A DNA stretch of 64,000 bases from Bacteroidales bacterium. Its GTDB lineage: Bacteria; Bacteroidota; Bacteroidia; Bacteroidales; UBA10428. Below are positions 1 to 64,000 of the stretch, in pieces. Every line of letters begins with the position of its first letter. Position 1 is the first letter of the stretch. The translations under genes were made by a program, and so were the position numbers. The notes beneath the pieces are model-generated. The model made no database searches. It was not told the DNA's origin and was given only the letters and a program-made list of their open reading frames with translations. The stretch covers positions 1,358-65,357 of the forward strand of contig JBNKPU010000207.1 of the NCBI GenBank assembly GCA_050295515.1. The letters run 5' to 3'.

Positions 1-2
1 TC

Positions 3-452
3 CCAAACAAATATAGTCCTAATGGTACTGTTTTAGTAAACAACTGGCTAACTGTAGGTGCTTCGTACAAAGACCGTAAGAAAAATGATTTTGTCGCCAG
101 CTTTTCAAATTATGGCAAAGAAAACGTGGACTTATTTGCCCCTGGCCATCAGCTGCTTATGTGCAGTCCAGGCAACAAATACGAAATAGCCAGTGGCACA
201 AGCTTTTCAGCCCCAATGGTTACAGGTGCAGCAGCGCTTATTAAGTCTTATTTCCCTGAATTAACAGCCGCGGAAATTAAAGAAGTATTGCTCGAATCAT
301 CAAACAAAGAAGATTCTAAAGTATTGTTACCCGGCACCAACGGAAAAAATAAAGAAATTGTGCAATTTAGTACACTTTCAAAATCCGGTGGCCTGCTTGA
401 TGTTTACAATGCTGTTCTTCTAGCTGAAAAAAAAACTAAATCAAAAGATTAA
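3..452 (+). CDS. Subtilisin-like serine peptidase (S8 family), C-terminal part; 5' end outside window
   Basis: The frame is open from the window edge. Translation ...ASFSNYGKENVDLFAPG...GTSFSAPMVTGAAALIKS carries the S8 catalytic-Ser motif GTSxSxP. The ORF track shows only an internal GTG at 126. Confidence 0.85.
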   Translation, partial: PNKYSPNGTVLVNNWLTVGASYKDRKKNDFVASFSNYGKENVDLFAPGHQLLMCSPGNKYEIASGTSFSAPMVTGAAALIKSYFPELTAAEIKEVLLESSNKEDSKVLLPGTNGKNKEIVQFSTLSKSGGLLDVYNAVLLAEKKTKSKD

Positions 453-471
453 CACCTTTTTTATACCATCG

Positions 472-505
472 AAAGGCCTTGTGTAAATGCAAGGCCTTTT
501 TTTAT
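472..505. terminator. Bidirectional hairpin terminator between convergent genes
   Basis: AAGGCCTTG (473-481) pairs with CAAGGCCTT (490-498) and is followed by a T-run. It lies between the peptidase stop and the helicase stop. Confidence 0.6.
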
Positions 506-1917
506 TCCTGAACATATTCATCCTTAAAATTAACAAGGTAAGTTTTCTTGCTTGCACGGGTTATTGCAGTATATAGCCACCTCAAATATTCCTTGTTTAT
601 CATTTCATCCGTGAGATATCCAGCATCTATAAACACTTCGCTCCACTGACCACCCTGTGATTTATGACAGGTAATAGCATAAGCATATTTAACCTGTAAA
701 GCATTAAAATAGGCATTGTTTTTTACTTGATCGTATTGCTTTTTCCTGGGTGCAATGTCCGCATAATCCTCTAAAATAGAATAGAATAGCTTTTTATTTT
801 CTTCACTTGTTAGAGAAGCCGCTTGTGAATGAAGCGAATCAAGAAGAAGATTGGCCTCAACTTCCAGATTATAATCAATTAACCGCAGGTTACATTTAGC
901 AAACCTGAAACCGTATAATTCTTTATATTGTATTACTTTCAATACCTCTACTATATCACCGTTGGCAATAAAATCCGCTTTAGAGTATTCGCTTAACCAA
1001 AAATAATTGTTTTTCACAACCATAAGCAGATCGCCTGAAGAAAGTTCTTCATCTCTCCAAAGCACCTGGTTTCGGATTCCCTGATTATAAGTATTGGCCC
1101 TTTTATTTGACCTGCAAATAACTAATGTATCCTCATTACTCCTTTTAGAATATGAATCATTCAGCAATTCAATTAGCTCTGTTCCTGATATCTTCAAAAT
1201 ATCTGAAAATCCTTTTACAGAAAACAAGGGCAAGGAAAAATCATCCTTGGCTATCTTATCCCTTATATGTGTAGCTGTACGCAATATACCTGATCCACTT
1301 GCTTGTCTTACAACATCTTTTAAGTAAACTACCTTTACATCGAAACCATACCCATGAAGCGACCTTTCGTCTAAAGCCGGACTAACTTCCAGACCTACTG
1401 GTGGCAATTGAGCCACATCGCCAACAAGAATAAGTTTACACCCTTTATCATTGTTTACATATTCCAATAGGTCCTGCAATAAATATCCTGTACCGAATAT
1501 ACTCCCTTCAGCTTGTTGATTGGATATCATTGAAGCTTCATCCACAATAAATATAGTCCTGGTATGCAAATTTTTTTCAAGTTCAAAACGTCCAAAACCA
1601 TCCTTTGATGTCTTCTGCCGATAAATTTTTTTGTGAATGGTAAAGGCTGTAGTCTCTGCATAGGAAGAGAAAACTTTGGCTGCCCTGCCGGTAGGGGCCA
1701 ATAACACCACCTTAAAACCATTCTTCTTAAGAACTCTAACATAAGCACTTAAGGCTGTGGTTTTACCGGTTCCAGCATATCCTTTTACTAACAATATTTC
1801 TTTCAGGTGCATATCAACCGTAAAATTGGCAAGATTTTTGAGCAACTCAGTCTGTGAAGAAGTAGGCTCATGTCTTATCTCTTCAAGTAATTTAGATATA
1901 ATCTGATTTTTTAACAT
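502..1917 (-). CDS. RecD-like / AAA_30 superfamily-1 DNA helicase
   Basis: Walker A GYAGTGKTT, Walker B IFIVDEASMI, and C-terminal AITCHKSQGGQW (UvrD_C_2-like T-x-HK-x-QG). Confidence 0.8.
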   Translation of the reverse strand: MLKNQIISKLLEEIRHEPTSSQTELLKNLANFTVDMHLKEILLVKGYAGTGKTTALSAYVRVLKKNGFKVVLLAPTGRAAKVFSSYAETTAFTIHKKIYRQKTSKDGFGRFELEKNLHTRTIFIVDEASMISNQQAEGSIFGTGYLLQDLLEYVNNDKGCKLILVGDVAQLPPVGLEVSPALDERSLHGYGFDVKVVYLKDVVRQASGSGILRTATHIRDKIAKDDFSLPLFSVKGFSDILKISGTELIELLNDSYSKRSNEDTLVICRSNKRANTYNQGIRNQVLWRDEELSSGDLLMVVKNNYFWLSEYSKADFIANGDIVEVLKVIQYKELYGFRFAKCNLRLIDYNLEVEANLLLDSLHSQAASLTSEENKKLFYSILEDYADIAPRKKQYDQVKNNAYFNALQVKYAYAITCHKSQGGQWSEVFIDAGYLTDEMINKEYLRWLYTAITRASKKTYLVNFKDEYVQE

Positions 1918-2016
1918 TAATTAATCTTCTGGTATTTATTCAATAGTGAATCTGATTTTTTTTGTTAAATTCGCAACAATTCAAAAGTAAGTATAACAGA
2001 ATTAAAAATACACCTT

Positions 2017-2730
2017 ATGACCACTTATGTAATCATATTAATTGCGGTTATCCTTTTGGGTATTCCAACAGTTATTGTTGTTAACAAATACCCCAAATCC
2101 AGAATCATTTTTCAGGTATTGTTTCTTTCGTTAATTGTTGTTTTTGGATATCTGCTTTATAGAAATATCCAGAAACCAATCAAATTTGACAAGGAAGTTG
2201 AGAAAAGAGAGAAAGCAATTGTTCAACGTTTAAAGGATATCCGTAGCATCCAGATTATATATAAAGACAAGTACGGTAAATTCACAGGTAGTTTTGATAC
2301 CTTAGTTTCTTTTGTAAAATCTGATTCCTTAGCAATTGATAAAATTGTCTACAATGGTGTTTGGAACCAAGACGAAATGACAAAAGCTGAAGCAATTAAA
2401 AAAGGGGTTATTAAAATCGAACAATCATTTGTTCCTGCTTATGATTCGCTTTGGAAAGATAAAGGTACTTATCCAATTGGAGACATCAGGTATGCTCCAT
2501 ATACCAATAATGTAGAATTTGCTATAGGTGCTGGTGAAGTTGAAACAGCTTCGAAAGTAAAAGTTAATGTTTTTGAATGCTATGTGAAATACGATGACAT
2601 GTTGATCGGCCTTGATGAGCAGTTGACCGTTAACTATATTGATTCCAAAACAACAAATGACAAGTTTGATGGCCTTAAGGTTGGTTCGCTTACCGAAGCT
2701 ACCAACAATGCCGGAAACTGGGAACAATAA
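2017..2730 (+). CDS. Hypothetical membrane-anchored protein
   Basis: 237-aa ORF with two N-terminal hydrophobic helices, tightly spaced with the following gene. No recognisable motif. Confidence 0.55.
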   Translation: MTTYVIILIAVILLGIPTVIVVNKYPKSRIIFQVLFLSLIVVFGYLLYRNIQKPIKFDKEVEKREKAIVQRLKDIRSIQIIYKDKYGKFTGSFDTLVSFVKSDSLAIDKIVYNGVWNQDEMTKAEAIKKGVIKIEQSFVPAYDSLWKDKGTYPIGDIRYAPYTNNVEFAIGAGEVETASKVKVNVFECYVKYDDMLIGLDEQLTVNYIDSKTTNDKFDGLKVGSLTEATNNAGNWEQ

Positions 2731-2745
2731 CAGACTTACAAATTT

Positions 2746-3579
2746 ATGCAAGACATAAGCTTTGTAAATCCACTAATAAATAAAATTAAAGAACAGGAAA
2801 TATCCATTCAGGCAAGCCTGAGTGGATATTCTTTTTACATATCATCAGCTATTGACCATAAATGCTTGCATTTCAAACATGTTGCATTTAGAAACATTAT
2901 GCTGGTCGATGAGCTTTTTCGTAAAATTGAGCAGCTAACTGAAGAACTTGCCTATCTGGACAAGAAATTTGAACAGGTAAACATTTCCTATATCAGTCAG
3001 AATACGACGCTGGTGCCTCAGGAATATTTTGATCCTTCTCAATTGAAATCCTTGTTTGAATTTAACCAGAACCTTGGTGAACTTGACGAAATTCATTATT
3101 CATTTATTCCTGAGATAAATGCTTACAATGTATTTAGCATTCCTAACTTTCTTTCAAATATATTTTATTCCAAAGGGCAGAAAAGCTCATTTAACCATCA
3201 AACAACCAACCTAATCAAATTAGGATACGAAAAAATGATGGAGACCCGGGAGTTGCCCTGCATTATACTGGGCCTGAACAAGACTTTTTTTGATATGGTC
3301 GTATTTGATGATTCTCAATTGATACTGTGCAATTCCTTTTCATATACAAATTCGATGGATTTTATCTATTTTTATTTTTACACCCTTAAACAACTTAAAA
3401 TAGATGAAAAAAAATGCAAGACTTTCATTCTGGGTGAAATGATTTCTGAAAAGAATTTTATTGATGAAATAGGAAAGCAGATTAGTCACGTGTCTGTCCC
3501 AAAAATTAAAAAATCCGGAATTTGCCAGAATATGCATGATAATGAAATTGCCCGTTTTTACCCCCTCTTTATTGACTAA
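2746..3579 (+). CDS. Conserved hypothetical protein (DUF3822-like)
   Basis: 277-aa ORF ending 3 nt before rsmD. From memory, DUF3822 genes typically sit directly upstream of rsmD in Bacteroidota. The assignment is not verified. Confidence 0.5.
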   Translation: MQDISFVNPLINKIKEQEISIQASLSGYSFYISSAIDHKCLHFKHVAFRNIMLVDELFRKIEQLTEELAYLDKKFEQVNISYISQNTTLVPQEYFDPSQLKSLFEFNQNLGELDEIHYSFIPEINAYNVFSIPNFLSNIFYSKGQKSSFNHQTTNLIKLGYEKMMETRELPCIILGLNKTFFDMVVFDDSQLILCNSFSYTNSMDFIYFYFYTLKQLKIDEKKCKTFILGEMISEKNFIDEIGKQISHVSVPKIKKSGICQNMHDNEIARFYPLFID

Positions 3580-3582
3580 ACT

Positions 3583-4122
3583 ATGCGCATAATAAGCGGC
3601 AAATATAAAGGAAGATATATTCCTGTAAGAAAGAACTTCAAAGCCCGACCCACCACCGATTTTGCCAAAGAAAATATTTTTAATGTCTTAAATAACCATT
3701 TTGACTTTGAAGAAACAGCTGTATTAGACCTTTTTGGCGGAACAGGAAGCATAAGTTTTGAGTTTGCTTCGAGAGGGTGTCCCCGGATAGTAACAATAGA
3801 AAAAGATTTCAAGTCTTTCAACTTTATCAAAAAAACAGCAGCAGACCTGGGCATGAAGGAGTTAAAAGCAATCAGGGCAGATGTCTTCAAGTTTATTCCT
3901 AAGTGCAGTACTACTTTTGATATAGTATTTGCTGACCCCCCCTATGAATTAGTTAATTTAGACCAAATACCTGAATTGGTTATTAACAGTACTGTATTAA
4001 ATAAAGATGCCTGGTTTATTTTAGAACATGGCAAAAAACATAATTTTGAAAATAATACGTATTTAATTGATAAAAGGACTTACGGAAGCGTGCATTTAAG
4101 CATATTCCAGAAAAAAGATTAG
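3583..4122 (+). CDS. rsmD: 16S rRNA (guanine966-N2)-methyltransferase RsmD
   Basis: SAM-binding DLFGGTGSISFEFASRG and catalytic DPPY (VFADPPYE). Size of 179 aa is typical. Confidence 0.85.
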   Translation: MRIISGKYKGRYIPVRKNFKARPTTDFAKENIFNVLNNHFDFEETAVLDLFGGTGSISFEFASRGCPRIVTIEKDFKSFNFIKKTAADLGMKELKAIRADVFKFIPKCSTTFDIVFADPPYELVNLDQIPELVINSTVLNKDAWFILEHGKKHNFENNTYLIDKRTYGSVHLSIFQKKD

Positions 4123-4149
4123 AAAAAACGCATAAAAATTGATTTTGTG

Positions 4150-4180
4150 TTTGCAGGTTAAAAAATAACGGTTATTTTTG
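4150..4180 (+). promoter_or_regulatory. Candidate Bacteroidota promoter for tRNA-Asp
   Basis: TTTG at 4150-4153 and TATTTTTG at 4173-4180 match the -33 TTTG / -7 TAnnTTTG consensus with 19-nt spacing, about 60 nt upstream of the tRNA. Confidence 0.35.
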
Positions 4181-4242
4181 CAGCGCATTCAAACAAAACG
4201 GACTTACAGTTCAGCCTTAACCGGCAGTTTGAAAGGCAAAAC

Positions 4243-4316
4243 GGTTTGGTAGTTCAGTTGGTTAGAATACATGCCTGTCACGCATGGGGTCGCGGGTTCG
4301 AGTCCCGTCCAGACCG
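4243..4316 (+). tRNA. tRNA-Asp (anticodon GTC)
   Basis: 7-bp acceptor stem GGTTTGG/CCAGACC with one G-U pair, D-loop AGTTCAGTTGGTTAGA, anticodon loop CTGTCAC, and T-arm GGGTTCGAGTCCC. Confidence 0.93.
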
Positions 4317-4321
4317 CTAAA

Positions 4322-4347
4322 GTCGTCCTTTTGGACGGCTTTTTTTT
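4322..4347 (+). terminator. Rho-independent terminator after tRNA-Asp
   Basis: GTCGTCC-TTTT-GGACGGC hairpin followed by T8. Confidence 0.7.
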
Positions 4348-4633
4348 ATGCCCCCCACCAAAATCAAGCAATAAAAAATGGCTTGAACGTTTTAATTCGT
4401 TAACAACAATTGCTAATTTAGAAACTGATATAAAACTATGGGGTCAAACCATATTTCTCCCATCCACTTTCCATCGCTGGAAGGCAAGCTGATTTTACCA
4501 ACAAAATTTTAAAATAAAAAAAATACTATTTACCTTTATCAAAGTAAGCTTTTAGACATCATCAATACACACATTAATTATTCGTATTATTAATATCATC
4601 AGTTCACAAAACCTCAAGAAAACAAAGTACATT

Positions 4634-6160
4634 ATGAAATTTAAATTAGTTTTTCTTCAATTAATCTTCTCGGTGAGTTTATTTTCGCAAAACACCTTGG
4701 AATTAAAGTTTGATTCAATTAACACAAAAATTAACAAAGAAATTTACGGGCATTTTTCTGAACACCTGGGAACATGCATTTATGAAGGAATATATGTTGG
4801 TGAAGATTCTGAAATACCAAATATTAATGGATACAGAAAAGATGTTGTAGAAGCCTTTAAAGAACTAAAAGTACCCGTTTTGAGATGGCCCGGAGGCTGT
4901 TTTGCTGACACATATCACTGGAAAGATGGAATTGGTCCGAAGGAAGACCGCCCTTCAATTGTCAATGTTTTTTGGGGAGGAGTAACAGAAGACAATAGTT
5001 TTGGAACTCATGAGTTCCTGAATTTTTGCGAGTTAATTGGAACAGAACCTTATTTAAGTATAAATGTTGGATCAGGAACTGTACAAGAAGCAACTGAATG
5101 GGTAGAATATGTTACTTCAAGCAATAAAAGTCCAATGACGGATCTACGTAAGAAAAATGGAAGAGAAGAACCATGGGATGTGAAATTTTGGGGTGTCGGA
5201 AATGAAAACTGGGGGTGCGGAGGTGAAATGGCACCCGACTATTATGCAAATATTTTTAGAAATTACTCGGCTTACATAAAAGGAAATAATTTCCAAAAAG
5301 TTATTTGCGGACCATCTGCAAATGATACAAACTGGACGAAAACCATTCTTGCAGGACTAGATGGAAAACTGTATCTCACACAAGGTCTTTCAATGCATTA
5401 TTATACATTGCCCACTGGAGACTGGAGAAGTAAAGGATCATCTATCAACTTTGAGGAAGATATGTGGTTTGCTACTATAAGCAACACTATGTATATTGAA
5501 GATTATATAAAGCAACATTTAAAGGTATTGGATAAATTTGATCCTGAAGGAAAAATTAAATTGATCGTTGATGAATGGGGTACCTGGTACGATAAACTAC
5601 CAGGGACTAAAGATGGTTTTTTACAACAACAGAATACGGTTAGAGATGCTTTAGTCGCAGGAATCAATTTGAACATATTTAACAATCATGCGGATCGGAT
5701 AAGCATGGCAAACATTGCCCAGATTGTTAATGTATTGCAATCGGTCATTTTAACAAAAGGACCAGAAATGGTAAAAACACCTACTTATTATGCCTTTAAA
5801 ATGTACAATGTCCATCAAGATGCGATTCTTGTGCCAACATTTTTACAAACAGAAGAATATACTTATAACAAAAAATCAATCCCAGCGATTACTGCCTCTG
5901 CTTCAATGAAAGAGGGTGTGGTCAGCATTACAATAACAAATGCCAATCCAAATAAGGCCGAAAGTATAGATTGCCTGTTGGGAAAAGATTTTAAATCAGC
6001 TACAGGTAAAATTCTCAATGGAAAAAAGTTTACAGACTATAACGACTTTAACTCAGAAGAGAAAGTTTTTATTTCTGATTTTAAACTGGACAAAGTAAAA
6101 GATGGGAAATTAAGTGTTGCAGTTCCAGCTCATTCAGTTCTTTTAATCCAACTGCAGTAG
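4634..6160 (+). CDS. Alpha-L-arabinofuranosidase, GH51
   Basis: Signal peptide; IYGHFSEHLG..CIY.GIYVG N-terminal signature; acid/base GNENWGCGG; nucleophile region IVDEWGTW. Confidence 0.9.
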   Translation: MKFKLVFLQLIFSVSLFSQNTLELKFDSINTKINKEIYGHFSEHLGTCIYEGIYVGEDSEIPNINGYRKDVVEAFKELKVPVLRWPGGCFADTYHWKDGIGPKEDRPSIVNVFWGGVTEDNSFGTHEFLNFCELIGTEPYLSINVGSGTVQEATEWVEYVTSSNKSPMTDLRKKNGREEPWDVKFWGVGNENWGCGGEMAPDYYANIFRNYSAYIKGNNFQKVICGPSANDTNWTKTILAGLDGKLYLTQGLSMHYYTLPTGDWRSKGSSINFEEDMWFATISNTMYIEDYIKQHLKVLDKFDPEGKIKLIVDEWGTWYDKLPGTKDGFLQQQNTVRDALVAGINLNIFNNHADRISMANIAQIVNVLQSVILTKGPEMVKTPTYYAFKMYNVHQDAILVPTFLQTEEYTYNKKSIPAITASASMKEGVVSITITNANPNKAESIDCLLGKDFKSATGKILNGKKFTDYNDFNSEEKVFISDFKLDKVKDGKLSVAVPAHSVLLIQLQ

Positions 6161-6260
6161 CACTTTTTACATTATCCAAATTTAATGAGAATTATAGTTA
6201 GTAGGACAAAAAAGGATTTTTGTCTGGGAATATCTCATATTGGTTTATAAAGCGATTCTT

Positions 6261-6302
6261 TACTGGCATTAAAAGCAAGTATTCCAGCTTTTAATGCCAG
6301 TA
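6261..6302. terminator. Bidirectional terminator between convergent genes
   Basis: Perfect 16-bp stem TACTGGCATTAAAAGC / GCTTTTAATGCCAGTA. A second hairpin GACAAAAA/TTTTTGTC lies at about 6206-6230. Confidence 0.65.
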
Positions 6303-6384
6303 AAATTATCTACTTTGCCAACTACTCCACCTATATTCTTTGAATACAGATATTACTCAGTCAGCCCACAATGCAAAAAAATTG

Positions 6385-9300
6385 CTAAATAACCATTCCT
6401 ATTTTTCTGATTAGTTCGTTGTGGTCAATTGGTTTCGAAATAATCTGGTCGAATATTTTATTTTTCAGTTGATCTCCATCAAATGTAAAGTTAAATGCCG
6501 TTTGGGCGATAATCGGTATGTGCGGATGATGGGATTTAATTTGTTTTGCTGCCTCATCGCCTGTCATTAAAGGCATTTTGATATCCATTATAATAATATC
6601 GGGCTCGATATTATTTACCATATCGCAGGCTTCCAGCCCATTTCTGGCCCAGGATATATTCACATCATATTCTGATAAATAAGCCAGCAAAAGCTTATAA
6701 TTGGACTCTTCATCTTCAGCTATTAAGATATTCAATCCATTTAAATCAACTGTTTCTTCTAAGTTCTGCTTTTTGCTTGGTTTATCCGTTTGCTTCTTGC
6801 TAACCGGATGTGTAAAGAAGAATATCGATCCTTTGTTTTCAATTGATTCAAACCAAAGTTTTCCTCCCCAAAGACCTATAATACTATTACAGATTGTAAG
6901 TCCAAGACCAGCACCTCTGTACAAATTGTCCGGATCATCTTCAATCTTTGCAAAATGTCCGAAAATTTCCTCTCCCTTTTTAGCTGGTATTCCAATGCCT
7001 GTATCTTTTACAAAAATTGTCAGTTCCTGATCTGTAATACTATGAACTCCCAATTCTATTAGCCCCTCACAAGTGAATTTTGTAGCATTGGACAAGAGAT
7101 TGACAATTACTTGTTCAAATCTAATTTCATCCGTTTCAACAAGCAAATCATTTTTTAGCCTTTCAATATTTAGCTTTAATTCATTTTTCGGATTATTATA
7201 TTCAGCTTGGAACTTTACGAATGTTTCAAGCAATAAATCTTTAAGGTTAAAAAGATCTTTATTTAAAGCTAATTGATTGGATTGAAACTTTGACAGGTCC
7301 AAAATATTATTGATCAAATTCAATAAGGATTCGCCACTTCCCACAATAACATCAATATACTGGTCCCTTACTTCATTATCAAAGTATTGATCCTTCAATA
7401 AGGAGGAAAAACCCATTATGGCATTTAAGGGAGTTCGTATTTCATGAGACACATTAGCTAAAAAGGAACTTTTTAACCTATCCGATTCCTCAGCCTTTAT
7501 CAATGCTTTATTTAACTCAGCAGTTCTTTCCTCCACAAGTACTTCAAGTTTATTCCGGTGCAAATCCAATTCCTTGTTCTGAGCAATTACTTTTTCCTGT
7601 ATTTCGAGCAAACTTTTGTTTGTAATCTCCAATGATTCTTTTTGATTGGTCAGTTCCTCACGGTGCTCCATCAACATATAATTGGCATCTTGTAACTCCG
7701 AAGTACGTTTATCAACCATTTTTTCCAACTGTGTATTCAACTTATTTACGCGCCGGAACCTCCATCTGAAAACAATTACGACCGTTACAATCAAAAGAAG
7801 AATCAACCCTACTTTAAACCATGGAGTTTTCCAGAATGGTGGCAAGATTTTAATTGTAATTGACACCTCATCCTCCAGACTACAAAGAATACCATCGTTA
7901 TTAGTGGCTTTAAGCCTAAACGTATATTCACCAGGAGCCAATCCGGTAAAGGAGGCCCATCCCCGATTTAGCTCAATAGGCACCCATTCATCTTTGTATC
8001 CTTCAAGCATGTACCAAAATCTATTATTCTCTGGTACTGCATAATGCATGGCTGAAAACTGGAATTCAAAATCGTTTTCATAATACTTTAATTCCAAATA
8101 CGCTGTTTTCCAAATTTGTTTGTTCAACAAGATCCTTCCATTTAAAGTATCGCCTGGTAAGATTGTTGAGTTGCTCACACGTAAATTCGTTATGGTAGGC
8201 TTTGCCGGATAAGGATTTTGGGTAAAATTCTCTGGTTTGAAATACAAAAGCCCTTTGGGGGAACCAATGTAAATGGTTCCATCCTTGCCAAGGCTGCTTG
8301 CTGTAGTATTAAATTCGTTTGCTGGTAAACCATCTCCCTGATTATAAAACACACACTCGCCTGTATAGGTATTATAGTATATTAGGCCATTGTCTGAAGC
8401 CATCCAGTAATCTCCATGATTATCTTGAATTATACTGTATATGCTGTAGTTAAACAAATTGTGTTTTACCAGACTAAACTTTTCAGTTTTTTTATTAAAA
8501 CGGTTTAACCCTAAGGTTGTACCAATAAGAAATGTACTGTCCGATTCCTCAAATATAACATAAACACCATTACCACTTATACTGTTATTATCTCCATCCT
8601 TATGAGTATATCTTTTAACTGTATTGTTTTCAGTATCATGCCTGGCAAGTCCCCCATTATAAGATCCCGACCATAACATTCCCTCTTTGTCAATAAAAAC
8701 AGTTCTGTAAAATCCCTGATCGGGATTGTGTGGATCAAACATATAGGAGTAAGGAACTATTTTCCCGGTTTTTCTCTCCCATTTTTGAATACCTATAGTT
8801 GAGGCAAACCAAATATTTCCTTGTTTATCTTCAACAAACTTGCGCACACCCCAGAACCATTCTCTGTAATCATCGTGTTCCGAAAAATTACTTGAATAGG
8901 TAATCTCCAGTGTTTTCGGATCGATACGTTCAATACCTGCTCCATAGCTTCCCACCCAAATATCACCATGACTGTCTTCATACAGGGCTGAAAAATTAAC
9001 TTGAAAGTTTTTAATCTGCACCGGCACATAATTATCTGAGTTTTTGTCAATCCGGATAATAGATTTTCCATATTCCCCAACCCAGAGAAAGCCTTGGCTA
9101 TCTTCCATGACAGCTGTTATATTTGTACCTGAAAAAACGTTATTGGTCTGTTTTGGATTAGTAAATTGTTTCCTGAAGGGTTTTTGGTTCAATTCGGCTT
9201 TATCCAAGCCTCTCCTGTAGTTACTAACCCACAGATTATTCGTCTCGTCTATGAAGATATAGTTAATGGTATTTGAGGATAAGGATTGTTCTTGAAGTAC

Positions 9301-10344
9301 ATCATTCTTGTAGTGAATTAATCCGTTAGTTGGACTGAACATATCTAATCCCAAAGTTGATGATATCCATAGATTGCCAGATTTATCTTCAGCCATTCTT
9401 AAGAAATCTGCATTTTCTTGCGAATCAAATAAGAAATATTTGGTATAATCCTTAACCTGGTTGTTTTCATTATCTAAAAAATAAAGTGTATTGCCCACGG
9501 AGGAATACAAGTAAACATTTTCCTTTTTATCTATGTAAACTGCCTTGAATCCAACCTGATCCTTAAAGTAGTTGGTCAATTTTCCATTGGAAACATCGTA
9601 ACAAAACACCCCCTTATTCAAGGTTGTAAACCATAACTTACTCGTTCTATTGGATGATATTGAAGTTATATTCATAAAATCCAACTCAGGTTTATCAACT
9701 ATTTCCCCTAAAGATTGTATTGACAATCCATCTTTTTTAATACATCCAATTCCTCTTGTCGAAAGCAACCAGATATTTCCAAAACTATCATCCGAAAATT
9801 GGATTACATTGTTCCCAGGGTGTGTTGTATCATTTATCCTATCAGTGAGTATAGGGATAAAACTATCTGAATTATTATCGTATAGCTCAACTCCTGAATT
9901 AGTTCCTATCCATAAAGTAGAATCATGATCCTCGAAAAAACAATTGATCAATAAACTTGATATCGATCCAGATCCGACAGAATTGGTTCCATAATTATAA
10001 AATTTCCCGGTTTCAATCTCCATCCTATTGAGTGCATTCTCAGTAAATTTCACCCACAGATTGCCATGTAAATCGGCATACATTGAGCTAACGTGTTTAT
10101 AGCTTATACTATTGTTATTTAATGGATTGGGCTGGTATAAATTAAATCGATAACCATCGAAACGCACAATTCCCAGATGGGTACCAAACCACATAAAACC
10201 ATTATTATCCTGCACAATAGACAATATAAAATCATTAGGCAATCCATTAATGGTTGAATAATGGGTGAACCTTACAGGAATATTTGCATTAGAAAACACT
10301 GAAAAAAAGACACTTATACAGAAAAATAAAAGGTATTTTCTCAT
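6385..10344 (-). CDS. Hybrid sensor histidine kinase/response regulator with periplasmic beta-propeller + Y_Y_Y sensor; no DNA-binding output
   Basis: Repeated two-component-regulator propeller repeats (..G.LW.GT..GL..) and a TM helix. H-box SHEIRTPLNAIMGF; N/G boxes LLSNATKFT, DTGIGI, GAGLGL; receiver IIMDIKMPLMTG. The track start at 10407 is a TTG; the ATG at 10344 (MRKYLLFF..SNA signal) is preferred. Confidence 0.9.
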   Translation of the reverse strand: MRKYLLFFCISVFFSVFSNANIPVRFTHYSTINGLPNDFILSIVQDNNGFMWFGTHLGIVRFDGYRFNLYQPNPLNNNSISYKHVSSMYADLHGNLWVKFTENALNRMEIETGKFYNYGTNSVGSGSISSLLINCFFEDHDSTLWIGTNSGVELYDNNSDSFIPILTDRINDTTHPGNNVIQFSDDSFGNIWLLSTRGIGCIKKDGLSIQSLGEIVDKPELDFMNITSISSNRTSKLWFTTLNKGVFCYDVSNGKLTNYFKDQVGFKAVYIDKKENVYLYSSVGNTLYFLDNENNQVKDYTKYFLFDSQENADFLRMAEDKSGNLWISSTLGLDMFSPTNGLIHYKNDVLQEQSLSSNTINYIFIDETNNLWVSNYRRGLDKAELNQKPFRKQFTNPKQTNNVFSGTNITAVMEDSQGFLWVGEYGKSIIRIDKNSDNYVPVQIKNFQVNFSALYEDSHGDIWVGSYGAGIERIDPKTLEITYSSNFSEHDDYREWFWGVRKFVEDKQGNIWFASTIGIQKWERKTGKIVPYSYMFDPHNPDQGFYRTVFIDKEGMLWSGSYNGGLARHDTENNTVKRYTHKDGDNNSISGNGVYVIFEESDSTFLIGTTLGLNRFNKKTEKFSLVKHNLFNYSIYSIIQDNHGDYWMASDNGLIYYNTYTGECVFYNQGDGLPANEFNTTASSLGKDGTIYIGSPKGLLYFKPENFTQNPYPAKPTITNLRVSNSTILPGDTLNGRILLNKQIWKTAYLELKYYENDFEFQFSAMHYAVPENNRFWYMLEGYKDEWVPIELNRGWASFTGLAPGEYTFRLKATNNDGILCSLEDEVSITIKILPPFWKTPWFKVGLILLLIVTVVIVFRWRFRRVNKLNTQLEKMVDKRTSELQDANYMLMEHREELTNQKESLEITNKSLLEIQEKVIAQNKELDLHRNKLEVLVEERTAELNKALIKAEESDRLKSSFLANVSHEIRTPLNAIMGFSSLLKDQYFDNEVRDQYIDVIVGSGESLLNLINNILDLSKFQSNQLALNKDLFNLKDLLLETFVKFQAEYNNPKNELKLNIERLKNDLLVETDEIRFEQVIVNLLSNATKFTCEGLIELGVHSITDQELTIFVKDTGIGIPAKKGEEIFGHFAKIEDDPDNLYRGAGLGLTICNSIIGLWGGKLWFESIENKGSIFFFTHPVSKKQTDKPSKKQNLEETVDLNGLNILIAEDEESNYKLLLAYLSEYDVNISWARNGLEACDMVNNIEPDIIIMDIKMPLMTGDEAAKQIKSHHPHIPIIAQTAFNFTFDGDQLKNKIFDQIISKPIDHNELIRKIGMVI

Positions 10345-10600
10345 GGATTTTAAAATACAAAAAATCATTCTTTTATTAACAATATTTCGACAAAATAATT
10401 TAGTCAAGAAGATATTTTAATATCGAACATTAAGTTACCTAATAATTAGCAATCTATAATGGAATATTTCTTAATCTGTATGATTTTTCTAGAAAACACA
10501 ACTAACCCATGACATATATATGAATCTAAGATTCATTTCATTCCATAGTCGCAGACAATAATAAAAGTTTATTTTAGCAGATATAAACATATAAACAACC

Positions 10601-11563
10601 ATGACGAAGAAGAATAACCCTATAATATTAATCCTTGTATTCTTTTTTGTAAAGCAAATAGCCTATTCATCAGGATATAACCTACCCTCAAGTATTAAGT
10701 GGGAATACTTATCCTCCATAACCGATACAAGTATTAAATACCCCGATTCAATCAACAAAGCCAGAATGATACAAGTAGTATCTGGGTTTTCTGTTGCTTA
10801 TGTTGGATCAATGTCTTATTTACAATACATTTGGTATAAAGATCACGAGCGAGTTGCCTTTCATTATTATAACGATCTGGGTGGGTATAACCAAGTTGAT
10901 AAGTTCGGACATATGTTTGGTTCCTATACCGAAAGCTATATTGGGTTCCACTCATTACTTTGGTCAGGAGTTGACAGGAAAAAGGCAATCTGGTATGGTG
11001 GTGCACTCGGTTTTATTTTACAATTTCCGATTGAGGTTTGGGATGGCATGTATGAGGGATGGGGATTTTCATGGAGTGATGTTGGAGCAAACACCTTAGG
11101 TTCTGCCATTGTAATTGGTCAGGAACTTATCTTTCACGAACAGCTTATAAAATACAAATTTTCTTTCAACCGCTCTGAATATGCCCCACAGGCAAACGGT
11201 TATTTAGGTGAAGGTTTCAATGAATTGTTTTATGACTATAACGGACATACATATTGGTTAAGTTGCGGTATGAACCGTATTGTTCCATCCCAAAAAATCC
11301 CAGATTGGCTGAATGTTGCAGTTGGTTATGGTGCAGGCGGAATGTTTGGTGAGTTTGACAACCAGAGCAGTTATCATGGTGTAGATATTCCTGAGACAGA
11401 ACGATATAGGCAGTTCTATTTGTCCCTGGATATAGATTTTTCTAAAATACCGGTAAAAAACAAGGTACTGAAAACTATTTTCAACAGTTTCTTCATGATT
11501 AAAGTACCCTTTCCTGCATTAGAGATCAACACAAAAGGAGATTTTACACTTCACCCTTACTGA
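10601..11563 (+). CDS. Hypothetical secreted protein (possibly DUF2279-like)
   Basis: 320-aa ORF with an N-terminal signal. The DKFGHMFGSY motif is reminiscent of DUF2279; this is not verified. Confidence 0.5.
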   Translation: MTKKNNPIILILVFFFVKQIAYSSGYNLPSSIKWEYLSSITDTSIKYPDSINKARMIQVVSGFSVAYVGSMSYLQYIWYKDHERVAFHYYNDLGGYNQVDKFGHMFGSYTESYIGFHSLLWSGVDRKKAIWYGGALGFILQFPIEVWDGMYEGWGFSWSDVGANTLGSAIVIGQELIFHEQLIKYKFSFNRSEYAPQANGYLGEGFNELFYDYNGHTYWLSCGMNRIVPSQKIPDWLNVAVGYGAGGMFGEFDNQSSYHGVDIPETERYRQFYLSLDIDFSKIPVKNKVLKTIFNSFFMIKVPFPALEINTKGDFTLHPY

Positions 11564-11771
11564 CCCTCCCCTTTCAAATACTTTAATAATTACATCTTTT
11601 CTGATTTGGAAAATATAATTTGGTTAGGATAGTCCGTTTTATAATTTAAATGAAATCAGAAGTCTAAACTATTCATCGTTTTTAAATCCTTCCTAAAGTA
11701 TCAATTTTTACTTTTTAGAATATTACTTTTAGAAGAAATTGATTTACATTAAACACAAAACTACTTTAAGC

Positions 11772-13517
11772 ATGAGAAACTTAATTGTCTTTTCAGTTCT
11801 CGTATTAGTTTTAGCAACACTTTTACACAATAATTCTTTTGGTCAGACCCTAAACAACGGAAAAATACTTTTTGATCTTGATAAGGCTGTACAGACAAAA
11901 AGCAAACAGGTTGAAACCGTGATTTCAAAAACCGAAAAAGATCTTGTGTACAAGAACGATTCTGGTATTTCTTCTATTACTTCGAAACCACTTTCGGTTC
12001 CCTTGGAAGAATTTGGTGAATTCATTGCTTTTGGCTTAACCATTCTCCATAATGAAATCTACAGTAAGATCAAAGTGCAGGTCAGATCCTCTGTAGACAA
12101 TGAAAACTGGGACAATTGGAGTGAATTCAAACAGATGGATCTGATTGAAGAAGAAACCAACATATACCGCAGCGAGCTCTATTTTCTTGAAAGGAATGCT
12201 CGGTTTATTCAGTTTAAAGTATCAACAGACAAAAAAACAGATTCTCTTTTCTTGAATAAAATCAGCTTGTTTTTTAGCAGTCCCTTGCCTAAAACCGAAA
12301 TGAAACGAGGAAATAAGCTACAACTAAATAACGCTATAGACACACCTGAAGCTTCTTCCAAAATTTTCAGCAGGCCCCTCTTTGTTTACCGCAAAGAATG
12401 GGGATGTCCACAAGCTGAAAACAACATTGAAATGGAACTTACCGCTGTAACCCACTTGGTCATCCATCACAGTGCCGGAGCTAATTCTGCATCGGATTAC
12501 GCTGTTGTGGTTCTCTCCTATTGGGATTACCATGTTAATGGAAATGGTTGGGCAGATATTGGATACAACTGGCTGGTTGATCCCCATGGGGTGGTTTATA
12601 AGGGTAGGGCCTGGTACGATGAGGACAACGAAAATGTTAAAGGAGCCCACAACTCAGGTAAAAACAGTGGCACAGCAGGCCTTTGTTTAATTGGCAATTA
12701 TACAGGCGATATAATTCCTACGAGCGATATGTGGGAAGCTACCTGGGATATGCTTGCCTTCCTGTGCGATAAGTATAGCCTTGATCCGCTGGGTGTAAGC
12801 TATCACTCTGCCATTGACAAAGACAACGATGTAATAACCGGACATCGCGACAGTGGTGGTGGAACCGAATGCCCGGGGGATATATCCTTCTCCTACGATG
12901 CCACCAGACAGGCTGTAGCAGATAAGCTTGCAGGAACATACGCCCAGGGACCCATTAACATGAAATCCAAGACATTCGACTGCTCCAACAAAGAGGTTCA
13001 ATTCAGTTGGGAGAATTCGGGCTCTGGATGGCAGATCAATGTTTCAGAAGATCCCTCATTTAGCAACCACTATGTAAAATGGGTATCTGACTTAACATCT
13101 TACACGGGACCTCATGGATTTGTACTTGCACCTGAGCAAACTGAACCGCTTAGTAGCTTTAAAGATGGAACCCGCTATTTTTGGCGCATTTATTACCAAG
13201 ATCGAAAAACACCTACCTATTCTTATACAATGTCAAGCTGTAGTCCTTCTCTTATATCTACTCCCCTGCAAGAAGAATTGTCCCTAAAAGTTTATCCTAA
13301 TCCATCAAATGGTTCTTTCAAAATTATTGCAGATAAAGAAACCTATTGTGAATATGGCATTTCATTATTTAACCTCACAGGACAAGAGGTTTTCAACAAA
13401 AAAAGTAACAACACCGAAATAGATATTAAACTGCCAGGACTTGCTGCTGGTTTATATATATTAAAAATTGAAGCCAATAATAACCAAAGTATTAGACAAT
13501 TGGTTATTCTTGATTGA
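11772..13517 (+). CDS. N-acetylmuramoyl-L-alanine amidase (Amidase_2/PGRP) with T9SS C-terminal sorting domain
   Basis: VTHLVIHHSAG, GYNWLVDPHGVVYKGR, HRD..GGTECPG. C-terminus LKVYPNPSNGSF...LYILKIE...RQLVILD is typical of the Por secretion tail. The ATG at 11772 is preferred over the TTG at 11739. Confidence 0.85.
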   Translation: MRNLIVFSVLVLVLATLLHNNSFGQTLNNGKILFDLDKAVQTKSKQVETVISKTEKDLVYKNDSGISSITSKPLSVPLEEFGEFIAFGLTILHNEIYSKIKVQVRSSVDNENWDNWSEFKQMDLIEEETNIYRSELYFLERNARFIQFKVSTDKKTDSLFLNKISLFFSSPLPKTEMKRGNKLQLNNAIDTPEASSKIFSRPLFVYRKEWGCPQAENNIEMELTAVTHLVIHHSAGANSASDYAVVVLSYWDYHVNGNGWADIGYNWLVDPHGVVYKGRAWYDEDNENVKGAHNSGKNSGTAGLCLIGNYTGDIIPTSDMWEATWDMLAFLCDKYSLDPLGVSYHSAIDKDNDVITGHRDSGGGTECPGDISFSYDATRQAVADKLAGTYAQGPINMKSKTFDCSNKEVQFSWENSGSGWQINVSEDPSFSNHYVKWVSDLTSYTGPHGFVLAPEQTEPLSSFKDGTRYFWRIYYQDRKTPTYSYTMSSCSPSLISTPLQEELSLKVYPNPSNGSFKIIADKETYCEYGISLFNLTGQEVFNKKSNNTEIDIKLPGLAAGLYILKIEANNNQSIRQLVILD

Positions 13518-13837
13518 TTTGATTATTTTCCTGACACAACCCTTACTGGGTGGAATAAGATTTAAATTTTACGTTATTATATTGTGCATATAAACTGCAA
13601 AGTCACAGCAAAGACCAAGAAATAAACAAAACTTTCTTCAGGTTACCCATGCATAAAAGCATTGAATCACTTACAAGCTCAATAATAATAAAAAATCAAA
13701 GACAGGTATTAAAAAATTAAGCTATATGGAGGAGGGGGTAAATTGACTATAGCTTACTCTTGACCAAATTAAATAAGTCCTAAATACTATTTGATACCGA
13801 CCAGCTCATTTTTGTCTTATCCAGCGCCTTCCGAATG

Positions 13838-13993
13838 AAGAAGCAGCGCATTGAAGAAACCGACCTGCGTAAAAAAAACGATTATGGAAGGGAAAAAAGA
13901 CAAAGCAGCGCACTTCTAATCCAATCCTGCGGAAAAAATCAATTCTAGCAAGAACTTGGTCACAGCAGCACATTATTCTCTTGGAGCAGCGTA
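13838..13993. repeat. Short tandem/bipartite repeat in convergent intergenic region
   Basis: Two units 61 nt apart each carry AAGCAGCGCA...CCTGCGKAAAAAA (13841-13878 and 13902-13938). Further AGCAGCRYA copies lie at 13964 and 13985. Confidence 0.4.
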
Positions 13994-14036
13994 CCAAACA
14001 CACTATTCTAATTACTCCTTAGTGCTCCTCAGTCCA

Positions 14037-16892
14037 TTAATTAGTTCCAACCTTTATCTCCGCCTCCGTAGCCTCATGTGACTTTACTTTCAGAGTAATT
14101 TCACCAGGTTCATCAGTACTTTGCACAATAACTTGTGCCAATCCGTTAAAGGTTTTTCTTTTCCAGTTCCTTGCAGGTTCAATCAGCTGTACCAATCCAG
14201 GATCGGTATTGGGTTCGTCCCAGCGGTGACGTTTTTTAAACCTTTGACCAGTCAAAGCATATGTGTTTTCACCCTTGTTAAGTATGGCATGGTCCAATTC
14301 AAAGCTTTGGTCTTGTGATCCCCTTGTTATATTAGCTTTGATCAGTACCCCATTTACATAGATGCTTTGGTTTTCCATTATACTTTTAGTAAACAGGTTA
14401 ACTGTCATTTCATCAGAAAGATCTGAAATTTGAAAAGTTCCCCGGACTACCAGCAGAGTATCTTCATAAGCATCCCAAGGTTTTGATCCATCGTCGAAAG
14501 CTTTCTTCCAAGTTGAAGTTTCAATCTCAGGTTTCACTTCAATCCTATTTTCAAGGTTATCAACTGGCAATTCTTTTAAATTTTCAATTTTTGCAATGGT
14601 AATAGTTTCAAAGTATCTATCTGGTTCATGGCTGGATGGATTTCCATTACCTACACCAATGATTTTTCCAGGACCTTCAATTTCCAAAGTCAGGTCAACA
14701 TTTGCTGTGGGAACTAGTCTATTCTTTTTGTCATTTACTTGCACTGTGATCACGGCAACATCCATATTGTCTGCGGAAATTTTGGAACGATCAGAAATTA
14801 ATTGCAAACCTTTAGGCTCCTCAGCAGTTTCCACCTTCTGTAAGACTGATTTCTTACCTTTATTATATCCCTGCGCAACAAGCATTCCCGGTACATATTT
14901 AACAGTCCATTCGAGATGTCCATTTCTTGGCATAGTTTTTTTGCCCAAGCTTTTCTTATTTAGGAAGAGCTCTACTTCTTCACAGTTACTGTACACAGTT
15001 AAAGTTTTCTCTTCACCTTCATCGCCAGGCCAATTCCAGTGTGACCAAATATGCATAACCGGATCATCCTGCCACCATGATTGCAAATAGTAGAAAATAT
15101 CTTTCGGGAAACCACAAAGATCTAAAATCCCAAATTGCGATGTTACAGCTGGCCATGTATATGGTGTTGGTTCTCCACGGTAGTCAAATCCAGTCCAGTA
15201 AAAAATACCCGACAGGAATTCCCTTTCATTGTAAAAATTCCACCCAAACTCACATCCTGGTTTTGAAGGATCGGTATTTGTTGGCCTCAAATGGCACTTT
15301 GCGTCGTCGGTGACATAAACCCCACGCGTACCTCTGGTAGTAGTTTCTTCTGTACCTATGCTTGGCTGCCAGGGAAATTTTTTATGGTGTACATCTATAT
15401 CACCTTGTACAATATAATTGTAGCCCATAACTTCGGCAACAGTTCCTGTTCCGTTATCCCATCCTCCACTCACAGCTACAGTAAACGCACGGGTAGTATC
15501 AAGCTTTTGTGCAAATTTCTGCATCGTTTGTGTAATCCTTGCCCCTTTTTCATTCCCTTCAATTGCCCATTCTTCATTTCCTAGCGACCATAAAACAATA
15601 CTCGGATGGTTTCTGTCTCTCTTCATAAAACTCTCAAGTTGATCGAGATGGTAGCTGTTTGATCCGCTCAACCTGGTTTCTGCCAGAACCAACATCCCCA
15701 GTCTGTCGCATGCATTCAAAAAAGCTGGTGATGGAGGATCGTGTGAAGTACGGATTCCATTGGCTCCCATTTCTTTCATTTGTTTTATGCGCCATTCGAT
15801 TAATGCATCGGGCATTGCTGTACCCACACCTGCATGGTCTTTATGGTTGTTAGCACCTACTATTTTAATATGCTCTCCATTTAAGAAAAAACCTTTGTTA
15901 GCATCGAAACGCACAGACCTCATGCCAAAGGTTGTTTTATATTTATCAACTAGCTTGTCATCAATAAATAGCTCGGTGATTACATTATATAAATTGGGTG
16001 ATTCAATGGACCAAAGTTTAGGTTCAACAACTTCCAAAGAACTTAGATAATCTTGCTTAGAAATAGCTTGAAGAGCCAGATCGTCCTTTTGAATCGAAAC
16101 TAGTTGATTTCCTTCCGCATCAATTACTGTATGCTTCAATACAACAAGCTCATCCTTTTCAGTACTGTTGTCAATTGTTGTTAAGATCTTAACATCTGCA
16201 CTAGTATCATTAATTTCAGTAGTTACGAATGTACCATTTCTACCAATGTGCACAGGACTGACCTTATTCAGGTATACGTGCCGGTAAATACCTGCCCCTT
16301 CGTAATACCATCCTTCCTGCATGGTAGCATCTACCCTCACTGCCACAACATTTTCACCACCGTAGTTCAGGTAATCACTTATGTCATATTCGAAACTATT
16401 ATAACCACTTAGCTCAGTACCTAGATAAAAACCATTAATCCAAACAATTGAATTTCGGAATACTCCTTCAAACTCTATGCTTATTTTTTTACCAAAATCG
16501 TCTTGAGAAATATTAAATGATTTACGGTACCATCCTACACTATTTTCAGGATAATTTCTGCCCAAAGCGTTAAATCCATGACTATGACTACCATCGTTTA
16601 CAATCGGCAGCTCAACACACCAGTCATGTGGTAGGTCAAGTACACGCCAGGCTCGGTCATCAAAATTTTGTGCTGCAGCCCCATCCCCATATCCTGTTTT
16701 GGCAAAATAGGAAAAATAACCAGTTCCATTGTTAAAATCCTGCCCAGCATCAGTTGCATGTCCAAGGGCAAACTTCCAATTAAAATCGAACAGGATGTGT
16801 TCCCTAGGATAAAGCTCATTATTATATAGATTCTGTCCGAATACATCCGAAACAAAAAAAAGAAGTATGAGGTTTAGTATGTAATTCTTCAT
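14037..16892 (-). CDS. Glycoside hydrolase family 2 (beta-galactosidase-like)
   Basis: NHPSIVLWSLGNEE acid/base region, GH2 sugar-binding N-terminus (DDRAWRVLDLPHDW), and a signal peptide from the ATG at 16892. The track start at 16907 is a TTG. Confidence 0.9.
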   Translation of the reverse strand: MKNYILNLILLFFVSDVFGQNLYNNELYPREHILFDFNWKFALGHATDAGQDFNNGTGYFSYFAKTGYGDGAAAQNFDDRAWRVLDLPHDWCVELPIVNDGSHSHGFNALGRNYPENSVGWYRKSFNISQDDFGKKISIEFEGVFRNSIVWINGFYLGTELSGYNSFEYDISDYLNYGGENVVAVRVDATMQEGWYYEGAGIYRHVYLNKVSPVHIGRNGTFVTTEINDTSADVKILTTIDNSTEKDELVVLKHTVIDAEGNQLVSIQKDDLALQAISKQDYLSSLEVVEPKLWSIESPNLYNVITELFIDDKLVDKYKTTFGMRSVRFDANKGFFLNGEHIKIVGANNHKDHAGVGTAMPDALIEWRIKQMKEMGANGIRTSHDPPSPAFLNACDRLGMLVLAETRLSGSNSYHLDQLESFMKRDRNHPSIVLWSLGNEEWAIEGNEKGARITQTMQKFAQKLDTTRAFTVAVSGGWDNGTGTVAEVMGYNYIVQGDIDVHHKKFPWQPSIGTEETTTRGTRGVYVTDDAKCHLRPTNTDPSKPGCEFGWNFYNEREFLSGIFYWTGFDYRGEPTPYTWPAVTSQFGILDLCGFPKDIFYYLQSWWQDDPVMHIWSHWNWPGDEGEEKTLTVYSNCEEVELFLNKKSLGKKTMPRNGHLEWTVKYVPGMLVAQGYNKGKKSVLQKVETAEEPKGLQLISDRSKISADNMDVAVITVQVNDKKNRLVPTANVDLTLEIEGPGKIIGVGNGNPSSHEPDRYFETITIAKIENLKELPVDNLENRIEVKPEIETSTWKKAFDDGSKPWDAYEDTLLVVRGTFQISDLSDEMTVNLFTKSIMENQSIYVNGVLIKANITRGSQDQSFELDHAILNKGENTYALTGQRFKKRHRWDEPNTDPGLVQLIEPARNWKRKTFNGLAQVIVQSTDEPGEITLKVKSHEATEAEIKVGTN

Positions 16893-17016
16893 ATCAGTCG
16901 GTTTCAAATTTACAAGATACCCAAAAAAGTGCTTTTATTGATGAATAATGGAGTTTATTGTATTAGGATTGGGAGAAATATGTTAATTCATAGGCTTTTA
17001 TTTAGCAAACAAACAT

Positions 17017-17844
17017 TTAATAATTGCTTGTTTTGAGTTTTAACTTTCTCAAGATTCTTGTGCGTAACCTATTGTCATGTTGGGGAATAAAGCAATTACT
17101 ACAGAGATCATATTTATGCCTGCTACCGGGATTTCTTAAATCATTCATCAACATTGTATGCTTTTCTGAAAACCATACTTCCGCAATACTACTCTCAAAA
17201 ACATTTCCAAGGTTAAAATTACATAGATCGTCCTGGCAGCAGAAAGATAAACATCCATCATAGCGAATCTTTAAATTTCCTGTTTTAAAACATGGCTGGT
17301 TTAATATCTTCTGGTTCTTTTTGCTCTCATTATAAATTTTTGAGTTTTGCCTAATTTTCGTATAGTCCAATGGCAAGCTAAATTTTATCTCAGTCTTTTT
17401 AAATCTTTGTTTCCAGAATTCAATCTCATTTTGTTTCTCAATGTCGTTTTTATAATCATATAAACCAACTATGAGGGTATCTGCCAAACCATCCAATTGG
17501 TCACAAAATACAGGATTCGATTTAAGCATATCTCCATTCGTATGATCATGATATTTCATCCCTTTTTTCTTGGCATAGCTAATAAAATCAAATAATCTTA
17601 AATCGAGGAATGACTCAGAAAGCCTATGGAAACCTATTTTACCTTTAAAGCCTAAATCAGCAACCTGGTCAATAAGATCAAACACCTTATCTGAAGGCAT
17701 TTGCTTTATGACCTGTTTGCCATCTGCATCTTTCCTTATCCCAGACCTGTCAAGGTACCTTGGACAGAAACTACAATCCCTGTTACAGCCCGAATATATT
17801 TCAATTGATACCTTTTTCCAGTTCGGCAAAGAGTTTTTAATCAT
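17017..17844 (-). CDS. Radical SAM protein with C-terminal SPASM/twitch-like Cys cluster
   Basis: CNRDCSFCP (Cx3Cx2C) near the N-terminus. C-terminal Cys-rich region CFKTG...CLSFCCQDDLCNFNLGN...DLCSNC. Confidence 0.8.
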   Translation of the reverse strand: MIKNSLPNWKKVSIEIYSGCNRDCSFCPRYLDRSGIRKDADGKQVIKQMPSDKVFDLIDQVADLGFKGKIGFHRLSESFLDLRLFDFISYAKKKGMKYHDHTNGDMLKSNPVFCDQLDGLADTLIVGLYDYKNDIEKQNEIEFWKQRFKKTEIKFSLPLDYTKIRQNSKIYNESKKNQKILNQPCFKTGNLKIRYDGCLSFCCQDDLCNFNLGNVFESSIAEVWFSEKHTMLMNDLRNPGSRHKYDLCSNCFIPQHDNRLRTRILRKLKLKTSNY

Positions 17845-18609
17845 ACTTCATGTTAAGGTAAACGAAAAGCTCTATTGTTATAATAAAGCTATCCAAGTAT
17901 ACTGCATATTTTATTAGAACACAAGATTATTTAAAAAAGTACAACTACAAAGTTTTCCCTGTAGGCAGAGGATTGCTTAATCTAATTTTTACAATTAGCC
18001 ATTTGCTACTGAAAACTGAAAACAGTCCCTGCCCTATATGGTTTGTAAGAGATTTGCTAAGTCTTACTTGCTATTTGAGATTGTTGAGAATATCCCGGGG
18101 ATTAATTGTCCATTTTATTTGTAATTACATCGATTTCACCTTGTCTTTAATGGTGTCCAAAAAATCACTTCTAACTGTCACCCCGATGGGAGTCGAAGGA
18201 TTAGTTGTTTGAAATTCAACACATTTAGACTACACACAATGTAACATTCAATTAGACATAAGAGATTTTGGACACGCTCCTTGAACGAGTTTTCGAAATA
18301 AGAAAATCATAATGATTACAAAACATCCTTTCCTTCCAGATTTACTGCTTGATCCTATTTTAGGTTGTTTAGTATTTTATAATATTTTTCAATTGTTAAA
18401 AGGCTTGGTTCGCCTTTTTTACAAAAGGAAAAGTTTGTCAATTTCGTGTTTGGATTCTCAACTACTATCATTCTGTTCTCCATTTTCGACTCCAACACTT
18501 TTAATGCATCCAGAAACCTATTATCTTTTCTGGCTTTTTCATAAAAGGATATTATTATCCTGTATGCACACAACGGTAATGATATGTCAATTTGGCCATT
18601 TTGTTGCAC

Positions 18610-20532
18610 TTAGAATGAATCAAATTCAGGTTCGCTTTCTATTTCTCGTTGTTTGACAATAGCTTTTTTACCAGGCCTGTTTCGTAAAAAACCAGTTGAC
18701 CCATTAGAAATTTTAAAAAACTCAACTATTTGTTTTAATTGTTCTGCCTGCGAATTCATTTCTTCCGCACTTGTGGCTAATTCTTCACTTGCAGAAGCAT
18801 TTTGTTGAGTAACACTATTAAGTTGTTGAATTGCTGAATTTACTTGTCCAGCACCATTGGTTTGTTCGTTGCTTGCTGCAGATATCTCTTGAACAAGACT
18901 ATTTGTTTTCTCAATTTCTGGTAGCATTTGAGCCAATTTCTCTCCGGCTTCCTGTGTAATGTTAAGGCTGTTATGTGACAGACTTACAATTTCTCCGGCA
19001 GCATTTTTACTGTTTTCAGCTAATTTTCGAACCTCAGCGGCAACAACAGCAAATCCTTTACCATGTTCTCCAGCACGGGCAGCTTCTACTGCTGCATTTA
19101 ATGCTAAAATATTCGTTTGAAATGCAATATCGTTGATGATATTTATTTTCTCAGATATTTTTTCATTCGCTTCCACTGCTTGCTGAGACCTGTCATTTAC
19201 TTCTTTGATTCCTGTGTAGGCAGTAGATGAAATTTTTTGTGTCTGGCTTGCATTCTCGTTGTTCTGCTCAATATTTGAGACTATTTCTTCCATGGTTGAT
19301 GATACCTCTTCTACTGAAGCAGCTTGTTCATTTGCTCCCTGCGAAAGCTGTTGTGATGATGAACTTATTTGTTGGCTTGCCGAAGTCATATTATCTGCAC
19401 CACTTAAAATACTTGACACGATTTCTTTCAATTTCATAGTCATTTCAACAATACTTTCCATAGCTCCCTTTCTGCCACCATAAACACCAATATCCATTGT
19501 CAAGTCGCCCGATGCAATTTTTTTTGCAATTGCTGCTATCTCAATAGGTTCGCCCCCTAGTTGTTTCATTATGCCTTTTGTAATCGTATAAGCAATAATA
19601 ATTCCGAATAAAATGGCAAGAAATGAGAAAATAACCAAAATTAACTTAGCCTCACTCATCTCAGAGAACATACGCGACACTTGATATGTAGCTGCTTTTT
19701 CTGATAAATCGATTACTTCATGGGCAGAAGCTACCAACTCTTCATTAAGCACCAGTTGTTCTTGCATGGATTTATAAAAATTATCAAAATTATCTTTATA
19801 CGTATTCAGGTTATCAATCAAACTTTTTGCTACAACTTTATCCTCTTTTTGTACAATACTATTATTGATATCCTCAGAAATTTCTATGGTCTTTTTGAAG
19901 TTATTTTGTAGTTTATCGTAATATTTTTGTTCATTAAAAATGATGACATCCTTTTCACCTTTCCTGACTTCTAGAAATAACTTCTCAACTTCACCTAAGC
20001 TAGTAGTAATTTTATAATTTAAATCTTGTCGTCCATTTGCAATATCCGTTTGAGTCATTTTGCCAAAATCGGTTTTTAATCTTTCTAAGAGGGTTTTAAT
20101 TGAGGCCAAAACAATCTTACTGGAAGCACGCATAACTCCCATTTTGGTCATTTTTTCATTTTCTGATTTCACGTATTCGTCAAAGACAGTTCCATATTTC
20201 CTTGTAGCATCTATTATTCTGTTTTTTTCATCTTTGTCCGCTTGTTTTGAATGTTTGTCTCTAGCTTCTTCAGCAATTCGGATAATGTTTTCAATACGTT
20301 CGTTAACCAGATTAATATATTTCTCATCGTGTCGCAGCATATAATCTTTTTCGTGTCTGCGCATTTCAAGCACTTCGAATTTTATGTTGTATACATCATC
20401 GCTTTTGTTCACTCTATCGGCTACATTAAGAAAGCCATTAAAGCCCGTGTAATTTGCAATTAAAGCTAGTAATAAAACAGCGCCAAATCCTAAGCCAAGC
20501 TTTTGCCCTAATTTTAAATTTCTCATTTTCAT
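18610..20532 (-). CDS. Methyl-accepting chemotaxis protein
   Basis: N-terminal TM, helical sensor, second TM and HAMP. Highly conserved signalling hairpin [36 protein letters not shown]. Confidence 0.9.
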
Positions 20533-20997
20533 AATTCACAATTTATATTACTAATTAATACTCTTGGAATTAAATTGATTACATTCAAGTTACAAAAAAA
20601 ACAGGTGTTAGCATGTATTTTCTGATGATATATATCGTTAAAGTTGTCAATAAGGTATTTGCATAAGAATTATTCAAATAGCTGCATTGTTGCTTAGTAA
20701 AATCAGCTTTTTTGGAAACTTAGATTTGCAGGTTACCCTAGAGAGGTATACAGATTTGCTGTTTGTGCAATTAGGTTACTATTTTCCTTTTGCAGGTGCA
20801 AAAAAACAAAATAAATCAACTGTGTTACCCCCTTGCTGTTAGCTTACTGCGCTTGGATCGTTAAACTTGTTCTTCGTTGACGGGCCCTAACAAGTTTGCC
20901 CCAGCTTATAATTGGTGTTCATATGAATTCCTGATGGTCGGTTCGTCCAACAATAGTCGCTTATATAATTTCGTCATTTCAGGCTTGCTCACAGCAC

Positions 20998-21609
20998 TCA
21001 CTTAATATGTGTTTTTAACCAATTCGCATCATTCGCTTTGGTTGTGTAATTCCCTATTAAATCTTCATCAATTTCAGAGTCTATATATAATGTATCATTT
21101 TGCTCTTTCCATTTCTCATTGTAAAAATTGAATACTTGCTTTATGGCTTCTTTGTGCCTAACAGTTAATAGTTCTTTATTTTTAATTAATTCCCCATCAA
21201 TGAATTGAACTGGAATATAAATTGAATAAATTGTCTCTTTTAGTTTACAATTTGTCCATAGACTATCAAAGTAATCCTTATTACCAAGCTTAAAGCTCAA
21301 ATCATTGTTTTCTTTTATAGTATTCTTATGTACTCTTAAGGTTCGATTCTTATTTTTATTGTCAATAATAATAATCTTATATTGGGGTATGAACTTCATT
21401 AACCCTCTTGATTTTGACTTATTAAATTCGTTAACAAATCTTTTTATTTGATTATCATCGAAGATCCTTTTCTCATTATTAGACAATTTCACAATTTCAA
21501 TGGTTTTAATTCTCTTCTCGTTCAATGATTCTAATCCAGAGTTATTCGATCTAAAACTGCATTTTATAATTGTCATCAATAATAATATAAGTTTAGGTAA
21601 TGGTCTCAT
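20998..21609 (-). CDS. Hypothetical lipoprotein
   Basis: ORF with signal MRPLPKLILLLMTIIKCS from the ATG at 21609 (the track start is a TTG). No recognisable domain. Confidence 0.5.
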   Translation of the reverse strand: MRPLPKLILLLMTIIKCSFRSNNSGLESLNEKRIKTIEIVKLSNNEKRIFDDNQIKRFVNEFNKSKSRGLMKFIPQYKIIIIDNKNKNRTLRVHKNTIKENNDLSFKLGNKDYFDSLWTNCKLKETIYSIYIPVQFIDGELIKNKELLTVRHKEAIKQVFNFYNEKWKEQNDTLYIDSEIDEDLIGNYTTKANDANWLKTHIK

Positions 21610-21990
21610 TAAACTTGCATACAAAGTTTAGCAATATAAATGTGGCTGGGGCTTAAAAGCAGCACCGTTTCAAACCGCAGATATTTTGGTTTAATGTTCA
21701 TTGGTTCAATGTTTCACCGTTCTGCCAGCTGTTTTATATTTTCGTATTAGCTGTTGTTGTTTTTATTTCAGCAATCCGTTTTCCTTTTTCTTTCTCTGAT
21801 AATCTATAACATGGTTCTTTCCAACGAAGCTTATCGTAATAATCATTTATTTCTTCTTTTAAAATTTAAAGTCCGTTAGCTCAATCCGCAGGTCTTGAAG
21901 CATCTTTTTATTATCAAATGAAAAGGATTCAGAATTCCCTCTAAAATTATTTTTTGTTTATCATCTTTCATAATTCCTGTTAATTAATAA

Positions 21991-23610
21991 TCAAGATTGT
22001 TTGTATAGTAATACCGGCTCTTCATCATGTTCTGCACCCAAAACGTAAAAGGGAGCTTTTACATTCAAATCCAAGAACTTCGGAGAATTAACGAAGGTTC
22101 CGAAGGCTAAATTCAAAATAAGGTATGCCGTATAGCTAAAAACAGTTTTAACTTCCGTGTAATATTCATCATAATCCTCCAAGAGCTCATCAATGCCTTG
22201 AAAAAACATGCTTAAGGAAATATCACCACTGGAATCAAACAGCTCATCCTTGAATTTTAGCGAATCATCGCAGCTTGCAAAGCCATAAAATAAGGCATAT
22301 GCATCAAAAGGGTCTGAAACAGCGCCTCCAAACTCAAAATATAAAGCCTGTAGTGGTTTATCATTGTATTTTTCCCATAATTCAAGGTTTTTAAGTAACT
22401 TGTTATTGATGTTCTCGAAAATGCCTGATTTGAGAAAAGTTTTATAATCTGGTAGTTGATCAAGCAGTTCAGGCTCAGCCAATTTCAACTTATTTCTATT
22501 GGTCTCAATTTCGTTTAATAATTCATCAAAAATCTTCTTGCCTTCTTCAGTTTGTAGGGTTTCTATTGCAATTGTTTCTGATGCTGTCTTAAATCCCATT
22601 TTTTCTTTAATAAAATCTTTTACGACCTGTTCGTCTGCCACTTCCAACAATGGTTTTATTTGGTTACATTTATTCAAATCATAAAATTCCAATAAGAATT
22701 CCAGAAATTTTAAGTCTTCGCTATAAAGCGCATAATGAAAGGCGGTGTAGTAATCTTCATCAGTTGCATATAAATCAGCACCGGCATCAATAAAAAATTT
22801 AATCAATTTTTTATTTTTATTCTGAATGCTATTTTGTAAGGCTGAACGAGACTTCTCCTCATCTCTAATATCATTAAGGTCAGCTCCATAAGCCATAAAC
22901 AATTTGGCCATTTCTACAGAACTTACCTGTGAAAGAATTGGGAATGCATCATTCTGTGTTATTGGTTTTGCTCCATTTTTTAATAAAAGTTCAGTTAATT
23001 CTACAAAATCATGAGCAATTGCCGTTTGTATTGGGTTAACCCTTGCCCCTTCAATTCCATTTACATCAGCTCCATTTTCAATCAACAACTTGGCTATTTT
23101 AATACCTGGTGTAGTTTCGTATACTTTATCCCTGTCTCTTAAACGGTAAGTTTCGTTGCAAAAGTCTATGAAAGATTCATTATAGGGCTGAAAGCAATTT
23201 ACATCAACTTCCTGGGCAATAAATAATTTAACCATCTCAAAATTATCTTTTTCAATTGCTGCTTTTAATGCATTATCGATACCAGCCTTGGCTCCATGTT
23301 CTAATAAATAGTTAACAAGTTGAAAATGATTTCTCCGTGCTGCCATAATTAAAGGCGTTTTGGTATCAAATTCCATATTTACATCGGCACCATGTTGAAT
23401 AAGTAGCTCTACTACTTCCAGTCTTATTTCATCCTTCCAGCTATCAAGCACTCTGGCAAAAGTTGTTTCTTCTGGATCATCAGCATCCTGATAGTTTGCA
23501 TCCGCGCCAGCTTCTAATAGCGACTTTATTTTCTCCACATCCTCTGGTTTGTATATTCTTTTATCTACTAATTTAAATAGTTCAAGTGTGTACTCGCTTG
23601 CCATTTCCAT
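21991..23610 (-). CDS. Ankyrin-repeat protein with unknown C-terminal domain
   Basis: At least seven ankyrin signatures (LLEAGADANYQD, LIQHGADVNM, LLEHGAKA, LIENGADVNG, LLKNGAKP, FMAYGADLND, FIDAGADLYA). No signal peptide. Confidence 0.85.
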   Translation of the reverse strand: MEMASEYTLELFKLVDKRIYKPEDVEKIKSLLEAGADANYQDADDPEETTFARVLDSWKDEIRLEVVELLIQHGADVNMEFDTKTPLIMAARRNHFQLVNYLLEHGAKAGIDNALKAAIEKDNFEMVKLFIAQEVDVNCFQPYNESFIDFCNETYRLRDRDKVYETTPGIKIAKLLIENGADVNGIEGARVNPIQTAIAHDFVELTELLLKNGAKPITQNDAFPILSQVSSVEMAKLFMAYGADLNDIRDEEKSRSALQNSIQNKNKKLIKFFIDAGADLYATDEDYYTAFHYALYSEDLKFLEFLLEFYDLNKCNQIKPLLEVADEQVVKDFIKEKMGFKTASETIAIETLQTEEGKKIFDELLNEIETNRNKLKLAEPELLDQLPDYKTFLKSGIFENINNKLLKNLELWEKYNDKPLQALYFEFGGAVSDPFDAYALFYGFASCDDSLKFKDELFDSSGDISLSMFFQGIDELLEDYDEYYTEVKTVFSYTAYLILNLAFGTFVNSPKFLDLNVKAPFYVLGAEHDEEPVLLYKQS

Positions 23611-23629
23611 ATAAGTATTTAATTAAATA

Positions 23630-24682
23630 TTATTCTTTAGAAACCAGTATGTACAATCCCTTGCTACCACTTTCATTTATATTTACCGGATAACTATATT
23701 CGATGAAACTAACCTGAGAATCATTCTGGTATTTATTGGGTAGTATGTACCAAAAGAAATAATCCTGCACCCTGTTGAAAACGGGTTTAATGGTATGTTC
23801 TTTAAATTTAAGGACATCTCCTTTCATTTTTAATCGATAACATGCTGTACCCGTCCATGAATTGGGAATGTGGGTATAGGGGAAATAATCACAAATCATT
23901 TCTTTTTGATAAAACTGACGCTTTATTTTAAACTTTGTACTATAAGTAAGCAAATAGGGGGTTTTGTCTTCAAAAATGGAGCCGATATTACTACCAGTAT
24001 TGTCTGAATATTCATTTAATTTAGGGTCTTTCAAAAGTACCATATGATCAAATTTTGCCGGATACTGTTTGTACCTAAATTCTAGACCATCAAAGTTAGC
24101 ACTTCGAACCCACCCCTTAGGTGTAACTAATTTTATCCAATTACTATCTATCTTAAAATATACGGGAAATCCCCAACCATCAACACTGCTATATTCTTCG
24201 CCATAAATTACCACTTGTGCTAACTTATAATAATTATCCATTTCTTTTTCCCATGCCAGTTCTTCAAAAGCCTGTTCCGCATTCACCACCTCTTCAAATG
24301 GCACTTCTACCAATTCATTTTCTGTAAAATCATAAACCGAGTTTTGCGTAAAAACATAAGGGCACAGAAAGGGATTGTGCATCGAATCATTTCTTTCTAT
24401 TGAATAAGCCTGTTTGCCCTTTGCATCCAATTTTATATATTCTGTATTACCGATTAGCATAAAGAACAGATGAGAAGGATGATAATATATTTTAGTATAA
24501 TTAGTACTGATATATTTAATGCAATAATTCTCTGATTCGACTGTATCTTTTAAGTAAGGAAGACTTAGATATTCCTTTTTTTTAAGTACAAATGCATTTC
24601 GTAAATTATGGACCGAGCATTGCTCAAACAATAGAATAAAAATTAGTAGTGATATAATTGATATGACCATTTGTCTTTGCAT
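23630..24682 (-). CDS. Hypothetical secreted protein
   Basis: 350-aa ORF with an N-terminal signal, 19 nt from the ankyrin gene and 42 nt from the LRR gene, on the same strand. Confidence 0.55.
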   Translation of the reverse strand: MQRQMVISIISLLIFILLFEQCSVHNLRNAFVLKKKEYLSLPYLKDTVESENYCIKYISTNYTKIYYHPSHLFFMLIGNTEYIKLDAKGKQAYSIERNDSMHNPFLCPYVFTQNSVYDFTENELVEVPFEEVVNAEQAFEELAWEKEMDNYYKLAQVVIYGEEYSSVDGWGFPVYFKIDSNWIKLVTPKGWVRSANFDGLEFRYKQYPAKFDHMVLLKDPKLNEYSDNTGSNIGSIFEDKTPYLLTYSTKFKIKRQFYQKEMICDYFPYTHIPNSWTGTACYRLKMKGDVLKFKEHTIKPVFNRVQDYFFWYILPNKYQNDSQVSFIEYSYPVNINESGSKGLYILVSKE

Positions 24683-24724
24683 TTAATGTGTTTGTATGTC
24701 TGGATGAAGAAGATCATTTAAGGT

Positions 24725-27109
24725 TTACTGCAACTGAACATCAGGCCTTTCTTTTTTAAATGCTTCAATTTCTTCTTTTGGTATATTATTGCTCCCAATA
24801 AACAGCATTTGAAGCTTTGGGATTTTTATAAAACATTCAATAGTTTCCAGTGCACCATTGCCCAAATAGACTGTCTCTAGATTAGCCAAGCCTGAAATAG
24901 GAGTTGGATCTTTAACTTCTGCATTGTTTAAGCTTATTGTCCTTAATTTACTTAAGTTTTGCAATGGCGATAAATCTTCAATTTTACTGCCTAATACGAA
25001 GAAACTTTCTAAGTTTACAAGATTTTGGAAACCTTCTAATGATTTAATGGGGTGTGTACCCATGGTTTCAAAAATTCGAATACTTTTCAGTTTTGTCAAA
25101 TTTGACAAGGGTTCCAAACCAGTAATTTTATTGTTGTTTTCCAGCTCCAGTTCTTCAAGTTCTGTTAGGTTACCCAGTGGCTTTAAGGAAGTGTAAGAAC
25201 CATTTCTAATGCGAATCTCTTTTAGCTTGCTAAGGTATTTTAAAGGGTAAAGGCTTTCCAGGTTTTCAGAATAGCTGATGAACTTTCTTAACTGAAGAAT
25301 TTTCAGAATATTTTCCTCTATGGCTTCTTCAAAATCGTCAACCTGATGTTTGAGAATATGTTTCCAAATTTTTGGCAAAGCATCCCACCACCTTATTGGA
25401 TTTTTTTCAGGGTCGGGCAATTCAAAACCTTCAATTGCTTCTTTAAATTTGGTGTCGCTATGATATTCAGCAAAGGCTTCGTCAGTAAAAAAGCTTGCTG
25501 CTTCTTTGCCCAATTGCAAACATTTAATGGCGTAATCAATTGTTTCCGCTATATTCTTTACACGACAACAATACTTTGCCAATGCAAAGCTCAAAGAGCT
25601 GTCTTCTATTTCTTTAGGAAGAAGATTACTGAAAATATCTTTAGATAACTCAAGCATATCCTCATCTGCATTCATCAGGAACAGAATAGAAGTTTTTAAC
25701 AATTCTATTTTTTCTCCTGGCTCTATTTCGTGAAGGTTTTCCTTGAATTTTGAAAGAAAAAATGAAATCAGATCTAGCCCTTTGTTATAAGCATCATCAT
25801 ACCTTAATTGCTCGACAATAACCTGAAATACAAAACAATAACCTTTAGCTATTTGATTAATGTCTTCAACCCTTTTCAATTCTTCGATAAGCTCATCAGT
25901 TCGTCCCTCCGTTGTAAATTTTATAGTGCAATTGGGATTTTTATTTTTAAGTAAAATAATCTCTATAAGAGGAATAGAAGTTTTTGTAACCTGTAAATAC
26001 CTTAGTTTTTCTAAATTCATTAATGGAGCTATACTTTGTATCGGTGTATTGGATACATCTAATGATCGAAGTGGATTTAAGTTAGAAAGCTCATCAAGGG
26101 AATCTATAGGTGTGTTAAAGAGAGTAAGATCCTCCAGCTTGCTTAAACCAGCAAGCTGTCCAAGATCCCTAAATTGGGTTTTGTTGGTTGTAAACTTTTT
26201 AAGGTTGGTTAGTTTTGATAATACGCTTATTTCTGCAACATCATTATCAGAAATAGAAAGCGATTCTAATTTAGAACATTCGCCTATTGATGAAATATCC
26301 TTGATGTTTTTTCCCCGAACCGTGAGCTTTTTTAACCCTTCTAACCGTATTAAAGGCAATAGACTTGTTGTTTCATCATCAGAAACAGATAAATAATCGA
26401 TTGACTTTACTTTATTTTTGCTGGGAGTTTCACCTTCTTCAATTTCCAATTCCCATCTGATTAATTCTTGCCAGTTATCGTCTAAATCGTTCCACCATGC
26501 ATCAAATTCAGTATCTGAATTATTCACTATCGCAGGAGAAGTAGGAAGCACAACTTCTATATCAAGCTCCGCTGCAAGGCGCATTAAAAAAAGTTCACCA
26601 ACCGAATAAGCAAACCTTTCACCAAAGTCGCACTCTCCATGGTCAAATCTGTAAAGTACCGTATTGCCTAATTCCGTCTTGATTTCAGGATGGTAAACCC
26701 ACCAATCAGAATAGTCGGTTAACGGAGAAAGTAGCTTATACCCCTTTTCATGATAATTAAGTGCTTCGCCTTCTGATTGTTCTGGTTCAAAATTGTCGGA
26801 TTCACCAAGATGAAGACCCCTGGCATCTCCAGGAAAACTTATTCGCTCATGAATTGAGGTGATTTTTTGAAAAGATACAGGCCAATCAGCATAGCTGTCT
26901 TTTTTAGCAGGTGCACTGGCAATTAATTTTCTGTTACCTGAAAAGAAAACAATCAACTGATCTTTATCCGTTTTGGCAGATAGTGCTTTACTAAAAACAG
27001 CTTTCAGTATATTTTCCCATTCAGCATTTGGTGCCAGACAGTTAAAATGATTACACAAAGCCAGTATTAGTTCTGTACCCTTAAGTTGAGCTATATGTTT
27101 TATATTCAT
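24725..27109 (-). CDS. Leucine-rich-repeat protein (two LRR blocks) with unknown N-terminal domain
   Basis: Repeated L..L..L.L..N.I.D.S.L units (e.g. LSKLESLSISDNDVAEISVLSKLTNLKKF; LTELEELELENNNKITGLEPLSNLTKLKSIRI). No signal peptide. Confidence 0.85.
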   Translation of the reverse strand: MNIKHIAQLKGTELILALCNHFNCLAPNAEWENILKAVFSKALSAKTDKDQLIVFFSGNRKLIASAPAKKDSYADWPVSFQKITSIHERISFPGDARGLHLGESDNFEPEQSEGEALNYHEKGYKLLSPLTDYSDWWVYHPEIKTELGNTVLYRFDHGECDFGERFAYSVGELFLMRLAAELDIEVVLPTSPAIVNNSDTEFDAWWNDLDDNWQELIRWELEIEEGETPSKNKVKSIDYLSVSDDETTSLLPLIRLEGLKKLTVRGKNIKDISSIGECSKLESLSISDNDVAEISVLSKLTNLKKFTTNKTQFRDLGQLAGLSKLEDLTLFNTPIDSLDELSNLNPLRSLDVSNTPIQSIAPLMNLEKLRYLQVTKTSIPLIEIILLKNKNPNCTIKFTTEGRTDELIEELKRVEDINQIAKGYCFVFQVIVEQLRYDDAYNKGLDLISFFLSKFKENLHEIEPGEKIELLKTSILFLMNADEDMLELSKDIFSNLLPKEIEDSSLSFALAKYCCRVKNIAETIDYAIKCLQLGKEAASFFTDEAFAEYHSDTKFKEAIEGFELPDPEKNPIRWWDALPKIWKHILKHQVDDFEEAIEENILKILQLRKFISYSENLESLYPLKYLSKLKEIRIRNGSYTSLKPLGNLTELEELELENNNKITGLEPLSNLTKLKSIRIFETMGTHPIKSLEGFQNLVNLESFFVLGSKIEDLSPLQNLSKLRTISLNNAEVKDPTPISGLANLETVYLGNGALETIECFIKIPKLQMLFIGSNNIPKEEIEAFKKERPDVQLQ

Positions 27110-27499
27110 TTACAAACAAGATTATTTGAATAACTTTTACTACAAAGCTATTTTAAATAAAAATATAAAACATCCCTGTTTATGGCTATATTGGTGCATG
27201 CAGTTTAACCCGGAATATGCATTAGAAAATCTATTACATATTGAAATTGCTTCAATATAAATCGTTTCACTTAATTGTTTCGATTGTTCATACTCTCTTT
27301 ATTTTTATTGCATTCATGAACTCCCTATGGTCGGTTCACCATAGCGGTGCTATGATTCATCTCACCAAGTCCTTCTATTTTGCATTTTCAACCTTCATAA
27401 CGAAGTTCTAATACACAATCCAGGTTAAAATAAAATGGTGACTGTTAAATATATTTTAGCAGTATGTTTTTTATAAACCTAAATGTAAAATCTTATTCA

Positions 27500-28474
27500 T
27501 TAAAGTACTTCTTTGACATAAATAATTCTATCGCCTATTCCTATTGAATTTTTACTGACAAATCCTGCATTGAATTCATATACAAAAGCTACTTTATCAT
27601 TTGAATGAAGTATTTCTGTCGAAAACGGTTTTACATCTTTAAAAATCTCAATAATTTCATTTTTTTCATTCAGATAAACAATATCCAATGGGATTATCGT
27701 GTTTTTCATCCAAAAGCCAATCTTAACTGGAGGACTAAACACGAACTTCATACTACTATTTTCGGACAAAGATTTGCGGTACATTAAGCCAAGCTGCCTG
27801 GTATAAGGCGTATCAGAAATTTCAACATTGAATATTGGACCCTTTCTATTTTGTTTTTTATCTATGATTACAGCCTGTGATTCTTTAACAAACCTATAAC
27901 CTGGAATTTTGGTATAACGCTGAGCAATTGTATTGAGATAAGACGCTATATTTTCCTTAGTCATCTGGTCCATAAAAAAGGGCTGGCGTACTATATTATT
28001 ATTGTCCAGCACACAAATGAAATCTTGTTTAAACAGTCCGATGCTATCTTTATCTAGAAATCTATCAATATATCCAACCTGCACCTTTTTGTTTAGCCTT
28101 GGCTTAATCAGCCTATAATTCTGAAAGGATGTTATCAAAACGACAGACAATGTTGTATCAGCCAAATTTTCTTTTACATCCAACAAAAGTTCATAGTTTT
28201 CTTCAAATTTACTGAAGTCAACATTGGCACAATGGTATACAAGGGAGTATTTTTCCCTTGTTGTTGTGGTATACTCTATATGGGCATCACCTATAATGCT
28301 GTATTCGCTTCCTTCTAAAAGATGCATATTGTCGAACAACTTTTGGTAATTGAGGATTCTATAATGTAAGTATTGTAGCTCCTCCTCACAATTCCGATCC
28401 TTTTGTTGGCAATTACTCATCAGAAGTACAAAAAGAAAAGCAAAAATGGATAATTGATAAAAGTCTTTTTTCAT
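27500..28474 (-). CDS. Lipoprotein with C-terminal DUF192-like domain
   Basis: Signal MKKDFYQLSIFAFLFVLLMSNC from the ATG at 28474. C-terminus IPLDIVYLNEKNEII...VYEFNAGF...IGIGDRI resembles DUF192 (COG1430). Confidence 0.6.
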   Translation of the reverse strand: MKKDFYQLSIFAFLFVLLMSNCQQKDRNCEEELQYLHYRILNYQKLFDNMHLLEGSEYSIIGDAHIEYTTTTREKYSLVYHCANVDFSKFEENYELLLDVKENLADTTLSVVLITSFQNYRLIKPRLNKKVQVGYIDRFLDKDSIGLFKQDFICVLDNNNIVRQPFFMDQMTKENIASYLNTIAQRYTKIPGYRFVKESQAVIIDKKQNRKGPIFNVEISDTPYTRQLGLMYRKSLSENSSMKFVFSPPVKIGFWMKNTIIPLDIVYLNEKNEIIEIFKDVKPFSTEILHSNDKVAFVYEFNAGFVSKNSIGIGDRIIYVKEVL

Positions 28475-28511
28475 AATATTTGATTTGTACAATATGTTAG
28501 CCGGTTTGCTC

Positions 28512-31196
28512 CTATTCTGTTTCCCAGTGTTTATTAAAATAGCCAGAAGTCCAGATTAACTCAGGTTTTCTGGCTTTCCAAATTTTATAATCGTTCCATC
28601 CATAATTTGTAATATCCTTGTTTACCCCAGGTTCTTGTCCTAAGGAAAAATACCATGGATGATTATAACCAATCATTGCAATGTACCTTTTAGTATTTAT
28701 TGGATTGGGGTATACCATATAAAAACCTAGCTCCTTGCCATGAATTAATTCTTTTCCAATTTGGATAGAATCTTCTCCAATATAGAGTGGTATTTTACCT
28801 TTAATACTTTTTAATATTGAATTCGAATTATAATTACCTAATAGGATGAGGTTCGCACTTTCAATATCATCATTGTTGATTTCATAATCATACTTAACAA
28901 TGCAATGTGCATAAAATTGATCATACCAGAAATCATCTATAGTATCAGCTATGGCATTTATGTTTTCCTTTTCAATAGGTGTGCCTTCCGAACCTTTAAC
29001 TACAATAAAACGCTGCCCAAAAACATGCGAAAATGGTCCGGCTATTACGGCATTCTTTGTTATGAGACTGGTTTTAGGCCTATTACCCACAAACAATATA
29101 GAATCACTTGGCATGCCTTTATAAACAACAACTCCATTGTCGACAACTTTTAATTCCTTTCCAGATTTATATGGCAATGTTTTTAAATCTATCGTATAGG
29201 AACTAATATTTTCCTTATCTATTTCTAATTTGTTGCCTTTAATTTTTGCTTGGATACTTGCTTTGCCCAATGAATCTTTACATTCTATTGTTATCCAATA
29301 TGCTTTATTATAAATATTATGAAAAGTTGAAAAATGCACTTCCTTTGGGCTTAGGTTAAGGCTAAATTTGGTACAGTGTTCCAGAATGTTATCAAAGAAA
29401 TCATCTGGATAATATTTTGGAAACTCATTGGGTAACCTGTCAAACTTATAGTTTTTGAATTTCCCCTCTTTCAACATAAGATCAAGAACCTCGCTGCGTT
29501 TAAAATCTACATGTCTGTCAATCATGCTATGCGCATTGTAAATAGGTATATTACTCAAATTCTCAATGGTTTCTGATGGATAGTGATGCCTGAAGTATGG
29601 CCTGTTATTAGGAAAGTTCGGGTAAATTATTTCGGGTGAAACCATTCCGATAGCAGCAAACTTATCTGGAAATTCAGTGGCCAGACGTAAAACCTCATTT
29701 CCACCACTGCAAGTTCCTGCAAGATAAAACCTCTTATTATCAAGGTTATAATCAACAGCAACATCATTAATAATGTTAAATAATTCAGCCTCTTCAACTG
29801 TATTTCTACTAATTCTACTGTACCGTCTTGAAGCTGGTTCAATAATAATAATGTTGTATTTTTCTGCCATATCCTGAAAAAACTCAACAAGAATTGTGTT
29901 TCCTAGTCGTAAGCTCTCTAAGTAGGGCTTTTTATTAATTATTGCGGGAACTATTATGCCAAGTGGCATTGCTTGATCAGAGGTATAGGTTCTTGGAACA
30001 TGAATGATGTAATACTGTTTGCTGTCATCAATATCAGAAATATAGCTACGGATATACCATCCCTTGGCTCCTTTATAAGGATTCATTCCTTTATTTATTC
30101 CTTGAAGTAGGTTGTTGAATTGCTTAAATATGTATACATATTTTTTATCACTTCGATAAGTGTTCGATTGTAAAAAATTATATCGGTACAACAAAGCTTC
30201 CAATTCATCTTTATTTTTTTCTCGGATAGTAGTTTTTTCGAGTACTTCTATAATTGCTTGAATAGTATCATGGATGTTTCCTTTATATATATCTTGTTCC
30301 AATTTAATCTTACCTGTTTTAAAAAATGCCTTATACAATCCCTTGGGTAATGACCTCATGTCCATCGACCATTTTTTGCTTTCCTGTATAGTATCTTTTA
30401 GTATCAGACTTTCTTTAGAATCATATATAGTCAACTCACCATTGCACTTAGGAAAAAATATATCCAAATAGTTACTGTCACTATCGAACGTAATAGTATG
30501 TTGCAAGATTAAATGATTATGTAACCGAAAATGCCTTTTGAGCCCTGTTTCATTTGTATTTTCAAGACGTGCATACATTTCCCACAACCAATCAATCTTA
30601 TGTACTTTAATAAGCAGTGTATTGTTACCCTTTCTTAATTTAATGGGTAAATATTGTTCATAACTGCTCACTGGCTTTGGCTGATCTACTTTACAAATCA
30701 ATTCATTGTTCAGCCATATTTTCTGTCCATCACTACTTGAAAAATGCAACCTGGTTTCAATATCTTTTCTACATCTTATAATGCAGGCAAAATAAGCGTT
30801 CCCTTTATATTTTGATGTGTTTACAGTATAAAACTCATCCAGGTTTACTGGTTTATCACCTGAAAAATGAAATGTACAAGTAAAATTGGAGTCAAGTTTG
30901 GTTGAATCAGATACTTGTTCTTTAGATGTGATACCTATAAACTCATCGAAATTAAAATCATCCTCATTCAGGCCAACTAATTTAAGGTTGTTGGTATCAA
31001 TAAAGTTTGTTTGTTCATTTTCAGGGAAGGGACCCACCGAATACCACTTATTTAAAACTAAACCTTCCGGGGGTATCTTTTTAACTTCAACAATTCCATT
31101 TTCTTCATTATTTTTTTGTTTGCATGAAAGCATTAACAGGCATAAAATAATAACATATAGATTTTTCATTGGAGTGTTTTTTTTGTGGTTTTTCAT
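28512..31196 (-). CDS. Large lipoprotein with central alpha/beta-hydrolase (esterase/peptidase-like) fold
   Basis: Lipobox LLMLSC (alternative ATG at 31169). Region ...YIIHVPRTY...IIIIEPASR...FYLAGTCSGGNEVLRLA...AHSMIDRHV resembles an esterase-family nucleophile elbow. Confidence 0.6.
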   Translation of the reverse strand: MKNHKKNTPMKNLYVIILCLLMLSCKQKNNEENGIVEVKKIPPEGLVLNKWYSVGPFPENEQTNFIDTNNLKLVGLNEDDFNFDEFIGITSKEQVSDSTKLDSNFTCTFHFSGDKPVNLDEFYTVNTSKYKGNAYFACIIRCRKDIETRLHFSSSDGQKIWLNNELICKVDQPKPVSSYEQYLPIKLRKGNNTLLIKVHKIDWLWEMYARLENTNETGLKRHFRLHNHLILQHTITFDSDSNYLDIFFPKCNGELTIYDSKESLILKDTIQESKKWSMDMRSLPKGLYKAFFKTGKIKLEQDIYKGNIHDTIQAIIEVLEKTTIREKNKDELEALLYRYNFLQSNTYRSDKKYVYIFKQFNNLLQGINKGMNPYKGAKGWYIRSYISDIDDSKQYYIIHVPRTYTSDQAMPLGIIVPAIINKKPYLESLRLGNTILVEFFQDMAEKYNIIIIEPASRRYSRISRNTVEEAELFNIINDVAVDYNLDNKRFYLAGTCSGGNEVLRLATEFPDKFAAIGMVSPEIIYPNFPNNRPYFRHHYPSETIENLSNIPIYNAHSMIDRHVDFKRSEVLDLMLKEGKFKNYKFDRLPNEFPKYYPDDFFDNILEHCTKFSLNLSPKEVHFSTFHNIYNKAYWITIECKDSLGKASIQAKIKGNKLEIDKENISSYTIDLKTLPYKSGKELKVVDNGVVVYKGMPSDSILFVGNRPKTSLITKNAVIAGPFSHVFGQRFIVVKGSEGTPIEKENINAIADTIDDFWYDQFYAHCIVKYDYEINNDDIESANLILLGNYNSNSILKSIKGKIPLYIGEDSIQIGKELIHGKELGFYMVYPNPINTKRYIAMIGYNHPWYFSLGQEPGVNKDITNYGWNDYKIWKARKPELIWTSGYFNKHWETE

Positions 31197-31266
31197 CTTT
31201 AAATATTGTAAACAGTCAGCTAAGTTTTTTTAGTATTAGTAATACCCTATATCCATTAATTTGTAA

Positions 31267-32271
31267 TTAGTTGAGATTATTAAACAACCTTTTTGGTCTT
31301 AATTTAAACCAACCGGCTTTGTTCTTATCCCTTGACCAGAGTATTGCAACAGCCTTACCTATAATATGATTTTCCGGAACAAACCCCCAAAAGCGGGAAT
31401 CAACAGAGCCAAAGTGGTTATCACCCATCATGAAGTAATAATTTTGTTCAAAAGTATAGGTGTTCTTTTCTGTTCCATTAATAAAGATTCTGCCGTTTAG
31501 AGTATCCAGTTTATTATGCTCAAATGCAACAATAATTCTGGTATAGTGAGATAGGTTGTCCTGGTTAAGTAATACCGTATCACCTTTTTTTGGTACATAC
31601 AATGGTCCATAACAGTCGTTGTCCCATTTCTCATTAATATAATGAGGAAAAAAATAATTGTATTTTCTTAAAGGCTTAAGAGGAGGATTATATATGCTAT
31701 CCAGAAGGCTTAAAGAAACCCCAGGCAGACTATCATTTAAATGATTCAAAAAACCCACCACGTCCCTGATACATTCTCTATTCACAAAAATTGAGTTTTT
31801 AAAGTACCTTATGGTATCTCCTGGCAAGCCAATACAACGTTTAACATAAGGTTGTCTGAATTTTATAGCCTGGTATATTAACCCACCATGTTCTATTGTG
31901 TCGTGAACCGCTTTATCATAGCTTTGCCAACCGGCATAATCATAAAAGTTTAAATCGGGACGGTTTCTATAGATCGTATCGGCTTCCGGAAAATTAAATA
32001 CAACTATTTCATTGTGCCTAATTTTTGAGAAACCAGGCATCCTTGTTACTTTGTCATTTTCCGAATTAATGTATAAACGTGCTCCATAAGTAGTTTTATT
32101 TACTAGTAACATTTCACCGGGTAAAATTGTATTTGCCATTGAAGCAGAGGGGACCAGGTAAAACTCGAATAGAAATATTCTTATCAATAAGGCCGAAGTA
32201 AAAACCCATAGAATATTTTTGCCTAAACGCCCTGAGGTCTTTTTTAATTTGTTTGCTTTTTTCATTGTCAT
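31267..32271 (-). CDS. lepB: Signal peptidase I
   Basis: Box B PSASMANTILPGE (Ser nucleophile), box D VKRCIGLPGDTI (Lys), box E GDNHFGSVDSRFWGFV. Confidence 0.9.
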   Translation of the reverse strand: MTMKKANKLKKTSGRLGKNILWVFTSALLIRIFLFEFYLVPSASMANTILPGEMLLVNKTTYGARLYINSENDKVTRMPGFSKIRHNEIVVFNFPEADTIYRNRPDLNFYDYAGWQSYDKAVHDTIEHGGLIYQAIKFRQPYVKRCIGLPGDTIRYFKNSIFVNRECIRDVVGFLNHLNDSLPGVSLSLLDSIYNPPLKPLRKYNYFFPHYINEKWDNDCYGPLYVPKKGDTVLLNQDNLSHYTRIIVAFEHNKLDTLNGRIFINGTEKNTYTFEQNYYFMMGDNHFGSVDSRFWGFVPENHIIGKAVAILWSRDKNKAGWFKLRPKRLFNNLN

Positions 32272-32308
32272 TATAAAGGTGTATCCATATCTAATAGTTT
32301 TGCTGTGT

Positions 32309-34213
32309 TTACTTCCACTTATCTATTAGTAATTTCATTTCTTCTTTAATTTCTGCAACTGCTGTCGACTCAATTTTCACTTTTTGTTCAAGAACTTCAG
32401 TGGCTATTTTCACAACCAAATCTTTTTGCCCCATTTCATCATACAATTTTGCAAGCAGGTATAAAGGATAAAAGCGGCTTGGGATCATATAATGAGCATG
32501 CATATATGCCTGTTCGGCATTCTGATTCTCGCCTAATGCTTTGTAGCTGTCGCCCAAGGCAGTATACAGAATGGTATTCGTTAGATATTTATTGGACTTG
32601 TTGAGAACTTCAATTGCTCGCTCATGTTCTCCGGCCATTGATAAGGCTTTGCCATAGTTAATTAAAAAAGATCCATTGTGTTTTTGAACAGGATATGCTT
32701 TTTCAAATTCTTCAATGCTATCTTCGTAAAGCTCTAAATGGTAAATAATATTAGCCGAATTCCAGTCCTTATATGATCGATGCACTTTTATTAAGAATGG
32801 AAAACCTATTAACAGAACAACTGCGATACTACAAACTGGAATAAACCTGGTTAATTCAATAGTTTTTAGCTGCTTAAAACTTGTTGCTAGAAGTCCTAGC
32901 AAAAGGATGAAATTTAGTTTGACAGGTAGTATTTCATTAGGATAAGAAAAGAAAGAAAATACCAAGATGGATAAAACACCAGCTCTGGCTGCAATATTTG
33001 TAATGTTTGATTTTTCTGTCGTTTTTGTGAAGAAAAATTGAAAAACAATTAACAATGCCAACAGCAATCCAATTAGGCCTGTCTCAAAAGTAATTTTAAG
33101 AAATTCATTAAAAGCATAACTATTGTCATCAGCTACCATCTCATATTCCGAATCCGGATTATTTGCAAAAAATGAAGCTTGCCCTTCCATATATTGGGCC
33201 TTAAATGTCTCATGACCATGGCCGGTAAAAGGTTTATCGTTGACCATCCCTGCAGTTACTTTCCAGATCAACATTCTTCCGTCTGCCGAATCCTTTTTGA
33301 AATGATACATCCCCAAAAACAAACTTGTTAACTGGAGAATAAAAAAAAGAACAGCAAATACAATTTTAAATTTTGTGTTAAGATACTTAACAATAATTGT
33401 CCTGACATTGTATTTCTTGAGAACAACATAGCTCACAGATGCACCAATTGCAATCCAGGAAGCCCTTGACCGTAATGCTGGTATTATAATCAGCATTAAA
33501 GCCATTGTAACAATTGTAAAAAACTTCAACAAGTTTACCTGATCAACTTTTACCTCATTATTGGAAAACCGTTTGAGTTTTAGATTCAATATTGAAAATA
33601 ATCGCTTAATCCGTTTTGGAGTACCCTCATTATACAAAATAGGTGTTTTGAAAAGATACAGGACTAAAGCTATAGGGAATACAAAACCAAGGTAGCCAGC
33701 AAATGGTCCTGGATTAAAGAACCCCCCTGTACTATTAAAAGCACTATGATTTGAAGGGAAAATTCCATATAATTGTAACGTACCATAGGCTGCCTGGAAG
33801 GTGGCAGCAACAACCATACTAAATAAGACAAGCTTAGGCATATTTTGTTTTGATGTCCTTACGATTAAATAGATAAGAGCTAATCCAATGCTAACAAGAG
33901 TATGTAACGAGGTCCAGGCATAGTTTGCAACAAAAAACTGATTAATTAATTGGTATATAAAATAAATCGCCAAAACAACATCGAATGAACAAAGGCTGTA
34001 TCTTGCTTTTTCATGGCTAAAAAGCATTTTTAAAGCTCTCGCTATAAGAATCAGACCTAAGAAAATGAAAAAGCCAAAAGCTTTTCCAGTCTGATTTCCA
34101 TTCATAAGTTGATTGCTTTCGAAAAAGGAGATTAAAACAATTAATATTGATAGAAGTCCTTTTTCCAGCCAATCAAAGATGGTTGTAGATTTAGATATGT
34201 TTATTGTTGGCAT
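32309..34213 (-). CDS. O-antigen ligase-like (Wzy_C) polytopic membrane protein with C-terminal TPR domain
   Basis: At least 10 hydrophobic helices, an RSRASWIAIG loop typical of Wzy_C/O-antigen ligase, and C-terminal TPR-like repeats (GKALSMAGEHERAIEVL.., LGDSYKALGENQNAEQAY..). Confidence 0.75.
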   Translation of the reverse strand: MPTINISKSTTIFDWLEKGLLSILIVLISFFESNQLMNGNQTGKAFGFFIFLGLILIARALKMLFSHEKARYSLCSFDVVLAIYFIYQLINQFFVANYAWTSLHTLVSIGLALIYLIVRTSKQNMPKLVLFSMVVAATFQAAYGTLQLYGIFPSNHSAFNSTGGFFNPGPFAGYLGFVFPIALVLYLFKTPILYNEGTPKRIKRLFSILNLKLKRFSNNEVKVDQVNLLKFFTIVTMALMLIIIPALRSRASWIAIGASVSYVVLKKYNVRTIIVKYLNTKFKIVFAVLFFILQLTSLFLGMYHFKKDSADGRMLIWKVTAGMVNDKPFTGHGHETFKAQYMEGQASFFANNPDSEYEMVADDNSYAFNEFLKITFETGLIGLLLALLIVFQFFFTKTTEKSNITNIAARAGVLSILVFSFFSYPNEILPVKLNFILLLGLLATSFKQLKTIELTRFIPVCSIAVVLLIGFPFLIKVHRSYKDWNSANIIYHLELYEDSIEEFEKAYPVQKHNGSFLINYGKALSMAGEHERAIEVLNKSNKYLTNTILYTALGDSYKALGENQNAEQAYMHAHYMIPSRFYPLYLLAKLYDEMGQKDLVVKIATEVLEQKVKIESTAVAEIKEEMKLLIDKWK

Positions 34214-34216
34214 TAC

Positions 34217-35701
34217 CTAATATTCAAACAATTCTTTATCAAATAACTCTTCCAGCGATTTATTCTTGTTAAAATCGTACATCGTAAGTTTTCGAATGGT
34301 ATAAAAATAGTTCCAGAATTTATTCAATTCATTAACATAAGATTTTAGGGCAAAGTCCTTTTTATTCTGTTGTATAACCAGGTTGTTAACATCTATACTG
34401 CCTTTAATGAATCGTTCTTTGTAAATAGTGTAACTCTCTTCGGCTATAAGAGACGCTTCTTTTGAGCTTTTGACTATTTTTGACTGTAAATTAAAGTCAT
34501 TGATCATACGAATAATTTCTTGTTCGTATTTTTGCCTTTCCTGCTCATTGGATATTATTAAAGCATCTCTTTCATTTTGAGCAATATAATACCTGCTTTT
34601 TCTTTCCCCCCAATCCAGTAAAGGAATTGATATTGTTGCAGCAAGGTATTGCTGTTCACTTGGATTTCTATAAGCATTTGGCAATTCGCTCGCGTTTTGG
34701 TTAAATCCCATACTGGCATCAATTGAAGCATTAAACCGGCTGGCTTTGTAGGTGTTTTCTACTTGCTTATTTGCTTCAATAGCATTGTATTCAAGATTTA
34801 GGTAAAAGGGATTGTTGTTTTTTGCTAATTTCAAGGCTTTGAGTGGATTAATTTGGAAATCAGGAAGCCCTTCAGGTAAAACTATTTCAGTTGGTATTGT
34901 GCTTTTAATTCTTAAAAAAATAGCCAAAGCATCCCTATATTCAGCATAGTCACTTTGTGCCTGAATTAAATTATTTTTAGCGTTTACCCATTCGAGTTTT
35001 AGTACCAATAAGTCACCCTTGTCGATTGAAGCTAACAAAAAGCGTTGTTGGCCAATTTTATACAAGGTATCTGCTGTAGCATAATTACTTCTCGCATTGA
35101 TTATTTCCAATTCGGCCATTGCTAAATTAAAAAAGTAACCCAATACTGTCAGGTTAATATTTTCGCGGGACTGAACAAACTCTTTTTTGGCAATTTCAAA
35201 TTTCAAGGGTTCTGTTTTCCGAAGCCATTTAAAATTATTAAAACCAAAAATAGGCTGGCTATATCCAAGTGTAAACCAGGTTGCATTATAATTAATGTTT
35301 GATCGCGGTTCAATATTTTCAAACCGGGCAAGATTTGATTTAATATACATAGATCCGCCTGTTAAAGGAATATTCTGCCTGACTGATAAATTCCCACTCG
35401 AAGAAAAGGTTTCAAGAGGGATATAACTAAACGATGAATCGACAAACTGTGAAGTAATGCTTCGGTTGTAACTTGCAGGTGTTGCATTCAGGGTAATGCT
35501 GGGTAATTTGGAGGCTTTATAGTTTCTATAGCCCCAATATTTAGAAAGGTAAAGGTTGCGTGACCGAAATGCCTGTAAAGAACTGTCGTTGGCTATTTGC
35601 ATAGCCTCTTCTAAAGTCAGGTGCAAGGTATCTCCTTGGGTATTTGCCCTGCAATTGAAGAGTATTAATAATATTATTGTTGTAATACTATAACGTATCA
35701 T
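34217..35701 (-). CDS. TolC-family outer-membrane efflux protein
   Basis: Signal peptide and two repeated coiled-coil/OEP halves. It overlaps the upstream RND gene by 14 nt. Confidence 0.85.
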   Translation of the reverse strand: MIRYSITTIILLILFNCRANTQGDTLHLTLEEAMQIANDSSLQAFRSRNLYLSKYWGYRNYKASKLPSITLNATPASYNRSITSQFVDSSFSYIPLETFSSSGNLSVRQNIPLTGGSMYIKSNLARFENIEPRSNINYNATWFTLGYSQPIFGFNNFKWLRKTEPLKFEIAKKEFVQSRENINLTVLGYFFNLAMAELEIINARSNYATADTLYKIGQQRFLLASIDKGDLLVLKLEWVNAKNNLIQAQSDYAEYRDALAIFLRIKSTIPTEIVLPEGLPDFQINPLKALKLAKNNNPFYLNLEYNAIEANKQVENTYKASRFNASIDASMGFNQNASELPNAYRNPSEQQYLAATISIPLLDWGERKSRYYIAQNERDALIISNEQERQKYEQEIIRMINDFNLQSKIVKSSKEASLIAEESYTIYKERFIKGSIDVNNLVIQQNKKDFALKSYVNELNKFWNYFYTIRKLTMYDFNKNKSLEELFDKELFEY

Positions 35702-38700
35702 ATTTTGTTTTTTTTTCTGATTTCTGATAAATAAACCAATATAAAAGGGGTATAAAATATAAGCTCACCAGTGTGCCAACCCCTAAGCCTCCAACAATGG
35801 CTAATGCCAATGGGCGTTGAAGTTCAATTCCCATCGAATGGCCAAAAAACACGGGTGTAAGAGCAAGAATTGTGGTTAAGCTTGTCATGATTATGGGGCG
35901 CAGGCGTCTTTTTCCGCCTTCATGAATTGCATCCATAATGCTATATCCTTCTAATCGACGAAGTCTGTTGATGGTATCTATTTTTAGAATGGAATCGTTG
36001 ATTATTATACCTGTCATAACGATAATGCCGATGGCAGACATAATATTGAGACTACTGCCAAAAAGTTTAAGTAGCAATAAAGTTCCTGCTATGTCTATTG
36101 GAATTTCAAGTAAAACAATAATAGGCTGTGTAAGGGATTCAAACTGGGCCGCCAGTATAAAATACAACAACATAACCGAGATTAAAAGAATGATTGAAAG
36201 CTCCTTCATTAACCGATTGTTCTCGTAAACCTGACCTTTAAAGCCAAATTTCACTTCGGGAAAGCTTGTTCTCAAAATTCGACTTATATGTTTTTCCAGT
36301 TTGTTAATGTTTTTATTACCCGGCACATATTGTAAAGGAACATATTCACCTTCTGCTGCTGCCACTATCTGGTAGGGCTGAGTTGCTTTTTCCTTGGCCA
36401 GAAATGTCTTTAAGGGTATATCCCTTTTGTCTTTGTCCTTAATCGTTTCAAAACTGATGATTTCATCGAGGGTTTTGGCTTTTTCAGTTATTACTACAGG
36501 AATTTGTTGGTTAAATGCTGTATAAAATCCTATATGGTGATTCTTCAGTTTTGTCCTTAGATTGTTAATGAACCTGGAAGGTGTTATACCATATAGATTG
36601 AGTTTTACGGCATCGTAATGAAGCACAATAAAATCATTTTCTTTGATTTTATTGATAGCTTGATAACCAGTATGCAATTGAATGCTATCCCTGACCTGCC
36701 TGATCAGTTCAAGATCTATGGCATTATCGTTTTCGTTAGATAGCCGCAATTCAAAATCTGCACCATTGTTCATGAAGGTTTTCTCAAACAGGTTGGAGTT
36801 GGGCAACTTTGAAATTTCAGCTAAAGGGTAATTCAATAGAAAATACTCTTTTGTCTCTTTGATGATAGAATCCAATTTGTCTTTTTGCCCGGCTTTCAAC
36901 CATAGATGTGTAACATTCAGACCTTCGGAAAACTCCCGCACCAAAATATATTGTTGGTTTCCGATCCATGCATCGACTTTTATCCCCGCTGATTTGTACA
37001 AATCCACCAGTTTTGAAATACGTCCCCTTCCAGCTTCCAGGTTAATATTTTCATTCCATTCAATTTTAAGAATGGCTTCATCCTGGGTAAGTACTGGAAA
37101 TGTTTCCTTTGTAATCCACTTGTAAAGTGGGAATATTGAAACTGCGGCAGCAAAAAAAACGACCAGGAACAATCTCTTATACCTAAATACAAAATCGAAT
37201 CCTTTTTTATAGGCTCCTGTTAAGGGAATTAATTCTTTGCGTCTGTAGTTTTTCTTCCTTTTCCTAACCTTCTTTCTACTGAAAAACAACAAATATAAAG
37301 TTGGCAAAAGGGTTATCGATACCCAAAACGATACCCCCAGTCCAATACTTACAGTAATAGCTTGCTCAATAAACAGCGTGCCGGCCATTCCACTTAAAAA
37401 GACAAGGGGGATAAAAACAGCACATGTTGTAAGTGCTGAACTCAGCAAAGGCCTTATAACTTCGTTGGTTGCATCAATGACAGCAATATTGGTCTTTTCA
37501 CCACGTTCGCGAAATTGAGTTATGTTATCTATGACTATAATGGAGTTATCAATCATCATCCCCACGGCAAGGATAACACCAGATAGAGAAATAATATTTA
37601 ATGAAATATTAAATAGCTTAAAAAACAGGAAAGAGACAATAATTGAGACCGGTAGAATCAGCCCCATAATTAAGGGCAAGCGGATATCGGAGAGAAATGC
37701 AAAGATGATAAGAAACGCCAACACCGCCCCCAGAAAAAGACTTTGTTTTAATCCATTGATAGAATAGTCGAGCAAGGCTATCTGATCCCTGGCAATAGCT
37801 ATTGTTATTCTTGGGTTTTCATTTCGTAAATGATACAAAGCCCCATCGAGACTTTTTTTCAGGTCGGCAATTTTAGCATCAGATTGTTTAATAACTGCTA
37901 ATGATAAAGCCGTCTGATTTCCTGTAAGGAAAATTCCGTTTTTGTCACCTTCATCCAGATTGATTTCAGCAAGCTCACCTAAAGTAAAAATACGGTTTCC
38001 AACAGTAATGGGCAACAGCCTTAGCTCCTCTATTCCTGCTTGTTTGTTTGAAAGACGAACCGAATAATTATAATATCCTTCATTAACTTTAACGACACCC
38101 ATTTCTAGGTTGTTTTGTTCAAAGGCTGTTTGGAAATGGTAAGGCTCGATGCCAATTGATTTTACTTTTTCTGCAATTGGACTTATCTTTATCTGAGGCT
38201 CAACTACTCCGGTAATATCTACCATGGCAACTTCCTTTAACTGTTCCAAGCGCCTGCGGACGACATTGGTTGCATATTCACTTAAAACAACCATGTCACT
38301 CTCATTGACAGTGTCTGTGTAATACAAATTCAGATAGAAAGCAGGAACATCTGTAGCACTGGCTTTATAAACCCTCGGACGACTAGTACCTTCAGGAAGT
38401 GAGTTCATTGCCCGGTCAATTTTCTCATTGACATCAATTGCTGCAATACCAGTGTTGGTACCATATTCAAATTGTAAGGTAATTGTACTGCTTCCATCTT
38501 TGCTTATCGACTCAATATCTTTTAATGAATTGCATTGCATTAAATAGCGCCGCAATCGGTTTGTAACAAGTTTTTCCATTTCCTGTACACCAAATTCCCG
38601 GTTCTCCACCTGAACTGTTACAACCGGAATAGGCACATCGGGCAGCATAGAAACCGGAAGGCTTTTAAATGCTACAATACCAACAAACAAAAATGCCAGG

Positions 38701-38747
38701 AAAGTAATGCAAACTGCTATGGGACGATGTATAAGAAATTTTACCAT
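35688..38747 (-). CDS. Efflux RND transporter permease subunit (AcrB family), copy 2
   Basis: 1019 aa with a 12-TM pattern and two large periplasmic loops. Conserved MMIDNSIIVIDNI and IINDSILKIDTI TM4/TM10-type motifs. Confidence 0.92.
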   Translation of the reverse strand: MVKFLIHRPIAVCITFLAFLFVGIVAFKSLPVSMLPDVPIPVVTVQVENREFGVQEMEKLVTNRLRRYLMQCNSLKDIESISKDGSSTITLQFEYGTNTGIAAIDVNEKIDRAMNSLPEGTSRPRVYKASATDVPAFYLNLYYTDTVNESDMVVLSEYATNVVRRRLEQLKEVAMVDITGVVEPQIKISPIAEKVKSIGIEPYHFQTAFEQNNLEMGVVKVNEGYYNYSVRLSNKQAGIEELRLLPITVGNRIFTLGELAEINLDEGDKNGIFLTGNQTALSLAVIKQSDAKIADLKKSLDGALYHLRNENPRITIAIARDQIALLDYSINGLKQSLFLGAVLAFLIIFAFLSDIRLPLIMGLILPVSIIVSFLFFKLFNISLNIISLSGVILAVGMMIDNSIIVIDNITQFRERGEKTNIAVIDATNEVIRPLLSSALTTCAVFIPLVFLSGMAGTLFIEQAITVSIGLGVSFWVSITLLPTLYLLFFSRKKVRKRKKNYRRKELIPLTGAYKKGFDFVFRYKRLFLVVFFAAAVSIFPLYKWITKETFPVLTQDEAILKIEWNENINLEAGRGRISKLVDLYKSAGIKVDAWIGNQQYILVREFSEGLNVTHLWLKAGQKDKLDSIIKETKEYFLLNYPLAEISKLPNSNLFEKTFMNNGADFELRLSNENDNAIDLELIRQVRDSIQLHTGYQAINKIKENDFIVLHYDAVKLNLYGITPSRFINNLRTKLKNHHIGFYTAFNQQIPVVITEKAKTLDEIISFETIKDKDKRDIPLKTFLAKEKATQPYQIVAAAEGEYVPLQYVPGNKNINKLEKHISRILRTSFPEVKFGFKGQVYENNRLMKELSIILLISVMLLYFILAAQFESLTQPIIVLLEIPIDIAGTLLLLKLFGSSLNIMSAIGIIVMTGIIINDSILKIDTINRLRRLEGYSIMDAIHEGGKRRLRPIIMTSLTTILALTPVFFGHSMGIELQRPLALAIVGGLGVGTLVSLYFIPLLYWFIYQKSEKKTKYDTL

Positions 38748-38750
38748 GTT

Positions 38751-38838
38751 TTATCAATGTTCAGTTATCAATTTGTAATGTTCAATTATCAAAATGCAAT
38801 TACTTACTACTAATTATTAATTGTTATTTGTTAATTGC
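38751..38838. repeat. Period-7 tandem repeat array (12 units)
   Basis: Plus strand reads TTATCAA TGTTCAG TTATCAA TTTGTAA TGTTCAA TTATCAA AATGCAA TTACTTA CTACTAA TTATTAA TTGTTAT TTGTTAA. Confidence 0.6.
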
Positions 38839-38872
38839 TCTTTGATTTATTTACTATCACATAAAGGATTCT

Positions 38873-39181
38873 TTATAATTCATCACAATCGGCTATCAAT
38901 TTATTGTAATCTCTATCTTTGATCAATTCTGTTTCATTTAGCAATCTTAACCAATAGTGCGTTTCTCTGGCTTCTTTGTATGAAATAGACATTTTAGCTG
39001 CGAAATCTTTTTTCGAATACCCACTAATAGCTTCTTCAATATTTGCTCCAATAGAAGTTCCACTTCTTAAGATTTGCTTGGATAGTGCATACTCCTTATG
39101 ATCTTTAATTATGCCCTTGTACAAATTCACAATATCCCCAGCTAAATCAAAACTTTTACTTTGTATTAAGTTTTCCTTCAT
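38873..39181 (-). CDS. Four-helix-bundle protein (23S rRNA intervening-sequence protein family)
   Basis: 102 aa with QILRSGTSIGANIEEA and ARETHYWLRLL motifs characteristic of TIGR02436/PF05635. Inserted inside the efflux operon. Confidence 0.8.
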   Translation of the reverse strand: MKENLIQSKSFDLAGDIVNLYKGIIKDHKEYALSKQILRSGTSIGANIEEAISGYSKKDFAAKMSISYKEARETHYWLRLLNETELIKDRDYNKLIADCDEL

Positions 39182-39385
39182 TGAATTAATTGTTAATAGA
39201 TAACTATTAATAAAAACTATCTATCACACATTACTAATTGTCCATTACGTTGAGTATATGTAAAGTAGGCTATTGCGGGCTTCAAACTTATCAAACCGTG
39301 ATGAAGTTGAAGCAGGCTACAACCCTTAAATTTACTACTATCACGCCTATTTTGCATATACATTGTTAGCGGTAGTTCATAGTCC

Positions 39386-40000
39386 TTAATTATTAGATTT
39401 CCAAATATTTTCCTTTTGTCTTATTATTGCTGAATAATAAATTTTCGATAACTCTGGAAGATCAAAATCAGGAAGAAAAAAATGCTTTACTTTCATAGTA
39501 GAATCCATCAAAAAAATATAAGTCCCTTCACTTTTTTGTTCAAAAGGCAAACCTAAATTTGAACATGAATAAATTGCAAAAGGTATATTATTTATTTGTT
39601 TAAAAACTTCAAGTTTCCTTGCACTATTATGGGTTGTAAGGACCATAATATTTTTATATAGTGTGCTGTCAACTGATTCTTTTATTCGAATCAGTTCCTC
39701 CTCAACACACATACCACAACCCTTTTCTGAACTACGTATTACAATTTTAAATTCAGAATTAAACAATGAGGATAATGGTTGCTTTAAACCTGAAATATTA
39801 GTAACCATTAAATCGGGATCAATATAAATTGATTCATTTGATATTGATTCAAAGAATAATTCATACAACTTATTATCCAAAAGTTTATTTATTTCCTGTT
39901 CTTTTTGACATAGTTGTTGATTGTGATTTAGAACAAGATATTTAACGCAAATAAAAGCATTTAAGAAAAGAAGTATTAAAATAATTATATTTCGTTTCAT
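39386..40000 (-). CDS. Cassette A: membrane-anchored thioredoxin-fold CxxC protein
   Basis: N-terminal TM anchor. FKIVIRSSEKGCGMCVEEEL is a beta-strand-CxxC-helix arrangement. Paralogous in layout to 47045-47638 and 53454-54098. Confidence 0.65.
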   Translation of the reverse strand: MKRNIIILILLFLNAFICVKYLVLNHNQQLCQKEQEINKLLDNKLYELFFESISNESIYIDPDLMVTNISGLKQPLSSLFNSEFKIVIRSSEKGCGMCVEEELIRIKESVDSTLYKNIMVLTTHNSARKLEVFKQINNIPFAIYSCSNLGLPFEQKSEGTYIFLMDSTMKVKHFFLPDFDLPELSKIYYSAIIRQKENIWKSNN

Positions 40001-40009
40001 ACAACAATG

Positions 40010-41278
40010 TTAAAATGTTTTTAGGGTTTTAATAATTAATATCGGGTTATCAGTTGGTTTTATCTTATGCAATTTTGCAATATCTTCATGAGAATAATTG
40101 AATTTTAAAGAGTCAATGTAATTTGTAATTTCTTTTTTATTAAATGAAATACTCAAATTATTGAAAATTGCTTTTGTACTTTCTTTTAACAAGGACGAAT
40201 TAAAGGGATAGACAATCATATCTTGTAATGCATCAATATTATAGGGATCAAAATAACTAATAACATAATTATCAGAACAATAACACAACATTCCTGATAA
40301 AATACCTTCTATATCATTTAGCCAAAAATTATAAGACTTAAAAGTATGTGATTGTTTCGAATAAAAACCGTTGTAAACTTTGCCTTTAAAAACGTAATTT
40401 AAGTTCAAATATCTTGATGTTTCATAGAAACTACTTAAATATGCATACTGTGATTTTCGCAGGTTCTTTTTAAATTCTTTAATTCCTTGTTTAAAAAAAT
40501 CATTAGGGATAGTAAAATCCTGAAAATCTATTGAATACTTACATTTTAATGTATCATTATTTATTGAATATATTTTATTTGAGTATCCAGGAGAAATTAA
40601 AACTTCGCCTTGGCATTTATTAAAAAAATGAAATCCGCCTTTACTAGGTTCATCTGTTGTATAATAATTTAATGCTTTATATACTACTCTACCTCTATTA
40701 TCAATAATTAAAAAATTAAAATCAGTATTACTTATCTGCTTGAGTCCTAAATCTAGATACAAAGCATATCTATTTTCATCTAAAATTTCAAAGGATTTAA
40801 TGTAATAATCGAGTCTCAATGATCTTTTATGTTCACCATTAAAATCATAAAAAAGAATTTTTTTAAAAGTATTACACCATATTGCCACTTCCTTATTTAA
40901 AGGATCAACAACCATATCATTGGGTTCGTCATACTCACCGGGTCCCTTTCCGAGCATTCCTATTTTATGTATGAATTTTCCATATATATCGAAAACCAAA
41001 ACAGTTTTACTTTGTACTTGATCTAGAATAAATATTTTATTATCACAAAATTGTAATTTATCAATTCTTCCTATTAATGATTGATCGCTAGATTCTAAAT
41101 TTACTATTCTTACACTATCAAAAATTTCAGAATAACCTCCAAGTTTTAATTCCTCTATATTTACAATTGGAATGTTAATACAATTCCTATCGTCAACATA
41201 ACCGTTTTTCGTTGTACACGAGACAAAGCAAAACGTTAAAAAAAATAATTGTATTATATTTTTCATTTTTGCATACAT
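40010..41278 (-). CDS. Cassette A: 6-bladed beta-propeller lipoprotein (DUF5128/BF3164-like)
   Basis: Lipobox FCFVSC, GKGPGEY motif, KIFILD...VLVFD..GKF, C-terminal DNPILII. The track start at 41311 would run through the hairpin/T-run at 41285-41309, so the ATG at 41278 or 41266 is preferred. Confidence 0.75.
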   Translation of the reverse strand: MYAKMKNIIQLFFLTFCFVSCTTKNGYVDDRNCINIPIVNIEELKLGGYSEIFDSVRIVNLESSDQSLIGRIDKLQFCDNKIFILDQVQSKTVLVFDIYGKFIHKIGMLGKGPGEYDEPNDMVVDPLNKEVAIWCNTFKKILFYDFNGEHKRSLRLDYYIKSFEILDENRYALYLDLGLKQISNTDFNFLIIDNRGRVVYKALNYYTTDEPSKGGFHFFNKCQGEVLISPGYSNKIYSINNDTLKCKYSIDFQDFTIPNDFFKQGIKEFKKNLRKSQYAYLSSFYETSRYLNLNYVFKGKVYNGFYSKQSHTFKSYNFWLNDIEGILSGMLCYCSDNYVISYFDPYNIDALQDMIVYPFNSSLLKESTKAIFNNLSISFNKKEITNYIDSLKFNYSHEDIAKLHKIKPTDNPILIIKTLKTF

Positions 41279-41284
41279 TTTTTT

Positions 41285-41309
41285 AAAAAAAGAAGAGGTC
41301 TGTGACCTC
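41285..41309 (-). terminator. Hairpin plus U-run directly after peptide A (attenuator-like)
   Basis: Minus strand reads GAGGTC-ACA-GACCTC followed by TTCTTTTTTT, 12 nt after the peptide A stop. Confidence 0.55.
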
Positions 41310-41320
41310 ATCTTTAATTA

Positions 41321-41632
41321 CTAAAGGGCATCACATTTTACGTCACATTCGCTTGAATTACAAGTTCCAGACTCTGATGTTTTACAATGATAATAAGTAC
41401 CTTCCTCAGTAACAGTATAGACTCCAATACTATAACTTACAGAGCATTTATCTGATCCACAGGTTTTTCCAGATGGACCTTGCCCACTTTCCCCTGGGGC
41501 AGCCATTGCGTACTTCAATTCAAACAAAGAAGCAAAAGTATTATTACTTTTTTGACTTGAAACTTTATAGTTTATAGCTACAAGTGTAATCAGGCATATT
41601 GCAATGCCAATAATTTTCGTCATGTTTTTCAT
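41321..41632 (-). CDS. Cassette A: small secreted Cys-rich peptide precursor (NVEALA-like leader)
   Basis: 103 aa: N-terminal TM/signal, leader ..SLFELKYAMA|APGESG, then a six-Cys C-terminal region TCGSDKCSV...YYHCKTSESGTCNSSECDVKCDAL. Confidence 0.7.
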   Translation of the reverse strand: MKNMTKIIGIAICLITLVAINYKVSSQKSNNTFASLFELKYAMAAPGESGQGPSGKTCGSDKCSVSYSIGVYTVTEEGTYYHCKTSESGTCNSSECDVKCDAL

Positions 41633-41805
41633 AATAATTTTAATTTTTAATAATTTGAAATATGATTTAATACTTTAATTAACAGCTCCATATAAAGCGT
41701 GCAAAATCATTTTTAATTTTAATTTTTAATAAATACCTCCTTTCTAATTTTATAATAATTTCACATTAAAAAATGTAGATGATTTAGATAGATATATGGG
41801 ATCAA

Positions 41806-42021
41806 TCAACTATTCATAAAATCCTTAAAACTTTTCCGTGATATTACTTTTATTACAAACAACAATATTGATATAATAAGAAATGATGCTCCAATAATCA
41901 AAAGTAATTTTGAATCTGAATAGTGAATAATTTTTAAGGTTGCCCCTAATAGAAATATCAAAAAAGATATTAATCCTAAAATCACAATGTGTTTTACTTT
42001 CATTTTATTTTTATTAGACAT
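41806..42021 (-). CDS. Small two-TM membrane protein
   Basis: 71-aa ORF with two hydrophobic helices, flanked by period-7 repeats. Confidence 0.45.
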   Translation of the reverse strand: MSNKNKMKVKHIVILGLISFLIFLLGATLKIIHYSDSKLLLIIGASFLIISILLFVIKVISRKSFKDFMNS

Positions 42022-42057
42022 TTAAATATTTGTTACTTGAACTTTCATGTTTAGCAG

Positions 42058-42106
42058 AATTACCGCTAACTAATTGCTAACTACTAATTACTAATTGTTA
42101 ATTGTC
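42058..42106. repeat. Period-7 tandem repeat array (7 units)
   Basis: AATTACC GCTAACT AATTGCT AACTACT AATTACT AATTGTT AATTGTC. It overlaps the last codons (..TINN*) of the 122-aa ORF. Confidence 0.6.
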
Positions 42107-42459
42107 TTTCTAGCCGCTTTAAAACCAATTCCAACAAATATTAAAATCACTCCGAAGGTTAGGTACTCCCAACTCTCTCCGCGAATGCTTGTATAACTGG
42201 CTTTTTTAAAAAATATATAAAGAAGATTTCCAATAACAAATCCAATTCCGGTAAAAAAACACAACTTATTTAAAATACCGAGTAAATCAGTTATCTGAGG
42301 ATTTTTAGTTAGATTCTCCTTTTTAATGAATTTATCCCTGAAAAAATTCACAACCATAATAAATCCATAAATCAGGATAATTGCAAAGAAAATTTTAAGA
42401 AAAGTTTCTATGTAAATACTCCCTATGCCTGTACTTATATTAAAAGTTTGATTTTCCAT
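42091..42459 (-). CDS. Small polytopic membrane protein
   Basis: 122-aa ORF with about 4 hydrophobic helices. Its C-terminal codons are encoded by the heptamer array. Confidence 0.5.
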   Translation of the reverse strand: MENQTFNISTGIGSIYIETFLKIFFAIILIYGFIMVVNFFRDKFIKKENLTKNPQITDLLGILNKLCFFTGIGFVIGNLLYIFFKKASYTSIRGESWEYLTFGVILIFVGIGFKAARKTINN

Positions 42460-42468
42460 AGTTTGTTT

Positions 42469-42559
42469 TAATTATCGATGTTCAATGATCAATTACTAAC
42501 TACTAATTGCAAATTACTAATTACTCATCATTCATTATTAATTGTTAATTGTTAATTGT
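42469..42559. repeat. Period-7 tandem repeat array (13 units)
   Basis: Minus strand reads ACAATTA x3, ATAATGA ATGATGA GTAATTA GTAATTT GCAATTA GTAGTTA GTAATTG ATCATTG AACATCG ATAATTA. It fills most of the spacer between the adaptor gene and the 122-aa ORF. Confidence 0.7.
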
Positions 42560-43651
42560 TCATTTTAAAGTACTAAGCACACAAGGCACGTCATTTCCCA
42601 AATGAAGGTTACCTGAAACAATAACCGTATCCAAGTCTTTTAAACCTTCTGTTATTACAACATGAGTACTGTTTTCCTCCCCCGTTGTTACATAATTCCA
42701 TTTAGATACTTGTTCTTTCTGATTGTACGTAAAAACTACTTTCTTACCGGTTCGCAGCACAATTGCATCTTTCGGAATAGCAAGGCATTTTTTGGGTGAA
42801 GACCTAACATAAACTTTAACTGTAACCCCATCATAGAGGGCTGAAGCGCTAGAGTTCAATTCTGCACTTACCATAATCAAACCATTTTCAACTGTAGGAT
42901 TAATTGCGGTTATCGTTCCGTTCGCTTTTAGACTTTCATTGAAAAATGTGAATGCCTGAACTTTTAATCCCTTATTTACTAATACCGATTCTTCTTCCAG
43001 AATATAGAAATCCACTTTTAGCTTACTGTTGTCAATTATAGTGCAGATAAAACCATTATCGAGGTAATTCCCTTCCTTCACATTCATATTGGCAACGGCA
43101 CCATCTATTGGTGCTTTAATATATGCAGACTGGTACTTGTTTTGAGCAATAATAAAGTCAGTTTTTGCCAGTTCAATCCCACTTCTCATTCTGGCATTTT
43201 GTAATAACTCTTTTGGCATATCTGCTATGTTTTCATCCGAGTAACCCAATGCCACAAGTTTATCTGAGAAGTCAATTTTAGCCTTCTCATACAAGACTTT
43301 CTGTCTCAAATAAGAATGGTATAATTCAAGAGTGTCCAAAATTGCAATGATCTGACCGGCTTTCACTTCCTGGCCTGTATTGACATTTATTTTAAGAATA
43401 GTTTCACTAAGCCTGGACCTGACATCTACTTTTTTTACGGCCGTTACTTTACCGTTAGCAGACAATTCTTTCGAGAAATTATCTGACTTAAGAACTATTG
43501 CCTCCACTTCAGCTGCGGTAGTGATTTGTTCAACCTTATCCTCTCCGGTTTCATCATCAGCCGCTTTTGCTCCTTTGTTACATCCGTATACTACTGCCAG
43601 CAGTAAAAACGAAAACAGAATGCTTTTAATATTAAATTGATTACTATACAT
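42560..43651 (-). CDS. Efflux RND transporter periplasmic adaptor (membrane-fusion) subunit
   Basis: Lipobox AVVYGC and a biotinyl-lipoyl-like/HlyD_D23 pattern (VKAGQIIAILD ... IKAPIDGAVANMNVKEGNY). Confidence 0.85.
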   Translation of the reverse strand: MYSNQFNIKSILFSFLLLAVVYGCNKGAKAADDETGEDKVEQITTAAEVEAIVLKSDNFSKELSANGKVTAVKKVDVRSRLSETILKINVNTGQEVKAGQIIAILDTLELYHSYLRQKVLYEKAKIDFSDKLVALGYSDENIADMPKELLQNARMRSGIELAKTDFIIAQNKYQSAYIKAPIDGAVANMNVKEGNYLDNGFICTIIDNSKLKVDFYILEEESVLVNKGLKVQAFTFFNESLKANGTITAINPTVENGLIMVSAELNSSASALYDGVTVKVYVRSSPKKCLAIPKDAIVLRTGKKVVFTYNQKEQVSKWNYVTTGEENSTHVVITEGLKDLDTVIVSGNLHLGNDVPCVLSTLK

Positions 43652-43658
43652 TGCTCAT

Positions 43659-43742
43659 CGATTATTATTTACTCAATACTAATTGTACATTATTAATTAC
43701 ACATTACACATTGATAATTACTCATTACTAATTGTCAATTTC
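43659..43742. repeat. Period-7 tandem repeat array (12 units)
   Basis: CGATTAT TATTTAC TCAATAC TAATTGT ACATTAT TAATTAC ACATTAC ACATTGA TAATTAC TCATTAC TAATTGT CAATTTC. It overlaps the RND1 stop (..TISNE*). Confidence 0.7.
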
Positions 43743-46700
43743 TTCTTCACAAAAAACACAGGCAGCACAAACAATATCCCAATTATAGAAAACACTAGCC
43801 CGCTGCATGTAGCGACCGCCAGTGGAAACCAGAAATCTTCTTTTTCACCGGCCAGCAAATAGGGCAGCATACCAATTAAGGTCGATAGAATGGTTAAGAT
43901 AATAGGAACTATTTTAGCCCGGTAAGCTAAAAAGTAAGCCCGGTTTCCCTTCAATCCTTTCTTTTTAACATTATTCAGTTCATTGATAATATAAATGGCT
44001 GAGTTTACTGTTAGCCCACATAACAAGATCATGGCTGAATAACCTCCCTGGTCAAAACTTATTCCAAAGATACGGAAAGTCAGAAATACACCGATAAAGG
44101 TAACAGGAATCAGGGATATTACTGCCAGTGGTTGCCAGAGCGATTCAAACAATACAGCACTTACCATATAAATAATTAAAACAACAAAAAAAATCAAGGC
44201 AGTCTGCCTGTTCTTTTCTTTGCTACTTTGATAAACATATTGCCTGTTTTCAATCTTATATCCCATCGGCAATTGATTTTCATATTTTTCCATAAGCTCA
44301 TCCAGAACTAATTTTCCCAGCTGGTATGTTCCAATAAAGTCCCATTCGACAAAAACAATGTATTGTTGGTTTTGCCTATTTATAGAGGTAGAAGTTTTTT
44401 GTTTTGAAATATCTGCAATCGCATTGGGTTTAAACAAGGTTGTATTTGCCGGCAATACCGAATTTTCTAATTGCCAGTAATCGAAACTGCCAGCGGCACT
44501 GGAAGATATCACCAGGTTTTCAGAATTCCCGCCATTATTTATTGTACCAAGATAACGTTCTTCTGTAGTGATGAGGCTTAGGTAATTTGCCAGGTTCCTG
44601 TATGCGGTATTTTTAAAGGCTACCTTTTCCCGATCAGCCCTAAGAACATACTCCCAACTTTTATCCCGATAGTAACTGTCAGATCCCATGATATTAGCCT
44701 CCTTTATCCGAGGGTTTTTTAGTAAACCCTCCCTGAGTTCTTCCGCATATCGGTATACCTGCCCGTAATTATACCCTAATAATGCAACCTTATAATTACC
44801 AACTCTTTCCTGCATTGAATTATTAAATCCATCGCCTTGTCCATATATCCTGGCATCCAGGCTTGAAAAACCAATAGCTTTTGATATTAACTCATTCTGC
44901 AGAAAGAAAGGAAAAGAAGTAAATTCATGTTCCGGTTTAAAGGTTATAACCATGCGGGCATTATCTGTTCCATATATGCTTGATTCAAAACGGTCAATCT
45001 CCGAATATTGCTTCAGGTAATTCTCGATTTCGATAAATACCTCGTTCATCTGTTCAATAGTAGCGCCGTCTTCCATAGAAGCATGCATAACAACAGAGGT
45101 GCGTTGCCTTTCGTTGTAAAACCTGCCATGGTCTACTTTTTTAACGAAGGCACGAAGCGTACCCCCGGTGATTTTTTCAACGACAGGACCAATGGACCTT
45201 GTATAAACATCACTTCCCAGTGTCTTGTTGTACATGTGCCCCCAGAAATTATCTTTCTCGATTTTGTTCGGCAACAAAAAAAGCGGCAGACCAAAAGAGA
45301 AAACAAGTACAACAACCCAAATCCACCTGAAACGGATGAAGAAGCCAACAATACGGGGATAAATTTTATTTATGGGAAGTACGCGCTTTTTCCTCTTATA
45401 GTATTTGCCATTTATGGCTTTGGTATACACCGGTACTTTTTCGATAAGCGCAGGAATAAAGAACAGTGCGACAAACAATGAGACAGTAAGGTTTACGATT
45501 AAAACAACTGCAAAATCGAGCAGGTTAAGCTGAGCTCTTTGATCCAGAAAAAAGATAACTGACAGTGATGCAATTGTGGTCAATGTCGAGGCGAAAACCG
45601 CCATAAAGACTTTTCGATTCTTTTTGTGCCTTATATGATCGGTCATAACAATGCTGTTGTCGATTAGTAGCCCAAGCGACACAGTTATACCGGCAAAAGA
45701 GTACAGGTGCAATTGTACACCAAGCAAGTAATAGATAAAGAAATTGATAGCCAGATTGCACAGCAGGCTAAGCGAGATTACCAGCATATATCGCCAATTG
45801 AGGGATATTAAACCCGTAAACAGAAGCAAGAGCAACAGAGCTAAAACAGTCCTGCGGACTATCTTGCTAATTTCTCCAGAAATATATTCGGTATTATCAT
45901 GCATTAGTAGCATTCCGATGTTCTCAGGCAGGCTTTTTTCAATATCATCTGCCTTGTTCTTTACACGTTCGGCGAGTTTAACCTGGTTTTGTCCTTCTTC
46001 CGGATAAACCACAACAGTTATATTCTTCTTTCCGTTTAGCCGGTAATAACTCCTTGCTATTACCGGTTCCCTTTTAACAGTTGCAATATCCCCAAGATAA
46101 GTTATATGCCCTTCTTTACTGGTATGCACAGGCACCTTCAACAAATCGGTTGCCGATGCGCCGTTTAGTCCTTTAACAACTATTGTTTTTTGATTTTCAC
46201 CATTAACCGGGGCAAGCCCCAAAGGCAATTGTATCAACTCAAGCCTAACCGTGTTAAGCAATTCATTGTAGTTTATGCCAAGATTTAACAACTTGTTAAT
46301 ATCAACTGAAATATTCCATTGAAAAGGTGTAATTCCGTGCATTTGCACCTGCCCTACTCCTTTTATTTGTTGCAAGGGGTCAACAATGCTTTCTTCAATT
46401 AACTGGGACAATTCTTCATTTTTTTCATCTGCCATTACCATATATGTGAGAACTGGACGCTGATCGGAAGCTTGTCCACCTGCCCATACCCCGGGGTAGC
46501 TCACTCCATTGGGCAAGGACGGATATAGTGTGCTGATCATTTGGGATACTTGGTAGCTAACAAGGTTCACATCAGCTTCTTTATTTAGCTCAAGGTAAAT
46601 ATTGCCCCAACCGTTTCCTGAGGTGGAATTCACATTTTTGACCTCAACGATTAGCGACAATTGAGCTTCCAGCACCGAAGTAACCCTTTGTTCAATCCTT

Positions 46701-46861
46701 GCCGGTGATGCCCCTGAATAGCCAAAAGAAACCGTAATGCTCGAATTGTTATACGATGGATAAAGCTGCAAAGGTATCCTAAACACCAATGCTAGCCCTG
46801 CCAAAGAAAGCATAGTAAACAAAGTTATTATTGTGAAGCTATTTGAGGATTTTAGGGACAT
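43718..46861 (-). CDS. Efflux RND transporter permease subunit (AcrB family), copy 1
   Basis: 1047 aa with AcrB-like topology; LLIDNSIVMTDHI motif. Confidence 0.92.
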   Translation of the reverse strand: MSLKSSNSFTIITLFTMLSLAGLALVFRIPLQLYPSYNNSSITVSFGYSGASPARIEQRVTSVLEAQLSLIVEVKNVNSTSGNGWGNIYLELNKEADVNLVSYQVSQMISTLYPSLPNGVSYPGVWAGGQASDQRPVLTYMVMADEKNEELSQLIEESIVDPLQQIKGVGQVQMHGITPFQWNISVDINKLLNLGINYNELLNTVRLELIQLPLGLAPVNGENQKTIVVKGLNGASATDLLKVPVHTSKEGHITYLGDIATVKREPVIARSYYRLNGKKNITVVVYPEEGQNQVKLAERVKNKADDIEKSLPENIGMLLMHDNTEYISGEISKIVRRTVLALLLLLLFTGLISLNWRYMLVISLSLLCNLAINFFIYYLLGVQLHLYSFAGITVSLGLLIDNSIVMTDHIRHKKNRKVFMAVFASTLTTIASLSVIFFLDQRAQLNLLDFAVVLIVNLTVSLFVALFFIPALIEKVPVYTKAINGKYYKRKKRVLPINKIYPRIVGFFIRFRWIWVVVLVFSFGLPLFLLPNKIEKDNFWGHMYNKTLGSDVYTRSIGPVVEKITGGTLRAFVKKVDHGRFYNERQRTSVVMHASMEDGATIEQMNEVFIEIENYLKQYSEIDRFESSIYGTDNARMVITFKPEHEFTSFPFFLQNELISKAIGFSSLDARIYGQGDGFNNSMQERVGNYKVALLGYNYGQVYRYAEELREGLLKNPRIKEANIMGSDSYYRDKSWEYVLRADREKVAFKNTAYRNLANYLSLITTEERYLGTINNGGNSENLVISSSAAGSFDYWQLENSVLPANTTLFKPNAIADISKQKTSTSINRQNQQYIVFVEWDFIGTYQLGKLVLDELMEKYENQLPMGYKIENRQYVYQSSKEKNRQTALIFFVVLIIYMVSAVLFESLWQPLAVISLIPVTFIGVFLTFRIFGISFDQGGYSAMILLCGLTVNSAIYIINELNNVKKKGLKGNRAYFLAYRAKIVPIILTILSTLIGMLPYLLAGEKEDFWFPLAVATCSGLVFSIIGILFVLPVFFVKKKLTISNE

Positions 46862-47044
46862 ATAAAATTGTACAATTGTATTTTAAAATACCTAGATTTC
46901 TTATGAAGCAGTTAGATTATTATTCGAACCCTTTTCAATGCCACAAGTCAAAGACTTGCTGCAGCTAGAGAGATGGTTGACATACATCAGACACATTTGC
47001 TTAAATCTGAAAAAAAAACATTCTAATGGTTTCCTGAGATGTAT

Positions 47045-47638
47045 TTACTCATTGTAATTTTTCTTCGCTAAGAAATTTTTATTTATATTAATAAAATATT
47101 TCACCGTTAATAAATTATTCTTTTTATCAGGGAAAAATAAACCATTAGTCCTCCGATTTTTATCTATAATAAAATAATACGGAATACCTAGCTCTTCTGC
47201 CTTATGAAAAAAAACATTATCAGTATTTATCATCAAGATTTCAGGTACAAGCCTTTTTTGATATGTTTTAAAATCACCCCGCCTTTCAAATGAGGCCAGA
47301 ACAATGACATTTGAAGATTTTGTGTTTTCAACAAATTGGTTAATTAGGTTTATCTCATTTCTTATGCATTCAGAGCATTGCTCCTCATTAATTCTCAATA
47401 TCAGCAACTGATCTTTTATTAAAAACTCTTCCAAATAACCTTTCTGATCATTATATTGGACATCAATATTTGGTATACTATCAGTCATGTATTTATAGCT
47501 TAGCCATAAATTGTTGACAGCATGTTCTACAAAAAAACTAGTATCATTGAACTTGCGATTAATCATATAAAACTTGTAAGTAAAAAATGTAGCAATGGCT
47601 ATGAGAACAATTATTATATGAGTTGATAAATTTTTCAT
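47045..47638 (-). CDS. Cassette B: membrane-anchored thioredoxin-fold CxxC protein
   Basis: TM anchor, LLILRINEEQCSECIRNE (CxxC), later GIPYYFIIDKN (cis-Pro-like region). Confidence 0.65.
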   Translation of the reverse strand: MKNLSTHIIIVLIAIATFFTYKFYMINRKFNDTSFFVEHAVNNLWLSYKYMTDSIPNIDVQYNDQKGYLEEFLIKDQLLILRINEEQCSECIRNEINLINQFVENTKSSNVIVLASFERRGDFKTYQKRLVPEILMINTDNVFFHKAEELGIPYYFIIDKNRRTNGLFFPDKKNNLLTVKYFININKNFLAKKNYNE

Positions 47639-47648
47639 TACTATCAGG

Positions 47649-48863
47649 TTAAAAATTTTTGAATTTATAAAAGAAAAGTACTGGATTATCTAAAGGTGAT
47701 ATGTTCTGGATTTTTTCGAGGCTTGAATTATTTGATAAAAAAACCTTAAAACTTTCTTCTGGAAGTATTTCTTTTAATTGTTCGAAATATTTATTTAAAT
47801 AAAGAGCACTTAACGAAGATATGAAATAGCCTTGGTGATTTCCAAGTATAAATTTATTCCAAGCAGGAAATATTATATCATCTTCAATTTCACCTTCTCC
47901 AATGATAAAGTGTTCACTCTTTTTGTCATAATAACAGTTTTTTAGACCATTTCCCAATGTAAATGAAATTGCAATCGTCGAGTCATTTTCATAAAAACCA
48001 TCAACTCCTAAAATGTAATTTTCATATTTATCTGGATTTTTGGGAACATCTTTAATTAACATGCTTGGGAGTAGATTATGTTCTCCAAAATCGAGAAAAT
48101 ATTTTTTTTCTATTTTGTTATTATCAACTGAATAAACATACTCATCATAAAAATCTAAATAATTTAAATTAGAACCTGATTTGAAAAATGCCTCAGTCTT
48201 CATAAGATTTGTTTCAAGATATTCTTTAGGAAAAGTTATGAATCTTCTAATAATACTTCCTTCTGAATCAGTATAAAATATCTTAATTCTTTTCTTGCCT
48301 TTATTCATTAAAGGATTATAATGATTGTTGAATATGTAAGTATTGCTATCAACATAACTTAAAAAATCAGCCCTGAAGTTATTTTCTAGTTTTTTTTCTG
48401 AGACTAATTCCCCTGTAAAATCATATGATATTAATGTGTGTTTAAATTGACTCATAATGACTATTGTATTGAGAGTCTTATTTATTGTAAAGTCTGCAAT
48501 TTGCCGGTACTCACCTGGACCTTTCCCTTCATTAAAGATTTTTAAGATAAATTTTCCTTTCTCCGAGAAAACAAAAATAGCATTACTATTTCTGTCTAGA
48601 ATGAAGATTTTATCTTCATAATAGCAAATTTTATTTATTTGGCTCAAATATTCTGTTGTATCCAGTTTAATACAGTAAAATTCTTTTATATAATCGGAAA
48701 TAATCTTATGAGAAGGATCCATATTTCCAATTTTTTCTAGTTCTATCCTTTTTACATTTGTATCATCCGATTCACTTATATAATTCTTGCTACAAGACAT
48801 CAAAATGAAGACTGGAACAATATAAACAATTAGGAGTTTTCCTGACTTGGTTAATTTTTTCAT
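47649..48863 (-). CDS. Cassette B: 6-bladed beta-propeller lipoprotein
   Basis: Lipobox ILMSC, GKGPGEY, KIFILDRNSNAIFVFSEKGKF, C-terminal DNPVLFF. Confidence 0.75.
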   Translation of the reverse strand: MKKLTKSGKLLIVYIVPVFILMSCSKNYISESDDTNVKRIELEKIGNMDPSHKIISDYIKEFYCIKLDTTEYLSQINKICYYEDKIFILDRNSNAIFVFSEKGKFILKIFNEGKGPGEYRQIADFTINKTLNTIVIMSQFKHTLISYDFTGELVSEKKLENNFRADFLSYVDSNTYIFNNHYNPLMNKGKKRIKIFYTDSEGSIIRRFITFPKEYLETNLMKTEAFFKSGSNLNYLDFYDEYVYSVDNNKIEKKYFLDFGEHNLLPSMLIKDVPKNPDKYENYILGVDGFYENDSTIAISFTLGNGLKNCYYDKKSEHFIIGEGEIEDDIIFPAWNKFILGNHQGYFISSLSALYLNKYFEQLKEILPEESFKVFLSNNSSLEKIQNISPLDNPVLFFYKFKNF

Positions 48864-48882
48864 TGTTTATTCAATGTTTTTA

Positions 48883-48976
48883 GAATTGTCCAAAAACACC
48901 ACCTACTAAAGTAATAGTAAAATAGGCTTATTATATTATGTATTTATCTAATATTTTCGGTGTTTTTGAACAATTC
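48883..48976 (-). promoter_or_regulatory. Long-range hairpin between peptide B and propeller B
   Basis: GAATTGTCCAAAAACACC (48883-48900) is complementary to GGTGTTTTTGAACAATTC (48959-48976) with one mismatch. Confidence 0.45.
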
Positions 48977-49004
48977 GCGCTATTCTAATTATTGTTGGTA
49001 CACA

Positions 49005-49487
49005 CTAGCAACTTGCACTAAAACATGATTCTGAAGAACCATCTCCACACTTTTGCACATATTGTGTAATTTCCTTTTTTTCAGAATACGTAACACCACC
49101 ACCAGTAGAACTTACATTTAAACCTACTGTACGTTCCTCTCGTGTAAGACATTTATAATCATAAGGGTAATAATCACCAGGTGTCCCGTAATCATCACCC
49201 CAGTAATCGCTGAAACCTGTTGCATCATAGCTTATAAAGTTGCCTGCTGCATCATAGGCATCGCTTAATGAGAAAGTAGATTGCCCTGAGTAATAATCCT
49301 CATCAAAATAGTATGTTATACCATTTTGCGTGAAAGTAATATAGCTTTTGCCTTCGGTTGATACTTGAGCAATAGCTTTCTTCGCTCGAAGATCTAAGGT
49401 TGAATTTTTGGAGTTAATATTTATAGATAGGTTAAAAGCCATAACTCCTACAACAGAATACAATAATACAAATTTAATAATTTTCAT
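49005..49487 (-). CDS. Cassette B: secreted Tyr/Asp/Gly-rich peptide precursor with Cys-containing C-terminus
   Basis: 160 aa: signal/TM, leader ..LDLRAKKAIA|QVSTEG, C-terminus ..YDYKCLTREE...QYVQKCGDGSSESCFSASC. Confidence 0.6.
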   Translation of the reverse strand: MKIIKFVLLYSVVGVMAFNLSININSKNSTLDLRAKKAIAQVSTEGKSYITFTQNGITYYFDEDYYSGQSTFSLSDAYDAAGNFISYDATGFSDYWGDDYGTPGDYYPYDYKCLTREERTVGLNVSSTGGGVTYSEKKEITQYVQKCGDGSSESCFSASC

Positions 49488-49570
49488 TTTTTAATAATTT
49501 AATGTTTGTTTAAATAATCTAGTAATCTAAATAAAAAGGATATAACCCCTTAATTTCTAACTATTTATTT

Positions 49571-50403
49571 ATCTTTGTCACCTCACCTCCTTTCTTCTTT
49601 GTCCGCCATAGCAATGCGACGGCGGAATGGGTTTAGGAGCCGGGCAGGACAAACCTGGTATCGCAAATACTCCTGAGTTTGTTCCTGCCTTTTTTGTCTC
49701 CATTTTTATAGTTGTTTAACTTTCTTGTGCATGTTAACTTTTGCAATAACATTACATAGCCATTTCTTAAACCTTGCGTTAAGGAAATAGTACAATCAAA
49801 TTGTTATGTTTAATATTCTTTATCCGAAAAGTCAATTAGAAAAACCAAAGCCTAAGTATACATGAATAAAAGAAGCATATTCATTTAATAAAATGTAGCA
49901 GGTGGCACAATAGTTCAAAAAAATGACAATTAACGGTTTATTTTACATTTAGGTTTGTATTTTCATTTTTGAGTTGGGTTTTAGATTTATTTATGGATTT
50001 ACTATTATTTAATAATTAACATGTTTTTATTGACTGCAATTTTATTTTTCACAAAACCAGGAAATTCAATCTCACAATTTTATTGTGCATACCTAAGCAA
50101 TAGCTTTCAGAATCTCCTATTGTACAATTTTAAAATAACATCTTGACTACACACCCCGAAGGTTATGTGGGTCAAATATAGAAAAAATCCGTTCTTTCGC
50201 AATTGTACCTGGGTAACAAAAAAAAGTATTTCCGTAACATTTCACCCTAAAACATGCTTATATAGCTTCATTATAATCGGTTTGCAGGTATCCATTTATG
50301 TTTATTCTACAATTTGATCAATATTTTATTTTCGTATCTAAATAATTCATAGCTCATATTTAGTTTATTATTCCTAAAGGTGTATGAGGGAATGTATATT
50401 AAA
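49571..50403. repeat. Long non-coding direct repeat, copy R1 (pairs with 55785-56631)
   Basis: By-eye alignment gives about 95 percent identity over the first roughly 430 nt and high identity over the last roughly 200 nt, with a diverged middle. No ORF of 60 aa or more. Confidence 0.85.
49583..49695 (+). ncRNA. Candidate small RNA or structured element inside R1
   Basis: A -7 box TATCTTTG (49570-49577) sits at the exact left edge of the repeat. The pyrimidine-rich 5' end is CACCTCCTTTCTTC. There is a hairpin TCCGCC/GGCGGA. A long hairpin GGCAGGACAAAC/GTTTGTTCCTGCC (49643-49689) is followed by T6. Confidence 0.35.
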
Positions 50404-50594
50404 TCCTCACCATCCAGAGGTAATACTTTTGGCTCTAACTCTAAAGATTTTATTTTAACCTTAGATCCTTCCAATTCTCGTTGTGATTTTTACTGGAACA
50501 ATTCATCAAGTAGTTTGTGAGATAATATTCCTATTAACAGTACTGTGACTAGAATAACTGTTGAATTTTGGATCCTGACTATTAAGATTATTTG

Positions 50595-50751
50595 CTCTAA
50601 TTAGTGTTTGTCAATAAAGTCCAACTACTGCGTTATTGCTCAAAATTTAAATCCTCATATACACAAGTATACTGCGATTTAAATTTTTCACACGCCTTGT
50701 ATTTGAACTTTATTCCTCAAACCCCCGACTTTATGGACAGACTCTAATTAG
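50595..50751. mobile_element. MITE-like element with 10-bp target-site duplication
   Basis: CTCTAATTAG occurs at 50595-50604 and 50742-50751. Terminal inverted repeats are TTTGTCAATAAAGTC (50607-50621) and the reverse complement of GACTTTATGGACAGA (50727-50741), matching 13 of 15. An internal 11-bp hairpin AAATTTAAATC/GATTTAAATTT is also present. Confidence 0.45.
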
Positions 50752-51063
50752 AGTTGTTAGATTATTAGGCATATCAGTTTTTTTGTTAAGCTCAAGGTAT
50801 ATATAGCCACAACCGTTTCCGGAGGTGGATTTCACATTTTCAACCTCATTGATTAGCGACAATTGTGCTTCCAGCACCGAAGTAACCCTTTGTTCAATCA
50901 TTGCCGGTGATGCCCCTGAATAGCCAAAAGAAACCCTAATACTCGAATTGCTATACGATGGGTATAGCTGCAAAGGTATCTTGAAAACCAATGCCAAACC
51001 AGCAAGCGAGAGCATGGTGAAGATGGTGATTATGGTGAAGCTATTTGAGGTTTTTCGGGGCAT
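50731..51063 (-). pseudogene. Truncated duplicate of the RND1 5' end
   Basis: MPRKTSNSFTIITIFTMLSLAGLALVFKIPLQLYPSY... aligns with RND1 residues 1 to about 97. By-eye nucleotide identity is roughly 85-90 percent. Homology stops near 50770, followed by unrelated sequence and a stop. Confidence 0.8.
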
Positions 51064-51179
51064 GAAGTATTGGATGCATTGTTTGATTGTTTTTTTTCTA
51101 AAATGAGCTATATATATTCTTTAATACTCAATTAAATTGTTATAAGAATCGTTTAGTTTCTATAGACTATGTTAAAAAG

Positions 51180-51629
51180 TCATAAATTTGTGGCTGTTGG
51201 TATAGCATATTCCAGCATCTCCTTTATGCTACATTTAATAAACAAGTTGTTATATTCTCTTTCCGTATTTGATCTGATGCTTATAACTTTTCGTTGAAAC
51301 CCTAGTTCTTTATCTTTTGTGTTAAAATCTATTGATAACTTTGTTGAGTCCCCTGGCAAGACTATATTAGTGTCAAGCATGAATCCAGTACAGCTACATT
51401 CAGGAGACACTTCCTTTATAATTAATTTTTCGCGTCCAAGGTTTTTAACGAAAAATATTGCATGAACCAAAGTATCATTTGAAATTGTACCAAAATCAAT
51501 TACTTTCTTTGAAAACCCTATTTGAGTTTGCACATTATCTACCTTTTCATTAGATATCTCATGTTTATTTTTAATATTACAACTATAAACATAAAAAGCA
51601 ATTAAAAAAATCCAATATTTTTTTTTCAT
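51180..51629 (-). CDS. Cassette C: DUF1573-like lipoprotein
   Basis: Lipobox YVYSC. FGTISNDT...FFVKNLGREKLIIKEVSPECSCTG...LPGDS matches the DUF1573 pattern. It has a 4-nt overlap with propeller C. Confidence 0.75.
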   Translation of the reverse strand: MKKKYWIFLIAFYVYSCNIKNKHEISNEKVDNVQTQIGFSKKVIDFGTISNDTLVHAIFFVKNLGREKLIIKEVSPECSCTGFMLDTNIVLPGDSTKLSIDFNTKDKELGFQRKVISIRSNTEREYNNLFIKCSIKEMLEYAIPTATNL

Positions 51630-52831
51630 ATTAGCTCATCTTTTAATTTCATAAGTATAATTATTGGATTATCTTCTGGAGTAATTGTACCTAGCCCTTC
51701 AACTATTTTATATTTTTCGCCAGGACTATACATAAACTCATTAGCAGGTATAATAATATTTATCAGATAATTTTCATGCCAGATTTCATGATATATATTA
51801 CTGCTTCTTGTACTAAAGGTCACATAGGCTGGAAAATCGGATATGTCATTTTCTATCATCCTGGCATGAAATGTTTGATTCTTTTCTTTTAAAACTATAT
51901 ACTCTGCTGGATATCTATTGTCTTTGCTTTCAAAAAAGTTATATGTTATAGCCAAAATTTTTGTGTTATTTATTGTCAGCACAGGTAAAAAAGCTTTACC
52001 CTCAGCCTTTTCATTAAGATAAGCCATTTGCTCTTTAATTGATTGCTTCCCTATAGAGTTGTCTATCCCATAACCCCCAAAATCTACAGAAAACACTGGA
52101 AAAGCTGTTAAATCCTGTATCTGATAAAAATTATTGTCATACATTATCGAAACGAACAGTTCATTCTTGTCATTGATTGTTAAATTCTCTTTAATAGCAG
52201 AAAATGAAAGATTATTATTATCGATTTTTTTATCAAACAAGGTTTTCTTTACTTTGTTGTTTCTAACTATAACAAGGCCAGCATTAGTCTTCTTTCCATT
52301 AATAATATTCTGGTTTTGTTGTGTGGCAAAATAATATGTGTTATTGATTTTTCTTGAAGAATTAGAAAATACAGGATCCATATCATTTTTATCAATAAGG
52401 TTAAAGGATAAGTTCGAATATTTTATAAATTTTCCTCTCCTGGTAAATACTTCAATAAATTCTTCATTATCATCAATAAAAACTCCAGCGAAATTTAAAT
52501 ATTCATCAGGACCCTTGCCTCTTTTATCTAATTTCGAAACATAATTTCCCTGTTTATCAAATACAAAAACCACCATCTGACTTACATCACACGCGTATAT
52601 ATATTTATTTTTAATTATTAATTTTGCAATCCTGCCCATCACACAATTTGAATCTGTTTGCAGTCTAATGTATTTTACAGAATCAACAAACTCAGACAGC
52701 TTAACCTTTTCTTGTGCTTCTATTGGATTAATTTCTAAAATATTTAAACTGCTATTTGTTTTGTTTTCAGCATTGCATCCTGATATCAGTAGTCCAATAA
52801 ACAAAAAACCAATAATTATCTTCATATCCAT
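51626..52831 (-). CDS. Cassette C: 6-bladed beta-propeller lipoprotein
   Basis: Lipobox LLISGC, GKGPDEY, VVFVFDKQGNY, C-terminal DNPIIIL. Confidence 0.75.
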   Translation of the reverse strand: MDMKIIIGFLFIGLLISGCNAENKTNSSLNILEINPIEAQEKVKLSEFVDSVKYIRLQTDSNCVMGRIAKLIIKNKYIYACDVSQMVVFVFDKQGNYVSKLDKRGKGPDEYLNFAGVFIDDNEEFIEVFTRRGKFIKYSNLSFNLIDKNDMDPVFSNSSRKINNTYYFATQQNQNIINGKKTNAGLVIVRNNKVKKTLFDKKIDNNNLSFSAIKENLTINDKNELFVSIMYDNNFYQIQDLTAFPVFSVDFGGYGIDNSIGKQSIKEQMAYLNEKAEGKAFLPVLTINNTKILAITYNFFESKDNRYPAEYIVLKEKNQTFHARMIENDISDFPAYVTFSTRSSNIYHEIWHENYLINIIIPANEFMYSPGEKYKIVEGLGTITPEDNPIIILMKLKDELI

Positions 52832-52928
52832 AATTGTAATTTTAGTTTTAATTGTCTTTGCTCAGAAGGAGCAAAAACGTGATTTAGTTTAGTTCGTAAT
52901 TGCATCAAAAAATTTCTTATTAAAAGAT

Positions 52929-52953
52929 AGGTGCTCTATTAAAACGAGCACCT
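52929..52953 (-). terminator. Hairpin with U-rich tail after peptide C
   Basis: Minus strand reads AGGTGCTC-GTTTTAATA-GAGCACCT followed by ATCTTTTAAT, 9 nt after the stop at 52962. Confidence 0.5.
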
Positions 52954-52961
52954 GTCATTAT

Positions 52962-53234
52962 TTATTCACATGTACATCCCCAATCATTACATACTGGGGT
53001 GGTTTCACCATCGCAGAATGTTGCTGTGCAATCAACTCTTTGCTTATATTCCCATTTACCAGTATTCGGATTATAAACATATTCAGTTATATACTTTGAA
53101 CACGAATTACAACTTGAACCTTCTGACTGTGCAAAAGCTATTGTTTGATTTGCATCATTTGTGAAAACTTGAACATTAACAAATAATACAGTAAGGACTG
53201 CAAGTGAACTTATACTTATTAAAATTTTCGTATC
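52962..53234 (-). pseudogene. Cassette C: Cys-rich peptide gene lacking a canonical start codon
   Basis: Own translation: (PDT)KILISISSLAVLTVLFVNVQVFTNDANQTIAFA|QSEGSSCNSCSKYITEYVYNPNTGKWEYKQRVDCTATFCDGETTPVCNDWGCTCE*. There is no ATG/GTG/TTG between the in-frame TGA (53235-53237) and the hydrophobic segment. It is absent from the ORF track. Confidence 0.45.
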
Positions 53235-53453
53235 AGGTCAGTTTAGGTCAACAAATAGAGCTTTCAGATTTGCCGTATTAAGATCTGTCGCAGATACGGT
53301 GTTGAAAAATGACATGAATGTTCTAAACTCGTTGAAAATTATTGCTGGCTTGCAAACTGATCTGCAACCATTTTTTTAATTATAGTGCGCATTCTAAGAT
53401 AAGTATGAATTACTGTACGTCTAATAATTTCTCAGCGCTAATGCTAATAAAAC

Positions 53454-54098
53454 CTAATTATAAAAATCATCCTTATTTCGTGAATATAACTTAGAAATTG
53501 ATCTTAGATATTTTTGAGTTAAGTTACTGTCAATCTCATTTGTTTGAAACAAGAAATGAATACTAAAATCTTTATCCAACATCATAAGGTAATTCTGATA
53601 CATTTCTAAATCCGGTATATTCAGTGAAGTACAATAAGATTTAACACCTATTAATCTTTCATAGACACCTATTTCAGCTTTTCTCTTACTATCTATCAAT
53701 ACAACCATGCCTGTCTCGGAGATTCTATCATTTTCTTTTCTCAAAAGTAACATAAGATCATCAATACAGGTTCTACATGAAATACCAGATGAATAGAGCA
53801 CTAGCAATGGTAAATCATTTTTTAGATCAGCCAAATCCCGTTTATTGTTATCTTTATCAAATAGAGTAGCTGTACTATCTAAATAATACTTATCGTATTT
53901 TATAAAATCAAACAGCCTATTTTCCATCTGGCTTATTATTTCTTCTTTTTCTTTCAGTAAACTTATCTGATTAATATTTTGTTGAGTTCGCTGATACTTT
54001 TCCTTAAAATACAAAAAAAGCAAATTACAGCACAGGAGGAAAAAGAATAAAAAAATAAAAATTACAACCCCCTTCTTTTTTAACACTGAATTATTCAT
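53454..54098 (-). CDS. Cassette D: membrane-anchored thioredoxin-fold CxxC protein
   Basis: TM anchor; LPLLVLYSSGISCRTCIDDL (CxxC). Confidence 0.65.
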   Translation of the reverse strand: MNNSVLKKKGVVIFIFLFFFLLCCNLLFLYFKEKYQRTQQNINQISLLKEKEEIISQMENRLFDFIKYDKYYLDSTATLFDKDNNKRDLADLKNDLPLLVLYSSGISCRTCIDDLMLLLRKENDRISETGMVVLIDSKRKAEIGVYERLIGVKSYCTSLNIPDLEMYQNYLMMLDKDFSIHFLFQTNEIDSNLTQKYLRSISKLYSRNKDDFYN

Positions 54099-54100
54099 AC

Positions 54101-55252
54101 CTATAACCCGTTTAATTCATATATTAGCAAAATTGGATTGGAATTAATATTAACCTTTATTTTCTCAAGAGCTTCAAATGTTTGTTTTGATATCATTCCA
54201 TCAGCATAAAGACTGCCTAACTCCTTTAAATAAAATGGCTCCAGGATGCAAACAAATTTGTTGTTGTTTGTGCAATTTATTTGTGTAAATGGGTTCATTC
54301 CCCCACATACAAATCCGCCGGTTTTTTTTGAAAAAAACAATTGTTTTATTTCCCCTTTTTGAATAAAGGTAAAATAGTAGTAATCTTTAGTCTCATGGAA
54401 ATTGTCAATCCCAACAGCGTAGTCACTATTCATATTATAGTCATGAATTTGTAAGGCAACCTCTTTACTAAAACCTTTGTCAATCTGGGCATCGTCGAGG
54501 GTGTTGCCCCCAAAATCGATGTGTACGTTCTCAAATAGAGAATCGTTTGCAATCTTGTAAATTGTATACGAACCAAAAGTTGGCCTTAGGTTAATGCCAT
54601 TATAACATGAATTAAACTGTTTACCTTCATAGATTATTCTTTTCAGGGGCAGATATTTATTCTCCAGCATTTTTCCTTTAGAAGACATTGTATAGATTAA
54701 AAAAGGCATTGATTTTTCATTTCTTTGCACACCAAAAGATCCTTGCCACAAATAAAACACACTACTGTTGAAACTTGCCATTTGTAGTGGGTTTAAAAAC
54801 TCGTCCTTATTTTTAATTTTAACAGATTTAACAAACCTTCCATTTAAAGTATACATAAGAATACGTTGATAAGACAACAAACATATAAGACTGTCTTCTG
54901 TTACTGAAAAATCCCTTAGCTCAATGAATTCACCTTCTCCCCGTCCCTTTGCACCTATCCGTTGAATAAAATTGCCTTCCGGTCCAAATACCAAAAGCGA
55001 ATGAGTCTGTAGGTCCTGAATAAAATATCTGTTAAACTTAAACATAGCTTTTTTTACCGAACCAATTAATAACAGTTCACTAGTCTCCAATTGTTTGACA
55101 TCAATTATGTTTAATTTTTCTTTTAAATCATTATTTGCCCCCCTTGATAAATCAATTTTTATTACTTTCTCCGATTTCTTAATTGATGATTGATTGCTTT
55201 GTGAACAAGAAGCAAAACTAATGACAATAGCCACAATAACTAAATTTCTCAT
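54101..55252 (-). CDS. Cassette D: 6-bladed beta-propeller lipoprotein
   Basis: Lipobox ISFASC, GRGEGEF variant of the GPGEY motif, LLVFGPEGNF, C-terminal SNPILLI. Confidence 0.75.
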   Translation of the reverse strand: MRNLVIVAIVISFASCSQSNQSSIKKSEKVIKIDLSRGANNDLKEKLNIIDVKQLETSELLLIGSVKKAMFKFNRYFIQDLQTHSLLVFGPEGNFIQRIGAKGRGEGEFIELRDFSVTEDSLICLLSYQRILMYTLNGRFVKSVKIKNKDEFLNPLQMASFNSSVFYLWQGSFGVQRNEKSMPFLIYTMSSKGKMLENKYLPLKRIIYEGKQFNSCYNGINLRPTFGSYTIYKIANDSLFENVHIDFGGNTLDDAQIDKGFSKEVALQIHDYNMNSDYAVGIDNFHETKDYYYFTFIQKGEIKQLFFSKKTGGFVCGGMNPFTQINCTNNNKFVCILEPFYLKELGSLYADGMISKQTFEALEKIKVNINSNPILLIYELNGL

Positions 55253-55266
55253 TTATTTTATCTTTA

Positions 55267-55298
55267 AAAGCCTAAAAAGGAGAACCTTTTTAGGCTTT
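55267..55298 (-). promoter_or_regulatory. Strong hairpin between peptide D and propeller D
   Basis: Perfect 14-bp stem AAAGCCTAAAAAGG / CCTTTTTAGGCTTT with a 4-nt loop, 21 nt after the peptide D stop. Confidence 0.55.
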
Positions 55299-55318
55299 AT
55301 TGTTTTTTTTAATTTCAA

Positions 55319-55627
55319 TCAATAACAAGTACCTGGAACGCAGTCTGTGTCAACACATGTAGTCCCTTCGTTTAGATAACAAGCTATATATAAACCCGGG
55401 ATGTATTTATGCTGGTAAGGGTGCCAAAAAGCACAATTCTGACAACTTCCCCCCCTTGGAGTATCTCCATTCTCATTTTGAGCTAGTGCCAATTTAAATA
55501 AGCTATGAAGATTAGTGTCTTGGTCACTTGTATTCATATTGTTAAATGCCAATCCAATAGCTACATTAACAAATAAAGCTAGTGCTAAGGCAGCAAAAAA
55601 TGTTCTTTTCTTGTTATTCTGTTTCAT
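55319..55627 (-). CDS. Cassette D: small secreted Cys-rich peptide precursor (NVEALA-like leader)
   Basis: 102 aa: TM/signal, leader ..NLHSLFKLALA|QNENGD, six-Cys region SCQNCAFWHPYQHKYIPGLYIACYLNEGTTCVDTDCVPGTCY. Confidence 0.7.
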   Translation of the reverse strand: MKQNNKKRTFFAALALALFVNVAIGLAFNNMNTSDQDTNLHSLFKLALAQNENGDTPRGGSCQNCAFWHPYQHKYIPGLYIACYLNEGTTCVDTDCVPGTCY

Positions 55628-55784
55628 TTCTCTATTTTTATTAGATAATTGATTTTTACACTATATTATTAATGCCATCATAAAGCATTAATGCATAATT
55701 AAATTTTTTCAATCACAGCAAACAATTTTGAATAGCCCAAAAGTTCTATATTGAAATCTGTAATTTATATTTATTATTTACCTT

Positions 55785-56631
55785 ATCTTTGTCACCTCAC
55801 CACCTTTCTTCTTTGTCCGCCATAGCAATGCGATGGCGGATTGGGTTTAGGAGCCGGGCAGGACAAACCTGGTATCGCAAATACTCCTGAGTTTGTTCCT
55901 GCCTTTTTTGTCTCCATTTTTATAGTTGTTTAAATTTCTTGTGCATGTAAATTTTTGCAATAACAATACATAGTCATTTCTTAAACCTTACGTTAAGGAA
56001 ATAGTAAAATCAAATTGTTATGTTTAATATTCTTTAGCCGAAAAGTCAATTAGAAAAACCAAAGCCTAAGTATACATGAATAAAAGAAGCATATTCATTT
56101 AATAAAATGTAGCAGGTGGCACAATAGTTCAAAAAAAAGACAATTAACGGTTTATTTTACATTTAGGTTTTTATTTTCATTTTTAAGTTGGGTTTCAGAT
56201 TTATTTATGTATGGATTTTAGTATTATTTCATTTGTTGAAGAATTAACATGTTAATGTTGACTCCGATTTTAGGTTTTGTAAACATGAAATACTATGTTA
56301 CAATTTTGATGTTTTCGAACTTAATTATATAATTTTCAGAATCTACTTTACTTCTAATAATATCTTGATTTTATACAACACAAAAGTCATGTAAGACAAA
56401 TATAGAGAGAATCTATTCATGCGCAATTGTACCTGGGTAACAAAAAAAAGTATTTTCGTAACATTTCACCCTGAAAACTGCTTATATAGTGTCATTGTTA
56501 TAATCGTTTCTTTCTGCAATCCTTTTTATTAATTCTACAATTTGATCAATATTTTATTTTCGTATCTAAATAATTCGTAGCTCATATTTAGTTTATTATT
56601 CCTAAAGGTGTATGAGGGAATTTATATTAAA
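55785..56631. repeat. Long non-coding direct repeat, copy R2
   Basis: Collinear with 49571-50403, with the same left edge at the TATCTTTG box and the same right edge ...GAGGGAATKTATATTAAA. Confidence 0.85.
55797..55909 (+). ncRNA. Candidate small RNA or structured element inside R2
   Basis: Same -7 box (55784-55791), same two hairpins, and a terminator stem (55857-55903) followed by T6. Substitutions relative to R1 fall in loops or outside stems. Confidence 0.35.
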
Positions 56632-56875
56632 ACCATTTTTAAATGTCTGGTTTATGCTCTTTTGCCCTCTATTGTCAGTTATGGTAATAAAGGTTGTTTA
56701 TGAAATTCTAACCTCTCTGAGAATTCAATAGTTTTTCTAGAATTCATTTTTGACAAAAAATCAAAATATTGCCTTCTCGCTTAGTAGATAGTAGAGATTG
56801 AAAAATGCTTTTTTACTTATAGACCTTTTGGGGGGAACATTTCAGGGAATTGTCTACTAAAAAAAACATATTCTC

Positions 56876-59770
56876 ATGAAAAAATTCGCGTTCATATTTA
56901 TGTTCAAACTCATGGCCCTGGCCATTTACTGCCAGACGGTGGTTGTAGAAGGTACACTCCGTGATCATGAAGGAAATCCCCTTATCGGTGCCAATATCAA
57001 GATAAAAGGAACTGCCAAGGGCACTGTAGCCAATATTGATGGCAACTATTCACTTGAAGCACCGGTAGGTTCAATATTGGTAGTTTCATATATTGGATAC
57101 CAGCCAATGGAGTTCGAAGTAACCGAAAAAGGCAATGCCAAACTTGTTAAAAAAATGGCAAATGCCCGAAATACACCTGAGAACAAAAATATATACCCTC
57201 AGACCAAAGTGTACTATGGGGCGGAGCCTGACACAACGGGCTTGAACCATGACCCTAAAAATGGTGTTGCCATTATGTCCAATCAATTGAAATATAAAAT
57301 AACAGGAAATAGTACTTCTCTTGAATATCTGAAATACAAAGGCATCCGCAGGTATAACAAAAGTGAGTTCCTTGTTTTTAAGGGCCACAAAGAGCAAAGG
57401 TATTACGAACCTAAAATCGTGTTTTCATCAACCTGCCTGATAAATAAAGTAAACTCTTTGCCCCAACTTCAACATACTTATGCCCAGGGCTGCCCTGTAA
57501 ATGGCGAACTAAAATGGATGGGACCCGAAAGTGAAAGCTTGTTTGCCTGGGGACCGGCCCTTTCTCAACTCGAATTCGATGGTTCAAAATATCCCTATGA
57601 CAAAAATGGCAGCTTGGTTCCTTTGTTTATGGGAAAAGGTAAAGATGCCAACACATACAATCCCTATTCTTTTTTTCAAAATGGCATGCAGTTCAGGAAC
57701 AATATCAGGATAGAACACCTTATCCGCAAGACCAAGTATTATATTGCTTTCAGGAACAACCACCAGAAAGATATTATTCCCTTGTCACAATTTGGACGCA
57801 ACACGTTGGAAGCAGGCTTTAAGACAGATTTTTCAAAACTGACACTGGAAGGAAATCTCACCTTATCGGATGTAAAAAGCAAGCACAGCGGGGGAAGAAG
57901 TATTAGGTACCATATTTTAAAATCGGTATTGCTTACTCCTCCTACCTTCGATAACTCAAATGCTTTAGGCAATGAGGCAGCAAACAACAGCGAAGCCTAT
58001 TATACGTACCTGGAAAGTCCAAGAAGTGCTGCTATAAACCTCACTGACAATCCCTATTGGCTGATCAACAACTCACAGGACCAATTGAATGCCCGAATGG
58101 CTCTCGGTTCAATTAAAGCTAGCTATAAGCTAAATGATCAGGTCAGCCTCAACATTGTAACACATGCCGACAACCAGTCAAAAAAACAGAGAGCGGGCAT
58201 TAACAGCGGATCTTTCCTCTTTCCTGAAGGAAGGTTCTACAAACAAACAAACAACATATCGTCTTATGGTTCAGATATATCTGTGGATAAGCTCGAATAC
58301 AAATCTGGTGATTTTCGGTTCACAGGACGCATGCATTATCAGTTCAATAAGGAACATGCAGGGCTCGATAGCGAGCATCATGCATCTTACCCAATTCTTA
58401 TAGACGAGGAAAGCACTCCCTACAATTATGATAATACCCGGACTACTAACCGGGTAAATACAAAACTGCAACTGAAATACAGAGATATTGTCCTGCTTTC
58501 TGCACAAGGACAAGAAGTTTTCTTTTCAGATATTGGAGATCATAAGGGATTTATTGGTGCATCTATTTCAGGTGGGGTGATCCTGTCAGAAATATACGGT
58601 TTCAGAGGAAACCTGAATTTTATGGACCATCTTAAGCTATATGGATCGTTTGGAAATGATTTTAAAGCTCCTCCCCTGTTTTCAGATGCTGTGCAATATT
58701 CGTCTGTTGCTTTATCTGCAGATGAACTGAACAATTTTTTCCCTACCCGGGAAATAGTATATGACCAGACACTTCTACCTGAAAATATCAGGACGCTCAA
58801 TATCGGTATGGACCTGGTCGTTTTTTGGAACAGACTGGGTTTAACCATCAACTGGTACAATAAAAACACGACTGATGCCATACTGCCCGATTACGGAACT
58901 GATCAAGAAATAAGGCTTAAGAACCTGGGCGATCTAAGAAGCCGGGGCTTTGAATTCACTTTAAATGCAAATTTCCACTCAAGGGGTTGGAGGTTCATGA
59001 ACGAACTGAACCTGACCACGGGCCAGACTCTGGTAACTTCCCTTTACAATGGGCTGGAATCGATACCCCTGGCCGGTTTCGGGTTTGTCTCATCCAATGC
59101 CACTATAGGAGAGCCCCTGGGTGTGCTTGTGGGTACAGCCTTTCAGCGCGATCTTGCGGGTGAAATCCTGATTGATGGTTCAGGTTACCCTCTTGTTGGT
59201 TCGGAAAAAAAAGTATTGGGGAATCCAGCCCCAACATGGACAGCAGGCCTTTTAAACAACATAAGCTATAGAAACCTCGATTTTTCTGTTATCTGGGAAA
59301 TGAAACACGGGGGTAAGATCTGGAACGGAACAAAGGCAAGTCTGGACTATTATGGACTTTCAGCATCAACAGCTGAACAGAGAGATGTACGCAACTATGT
59401 CTTTGCTGGAAATACAGCCGATGGAAACCCAAATACCAAAAGTGTCGATTTTGCCAACCCGAACAACAGCCTTGAAACTAATCGCTGGGTTAGATATGGA
59501 GTAGCCGGTGTAGCCGAAGAATATATCGAGGATGCAGGCTGGTTACGCATCAGGGATCTGTCAGCTTCATATTCACTAAGAAACATCAATTTTTGGTCTT
59601 TCAGGGAAATAAAAATTGGCCTGCACATAAACAATATTGTACTTGTCCAGAAATATTCAGGCGTCGACCCTGAAAGTGCATTATTTGGCCAGCCTGGCGG
59701 CAGGAGCCTGGATTATTTCAACATGCCTTCGAGCAAGAGCTATGGCATTTCACTCGAAATCAGATTATAA
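56876..59770 (+). CDS. SusC/RagA-like TonB-dependent outer-membrane barrel with CarboxypepD_reg N-domain but no recognisable Plug
   Basis: N-terminus VVVEGTLRDHEGNPLIGANIKIKGTAKGTVANIDGNYSL (carboxypeptidase-regulatory-like). Barrel-type alternating pattern to the C-terminus ..SYGISLEIRL. Residues from about 90 to 200 lack Plug motifs (no IRG / VDG / TonB box). Confidence 0.7.
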   Translation: MKKFAFIFMFKLMALAIYCQTVVVEGTLRDHEGNPLIGANIKIKGTAKGTVANIDGNYSLEAPVGSILVVSYIGYQPMEFEVTEKGNAKLVKKMANARNTPENKNIYPQTKVYYGAEPDTTGLNHDPKNGVAIMSNQLKYKITGNSTSLEYLKYKGIRRYNKSEFLVFKGHKEQRYYEPKIVFSSTCLINKVNSLPQLQHTYAQGCPVNGELKWMGPESESLFAWGPALSQLEFDGSKYPYDKNGSLVPLFMGKGKDANTYNPYSFFQNGMQFRNNIRIEHLIRKTKYYIAFRNNHQKDIIPLSQFGRNTLEAGFKTDFSKLTLEGNLTLSDVKSKHSGGRSIRYHILKSVLLTPPTFDNSNALGNEAANNSEAYYTYLESPRSAAINLTDNPYWLINNSQDQLNARMALGSIKASYKLNDQVSLNIVTHADNQSKKQRAGINSGSFLFPEGRFYKQTNNISSYGSDISVDKLEYKSGDFRFTGRMHYQFNKEHAGLDSEHHASYPILIDEESTPYNYDNTRTTNRVNTKLQLKYRDIVLLSAQGQEVFFSDIGDHKGFIGASISGGVILSEIYGFRGNLNFMDHLKLYGSFGNDFKAPPLFSDAVQYSSVALSADELNNFFPTREIVYDQTLLPENIRTLNIGMDLVVFWNRLGLTINWYNKNTTDAILPDYGTDQEIRLKNLGDLRSRGFEFTLNANFHSRGWRFMNELNLTTGQTLVTSLYNGLESIPLAGFGFVSSNATIGEPLGVLVGTAFQRDLAGEILIDGSGYPLVGSEKKVLGNPAPTWTAGLLNNISYRNLDFSVIWEMKHGGKIWNGTKASLDYYGLSASTAEQRDVRNYVFAGNTADGNPNTKSVDFANPNNSLETNRWVRYGVAGVAEEYIEDAGWLRIRDLSASYSLRNINFWSFREIKIGLHINNIVLVQKYSGVDPESALFGQPGGRSLDYFNMPSSKSYGISLEIRL

Positions 59771-59826
59771 GAATCTGTTGTTAAAAACACTGACGACAAA
59801 GTACTTATCACTAAAACAATAAAGCT

Positions 59827-62800
59827 ATGAAAGCATTAAAAACACAATATAGGATCATTGCAGCAATACTTTTGCTAGTACTGGCATCCTTTGCTTATTA
59901 CAACCAGGAAGGCGAAGCATTTATACATAATCTAAAAATACAACTCAATAAACACAAAAGCAGGATGCCACTTGAAAAAGCGTACCTGCATACCGATAAA
60001 AGCTTTTACAAACCCGGGGAGACTATTTGGTTTAAATCATCTGTGCTGGATGGAAATTCACATGAAGCTACCAAAAACAGCGAAATAGTCTATGCCGAAT
60101 TGATAAATCCAAAGGGAAATGTCGAAAACAAACTTACCCTGCCAATAATTAACGGAGGGGCAAATGGAAGCTTCGATATAACAGAATCGATGCCTGGTGG
60201 TATCTATAAACTTAGAACCTATACCAACTTGATGAAAAATTTTGGCGATGATTATTGCTTCGAAAAAGAGATACAGGTTCAGAAAGTCCTGTTTCCCAGG
60301 CTGCTCATGAAGATAGATTTTGAAAAAGAAGCCTATGGTGCAGCAGATAAGGTAGATGCCAGTCTGTCGGTACGTACCCTTGAAGATGCCCCTCTGTCCG
60401 GCATCAGGTTCAATTACAAGCTTTCCATAGCTGGATCAGGTGTATTGCAGGAAAGTGGCACTACAGATAAGGATGGGAAAGCTGTTTTAAGCTTTAACCT
60501 GCCCAACGGACTTACCTCAAACGATGGAATCTTGAATATTACTATACCCTACGAGGGAAATACCGAATCGATATCAAGGTCAGTACCTATTGTTTTAAAC
60601 AACATCGATATAGAGTTCTTTCCGGAAGGGGGCGAACTGCTTAAGAATTATGAAAACAACTGTGCTTTTAAAGCCGTGGACGAGTTTGGCAAGCCCGCTG
60701 ACATAGAAGGCATCATTTACGACAACGACGAAAACGAGATTGCAAGGTTCAGTAGTTACCACCAGGGAATGGGCACTTTTTTTATAACTCCTCAACATGG
60801 CTCTTATTATGCCAAAATAACCCGTCCGAAAGGTATTGACAAACGCTACTATTTGCCCAATGTCCTTAAAAAGGGTTATTTGCTCAACCAGAAAAGCAAA
60901 ACAAAAAACACCCTAACACTAAAAATCGTATCGCCCCGTGATGAAGAGTTAATATTGATTGGCCAAATCAGAGGAAAAATCCATTATTCAGAGAGTTTCA
61001 ATTTTAATGCCGGAGAACATGAGCTTGAAATCAATACTGCTGGTTTTCCTGCAGGTATTTTTCAACTAACCCTCTTTGACAGCTATGAAGTGCCCCGTTG
61101 CGAAAGGTTATTTTTTGTTCAACCAGAAAAACAATTAGTTGTGAACATCACCCCGGCAAAAAAAGAGTTTCTTCCGCGCGAAATGGTTGAATTGAAGGTG
61201 CAAACCTTAGATAAAGACAGTTTACCTGTGCCAGCAAACCTTTCCCTTGCTGTGGTGAACGATAAAGTCATAAGCTTTGCAGACGACAAACAGGACAATA
61301 TACTCTCCTACTTGTTAATGTCCAGCGATTTAAAAGGTAAAATTGAAGAACCATCGTTTTACTTTGACAAAGAAGAAGAGAAAGCTGACACAGCCCTTGA
61401 TTGTCTCTTATTGACCCAAGGTTGGAGAAGGTTTACCTGGGAAGAAGTGATGAGTGAAAACTATACAGCCAAACACTTTGCTGAAAAGGCTACCTCTGTA
61501 AGTGGTTCTATTATTGAATCAAGTACTGGCAAACCCTTGCAAGCAACTGTAACGCTATTGGAAATATCAGGCGAGCAAAGAGCTGCACTGGTTAATACAC
61601 GCGATGATGGAAAGTTCCTGTTCCAGAGAGTGGACCCTTTTGCCAGGAAAAAATTGATTGTCAGGGCACCGGGCATAAATCCAAACCTTATCCATATAAA
61701 ATTTGACAAACCTGGCTATACACCCGAATCCCCTTATGTAGGTGATAATGCTACAGAAGACCTATTGCCAGCAATTATCAATGAAAAAATCGAGGAAAAA
61801 GCCGATATTGACAACCCGGCCAACATCGAAAAACAAGAAATAATACAGGAAAATTTTGACGTTGTTCTTGAACCCGATATGGCAGGCTTGGATGAAGTTG
61901 TTGTAGTTGGATATGGAGTTCAGAAGAAAAGAGAAGTAACAGGGTCCGTAGTAGTCGTGCAAGGGGATATGATCAATGCCGGCAATATTGAGCAGGCCCT
62001 GCAGGGCAGGATTGCCGGATTGGAAGTTAATGATTATGCTCCCGGTGCCGGCGAGGCAAAAAACATAATGATCAGGGGCATTGGCTCCATTGCATCTGAT
62101 GAACCCCTCTATGTTGTGGATGGAGTTCCTTTAAACACATTTCCCGATTCAAAACTTTCCCCCATTGGCCACCTCAATGCAGAAGATATCGAATCGGTCT
62201 GTGTACTTAAAGATGCTGAGGCAACTGCCCTATATGGAGCCAAAGGTGTGTCGGGAGTAATTGTTATAAATACCAAAAAGAATGAAAACAATTTCAGGCA
62301 AAAAGTAAAATACCCAAAGAAAAGGTACAAGGTTGCCGATGTGCCCACAAAGTCTTTCTCCCGGGTCCGGCAATTCTATAGCCCTTCATATAAGAACAGC
62401 CAAAATGTGGAAGAACGCAGCGATTTCAGGACAACTATTTATTGGAACCCGGATGTTAGGACAGATAAAAATGGTGAAACTACCGTCAGTTTCTACAATT
62501 CTGATGAGATTACAACCTTTAGGGCAATTGCAGAAGGCGTTGGTGCCAAAGGACTTATTGGCAGGGGCGAATCTACCTATTATACCCAGTTGCCGTTTAC
62601 GATAGAAACAAAAATACCTCCCTACCTGACTTATGGAGATATTGTTAAACTTCCGGTAATTTTTAAAAACAATACCGATGAAGATATTACAGGTAAGCTT
62701 ACGGTAGAGATTCCAGCTTCGCTTAAATTACTCGAAGAAACTCCAGAAAACCTCACCATAACAGCCAATGGCACAAAAACCCTTTTGGTAAAATGCATTG

Positions 62801-64000
62801 TAGAGCCTTTACAGGGCAAATATAGCTTACAAATTGGGTTCAAAGCAAAAGGACTAAAAGATGCTGTAAACCAGGAAATAGAGATTCAACCCAAAGGATT
62901 TCCTTCTAAGGCTTCTATTTCGGCCAATGAACTGGATAAAAACTATATTGTTATGATATCCGATCCACTTGAGGGTTCCCTGCAGGGGAAATTTACAGCC
63001 TTTCCTGATGTAACCAGCGACCTGATGTCTGGTATCGAATCTATACTGCGCGAACCGTATGGTTGTTTTGAGCAGACATCATCGAGCACCTACCCCAATA
63101 TTATGGTATTGCAATACCTGGAAGAAACTGGAACCGTTAACCCAACGCTGTACAAAAAAGCCCTGGACCTCATAGACAAAGGATACAAACGTCTGACCTC
63201 TTTTGAAACAACTACAAAAGGGTATGAATGGTTCGGCTCTTCACCTGCTCATGAATCATTAACAGCCTATGGTTTGATGGAATTTACCGACATGCATAAA
63301 GTATACGGTATGGTTGATGAAAAAATGCTGGAAAGAACATCAAACTGGATTTTCAACCGCAGGGATGGAAACGGCAATTTTAAACTGAACAGCAGGGCCC
63401 TTGACCAGTTTGGACGTGCCAGCCAGCAAGTTGTAAATGCCTATGTTGTATATGCCCTAAGTGAAGCTGGGTTCAACAACATGGATAAAGAATACGAGGC
63501 TGCCTATCTTGAAGCCTTGAGAAGCAAAGATCCTTACCGCCTAAGCCTTATGGCAATTGCCAGTTTTAATCTGGACAAGCAATCCAATGGCAACAGACTA
63601 TTGATTATTATGGAAGAAAAGCTCAGCAAAAATGAATTTTCTACACTTAAAATTGATCATTCGATAACCCGTTCTGGAGGATTGTCTCTTCAGGTTGAAA
63701 CCGCTTCGCTTTATCTTTTGGCCTTGCTTAAAGCACCACAACCTAATATAACAGACATGCGGAAAGTCTCAGACTTCATAATAGGCTCGAGGTGTGGCGG
63801 TGGTTTTGGCTCTACTCAGGGAACCGTTCTTGGACTAAAGGCCTTAACAGAATTTGCCAAATATTCGAAACACACACAAAGTAGCGGGACTATCGAACTG
63901 TATATAAATGGAAAATTTGCTGCCAGCAAGCACTATGAAAAGGGCGATGTAGGTGAAATCTGTATCGACAGCCTTGAAAAATTGCTACAACCAGGAGCCA
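59827..64000 (+). CDS. Alpha-2-macroglobulin-like giant protein (MG2 domains, thioester CxEQ) with embedded CarboxypepD_reg and TonB Plug domains; 3' end outside window
   Basis: Translated by hand line by line with no in-frame stop from the ATG at 59827 to the window end. It is not in the ORF track because it has no stop. LHTDKSFYKPGETIWFK is an MG2-type start. The Plug is LDEVVVVGYGVQKKREVTGSV...ALQGRIAGLEV...IMIRGIGS...PLYVVDGVP...EDIESVCVLKDAEATALYGAKGVSGVIVINTKK. The thioester motif is EPYGCFEQTSSSTYPN. Confidence 0.85.
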   Translation, partial: MKALKTQYRIIAAILLLVLASFAYYNQEGEAFIHNLKIQLNKHKSRMPLEKAYLHTDKSFYKPGETIWFKSSVLDGNSHEATKNSEIVYAELINPKGNVENKLTLPIINGGANGSFDITESMPGGIYKLRTYTNLMKNFGDDYCFEKEIQVQKVLFPRLLMKIDFEKEAYGAADKVDASLSVRTLEDAPLSGIRFNYKLSIAGSGVLQESGTTDKDGKAVLSFNLPNGLTSNDGILNITIPYEGNTESISRSVPIVLNNIDIEFFPEGGELLKNYENNCAFKAVDEFGKPADIEGIIYDNDENEIARFSSYHQGMGTFFITPQHGSYYAKITRPKGIDKRYYLPNVLKKGYLLNQKSKTKNTLTLKIVSPRDEELILIGQIRGKIHYSESFNFNAGEHELEINTAGFPAGIFQLTLFDSYEVPRCERLFFVQPEKQLVVNITPAKKEFLPREMVELKVQTLDKDSLPVPANLSLAVVNDKVISFADDKQDNILSYLLMSSDLKGKIEEPSFYFDKEEEKADTALDCLLLTQGWRRFTWEEVMSENYTAKHFAEKATSVSGSIIESSTGKPLQATVTLLEISGEQRAALVNTRDDGKFLFQRVDPFARKKLIVRAPGINPNLIHIKFDKPGYTPESPYVGDNATEDLLPAIINEKIEEKADIDNPANIEKQEIIQENFDVVLEPDMAGLDEVVVVGYGVQKKREVTGSVVVVQGDMINAGNIEQALQGRIAGLEVNDYAPGAGEAKNIMIRGIGSIASDEPLYVVDGVPLNTFPDSKLSPIGHLNAEDIESVCVLKDAEATALYGAKGVSGVIVINTKKNENNFRQKVKYPKKRYKVADVPTKSFSRVRQFYSPSYKNSQNVEERSDFRTTIYWNPDVRTDKNGETTVSFYNSDEITTFRAIAEGVGAKGLIGRGESTYYTQLPFTIETKIPPYLTYGDIVKLPVIFKNNTDEDITGKLTVEIPASLKLLEETPENLTITANGTKTLLVKCIVEPLQGKYSLQIGFKAKGLKDAVNQEIEIQPKGFPSKASISANELDKNYIVMISDPLEGSLQGKFTAFPDVTSDLMSGIESILREPYGCFEQTSSSTYPNIMVLQYLEETGTVNPTLYKKALDLIDKGYKRLTSFETTTKGYEWFGSSPAHESLTAYGLMEFTDMHKVYGMVDEKMLERTSNWIFNRRDGNGNFKLNSRALDQFGRASQQVVNAYVVYALSEAGFNNMDKEYEAAYLEALRSKDPYRLSLMAIASFNLDKQSNGNRLLIIMEEKLSKNEFSTLKIDHSITRSGGLSLQVETASLYLLALLKAPQPNITDMRKVSDFIIGSRCGGGFGSTQGTVLGLKALTEFAKYSKHTQSSGTIELYINGKFAASKHYEKGDVGEICIDSLEKLLQPGA

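Follow-up and report, generated by a model that had tools for sequence, protein, structure and literature searches.

What do four repeated sets of three genes, lying inside an RND/TolC efflux operon of a Bacteroidales bacterium and ahead of it, produce, and does the pump belong to them? The sets (cassettes A to D) are all on the minus strand and share one gene order: a small Cys-rich peptide, a propeller lipoprotein and a membrane-anchored thioredoxin (Trx)-like protein. A preliminary description of this DNA proposed that the peptides are exported by Sec, folded oxidatively by cassette-specific partners, freed of their leader and secreted through TolC. We followed up this proposal on the whole 64,000-nucleotide stretch that was analysed (the window), and find that, taken as a whole, it is partly supported.

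Organisation of the locus

The four trios have diverged from one another, and the coordinates of their genes (Table 1) bear out both the shared order and the placement first reported. Cassette A sits between the adaptor and the second permease (RND2), cassette B immediately upstream of the first permease (RND1), and cassettes C and D upstream of a truncated RND1 5′ end, whose DNA indeed matches that of the intact gene as had been described. The window holds a duplicated unit made of a non-coding repeat (R), cassettes and the RND1 5′ end. The two R copies are 86% identical overall and about 98% identical over their proximal 430 nt. Their conserved structured element, for which Rfam gave no match, could be a divergent small RNA or a leader; L019 has a related one upstream of two peptide genes. 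The cassettes had been called more AT-rich than the pump, which holds for the cassette genes together (29.1% GC, versus 37.8% for the pump genes and 34.7% for the whole window) but not for the peptide genes on their own (33-37%).

The RND/TolC/LepB neighbourhood was correctly recognised, as an intact S26 signal peptidase gene (motifs SASM, KRCIGLPGD and GDN..S.DSR) and the TolC/RND set lie within one tightly packed gene string. RND1 scores under every curated NCBIfam cut-off; its orthologues lie downstream of the trio in Flavivirga (8e-230) and in L019, which also carries an RND2 orthologue (1e-259). The two small membrane ORFs next to cassette A are also called on Logan contig L001, together with an identical cxxcA protein and near-identical neighbour genes.

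Table 1. Features of the locus (positions in the window; a slash marks the putative cleavage site)
Feature	Position	Strand	Remarks
S26 signal peptidase I paralogue	31267..32271	-	Pfam 4.3e-36; TIGR02227; catalytic Ser and Lys motifs intact
Wzy_C membrane protein with C-terminal TPR repeats	32309..34213	-	Pfam; O-antigen ligase / O-oligosaccharyltransferase superfamily
TolC-family outer membrane factor	34217..35701	-	Pfam OEP 2.6e-28; 14-nt overlap with RND2
RND permease 2 (RND2)	35688..38747	-	closest to MdtB/MdtC-type; Pfam ACR_tran 1.3e-163, NCBIfam
Cassette A predicted Trx-fold protein, CGMC	39386..40000	-	membrane-anchored; AF2 pLDDT 74.7
Cassette A propeller	40010..41311	-	Pfam DUF5128 1e-52; NHL-type six-bladed beta-propeller lipoprotein
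Cassette A pre-peptide	41321..41632	-	103 aa; AMA/APGE; acidic 59-aa core, 6 Cys
Two small polytopic membrane ORFs	41806..42459	-	122 aa, 71 aa; between adaptor and cassette A; no family
RND periplasmic adaptor (MFP) lipoprotein	42560..43651	-	TIGR01730 6e-42
RND permease 1 (RND1)	43718..46861	-	divergent, HAE1-like; Pfam ACR_tran 1.6e-112
Cassette B Trx-like protein, CSEC	47045..47638	-	membrane-anchored; alignments; P0059 in representative search, E 2.9e-58
Cassette B propeller	47649..48863	-	Pfam DUF5128 1.8e-43; lipoprotein
Cassette B pre-peptide	49005..49487	-	160 aa; AIA/QVSTEG; Tyr/Asp/Gly-rich core; 4 Cys
Non-coding repeat R, copy 1	49569..50420	-	upstream of cassette B
Conserved structured element within R	49571..49712	+	second copy 55785-55926
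Truncated RND1 5′-end duplicate	50731..51063	-	110 codons; DNA 85% identical to 46568-46867
Cassette C DUF1573 Ig-like lipoprotein, CSC	51180..51629	-	Pfam DUF1573 4.2e-20; replaces Trx-like protein
Cassette C propeller	51626..52831	-	Pfam DUF5128 6.2e-35; stop overlaps start of DUF1573 gene
Cassette C peptide frame	52964..53231	-	probable pseudogene; AFA/QSEG; 7 Cys
Cassette D Trx-like protein, CRTC	53454..54098	-	membrane-anchored; P0058 in representative search, E 2.3e-69
Cassette D propeller	54101..55252	-	Pfam DUF5128 7.3e-25; lipoprotein
Cassette D pre-peptide	55319..55627	-	102 aa; ALA/QNENG; 6 Cys
Non-coding repeat R, copy 2	55783..56634	-	upstream of cassette D

The Cys-rich pre-peptides

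The leader architecture is common to all peptide types: a Lys-rich N-terminus, a hydrophobic signal-anchor running to a conserved Asn (all recognisable in cassette A, with the spacer after them) and a spacer of 17-29 residues. There follow a putative SPase-I-type site, [AVSLM]-x-[AS] and then Q, D, A, N or M, and an acidic core that is about 50-120 residues long and in most cases has 6 Cys. Among the 13 tabulated peptides, residue −1 is Ala in 12 and Ser in one, residue −3 is A, V, S, L or M in every case, and the core is always acidic. The motif in the window is of the AxA kind, with Gln next in cassettes B, C and D; its position 17-29 residues past the hydrophobic core is not what SPase I normally shows.

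The small ORFs are conserved in relatives. Orthologues of the cassette A peptide occur in Flavivirga (56% identity), Chitinophaga, Sphingobacterium, Mucilaginibacter, L019 and L020, spanning three other Bacteroidota classes, and their alignment keeps the 6 Cys, the G..GxYxHC signature and the leader Asn invariant. The cassette D peptide resembles one from L019 (8195-8473). Membership of the peptides in the NVEALA family is not supported, since none matched the Pfam NVEALA model even at E<=10, and no other Pfam or NCBIfam family covers them. A small ORF had been placed at the head of each cassette; it is intact in A, B and D but not in C. There the frame has ACG where its paralogues carry ATG, contains no in-frame ATG, GTG or TTG between 52964 and 53231, and is preceded by an in-frame TGA at 53238-53240; position 53234, formerly given as the start of the cassette, is not a start codon. 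For these reasons the cassette C frame is probably a dead gene. In two B. fragilis strains whose flanks are 99% identical, 43 of 44 leader residues are identical, and only 37 of 59 in the core.

The propellers and the third cassette genes

All four propellers match Pfam DUF5128 (E 1e-52 to 7e-25), as had been supposed, with pairwise identities of 25-30%. The motifs originally listed for them hold in part: GKGPGEY is found in A and B, whereas cassette C has GKGPDEY and cassette D GRGEGEF, KIFILD is present in A and B, and the C-termini read DNPIL, DNPVL, DNPII or SNPIL. The cassette A propeller, which likely starts at Met16 (41266, giving 418 aa), was modelled by AF2 with a pLDDT of 88.6; its top Foldseek match is 4raa (BF0058), NHL domains come after it, and its profile matches NHL repeats at 1e-33. 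The propeller is a member of the NHL repeat family with binding-scaffold neighbours. Furthermore, every peptide type is paired with its own co-diverging propeller.

The CGMC, CSEC and CRTC motifs each follow a predicted beta-strand. In the AF2 model of the cassette A protein, the CxxC opens helix 96-109, after strand 84-90, and Foldseek gives a probability of 1.0 to ResA, TlpA and Bcp (Bcp1). The models thus agree with the thioredoxin-like character suggested earlier and point to a TlpA/ResA-like fold for all three proteins. Their family, for which Pfam and NCBIfam have no model, comprises 2,894 representative clusters; the CxxC is present in 146 of the 147 top representatives checked, and the members checked are about 190-220 aa long and all begin with a TM segment, which suggests type-II membrane anchoring. 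Proteins of the TlpA/ResA type mostly serve as reductants, so that the Trx-like proteins may work in either redox direction. In cassette C, the DUF1573-like protein with a CSC motif that had been described is indeed present. It carries ECSCT and matches the NCBIfam OS_HP2 (seleno)protein model at 1.8e-12 (47.4 bits, below the curated cut-off of 100), which hints that its Cys motif may be redox-active. Its substitution for the Trx-like protein makes sense, since Trx-DUF1573 fusion proteins exist (P0153, P0169, P0191 and P0193).

Distribution across Bacteroidota

The trio is found, with order and strand preserved, in Flavivirga, Chitinophaga (two), Sphingobacterium, Mucilaginibacter (two), B. 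fragilis (two loci), L019 (two trios) and L020; its carriers include three metagenome contigs. With more than 12 independent occurrences beyond the window, this arrangement is not due to chance. The association of the propeller with a Cys-rich ORF and a redoxin gene is widespread but not strict: many distant DUF5128 genes stand in propeller-only arrays, and L021 has a propeller, a Trx-DUF1573 protein and an S26 gene without a leader-type peptide, so that the propeller does not strictly depend on a co-encoded peptide.

The pump is not a general partner of the trio. RND/TolC genes accompany the trio only in the window, L019 and Flavivirga, and this link is lineage-specific. At the Sphingobacteriia and Chitinophagia loci an OMP_b-brl_3 barrel of about 950 aa stands in its place (orthologous at 6 loci, E about 1e-200), and the B. 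fragilis trios have neither, nor any linked export gene. Since RND/TolC is absent at most loci and B. fragilis lacks a linked export gene, export may lie outside the conserved function of the trio. A wider distribution is seen for the S26 peptidase, the Wzy_C+TPR protein and the LytTR regulators; the last two, which had been overlooked, accompany the trio more consistently than the pump does. The S26 gene lies inside five independent clusters (window, L003, L006, L007 and L021) and, at two Mucilaginibacter loci, directly upstream of the peptide gene; Wzy_C+TPR orthologues adjoin the trio in L003, L004, L019 and L020, and LytTR regulators are found at 5 of the 6 barrel-type loci.

A model for the trio and its alternatives

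The analysis shows which genes are present, how they are conserved and arranged, and what folds and sequence motifs they have; from this we infer the scheme that follows, in its topology and redox direction, the partnership of propeller and Trx-like protein, cleavage, export and the biological role. Sec would insert the ribosomally made pre-peptide so that the N-terminus stays in the cytoplasm while the core faces the periplasm. There, the propeller and the Trx-like protein of the same cassette would act as a cassette-specific, split version of a redox module, known from NHLRC2 and SOQ1, that joins Trx-like, NHL and beta domains: the propeller, previously assigned no role, would bind the core, whose disulfides would be formed or shuffled by the CxxC (or CxC) protein. 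The operon-encoded S26 peptidase would cleave the AxA site and so detach the folded mini-protein from the anchor. In the bacterium studied here, the two-permease RND/adaptor/TolC pump would carry it over the outer membrane, a place that the barrel would fill in Sphingobacteriia and Chitinophagia. The Wzy_C+TPR protein is a further conserved component and may add a lipid-linked glycan. We give this folding, release and export of the pre-peptides a probability of about 0.45. Several observations weigh against it: the distance of the putative site from the hydrophobic core, the usual reductant role of TlpA/ResA-type proteins, the many loci lacking RND/TolC and the B. fragilis trios lacking any linked export gene, the propellers that have no co-encoded peptide, and the acidity of the cores, which sets them apart from the usual cationic antimicrobial peptides. 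The LytTR regulators, the B. fragilis core diversification and the displaced cassettes of the window point to a possible role between cells, as bacteriocin or signal.

The small protein could also be a stable, unexported subunit bound to the propeller lipoprotein in the envelope, with the Trx-like protein as maturation factor only and the pump, barrel and Wzy_C protein serving another substrate. Methylamine dehydrogenase (MADH) offers a parallel, with its light Cys-rich MauA (long leader), propeller heavy MauB and Trx-like MauD, and MauE/MauD have been linked to maturation of the small subunit (bioRxiv 10.64898/2026.03.05.709764). The co-diverging propellers and the B. fragilis trios devoid of linked export genes fit such a complex, in which the GxYxHC kept invariant by A-type peptides might indicate a functional site. 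We nevertheless consider it unlikely: no conserved Trp or other cofactor-forming residue is common to the cassette types, the propellers are six-bladed NHL scaffolds without enzyme-like neighbours, the recurrent S26, outer-membrane component and LytTR links are left unexplained, and core diversification within a species is not predicted.

It is rather improbable that the peptide is a secreted toxin folded by the Trx-like protein, and the propeller a cognate immunity protein binding it in the producer's envelope. The cores are acidic, neither a toxin-like domain nor a PDB relative turned up in our searches, and the A-type peptide shows conservation between classes instead of hypervariability. 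However, cassette-specific pairing, LytTR regulation, the conserved leader next to a diversified B. fragilis core, and the displaced cassettes with their RND1 fragment and the probably dead peptide gene of cassette C would all suit a bacteriocin, and the propeller-only arrays would then be orphan immunity gene collections.

Quite improbable is a metal-binding peptide, its Cys/His-rich core kept reduced by a TlpA-like reductase, that would be loaded with or scavenge a metal, leave through the RND pump and return through the large barrel, with the propeller as periplasmic chaperone or binding protein. The Trx-like protein is nearest to reductant-type TlpA, ResA and Sco-like folds, the A family has one invariant His besides its 6 Cys, the barrel carries a CarboxypepD_reg domain typical of uptake receptors, and the AztD zinc-chaperone propeller appears, weakly and generically, among the fold matches. 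But the permeases are nearer to HAE1/Mdt-type than to CusA/CzcA-type, metal-regulatory genes are absent near the locus, types B, C and D do not conserve the His, and an even Cys number (6) suits three disulfides.

Finally, it is hardly credible that the small ORFs are no real genes and that lipoprotein and redoxin genes merely happen to lie side by side: the peptides fall outside Pfam and NCBIfam families and the cassette C frame has no start codon, but conservation already contradicts this reading, with orthologous peptides of invariant Cys spacing at the same position in at least 8 other genomes or contigs and one leader plan for all types.

Comparison with known systems

No searchable paper mentions NVEALA or DUF5128. 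Because it recurs across Bacteroidota, including Bacteroides fragilis, the trio looks like an undescribed, new peptide-maturation and export module, a function that we infer. NHLRC2 and SOQ1 each combine a Trx-like domain with an NHL propeller and a domain of beta-strands; in SOQ1 the redox motif lies where Trx and NHL meet, and the beta domain at the C-terminus is similar to the N-terminal domain of DsbD (PMC6107167; bioRxiv 10.1101/2021.03.16.435614). Whereas these proteins hold Trx and NHL in one chain, the cassettes encode propeller and Trx-like protein as separate genes.

Gene order and composition

Nearly all genes between 27.5 kb and 56.6 kb lie on the minus strand, and the coordinates, gene order and motifs of the preliminary description were found to be correct (GKGPGEY, KIFILD, DNPIL and the CxxC variants are all present). 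The cassettes have a GC content of 29.1% against 37.8% for the pump genes. Their reported AT-richness holds for the propeller and CxxC genes (25-32% GC), while the peptide genes reach 33-37%. The genome is Bacteroidota-like, with a GC content of about 35%. From RND2 to the DUF192 gene, neighbours are never more than 70 nt apart (an overlap, then 3, 37, 70 and 19 nt).

Features of the window, in the order in which the minus strand reads
Feature	Coordinates	Strand	Remark
Non-coding repeat R, first copy	56634-55783		minus-strand reading
Cassette D	peptide 55627-55319, propeller 55252-54101, CxxC protein 54098-53454	-	
Cassette C	peptide frame 53231-52964, propeller 52831-51626, DUF1573 lipoprotein 51629-51180	-	
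RND1'	51063-50731	-	110-codon copy of the RND1 5' end
Repeat R, second copy	50420-49569		minus-strand reading
Cassette B	peptide 49487-49005, propeller 48863-47649, CxxC protein 47638-47045	-	
RND1, then adaptor	46861-43718, 43651-42560	-	
Two small membrane ORFs	42459-42091, 42021-41806	-	
Cassette A	peptide 41632-41321, propeller 41311-40010, CxxC protein 40000-39386	-	
23S-rRNA-IVP-family four-helix-bundle protein	39181-38873	-	between cassette A and RND2
RND2	38747-35688	-	
TolC-family factor	35701-34217	-	overlaps RND2
Wzy_C+TPR membrane protein	34213-32309	-	
S26 signal peptidase	32271-31267	-	
894-aa esterase-like lipoprotein, then DUF192 protein		-	after S26 in minus-strand order
Leucine-rich-repeat protein	24725-27109	-	downstream of the operon, past the DUF192 gene
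Ankyrin-repeat protein	21991-23610	-	as above
Methyl-accepting chemotaxis protein	18610-20532	-	as above
Radical SAM/SPASM protein	17017-17844	-	as above

The ACR_tran permeases, the RND adaptor and the OEP/TolC factor are encoded together and make up a tripartite RND (HAE1) efflux set; with permease scores below the NCBIfam curated cut-offs, no subfamily is assigned. The S26 protein matches PF10502 (4.3e-36) and TIGR02227 (121.8 bits, cut-off 47) and carries the Ser-Lys dyad motifs SASM, KRCIGLPGD and GDN..S.DSR; it is thus predicted to be a signal peptidase I family member with intact catalytic motifs. The Wzy_C protein (PF04932, O-antigen ligase / O-oligosaccharyltransferase superfamily; 71.5 bits against a cut-off of 31.7) has TPR repeats besides.

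AT-rich heptamer-like repeats (TAATTAG, CAATTAA, TAACAAT) at 38798-38843, 42072-42117, 42491-42564 and 43660-43747 occupy the gaps just upstream of RND2, of both small membrane ORFs and of the adaptor, and the gap that precedes the 23S-rRNA-IVP-family gene contains a 48-codon ORF (39217-39363). On the plus strand, a large ORF (59822-64000) that continues past the end of the window follows a CarboxypepD_reg-domain protein (56876-59770); the ORF includes a thioester-like YGCFEQ motif and resembles a bacterial alpha-2-macroglobulin.

The pre-peptides

All 13 peptides tabulated from the window and related loci begin with a Lys-rich N-terminus and a hydrophobic segment. A spacer 17-29 residues long then leads to a small-x-small site, which is followed by an acidic core (49-120 residues) whose commonest number of Cys is six. 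At the site, 12 of 13 peptides have Ala at -1; position -3 is A, V, S, L or M, and position +1 is Q, D, A, N or M. By eye, an Asn follows the hydrophobic segment in 12/13, typically as N-[VIALYT], and this leader Asn is invariant in the peptide A family. In Bacteroidota, SPase-I substrates typically carry Gln at +1 (the 'Q-rule'), as peptides B, C and D of the window do.

Flavivirga has an orthologue of the cassette-A peptide at 56% identity, and others come from Chitinophaga, Sphingobacterium, Mucilaginibacter and two metagenome contigs (L019, L020). Their alignment (A9) keeps six Cys, two Gly and a Y-x-H-C motif without exception, and a long Ser/Gly run separates the site from the core in both Mucilaginibacter orthologues. 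No Trp is conserved in the peptide alignments, and no sequence relative of the A-family profile was found in the PDB.

The small ORFs had been likened to the NVEALA family (PF14055), whose members are small and N-terminally anchored, carry an Ala-x-Ala-type motif before a variable C-terminus and stand beside DUF5128 propeller genes in Bacteroides. Layout and neighbour are indeed alike. However, none of ten peptides (the four of the window and six relatives) matched the model at E<=10, in a search whose HMMER filters may hide matches above about 0.1, and membership in this family was rejected on that ground. The peptides matched no other Pfam or NCBIfam family either.

On L019, a 78-aa ORF without cysteine (1905-2141), upstream of the Wzy_C+TPR gene, has the same type of leader (…LELVQARA/DENSEEE), and the leader type is therefore not limited to Cys-rich cargo.

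The CxxC protein, the DUF1573 protein and the propeller

The AlphaFold (AF2) model of the cassette A CxxC protein (mean pLDDT 74.7) consists of a long N-terminal helix, comprising a TM segment and a stalk, and then a thioredoxin fold in which strand 84-90 leads to C95-x-x-C98 at the start of helix 96-109. Foldseek matched this model to Bcp1, a Sco-like protein, ResA and TlpA with a probability of 1.0 and target-normalised TM-scores of up to 0.66. The predicted structure places the protein in the thioredoxin superfamily, with a TlpA/ResA-like fold. Pro152, a candidate for the cis-Pro, stands at the expected place and is invariant or nearly so in the sequence alignments A5, A6 and A8. The Redoxin, AhpC-TSA and Thioredoxin models put forward in the preliminary description do not match the window CxxC proteins, which belong to a family without a model in either Pfam or NCBIfam. 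Relatives gave sub-threshold AhpC-TSA matches only (E 1e-4 and 2e-3), and a PDB sequence profile search with the family gave only weak Trx-like matches (E 0.003).

Searched exhaustively with HMMER, 1.84 billion representative proteins yielded 2,894 clusters of this family at E<=1e-3 and 1,093 at E<=1e-10. Such a search was needed, as word-index searches with the protein or its alignment yielded 3-5 matches only. Nearly all of the 150 matches listed are 190-220 aa long, the CxxC is kept in 146 of the 147 listed matches that were checked, and the B. fragilis members are annotated 'hypothetical protein'. Four of the 150 are fusions of the Trx-like domain to a C-terminal DUF1573; these fusions tie the two domains functionally and explain the presence of DUF1573 at the third position of cassette C. 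That gene had been recognised correctly as DUF1573 with a CSC motif (PF07610, 72 bits against a cut-off of 26.1; motif ECSCT). Its product also matches the NCBIfam 'OS_HP2 family (seleno)protein' (E 1.8e-12; 47.4 bits, below the curated cut-off of 100), and the name of this family suggests that the Cys motif is redox-active.

All four propellers are DUF5128 proteins, as previously proposed (PF17170, 88-180 bits, cut-off 22.9). Each has a lipoprotein-type Cys (VSC/T, MSC/S, SGC/N, ASC/S), nearly invariant by eye in the propeller alignment A10. The AF2 model of the cassette A propeller is confident (pLDDT 88.6), and its best Foldseek match is 4raa, the uncharacterised B. fragilis protein BF0058 (E 6e-24), followed by the NHL domains of Brat and TRIM71/TRIM2. 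The family profile matches NHL repeats at E 1e-33, and the predicted fold is that of a six-bladed NHL-repeat propeller. In the searchable literature, the name BF0058 turned up in a single, unrelated pharmacology paper and was not tied to the B. fragilis gene. Could the propeller be an enzyme? Its top structural neighbours are binding scaffolds, with no enzyme near the top. The two activities considered, peptidyl-alpha-hydroxyglycine lyase and glutaminyl cyclase, found no support, the lyase being matched only at E 8e-4 through common NHL repeats.

Recurrence of the trio

Neighbourhoods were sampled at about a dozen loci, a sample rather than a census; the locus search seeded with alignment A4 gave five genome loci and one metagenome locus. 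The order peptide(s), propeller, CxxC protein recurs in Flavivirga (L002/L008), Chitinophaga sp. 30R24 (L003/L010), C. chungangae (L009), Sphingobacterium (L004/L005), two Mucilaginibacter genomes (L006, L007) and contig L020, at two distinct B. fragilis loci (L015/L016 and L017/L018), and twice in L019. In the collection, 1,497 indexed blocks hold the first B. fragilis protein.

The proposed association of the trio with the pump holds in the window, L019 and Flavivirga, but not as a general rule, as these are 3 of about 12 independent loci. L019 resembles the window, with a fragmented Wzy_C+TPR gene, two trios, RND1, adaptor, TolC factor, RND2 and then DUF1573; in Flavivirga an RND1 orthologue (8e-230) follows the trio. 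Six loci of Sphingobacteriia/Chitinophagia type have orthologous OMP_b-brl_3 barrels of about 950 aa (mutual E about 1e-200). Most of these have a second propeller, Wzy_C+TPR is present in L003, L004 and L020, and S26 in L003, L006 and L007, directly upstream of the peptide gene at both Mucilaginibacter loci. LytTR regulators are found in 5/6 of them, and in one case the regulator is part of a large sensor-like fusion protein. In B. fragilis, the trios occur by themselves, with no linked export genes. Locus L021 combines a propeller, a Trx-DUF1573 fusion and S26 without a leader-type peptide, and more distant DUF5128 genes form arrays of 7-8 propellers without peptide or CxxC genes.

This survey of lineages defines a firm core of propeller and Trx-like protein, usually with a leader peptide. 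This core is often accompanied by S26, Wzy_C+TPR, LytTR and an outer-membrane component, RND/TolC being one of two alternative outer-membrane partners. In the window, no LytTR gene was found, and the proteins at 56876-59770 and 28512-31196 are excluded as barrel counterparts, showing no homology to OMP_b-brl_3.

Two further observations concern the barrel-type loci. The LytTR regulator (L020 3921-5804; L004 6242-8772) is beside or fused to a protein of ~650-700 aa, a possible sensor since its relatives at L012 carry transglutaminase-core and discoidin domains. In C. chungangae, the barrel-type cluster is followed (L009 15024-18093) by a GT2 glycosyltransferase gene, a gene for a 435-aa protein without Pfam match, which was found not to be a propeller, and a second CxxC Trx-like gene; the region hints again at glycan chemistry.

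Duplication and diversification of the cassettes

The window reads R-[D, C]-RND1' and then R-[B]-RND1. RND1', recognised earlier as a truncated RND1 copy, is 85% identical to the RND1 start, and the homology runs from about 6 nt upstream of the start codon to about 100 codons in. The segmental duplication thus consists of the ~850-nt repeat R and the first ~100 RND1 codons, set around different cassettes, and the distal end of R interrupts a 55-codon ORF (50307-50474). This layout is consistent with the insertion, by homologous recombination, of a new R-cassette-RND1 segment, which would have pushed older cassettes upstream. For cassette C, the frame of the small ORF is there as described but the intact gene is not: ACG stands for ATG, there is no in-frame ATG, GTG or TTG, and a TGA lies just upstream. 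The peptide gene has most likely been inactivated, and is most probably one that was displaced and died.

Between two B. fragilis strains (L015 8409-8720 and L016 7158-7472), the flanks are 99% identical, and the peptides agree at 43/44 positions in the leader and 37/59 in the core. The adjacent propellers are rearranged, differing in number and position, and an S8 peptidase gene is inserted upstream in one strain. We infer that this combination of a conserved leader and a diversifying core is the one typical of secreted peptides of cell-cell interaction.

Peptide genes B and D, and two peptide genes of the unrelated contig L019, are preceded at a distance of 60-130 nt by a conserved element of ~125 nt (window 49571-49712 and 55785-55926, plus strand; L019 4580-4700 and about 7540-7640). 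Antisense to the peptide genes, it combines a TAtcTTTG box and a CU-rich 5' end (CCUCACCUCCUUUCUUC) with a GC hairpin that runs into a stretch of U, and looks like a small divergent sRNA with a putative anti-ribosome-binding-site seed. Taken in the sense direction, the element would instead form a structured leader with GGAGGUGAGGUGACAAAGAUAA at its end. No Rfam family matched this element, and its hairpin was not called in a simple terminator scan because the loop is too long.

A possible maturation and export system

What could the trio do? The propeller and the CxxC protein may form a two-part, client-specific thiol-disulfide oxidoreductase, since the cassettes encode the three parts of NHLRC2 and SOQ1 plus a candidate client. 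The role for the propeller is suggested by this analogy and is added here to the model of the preliminary description. TlpA/ResA-type Trx folds are usually reductive. MauD-type Trx-like relatives act in oxidative maturation (bioRxiv 10.64898/2026.03.05.709764). To judge from synteny, the S26 of the operon would cleave the pre-peptide, at a putative AxA site scored by its -3/-1 pattern, and export would be by RND/TolC, or elsewhere by the barrel.

The components belong to known superfamilies, and we infer all of the functional steps. Peptide maturation by dedicated oxidoreductases and Trx-NHL redox modules are kinds of system already known. The combination seen here includes the long signal-anchor leader, the dedicated S26, Wzy_C+TPR, the split Trx-NHL-DUF1573 logic and the displacement of cassettes before the pump. 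It was not found in the searchable literature, where no paper with NVEALA, DUF5128, PF17170, DUF4934 or 'BF3164 family' was retrieved.

The boldest reading, at a probability of about 0.3, would be a widespread and undescribed system of Bacteroidota for exported disulfide-rich mini-proteins, with a bipartite signal-anchor leader, release by a dedicated S26, folding by cognate split NHLRC2/SOQ1-like components (propeller, Trx and DUF1573 CxC), possible glycosylation by Wzy_C+TPR, lineage-specific export, cassette swapping and displacement resembling those of bacteriocins and contact-dependent inhibition, and strain-diversifying versions in the gut commensal B. fragilis. If true, this would give a function to three large orphan families of Bacteroidota: the DUF5128 propellers, the CxxC Trx-like proteins (about 2,900 clusters) and DUF1573. 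It would also provide a bacterial, genetically tractable analogue, with a candidate substrate encoded adjacent, of the poorly understood NHLRC2 and SOQ1, the former tied to human FINCA disease. Finally, gut and environmental Bacteroidota would turn out to secrete a new class of peptides (bacteriocins or signals), which in B. fragilis diversifies from strain to strain, and the system would bear on envelope disulfide formation in these bacteria.

Comparison with known systems

MdtABC-TolC is an RND pump with two different permeases, and the window likewise has two paralogous permeases, one adaptor and one outer membrane factor. The nearest equivalog-level NCBIfam matches of RND2 are indeed MdtC and MdtB; however, both window permeases score far below the NCBIfam curated cut-offs, and the second half of RND1 is strongly diverged.

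Heat-stable enterotoxins are exported by Sec, acquire their disulfides in the periplasm through the housekeeping DsbA, are processed by the housekeeping signal peptidase and are released in a TolC-dependent manner. The cassettes share with them a small pre-pro-peptide with several (here putative) disulfides, and their operon likewise encodes a TolC-family channel. They differ in that they come with a Trx-like protein and an S26 paralogue of their own, a propeller and a two-permease RND pump, and in their much longer leader.

Sublancin and glycocin clusters encode nested-disulfide peptides, dedicated thiol-disulfide oxidoreductases and a glycosyltransferase. The likeness lies in the ribosomal peptide, the dedicated Trx-like proteins and a possible glycan handler (Wzy_C+TPR; GT2 in L009). 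Here, however, neither a SunS/GccA-type glycosyltransferase nor a C39-ABC exporter is present, a Sec signal-anchor serves as leader in place of the double-glycine type, and the hosts are diderm Bacteroidota.

Methylamine dehydrogenase also pairs a small Cys-rich subunit with a long leader (MauA) and a propeller, and a Trx-like maturation factor anchored in the membrane is co-encoded with them. But the MauB propeller is 7-bladed and non-NHL, whereas that of the cassettes is six-bladed and NHL-type. The cassettes lack the Trp pair that forms TTQ (tryptophan tryptophylquinone), as well as MauG and MauE, and no cofactor residues are common to the cassette types.

In NHLRC2 and SOQ1, one chain joins a TlpA-like Trx domain to a six-bladed NHL propeller and a beta-stranded domain. 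The redox motif of SOQ1 is found where the Trx and NHL domains meet, and its beta-stranded domain is similar to the DsbD N-terminal domain (PMC6107167; bioRxiv 10.1101/2021.03.16.435614). SOQ1 is membrane-anchored and active in an oxidising compartment (PMC6107167). The cassettes hold the same three kinds of part: a CxxC Trx, a six-bladed NHL propeller and, in DUF1573, an Ig-like beta domain with a Cys motif, which would resemble the DsbD domain by analogy only. Neither Foldseek nor the profile search gave a sequence-level match of the Trx-like protein or the propeller to the NHLRC2 or SOQ1 chains. Moreover, what is one polypeptide there is encoded here by separate genes, with DUF1573 standalone or fused to Trx, Trx-DUF1573 being the only fusion seen. 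Unlike NHLRC2 and SOQ1, the cassettes also co-encode a candidate substrate, the peptide.

What the first reader, a model, noticed from the sequence alone, without database searches (positions are those of the whole stretch)
41321..55627. Shared extended leader ending in an AxA motif about 20-25 residues after the hydrophobic segment
All four peptides have a hydrophobic N-terminal segment and a polar spacer. The spacer ends in a conserved small-x-small motif, followed by an acidic/Gly stretch:
- A: FASLFELKYAMA | APGESGQG
- B: LDLRAKKAIA | QVSTEGKS
- C: NDANQTIAFA | QSEGSSC
- D: NLHSLFKLALA | QNENGDT

This resembles the NVEALA signature as I recall it, and fits the -3/-1 AxA rule of signal peptidase I. 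However, it lies much further from the hydrophobic core than a standard Sec cleavage site. That suggests a two-part leader or a dedicated processing step. A signal peptidase I gene (31267-32271) is encoded in the same transcriptional direction within the efflux operon. The mature regions are unrelated in sequence but all contain Cys (6, 4, 7 and 6 Cys), as expected for a diversifying effector behind a conserved leader.
Basis: partly seen in the sequence, partly recalled or inferred. Interest (0 to 1): 0.7.

Follow-up and report, generated by a model that had tools for sequence, protein, structure and literature searches.

The report
NVEALA-like peptide cassettes with linked signal peptidase
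The four small cysteine-rich peptides are diverged members of the uncharacterised Bacteroidota "NVEALA" peptide system, whose long leader ends in an Ala-x-Ala site and whose gene clusters repeatedly carry their own extra signal peptidase I, a disulfide oxidoreductase and an efflux pump, so a dedicated cleavage step is likely but not yet shown.

Summary
Four minus-strand ORFs encode peptides with a 12-16-residue hydrophobic segment, always followed by Asn. A 16-29-residue spacer ends in A-x-A, followed by an acidic/Gly stretch and a Cys-rich region (6, 4, 7, 6 Cys). One of them, pepC, has no start codon.

Each peptide heads a cassette: peptide, DUF5128/NHL six-bladed propeller lipoprotein, then a membrane-anchored ResA-like CxxC protein. 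Pfam's NVEALA model does not hit the peptides. A profile-profile comparison does link their leaders to canonical NVEALA leaders (95% probability, 49 columns). Canonical NVEALA genes from metagenomes sit in the same cassette.

The signal peptidase idea gains real support:
- The window's S26 belongs to a short subfamily distinct from the long Bacteroidota LepB.
- Three of four relatives examined lie next to such cassettes.
- S26 genes occur in 21 of 88 canonical NVEALA loci.
- Gln is enriched exactly at +1 of the ALA site, as expected for Bacteroidota signal peptidase I sites.

Two points do not hold. The cores are not unrelated, because all four share C-x7-C-x4-C. In orthologues the core is better conserved than the leader.

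Cleavage at the distal site is inferred, not shown. A conventional proximal site remains a live rival.

The parts
41321..41632 (-). pepA precursor (103 aa): signal-like N-terminus, Asn21, spacer helix, AMA|APGE (site after codon at 41501-41503), six-Cys core
   Evidence: orthologues; AF2 model
40010..41311 (-). DUF5128/NHL six-bladed beta-propeller lipoprotein 1, cognate of pepA
   Evidence: PF17170 E 1e-52; PDB 4RAA and NHL repeats; homologues always follow type-A peptides
39386..40000 (-). Membrane-anchored ResA/TlpA-like CxxC oxidoreductase 1
   Evidence: Invariant CxxC; family profile hits ResA 4nmu at E 1.1e-5
49005..49487 (-). pepB precursor (160 aa): AIA|QVSTE, four-Cys core ending in C-x7-C-x4-C
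47649..48863 (-). DUF5128 propeller lipoprotein 2
   Evidence: PF17170 E 1.8e-43
47045..47638 (-). CxxC oxidoreductase 2
52962..53237 (-). pepC (reading frame without a start codon; ACG at 53229-53231): AFA|QSE, seven-Cys core
51626..52831 (-). DUF5128 propeller lipoprotein 3
   Evidence: PF17170 E 6.2e-35
51180..51629 (-). DUF1573 protein, which takes the place of the CxxC gene in cassette 3. DUF1573 is a recurrent partner and is fused to the thioredoxin-like domain in gut loci.
   Evidence: PF07610 E 4.2e-20
55319..55627 (-). pepD precursor (102 aa): ALA|QNE, six-Cys core; no sequence relative found
54101..55252 (-). DUF5128 propeller lipoprotein 4
   Evidence: PF17170 E 7.3e-25
53454..54098 (-). 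CxxC oxidoreductase 4
31267..32271 (-). Accessory-type signal peptidase I (S26, 334 aa), the candidate leader peptidase
   Evidence: PF10502; Ser/Lys boxes aligned to E. coli LepB; short subfamily; contexts
32309..34213 (-). Wzy_C/O-antigen-ligase-like membrane protein with TPR repeats, directly upstream of S26
   Evidence: orthologous to the Chitinophaga locus gene (31% identity, E 4e-68); recurs
34217..38747 (-). RND pump (35688-38747) and outer-membrane factor (34217-35701), the candidate export route
   Evidence: same arrangement in L012, L014, L135, L053 and L099
42560..46861 (-). Second RND pump (43718-46861) and membrane-fusion protein (42560-43651), upstream of cassette 1
   Evidence: synteny with L012 and L135
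41295..41309 (-). Terminator-like stem-loop between pepA and its propeller gene. Similar stem-loops follow pepD (55267-55298) and pepC.

Best explanation
The four ORFs are precursors of small secreted, disulfide-rich proteins. They belong to a diverged branch of the Bacteroidota NVEALA peptide system.

Shown here:
- Each precursor is encoded directly upstream of its own NHL/DUF5128 six-bladed propeller lipoprotein and a membrane-anchored ResA-like CxxC oxidoreductase.
- The cluster also carries an extra signal peptidase I of a short subfamily, a Wzy_C/TPR membrane protein and RND/MFP/OMF pump genes.
- This gene set recurs from Marinilabiliales-like genomes to Chitinophagales and gut Bacteroidales.

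Inferred mechanism:
1. The lysine-rich N-terminus and the short hydrophobic segment of about 13 residues take the precursor through Sec.
2. The invariant Asn and the spacer of about 20 residues, with its short L-x-x-L helix, hold the Cys-rich domain near the membrane.
3. The CxxC protein forms its disulfides.
4. The operon-encoded S26 peptidase cuts after A-x-A, just before a flexible acidic/Gly linker, and releases the folded core. The new N-terminus is often Gln, which can cyclise to pyroglutamate.
5. The tripartite pump or an outer-membrane barrel exports the core.
6. The cognate propeller acts as a specific binding partner, either as an immunity factor or as a chaperone.
For: Cassette anatomy.

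The same cassette occurs in relatives reached through the propeller.

Link to canonical NVEALA:
- PF14055 peptides sit in [peptide-DUF5128]n plus a CxxC gene.
- hhalign of 20 window-type leaders against 69 NVEALA leaders gives 95.4% probability, E 1.9e-8, over 49 collinear columns, Asn to Asn and AxA to ALA. Controls with other signal peptides reach 10-64% over at most 17 columns.

The S26 enzyme:
- The catalytic Ser and Lys boxes are intact.
- It belongs to a distinct short subfamily of 290-368 aa, against the mass of 445-552 aa LepB proteins.
- Relatives at 37-58% identity lie in a peptide-propeller-CxxC-S26 operon (L013), or in cassette-RND-S26-OEP clusters (L014, L135), or in a syntenic RND-OEP-Wzy-S26 cluster (L012).
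- S26 genes occur in 21 of 88 canonical NVEALA loci (589 kb) and in 18 of 47 loci of at least 6 kb. In L053 and L099 the order is NVEALA-propeller-S26-...-Wzy_C-MFP-RND-OEP.

Site features:
- Position -1 is Ala in 19 of 27 type-A representatives and -3 is Ala in 14 of 26.
- No Pro occurs at +1 in 69 NVEALA peptides.
- Gln occurs at +1 in 10 of 69 against a 2.6% background (P about 1e-5), and at 0 of 69 at +2 and +3. Gln is at +1 in 3 of the 4 window peptides. This matches the Bacteroidetes Q-rule for signal peptidase I sites (PMC5837995).
- The AF2 model puts a short helix at 36-43 ending at the site, then a disordered stretch at 44-54, then a confident core.

The CxxC family profile hits ResA.
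Against: - No experiment or proteomic N-terminus was available, so cleavage at the distal site is inferred.
- By general knowledge of signal peptidase I, a site 16-29 residues past the hydrophobic segment is outside the usual 3-7-residue c-region.
- pepA has a textbook proximal site, VSS|Q. Canonical NVEALA leaders have a semi-conserved [SA]-Q about 5 residues after the Asn.
- The conserved Glu at +3 (54 of 69 NVEALA peptides; 19 of 25 type-A) is not a known signal peptidase I determinant. It could point to another protease or to a docking motif.
- In the family register, pepA has Pro at +1, so its site must be shifted by one residue.
- S26 genes near canonical NVEALA loci are not the closest relatives of the window's S26, so the linkage is not one clean clade.
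- Only 2 of 7 loci reached through the propeller show an S26 within the flank.
Confidence: 0.5

Rival explanations
1. The precursor has an ordinary Sec signal peptide plus an uncleaved docking or pro-region. The housekeeping LepB cuts a few residues after the hydrophobic segment. The L-x-x-L...A-x-A-x-x-E stretch stays on the exported protein as a recognition helix for the propeller, the CxxC protein or the pump. The cluster S26 serves other substrates.
For: - pepA has VSS|QKS six residues after the Asn.
- Several relatives have VFAS|, KLSA|R or FVSA|D at that distance.
- Canonical NVEALA leaders carry a semi-conserved [SA]-Q about 5 residues after the Asn; Gln is the commonest residue there (26 of 69).
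- Conservation spans both sides of the distal site, with Glu at +3.
Against: - The proximal NVEALA site has Tyr at -3, which is unfavourable for signal peptidase I by general knowledge.
- pepB, pepC and pepD lack a good proximal site with Gln, yet have Gln right after the distal A-x-A.
- Gln enrichment is specific to +1 of the distal site.
- This reading does not explain why an extra S26 gene travels with the cassettes.
Confidence: 0.25
2. The N-terminus is an uncleaved signal anchor. The Cys-rich domain stays tethered to the inner membrane and forms a stable two-subunit complex with its propeller. This would resemble the small Cys-rich light chain and beta-propeller heavy chain of methylamine dehydrogenase, which also needs the thioredoxin-like MauD. 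It would not be a released peptide.
For: - Peptide and propeller genes pair strictly one to one, and core type tracks propeller clade.
- A thioredoxin-like partner is present.
- The analogy itself rests on established knowledge of the mau cluster, not on a test made here.
Against: - A hydrophobic segment of 12-16 residues, mostly 13, is short for a stable anchor.
- The small-x-Ala site, the Gln at +1 and the linked S26 and efflux genes argue for release.
- The propellers have lipoprotein signal sequences of their own.
Confidence: 0.1
3. The leader is removed at or near A-x-A-x-x-E by a different protease. Candidates are the unannotated protein that follows S26 in gut loci, or a periplasmic housekeeping protease. 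In this reading S26 is linked for another reason.
For: - The conserved Glu at +3 is unusual for signal peptidase I.
- A conserved protein of unknown function occurs in 29 of 88 NVEALA loci, usually next to S26.
Against: - That protein is absent from the window and from the four-gene operon of L013, where S26 is the only protease-like gene.
- It has no protease family match.
Confidence: 0.1
4. The A-x-A is a chance feature of four unrelated small ORFs.
For: Small-x-small tripeptides are frequent, and the four leaders are only 16-23% identical overall.
Against: - HMM rankings within the window.
- The motif recurs in 27 type-A representatives and in NVEALA peptides.
- The shared Asn, spacing, Cys motif and gene context.
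Confidence: 0.03

Closest known systems
Pfam PF14055 'NVEALA protein' family with neighbouring DUF5128 (PF17170) propellers. Both are catalogued, but no paper mentioning either was found in the library searched.
   Same: - Lys-rich N-terminus, short hydrophobic segment, Asn, spacer of about 22 residues with an L-x-L helix, then A-x-A, x-x-Glu and a variable Cys-rich tail.
- The gene directly downstream is a DUF5128 propeller lipoprotein.
- A thioredoxin-like CxxC protein, S26, Wzy_C and RND genes lie nearby.
   Different: - The literal NVEALA motif is absent, and the Pfam model does not score the window peptides.
- The window leaders are much more diverged from each other.
- The cores are longer (53-120 aa against a median of 43) and share a C-x7-C-x4-C framework that is rare in canonical members (3 of 69).
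SipW of Bacillus subtilis, a dedicated signal peptidase I encoded in the tapA-sipW-tasA operon with its substrates (PMC10269814)
   Same: An extra S26 peptidase is encoded in the same operon as secreted proteins whose cleavage site is unsuited to the housekeeping enzyme.
   Different: - SipW is of the ER/archaeal type; the window enzyme has the bacterial Ser-Lys boxes.
- By general knowledge, the TasA site is at a normal distance from the hydrophobic core. Here the site is 16-29 residues away.
- Substrate dependence is not demonstrated here.
Sublancin-type and other disulfide-containing bacteriocin operons with dedicated thiol-disulfide oxidoreductases (BdbA/BdbB); established knowledge
   Same: A small Cys-rich secreted peptide is encoded together with its own thioredoxin-like oxidoreductase, export genes and, in some relatives, glycosyltransferases.
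   Different: - Those peptides use double-glycine leaders and ABC/C39 transporters. Here there is a Sec-type N-terminus, an A-x-A site, S26 and RND pumps.
- No antibacterial activity is known for this system.
Bacteroidetes Q-rule for signal peptidase I substrates (PMC5837995, PMC10653852)
   Same: Gln follows the putative scissile bond in 3 of 4 window peptides and is specifically enriched at +1 in NVEALA peptides.
   Different: - Only 14% of canonical NVEALA sites have Gln at +1, whereas the rule covers most ordinary substrates.
- The site is far from the hydrophobic segment.

Membership tests
Pfam PF14055 NVEALA | Match to the family HMM above the gathering score (27 bits) | tested here: not met
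   No hit at E <= 0.1 for the four peptides. No hit at E <= 10 for 18 window-type peptides. Canonical peptides of L046 score 39-61 bits.
Pfam PF14055 NVEALA | Literal N-V-E-A-L-A motif | tested here: not met
   The window has KYAMA, KAIA, IAFA and KLALA instead. The DNA pattern for ANVEALA is absent from the 11 loci held at that point, L001-L011.
Pfam PF14055 NVEALA | Leader architecture: Lys-rich start, short hydrophobic run, Asn, spacer of about 22 residues, A-x-A, then x-x-Glu and a Cys-rich tail | tested here: met
   Hydrophobic run followed by Asn in 20 of 20 window-type peptides. Spacer is 12-29 residues (mode 23), against 18-25 (mode 23) in NVEALA peptides. Glu is at +3 in pepC and pepD, +4 in pepA and +5 in pepB.
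Pfam PF14055 NVEALA | Detectable homology of the leader by profile-profile comparison | tested here: met
   hhalign gives 95.4% probability, E 1.9e-8, 49 columns for the 20-sequence profile, against controls of 10-64%. The four window peptides alone give only 80% over 19 columns, so the evidence is weaker for them individually.
Pfam PF14055 NVEALA | Genomic context: directly upstream of a DUF5128-type propeller lipoprotein | tested here: met
   All four window peptides meet this. So do canonical peptides: 42 of 84 scorable have a recognised propeller within 400 bp downstream.
Signal peptidase I substrate (Sec/SPI cleavage site) | Small or aliphatic residue at -3, Ala/Gly/Ser at -1, no Pro at +1 | tested here: met
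   The sites are AMA|A, AIA|Q, AFA|Q and ALA|Q. The type-A family has Ala at -1 in 19 of 27 representatives. No Pro at +1 in 69 NVEALA peptides.
Signal peptidase I substrate (Sec/SPI cleavage site) | Site within a c-region of about 3-7 residues after the hydrophobic core (established knowledge) | tested here: not met
   The distance is 24, 22, 16 and 29 residues.
Signal peptidase I substrate (Sec/SPI cleavage site) | Actual cleavage at this bond | not testable with these tools
   Only DNA metagenome runs hold the window. No proteomic data were available.
Peptidase S26 (signal peptidase I), for the gene at 31267-32271 | Family HMM match and catalytic Ser (SxSM box) and Lys (KR..G.PGD box) | tested here: met
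   PF10502 E 4.3e-36. SASM and YVKRCIGLPGD align to E. coli LepB boxes, as does GDN..S.DSRFWG.
Dedicated (accessory) signal peptidase, SipW-like role | Encoded with its presumed substrates across taxa | tested here: met
   Seen in the window, L003, L007, L013, L014 and L135. S26 is present in 21 of 88 NVEALA loci.
Dedicated (accessory) signal peptidase, SipW-like role | A separate housekeeping LepB in the same genome | not testable with these tools
   Only 64 kb of this genome is available. The indirect evidence is that the window enzyme belongs to a short subfamily, separate from the 445-552 aa LepB proteins that dominate Bacteroidota.
Double-glycine-leader bacteriocins (class II / PCAT-exported) | GG/GA cleavage motif and a C39 peptidase-ABC transporter in the cluster | tested here: not met
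   There is no GG motif at the boundary. The cluster genes are RND, MFP, OMF and S26.
ResA/TlpA-like extracytoplasmic thiol-disulfide oxidoreductases (the ~200-aa genes) | Thioredoxin-like domain with an invariant CxxC and an N-terminal membrane anchor | tested here: met
   The two Cys are the only invariant columns in 17 sequences. The profile hits ResA 4nmu at E 1.1e-5 over the whole domain. The AF2 model was of low confidence (pLDDT 61).

The most novel reading that the evidence does not exclude
NVEALA-type cassettes, including this diverged branch, may form a phylum-wide Bacteroidota pathway that has not been described. In it, an accessory signal peptidase I cuts a distal site of a two-part leader. 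This releases disulfide-rich mini-proteins with a fold that has no solved relative. A ResA-like partner oxidises them, tripartite efflux pumps export them, and cognate NHL propeller lipoproteins match them as immunity or carrier proteins. In short, this would be a new class of Sec-dependent secreted peptide toxins or signals that is abundant in gut Bacteroidales.
Probability: 0.3. Interest if true: 0.8.

Novelty: new variant of a known kind. Interest (0 to 1): 0.62.

Why it matters
NVEALA and DUF5128 genes are catalogued domain families that turned up repeatedly, often in several copies per contig, in the human-gut metagenome contigs scanned here (81-locus arrays). No paper in the searched library mentions either family.

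This work shows three things:
- The family reaches well beyond what the Pfam model detects.
- It always comes as a peptide-propeller-oxidoreductase cassette.
- It repeatedly carries its own signal peptidase I and efflux pump.

That gives a concrete hypothesis for the function of the whole system that can be tested by knockout. It also offers a possible natural case of signal peptidase I acting far from the hydrophobic core. If the peptides prove to be antagonistic or signalling molecules, this would matter for gut-microbiome ecology.

Tried and rejected
- Pfam and NCBIfam scans of the peptides found no family.
- A word-indexed homologue search with pepD found only itself.
With a single propeller it found one genome locus.
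- The 894-aa protein downstream of S26 is not related to the OMP_b-brl_3 barrels or to the protein that follows S26 in gut loci, so it was dropped from the system.
- The AF2 model of the CxxC protein from three sequences was too poor to use (pLDDT 61). It was replaced by a 17-sequence profile search against the PDB.
- Foldseek of the pepA model against the PDB gave nothing below E = 2.
- Rfam found nothing in the duplicated upstream regions.
- No RNA runs hold the locus, so expression and 5' ends could not be checked.
- A double-glycine/PCAT system was considered and rejected because there is no GG motif, C39 peptidase or ABC transporter.
- A single monophyletic 'NVEALA-S26' clade was considered and rejected. 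The gut-locus S26 proteins are as far from the window's S26 as ordinary LepB proteins are.

Full report
**Observation.** Three lie in ordinary ORFs: 41321-41632, 49005-49487 and 55319-55627. The fourth, peptide C (52962-53237), has no ATG, GTG or TTG. It follows an in-frame TGA and reads ...P-D-T(ACG)-K-I-L-I-S..., where its paralogue pepB reads M-K-I-I-K. The simplest reading is an ATG-to-ACG start loss. After the A-x-A the peptides carry 6, 4, 7 and 6 Cys, as reported. Each has an uncharged hydrophobic run of 12-16 residues that is followed by Asn. The last Ala of A-x-A lies 24, 22, 16 and 29 residues beyond that run.

**Local anatomy.** Each peptide gene heads a co-directional cassette.
- A lipoprotein of about 400 aa follows within 10-140 bp. 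It matches DUF5128 (PF17170, six-bladed propeller; E from 1e-52 to 7e-25) and has a lipobox Cys. It also matches PDB 4RAA and NHL repeats.
- In cassettes 1, 2 and 4 the next gene encodes a protein of about 200 aa with an N-terminal membrane helix and an invariant CxxC. A 17-sequence profile of this family hits the ResA thiol-disulfide oxidoreductases over the whole thioredoxin-like domain (4nmu, E 1.1e-5).
- Cassette 3 carries a DUF1573 gene in that position and is followed by a 5' fragment of an RND gene.
- Cassette 1 sits between an RND/MFP pair and an operon with overlaps or gaps of a few bases. The operon order is RND, outer-membrane factor, Wzy_C/TPR protein, S26 signal peptidase.
- Stem-loops lie between pepA, pepC and pepD and their propeller genes.

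**Relatives reached through the propeller.** Propeller 1 has 53 homologues, all matching PF17170. In loci from Flavivirga, two Chitinophaga, Sphingobacterium, a Sunxiuqinia MAG and metagenomes, the gene is again preceded by one to four small peptide genes. It is again followed by a CxxC protein of 200-220 aa. Further neighbours recur:
- Wzy_C/TPR proteins. The Chitinophaga one is 31% identical to the window's over 541 residues (E 4e-68).
- Other GT-C and GT2 glycosyltransferases, a second propeller and an OMP_b-brl_3 barrel.
- RND pumps and LytTR regulators.
- An S26 peptidase in two of the seven distinct loci (L003 and L007).
A more distant propeller (L010) has a 75-aa peptide with ...NSAKA|FEGG, a CxxC protein and MacB-type permeases.

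**The NVEALA link.** Pfam's NVEALA model does not hit any of 18 window-type peptides, even at E <= 10. To obtain real NVEALA sequences I scanned metagenome contigs for DNA encoding LANVEALA. This gave 88 loci with genuine peptides of 60-125 aa.
- In L046, four peptides score 39-61 bits on PF14055. Each precedes a DUF5128 or TolB-like propeller, and a 206-aa CxxC protein follows one of them.
- The canonical leader reads MKK, hydrophobic run, N-V-Y-x-S-Q, spacer, S-D-L-A-L-A-N-V-E-A-L-A, then x-x-E. The leader is mostly 42-44 residues long.
- The spacer from the hydrophobic run to the final Ala is 18-25 residues, with a mode of 23.
- hhalign of 20 window-type leaders against 69 canonical leaders gives 95.4% probability and E 1.9e-8. 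It covers 49 collinear columns that put Asn on Asn and A-x-A on A-L-A, with a one-residue offset for pepA.
- The N-termini of propellers, CxxC, DUF1573 and other secreted proteins from the same loci give 10-64% over at most 17 columns. The four window peptides alone give 80% over 19 columns.
I conclude that the window peptides are a diverged branch of the same superfamily. They are not members of the Pfam family as it is modelled.

**The signal peptidase.**
- The window enzyme (334 aa) has the SxSM Ser box, the K-R-x-x-G-x-P-G-D Lys box and the GDN...S-x-DSR-x-WG box, all aligned to E. coli LepB.
- Its homologues split in two. About 25 proteins of 290-368 aa score 225-534 bits (37-68% identity). 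After them comes the mass of Bacteroidota LepB proteins of 445-552 aa at 205-220 bits.
- I looked up four members of the short group. L013 is a four-gene run: 119-aa peptide, DUF5128, CxxC, S26. L014 and L135 read propeller, CxxC, MFP, RND, RND, S26, OEP. L012 is syntenic with the window from RND through Wzy_C/TPR to S26, but shows no cassette within the 10-kb flank.
- Independently, S26 genes of 285-306 aa occur in 21 of the 88 canonical NVEALA loci, which total 589 kb. They occur in 18 of the 47 loci of at least 6 kb. The typical order is NVEALA, propeller(s), thioredoxin-DUF1573, S26, unknown protein, Wzy_C, MFP, RND, OEP.
- As a rough estimate of mine, a gene present once or twice per genome of several megabases would be expected well under once in 589 kb.
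- The gut S26 proteins form their own group. They are no closer to the window's enzyme than ordinary LepB proteins are. The linkage is therefore recurrent but does not define one clade.
- A B. fragilis expression study lists lepB BF9343_2903 two genes from an RND adaptor, with both genes induced together (PMC11402942).

**Is A-x-A a cleavage site?** Evidence in favour:
- In 27 representatives of the pepA family, the aligned columns are Ala at -3 (14 of 26) and Ala at -1 (19 of 27). Asp, Ser, Gln or Glu occupies +1, and Glu occupies +3 (19 of 25). Upstream there is L-x-x-L.
- No Pro occurs at +1 in 69 NVEALA peptides.
- Gln occurs at +1 in 10 of 69, against 2.6% in the cores (binomial P about 1e-5). 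It occurs in none at +2 or +3. Three of the four window peptides and four Sunxiuqinia or metagenome relatives also have Gln at +1. Bacteroidetes signal peptidase I sites characteristically expose Gln (PMC5837995).
- An AF2 model of pepA places a short helix at 36-43 that ends at the site. A disordered stretch follows at 44-54, then a confident core with pLDDT above 90.

Evidence against:
- The distance from the hydrophobic run is far beyond the usual c-region (general knowledge).
- The conserved Glu at +3 is not a signal peptidase I determinant.
- pepA has an excellent proximal site, VSS|Q.
- Canonical leaders have a semi-conserved [SA]-Q five residues after the Asn, although with Tyr at -3.
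- In the family register pepA would have Pro at +1, so its site must be AMA|A.
The distal cut is therefore a well-motivated inference and not a result.

**The cores.** They are not unrelated.
- C-x7-C-x4-C occurs in exactly four of the 281 window reading frames of at least 50 aa, and those four are the peptides.
- pepA has C-x4-C-x19-C-x7-C-x4-C-x3-C and pepD has C-x2-C-x17-C-x7-C-x4-C-x4-C, so they share one six-Cys framework. pepC has the same framework with one extra Cys. pepB keeps only the C-terminal part.
- An exhaustive search with pepA finds 28 cluster representatives among 1.84 billion proteins. They share six invariant Cys, an invariant Gly, and Y-x-H-C and C-D-A motifs.
- In orthologues the core is the best-conserved region. 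What varies is the acidic/Gly/Ser/Thr linker after A-x-A-x-x-E.
- Among canonical NVEALA paralogues the reverse holds. Column entropy is mostly 1.3-3.1 bits (up to 3.4) in the leader upstream of the pattern-fixed motif. It is 3.3-4.0 bits from +4 onward. Positions -8 to -1 were fixed by the search pattern and do not count.
- The pepA core model has no PDB neighbour (best E 2.0).

**Model and rivals.** The best-supported reading is a Sec-dependent precursor with a two-part leader.
- A short signal-like segment ends in Asn, and a spacer helix ends in A-x-A.
- The Cys-rich domain is oxidised by the cassette's ResA-like protein.
- The cluster's accessory S26 then releases it, and the tripartite pump exports it.
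- The cognate propeller acts as a specific binder. The one-to-one pairing, the tracking of core type by propeller clade, and arrays of propellers without peptides in L009 and L081 would suit an immunity or carrier role. That role is speculation.

The rivals are:
- a conventional proximal cut, with the motif retained as a docking helix;
- an uncleaved membrane tether that forms a methylamine-dehydrogenase-like complex with the propeller;
- a different protease.

**Novelty.** The domain families are catalogued, but I found no paper that mentions NVEALA, DUF5128 or PF17170. The window adds a diverged branch that the family model misses. The comparative work adds the recurrent S26, oxidoreductase, Wzy_C and efflux components.

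**Limits.**
- The organism is known only as a Bacteroidota-like contig of about 33% GC. Its nearest propeller relative in the genome collection is in a Sunxiuqinia MAG at 37% identity.
- The rest of the genome, and hence a second lepB, could not be examined.
- No RNA or protein data exist for the locus.
- The canonical NVEALA sample was selected by an exact motif.

Noticed in passing
window 52962-53240: pepC has ACG (53229-53231) where its paralogues have ATG, and an in-frame TGA just upstream. This is likely a start-loss pseudogene. Its cassette also lacks the CxxC gene.
   Followed up: partly
window 50731-51063 vs 46568-46867: A 110-codon 5' fragment of an RND gene, 85% identical to the start of the intact RND gene. 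It is a duplication scar downstream of cassette 3.
   Followed up: partly
window 49569-50406 and 55783-56634: A segment of about 0.85-1.1 kb without convincing ORFs is duplicated (82-96% identity) upstream of pepB and pepD. It contains two GC-rich hairpins (49575-49690; folding z-score -3.3) and has no Rfam match. It may be a shared regulatory leader or a small RNA.
   Followed up: partly
window 42058-42564 and 43653-43740: Clusters of AT-rich short repeats of the type AATTACTAATTG lie in the intergenic regions on both sides of the MFP gene.
   Followed up: no
window 41295-41309, 55267-55298, about 52915-52945: Stem-loops lie between the pepA, pepD and pepC genes and their propeller genes. The one after pepA has a T-run, and the one after pepD is a perfect 14-bp stem. 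They may act as attenuators that set the peptide:propeller transcript ratio.
   Followed up: partly
window 38873-39181; L012 2680-3036; L135 6158-6328: A '23S rRNA intervening sequence protein' gene keeps the same position in front of the RND-OEP operon in three loci.
   Followed up: no
L001 2106-2438, 7381-7746, 14195-14599: Three Sunxiuqinia peptides share a near-identical leader up to ELVA|Q. This is followed by (Thr-Gly)n/(Thr-Glu)n linkers and three different cores. GT2 and PMT-like GT-C genes flank each cassette, which suggests O-glycosylation of the linker.
   Followed up: no
L066 3592-4476 and other gut NVEALA loci: In gut loci the thioredoxin-like domain (weak AhpC/TSA match) is fused to a DUF1573 domain in one protein of about 295 aa. 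In the window and in Sunxiuqinia the two are separate genes.
   Followed up: partly
L009 (whole locus), L081 153-7365: Arrays of eight to ten DUF5128 propeller paralogues. No peptide was seen in the half of L009 examined (12-21 kb). In L081 no NVEALA motif lies within the array. They resemble orphan-immunity gene arrays.
   Followed up: no
L053 4941-6806, L012 11041-13059, and 29 of 88 NVEALA loci: A conserved protein of unknown function, with a C-terminal F5/8 type C domain in L053, usually follows the S26 gene in gut loci. It is absent from the window.
   Followed up: partly
window 18610-27109: A methyl-accepting chemotaxis protein, an ankyrin-repeat protein and a leucine-rich-repeat protein are encoded just downstream of the cluster.
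   Followed up: no
window 41806-42459: Two small multi-pass membrane proteins (71 and 122 aa, no family match) lie between the MFP gene and pepA. L012 has a 69-aa gene in the same place.
   Followed up: no

Follow-up and report, generated by a model that had tools for sequence, protein, structure and literature searches.

[quoted passage not shown] Only extended SDs engage their ribosomes (PMC9976891, PMC13000457); targets of this kind are extremely rare in the class (PMC9976891), have been reported essentially only for rpsU and rpsR and signal ribosomes lacking bS21 (PMC9976891, PMC13000453). Indeed, the extended SDs of rpsU, which encodes bS21, and of rpsR prefer ribosomes from which this protein is missing (PMC9976891, PMC13000457). 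In Escherichia coli, the standby site of tisB combines a 5' structure with a stretch that is single-stranded, some 100 nt upstream, and is masked by IstR-1 (PMC6690012). In the cry3A mRNA of Bacillus thuringiensis, an SD-like sequence at -129, the STAB-SD, pairs with the 16S 3' end and does not direct initiation, and the leader, whose primary end lies at -558, is processed to a stable 5' end adjoining the STAB-SD (PMC4113751). Here, we describe a non-coding element of Bacteroidota that resembles each of these systems in part.

The window, a stretch of 64,000 nucleotides from a Bacteroidales genome, carries cassettes with small peptide genes, A, B and D among them, and, upstream of B and D, a long direct repeat:

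41321-41632, minus strand: cassette A peptide gene
49005-49487, minus strand: cassette B peptide gene, 160 aa with a Cys-rich C-terminus
55319-55627, minus strand: cassette D peptide gene, 102 aa, Cys-rich
49569-50406, no strand assigned: direct repeat copy R1, upstream of minus-strand cassette B, with mosaic identity to R2
55783-56634, no strand assigned: direct repeat copy R2, upstream of minus-strand cassette D
50173-50180 and 56397-56404, minus strand: -7 box TATATTTG
50173-50262, minus strand: conserved island S2, 89% identical, containing the -7 box at 50173-50180; R2 equivalent at about 56397-56486
50295-50406, no strand assigned: conserved distal segment S3, 95% identical

Genes for export and maturation (RND/MFP, VKOR-thioredoxin, LanC-like and DUF5128) lie next to the peptide ORFs, and the cassettes have a secreted-peptide profile that, from sequence, appears bacteriocin- or RiPP-like. 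Assignment to the type I toxin-antitoxin class was rejected on account of the GG-type or signal-like leaders, the Cys-rich cores and the export genes, the regulatory layout alone being similar. Root metatranscriptomes contain transcripts of the cassette B peptide gene.

The non-coding regulatory head of these Cys-rich peptide cassettes is present as two copies, R1 and R2, the sole ones in the source genome: blastn detected no third copy in the window, and two copies per genome fit the contig depth in DNA runs. An earlier note on this DNA had described a collinear, non-coding direct repeat of about 840 bp with about 95% identity over its first 430 nt or so. This description is borne out. The copies are 86% identical over 884 columns (blastn), with 95.7% identity in segment 49566-49705 and 95.6%, ungapped, in segment 49706-50000. 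Beyond these, identity drops to 65-71% (50001-50172), recovers to 88.9% (50173-50262), falls to about 50% (50263-50294) and ends at 94.6% (50295-50406), the flanks being 34-49% identical. The nearby RND 5' fragment is 86% identical to its parent at the nucleotide level and 69% at 4-fold degenerate sites. By this comparison three repeat segments are far better conserved than nearby neutral sites, whereas the middle of the repeat is as diverged as the RND 4-fold sites. The three conserved segments of the distal repeat are either constrained or homogenised by gene conversion. S2, in which the minus-strand -7 box is kept in both copies as the note had stated, is, judged from its sequence, a candidate operon promoter. 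The repeat unit also contains a GC island of 52% within a background of 19-30% GC. A 41-aa minus-strand ORF at 49578-49703 was rejected as a gene, since among 5.8 billion proteins only its R2 copy matches.

How far does this conservation reach beyond the source genome? Past its first 140 nt, no conservation of the 840-nt block was found in other genomes, and the remaining 700 nt or so are specific to the source genome. The gene-proximal 140 nt, in contrast, are by their sequence a member of a widespread, uncatalogued Bacteroidota element, conserved in 48 metagenome loci. Its parts in the window are as follows:

49566-49705, minus strand: family element copy 1, covariance-model match of 68.5 bits, aligned with 21 metagenome members
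55780-55919, minus strand: family element copy 2, covariance-model match of 62.3 bits
49569-49581, minus strand: right half of the core, GTGACAAAGATAA, whose plus strand reads TTATCTTTGTCAC and includes the -7 box TATCTTTG
49570-49577 and 55784-55791, plus strand: -7 box TATCTTTG, fitting the Bacteroidota TAnnTTTG consensus
49585-49595, minus strand: 11-mer AGAAAGGAGGT, exact complement of the Bacteroidia 16S rRNA 3' tail ACCUCCUUUCU
55799-55809, minus strand: R2 11-mer AGAAAGGTGGT, with one mismatch, within the SD core
41735-41745, minus strand: AGAAAGGAGGT, third exact copy, preceding the cassette A peptide gene by 103 nt
49602-49626, no strand assigned: extra hairpin TCCGCC...GGCGGA, between the pyrimidine stretch and the core
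49643-49654 / 49677-49689, with T6 at 49690-49695, plus strand: GC hairpin H0 and T6 (R2: 55857-55909)
49534-49551, minus strand: small hairpin AAGGGGUUAUAUCCUUUU in the cassette B leader, 3' of the core, R1 only

On the peptide-gene strand, copy 1 is composed of an A-tract, the covarying GC hairpin, a pyrimidine stretch, the extra hairpin and the core, which consists of AGAAAGGAGGU, exactly complementary to the Bacteroidia 16S 3' tail, followed by GUGACAAAGAUAA. Read from the opposite strand, this sequence comprises a -7 box, a 16S-tail look-alike (the plus-strand reading of the 11-mer) and a hairpin followed by a U-tract. H0 accordingly resembles an intrinsic terminator when read along the plus strand and, along the minus strand, a 5' stem-loop after an A-tract. 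The note had reported both copies to start at a perfect -7 box, followed by a 16S-like string (CACCTCCTTTCT in R1, CCACC in place of CCTCC in R2) and a stem with T6, and all three were found as described. The TCCGCC/GGCGGA hairpin that it listed as conserved is present, but alignment with metagenome members identified it as a lineage-specific insertion and not as a family feature; independent, analogous insertions are found in two other loci (L046 and L053). The -7 box match is not significant alone, TANNTTTG occurring 85 times in the window against 101 expected.

A pattern made from the 23-nt core matched the 48 metagenome loci and none of the viral contigs, and a covariance model recovered 52 instances with E-values down to 1e-21. 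At nearly every locus a small gene for a Cys-rich secreted peptide, with a GG-type or hydrophobic leader, starts 60-200 nt downstream of the element and in the same orientation; orientation and distance are fixed in about 50 loci. No regulator gene common to the family loci was seen. The Rfam/Infernal search that the note had proposed gave no family at or above gathering threshold for the element: Rfam 15 (4227 models) detected only a tRNA in the whole window, only chance snoRNA or leader matches at positions 49400-50600 with E up to 10, and nothing at the element in twenty family loci. The covariation analysis, also proposed there, showed that H0 covaries in the family, with 91.9% of cells paired against 76.8% in shuffles (0 of 500 shuffles reaching the observed value) and 8 of 10 pairs changing on both sides. 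Its arms keep a constant distance of about 20 nt, but the loop between them differs in sequence and is long for an intrinsic terminator. Equivalents of the cassette B leader hairpin, also covarying, follow the core in about 26 of 42 members.

Tests of which strand is read as RNA are indecisive. G.U-type cells in H0 are more frequent in the antisense reading (18) than on the gene strand (8), and the tract adjacent to the hairpin is asymmetric, with 5.5 of 8 positions A on one side versus 1.65 of 8 T on the other. Unpaired gene-strand stretches are A-rich throughout (A/(A+T) 0.58-0.83), so that the A-tract need not be a terminator tail. An unbiased count at the downstream hairpin gave 5 G.U versus 5 A.C, and folding z-scores fail to separate the strands. 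In about 75% of members a perfect, invariant TATCTTTG lies 60-70 nt from the hairpin and U-tract, and the -7 box is kept in near-variants of the core; about 25% keep the core and miss the terminator hairpin. The invariance of the right half of the core is overstated because the search pattern forced that half, and variants with a different right half were seen among RNA contigs.

The 16S-tail complement is unusual, since ribosomes of the host group normally ignore such sequences. We took the tail sequence from oligonucleotides used for F. johnsoniae (PMC7797042); the 11-mer is exactly the SD oligonucleotide complementary to that tail (PMC7797042). It lies 103-182 nt upstream of three peptide start codons in the window, as compared with 60-200 nt across the family. 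The GAA 5' of AGGAGG is nearly invariant in the family though not forced by the search pattern, and GAAAGGAGG has only 5 other occurrences in 0.8 Mb, both strands counted. R2 alone among family members has a T at its mismatch position. Around the 11-mer of cassette A there is neither a -7 box nor a hairpin.

Unstranded metatranscriptome contigs of relatives are continuous through the core into the peptide ORF. Two runs yielded contigs of 233-238 nt extending from the pyrimidine stretch through the core to the ORF at depths of 70 and 640, versus 6-78 for the upstream gene, and the same continuity was seen at one further locus (L015). Because the contigs run through it into the ORF, the core is very probably part of the peptide-mRNA leader. 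As assembled, the abundant contigs begin near the hairpin. A fixed, adapter-joined RNA end lies 1 nt 5' of the hairpin stem and is compatible with either strand; fixed ends in random-primed libraries are usually RNA 5' ends. The plus-strand unit of the window was found in no RNA run. As to the note's promoter-to-terminator small RNA, the recurrence of box, 16S-like string and GC hairpin with U-tract in the family, together with hairpin covariation, supports it, while the members lacking a terminator and cassette A with its 11-mer only speak against it as a general feature.

We tentatively favour, at somewhat less than an even chance, a model in which a peptide-mRNA leader with an orphan extended SD is paired with a divergent antisense small RNA (sRNA), in the manner of tisB/istR-1. 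The minus-strand peptide mRNA would have a long leader with a GC stem-loop 5' of the 16S-complementary site. This site would dock the 16S tail of the 30S subunit with no initiation there, and docking would either i) stabilise the mRNA or ii) provide a standby site. Only an extended complement could engage the tail, because Bacteroidia ribosomes keep it sequestered. In most members, including R1 and R2, a divergent antisense RNA of about 85-115 nt would start from the -7 box in the core, with the 16S-tail look-alike as its 5' end and the GC hairpin and U-tract as its 3' end, and would mask the docking site in cis and also in trans on other cassettes. The data show that both copies belong to the family, that peptide genes accompany it, that the hairpin covaries and that RNA is continuous over the core; the strand of each RNA, 30S docking and the existence and action of the sRNA are inferred. 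This sRNA would not be essential to the family, because either the terminator or the -7 box is missing from about a quarter of members and from cassette A, and right-half variants occur. The R2 mismatch inside the SD core, the hairpin loop of about 20 nt, the indecisive strand tests and the failure to find the unit of the window in any RNA run count against the model, as does the predicted pairing of the pyrimidine stretch with the 11-mer, by which the latter would be concealed from ribosomes.

It is possible, if on the unlikely side, that the element has a cis role in the peptide mRNA and no other, and that no functional sRNA is made. The GC hairpin would then be a protective 5'-terminal stem-loop left by processing, the 11-mer a STAB-SD-like stabiliser or docking site, and the opposite-strand -7 box a coincidence of the conserved GACAAAGAUAA motif. 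The RNA contigs that continue through the core into the ORF and the fixed, probably 5', end at the base of the hairpin fit such a leader, as do the members without terminator, cassette A with just the 11-mer and the A-rich unpaired stretches of the gene strand. Not explained by it are the invariant TATCTTTG at its set distance from hairpin and U-tract in about three quarters of members, the G.U-compatible mismatches that are commoner in the antisense reading of the hairpin, and GUGACAAAGAUAA, which has no known role in mRNA.

A stand-alone plus-strand sRNA of about 110 nt that acts in trans, mimicking the 16S tail with its 5' end and pairing with SD-like targets elsewhere, is unlikely; the complement in the peptide leader would then be only a by-product of gene position. 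In its favour, promoter box, 5' end and terminator-like hairpin have been conserved together, and a single-stranded 5' seed with a terminator hairpin resembles Bacteroides sRNAs such as FopS and GibS (PMC11697453). Against it, orientation and distance to the peptide gene are fixed in about 50 loci, some members lack the terminator, cassette A keeps the 11-mer at the same distance without promoter or terminator, part of the supposed seed is base-paired inside the RNA itself, and Bacteroidia offer extremely few extended SDs as targets (PMC9976891).

Distinctly unlikely, in our view, is an extension in which the orphan 11-14 nt complement ties peptide production to ribosome state and the sRNA also titrates the SDs of rpsU and rpsR. 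The complement would engage only bS21-lacking, 'specialised' ribosomes, because only an extended SD frees the tail from the bS21/bS18/bS6 pocket. If true, the antisense RNA would be a free copy of the 16S tail, rpsU and rpsR would be the only other extended SDs of the cell, and a circuit would link ribosome composition with peptide warfare.

Could the element operate as DNA? Two inverted repeats, GGCAGGAAGC-N20-GCTTCCTGCC and GGAAAC-N4-GTTTCC, might together with the invariant core be bound by a dedicated regulator or an alternative sigma factor, or form a hot spot at which recombination exchanges cassettes. Constant arm spacing with variable loops and indecisive strand tests are in line with this idea, as is the structure of paralogues within one genome, which in two lineages are alike upstream of the core 3' end and unlike downstream (94-98% versus 33-62% in the window; 84-97% versus 46-52% for the L009/L026 pair). 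In the window, R1/R2 homology stops exactly at the core right half (49569-49581), and the exchange boundary is exactly the 3' end of the core. Nevertheless, we regard a DNA-level role as very unlikely: RNA pairing predicts compensatory changes such as those seen in 8 of 10 stem pairs, transcription of the region is high, the 16S-tail match is exact and includes unforced positions, and no regulator gene common to the loci was seen.

A functionless, recent neutral duplication, suggested by there being only two copies with 430 nt at 96%, is hardly credible given the mosaic identity (only the middle, at 65-71%, matches the 69% of RND 4-fold sites) and downstream cassettes only about 23% identical at the protein level, and for the proximal 140 nt it is already contradicted by their conservation in 48 unrelated metagenome loci.

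The element adds a second class of sequences that are perfectly complementary to the tail. Dozens of uncultured Bacteroidota conserve it some 100 nt ahead of Cys-rich secreted-peptide genes, perhaps paired with an antisense RNA resembling the 16S tail. It provides a case in which docking of the rRNA tail apart from translation initiation can be tested directly in this phylum, and a handle on the regulation and exchange of bacteriocin- and RiPP-like cassettes. In genomes and metagenomes of Bacteroidota, its 23-nt core can serve as a marker in searches for small peptide genes that lack annotation.

Among known systems, the multicopy sRNAs FopS and GibS of Bacteroides share with the element several paralogues, a conserved 5' stretch, a terminator hairpin and a canonical -7 promoter (PMC11697453). 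They show no sequence or model match to it, Rfam 15 being silent at the window sites; they belong to polysaccharide utilisation loci whereas the element heads peptide cassettes, and its conserved 5' stretch is partly paired in an sRNA that is predicted. The extended SDs of rpsU and rpsR likewise are complementary to 9-13 nt of the 16S 3' tail. The rpsU SD, however, drives initiation from a normal start-codon distance, whereas the SD described here lies 80-180 nt upstream of the peptide start, and the only adjacent start, a GUG 4 nt after GGAGG, leaves too little room for a long SD-antiSD helix. The cry3A STAB-SD is alike in geometry: here the 11-mer is about 100-180 nt and a candidate promoter some 680 nt ahead of the gene, with abundant RNA starting near the element. 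The anti-SD is free in Firmicute ribosomes and sequestered in those of Bacteroidia, protection of cry3A is a block to RNase J1 that is only hypothetical here, and the window element has a conserved GC hairpin and GUGACAAAGAUAA in addition. Finally, the tisB standby site is sequence-nonspecific and S1-dependent whereas the window site is an exact 16S-tail complement; TisB is a membrane toxin whereas the window peptides are secreted, Cys-rich and adjoined by export and maturation genes; and, compared with istR-1, the candidate sRNA, predicted from sequence, would overlap its target in cis. What the two loci have in common is a small-peptide gene accompanied by a divergent small RNA gene, established in E. 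coli and proposed here, that is complementary to the site (PMC6690012).

The gene-proximal 140 nt of the repeat block (the proximal unit) belongs to a widespread Bacteroidota element not described before, which has a perfect complement of the 16S rRNA 3′ tail at its centre and is located upstream of genes for Cys-rich peptides. The earlier note had reported a non-coding direct repeat of about 840 nt, with copies R1 and R2, and had read its beginning (a plus-strand -7 box, a 16S-tail look-alike, a hairpin and a U-tract within ~110 nt) as a small-RNA-like unit. The repeat is confirmed and every sequence detail listed was found in the window, while the interpretation is supported in part. The features concerned are:

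49569-50406, repeat copy R1, two-copy direct repeat
55783-56634, repeat copy R2, two-copy direct repeat
49602-49626, extra hairpin in R1/R2, inserted between pyrimidine stretch and core
50731-51063, minus strand, duplicated RND 5′ fragment, truncated, 86 % identical to its parent
41735-41745, minus strand, exact AGAAAGGAGGT, third site, 103 nt before the peptide gene of cassette A (41321-41632)

The contig depth of the block is ~2x that of its flanks in DNA runs, as expected if each genome has two copies. In GC content the proximal unit forms an island (52 % versus a 19-30 % background; whole window, 34.7 %). [quoted passage not shown] No conserved ORF was found within the block, tblastn with all window and locus proteins gave no pseudogene remnants, and plasmids and viral contigs held no match. 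A 41-aa ORF was discarded as a coding gene for lack of homologues, the block was discarded as a mobile element because terminal inverted repeats are absent and copies number only two, and identity of the unit with FopS/GibS was rejected. The Rfam search that the earlier note had suggested returned no family for the block at gathering or permissive thresholds, a 20-mer of the hairpin region was absent from the genome and metagenome collections scanned, and RNA structure in 49706-50000 was not significant (z = +0.65 and +1.71 on the two strands). Conservation outside this genome holds for the proximal unit, as a family member, and not for the rest of the 840-nt block, which is common to no relative found.

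How was the family recognised? The source lineage is poorly sampled, with one 48 % homologue of the DUF5128 protein and, in an RND-anchored genome scan, a best RND relative of 34 % identity. Two syntenic contigs (L004 and L005; RND homologues 72 %) have only ~30 nt in common with the block. On the gene strand this stretch reads GAAAGGAGGT[GT]A[GT]GTGACAAAGATAA, and it precedes the first peptide gene by 90-130 nt. A scan of metagenome contigs for AGGNGGTNANGTGACAAAGATAA gave 48 loci, in samples of sediments, digesters, sludge and fermenters, and none among the viral contigs scanned; dereplication left 42 units with full flanks. A covariance model recovered 52 instances at E < 1e-3 and no third copy in the window. 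R1 and R2 are clear members. Read 5′ to 3′ on the peptide-gene strand, the anatomy is:

upstream gene, often co-directional (e.g. DUF5128, Wzy_C/TPR, LanC-like, VKOR-thioredoxin, glycosyltransferase)
A-tract
GC hairpin, 10-13 bp, loop ~20 nt
CGG, then a pyrimidine stretch (e.g. CUCCUCC)
A-rich linker
core, AGAAAGGAGGU(G)A(U)GUGACAAAGAUAA
AT-rich spacer, then 1-2 small hairpins
gene for a small Cys-rich peptide, its start 60-200 nt past the core

The peptides have leaders of GG type (MKKLGKL.INPEKV.KNEEL.NLKGG) or hydrophobic ones. Covariation, which the earlier note had proposed to analyse, supports the predicted GC hairpin: with the alignment fitted to the model, paired cells make up 91.9 % versus 76.8 % in shuffles, 0/500 of which reach the observed value; slid controls give 35-60 %, and 8 of the 10 hairpin pairs vary on both sides. 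About a quarter of the members keep core and peptide gene without the GC hairpin (the L004 group, L020/L022/L040, L043 and L054). Four loci (L004, L008, L012 and L027) have heptads (CATTGCA, GAATGAA) upstream of the core in its place, similar to the tandem arrays of (AATTACT)n and relatives in RND/MFP operon spacers (window 42069-42096, 42491-42568 and 43661-43740; L004 1-400). At the site of the extra hairpin of R1/R2, L046 and L053 carry independent insertions.

The core contains AGAAAGGAGGU, an oligonucleotide used as the fully complementary Shine-Dalgarno (SD) to the Flavobacterium johnsoniae 16S 3′ tail ACCUCCUUUCU (PMC7797042). Family positions that were unforced by the search pattern also fit the 16S complement, namely the GAA 5′ of AGGAGG and usually the preceding A. 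In the window the 11-mer occurs twice exactly and once with one mismatch, all on the minus strand, at distances of 103-182 nt ahead of the cassette A, B and D peptide genes; the cassette A copy has a minimal context, with neither -7 box nor GC hairpin. Outside full elements, GAAAGGAGG was found 5 times in ~0.8 Mb of fetched sequence, counting both strands. Bacteroidia ribosomes sequester this tail through bS21, bS18 and bS6, and it is engaged by extended SDs only, e.g. that of rpsU (PMC9976891, PMC13000457). A frame GTG-ACA-AAG-ATA follows GGAGG by 4 nt (window 49563-49581, minus strand), with its first stop at codon 7 in 25/42 members and at codons 6-8 in 32/42; this could reflect a conserved mini-ORF of six codons (MTKIxx) or else a TAA kept at a fixed distance. 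The mini-ORF GUG-ACA-AAG-AUA was not adopted, as its start lies only 4 nt past GGAGG and it is missing from some variants.

Is the element transcribed? The window's own unit is not present in public RNA runs, and root metatranscriptomes show part of the B160 gene only, as a contig of 205-208 nt in two runs, 100 % identical to window 49200-49407; the source organism thus expresses cassette B in a plant-root habitat. The locus of a relative, L013, is held in 23 RNA runs, two of which contain the same 233-238 nt contig (depth 70 and 640; upstream gene, 6-78), which extends from the pyrimidine stretch across the core and on into the peptide ORF, and overlapping RNA contigs cross the entire element of L015. 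In one RNA run an adapter joins the sequence exactly 1 nt 5′ of the stem of the hairpin (gene-strand coordinates), marking a fixed end of RNA at the base of the hairpin. RNA contigs are strandless, and their boundaries were not used as RNA ends because most are graph branch points between paralogous variants. We conclude only that the core is transcribed, most simply within the peptide mRNA leader, and that some RNA ends at the hairpin base. At L013, contigs from 3 RNA runs (depth <=261) and one run of unspecified kind join 1313 to 1455, skipping 141 nt and placing AGAAAGGAGGTAATG directly before TTATG, an extended SD 7 nt ahead of a peptide start codon; the junction may come from a paralogue in the genome or from processing of the RNA.

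Two readings of the strand are mutually compatible. We tentatively favour their combination, in which the peptide leader would dock the 16S tail through an orphan extended SD, a site that an antisense sRNA would mask in most members. The gene-strand leader draws on the continuous RNA contigs, the fixed orientation and distance to the peptide genes, the members lacking a terminator together with cassette A, the RNA-contig variants bearing a different right half, and the general A-richness of unpaired gene-strand segments. Pointing to a plus-strand sRNA are a perfect TATCTTTG (-7 box) kept in near-variants, a U-tract that follows the hairpin on the plus strand alone (5.5/8 A vs 1.65/8 T), a consistent predicted length of 85-115 nt and, modestly, the commoner G.U-compatible mismatches in the GC hairpin on that strand (18 vs 8). 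A leader without any sRNA seems rather unlikely, and the sRNA by itself is unlikely. Thermodynamics was rejected as a guide, as raw energies favour the antisense strand for the upstream part and the gene strand for the downstream part, a preference gone after the dinucleotide-shuffle control; energy z-scores do not discriminate the strands, nor does an unbiased G.U count on the downstream hairpin.

R1 and R2 both lie upstream of minus-strand cassettes. The products of each cassette are a small peptide rich in Cys (B160, D102), a lipoprotein of the DUF5128 six-bladed propeller type and a protein with a CxxC motif, and an RND/MFP pump comes after the cassette genes. Judged by sequence, cassettes B and D are ancient paralogues (B404 and D383 are 23 % identical; B160 and D102 are not alignable) with near-identity confined to the non-coding head. 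Between R1 and R2 this identity is a mosaic: 95.7 % in the proximal 140 nt, 95.6 % (ungapped) from there to 50000, 65-71 % with indels over 50001-50172, 88.9 % over 50173-50262, ~50 % in the next 32 nt, 94.6 % over 50295-50406 and random level beyond the block. The truncated RND fragment diverged from its parent under coding constraint (codon positions 1/2/3, 90.5 / 93.7 / 73.7 %), and its 69 % identity at 4-fold degenerate sites sets the neutral divergence of the neighbourhood at ~30 %, in agreement with the block middle and not with the three conserved segments. Within one genome, paralogous heads are alike only upstream of the core 3′ end, both in the window (94-98 % vs 33-62 % downstream) and, independently, in L009/L026 (84-97 % vs 46-52 %). 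This pattern suggests that heads were duplicated or underwent gene conversion, the breakpoint lying at the invariant core, and that cassettes were exchanged between conserved flanks; with two copies, purifying selection and homogenisation cannot be separated. A site acting at the DNA level, which would suit such a breakpoint, is improbable beside a transcribed core, and neutral duplication is scarcely credible.

Other sequences accompany the heads. In L026, on a contig unrelated to the window, the repeated head block also contains an RND N-terminal fragment (1125-1283 and 4622-4816 of the reverse complement), so that heads and RND fragments are found together more than once. A MITE-like element of ~160 nt (50595-50753) separates R1 from the RND 5′ fragment, with 27-nt terminal inverted repeats, a word depth of 2400-2900x vs ~8x for its flanks in two DNA runs, dozens of distinct flanking sequences and related copies in L042. 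An open frame that would encode a Cys-rich peptide (~52962-53237, minus strand) lies in the interval separating cassettes C and D. It lacks an ATG and an upstream head, and could be a cassette that has decayed or that uses an unusual start.

The layout of the element matches two known systems, and the two-part proposal of a docking SD and a masking sRNA therefore takes its form from them. [quoted passage not shown] The cry3A STAB-SD, whose layout is also matched, does not initiate translation; this SD sits close to the processed 5′ end of a long leader, binds to the 3′ end of the 16S rRNA and makes the mRNA more stable (PMC4113751).
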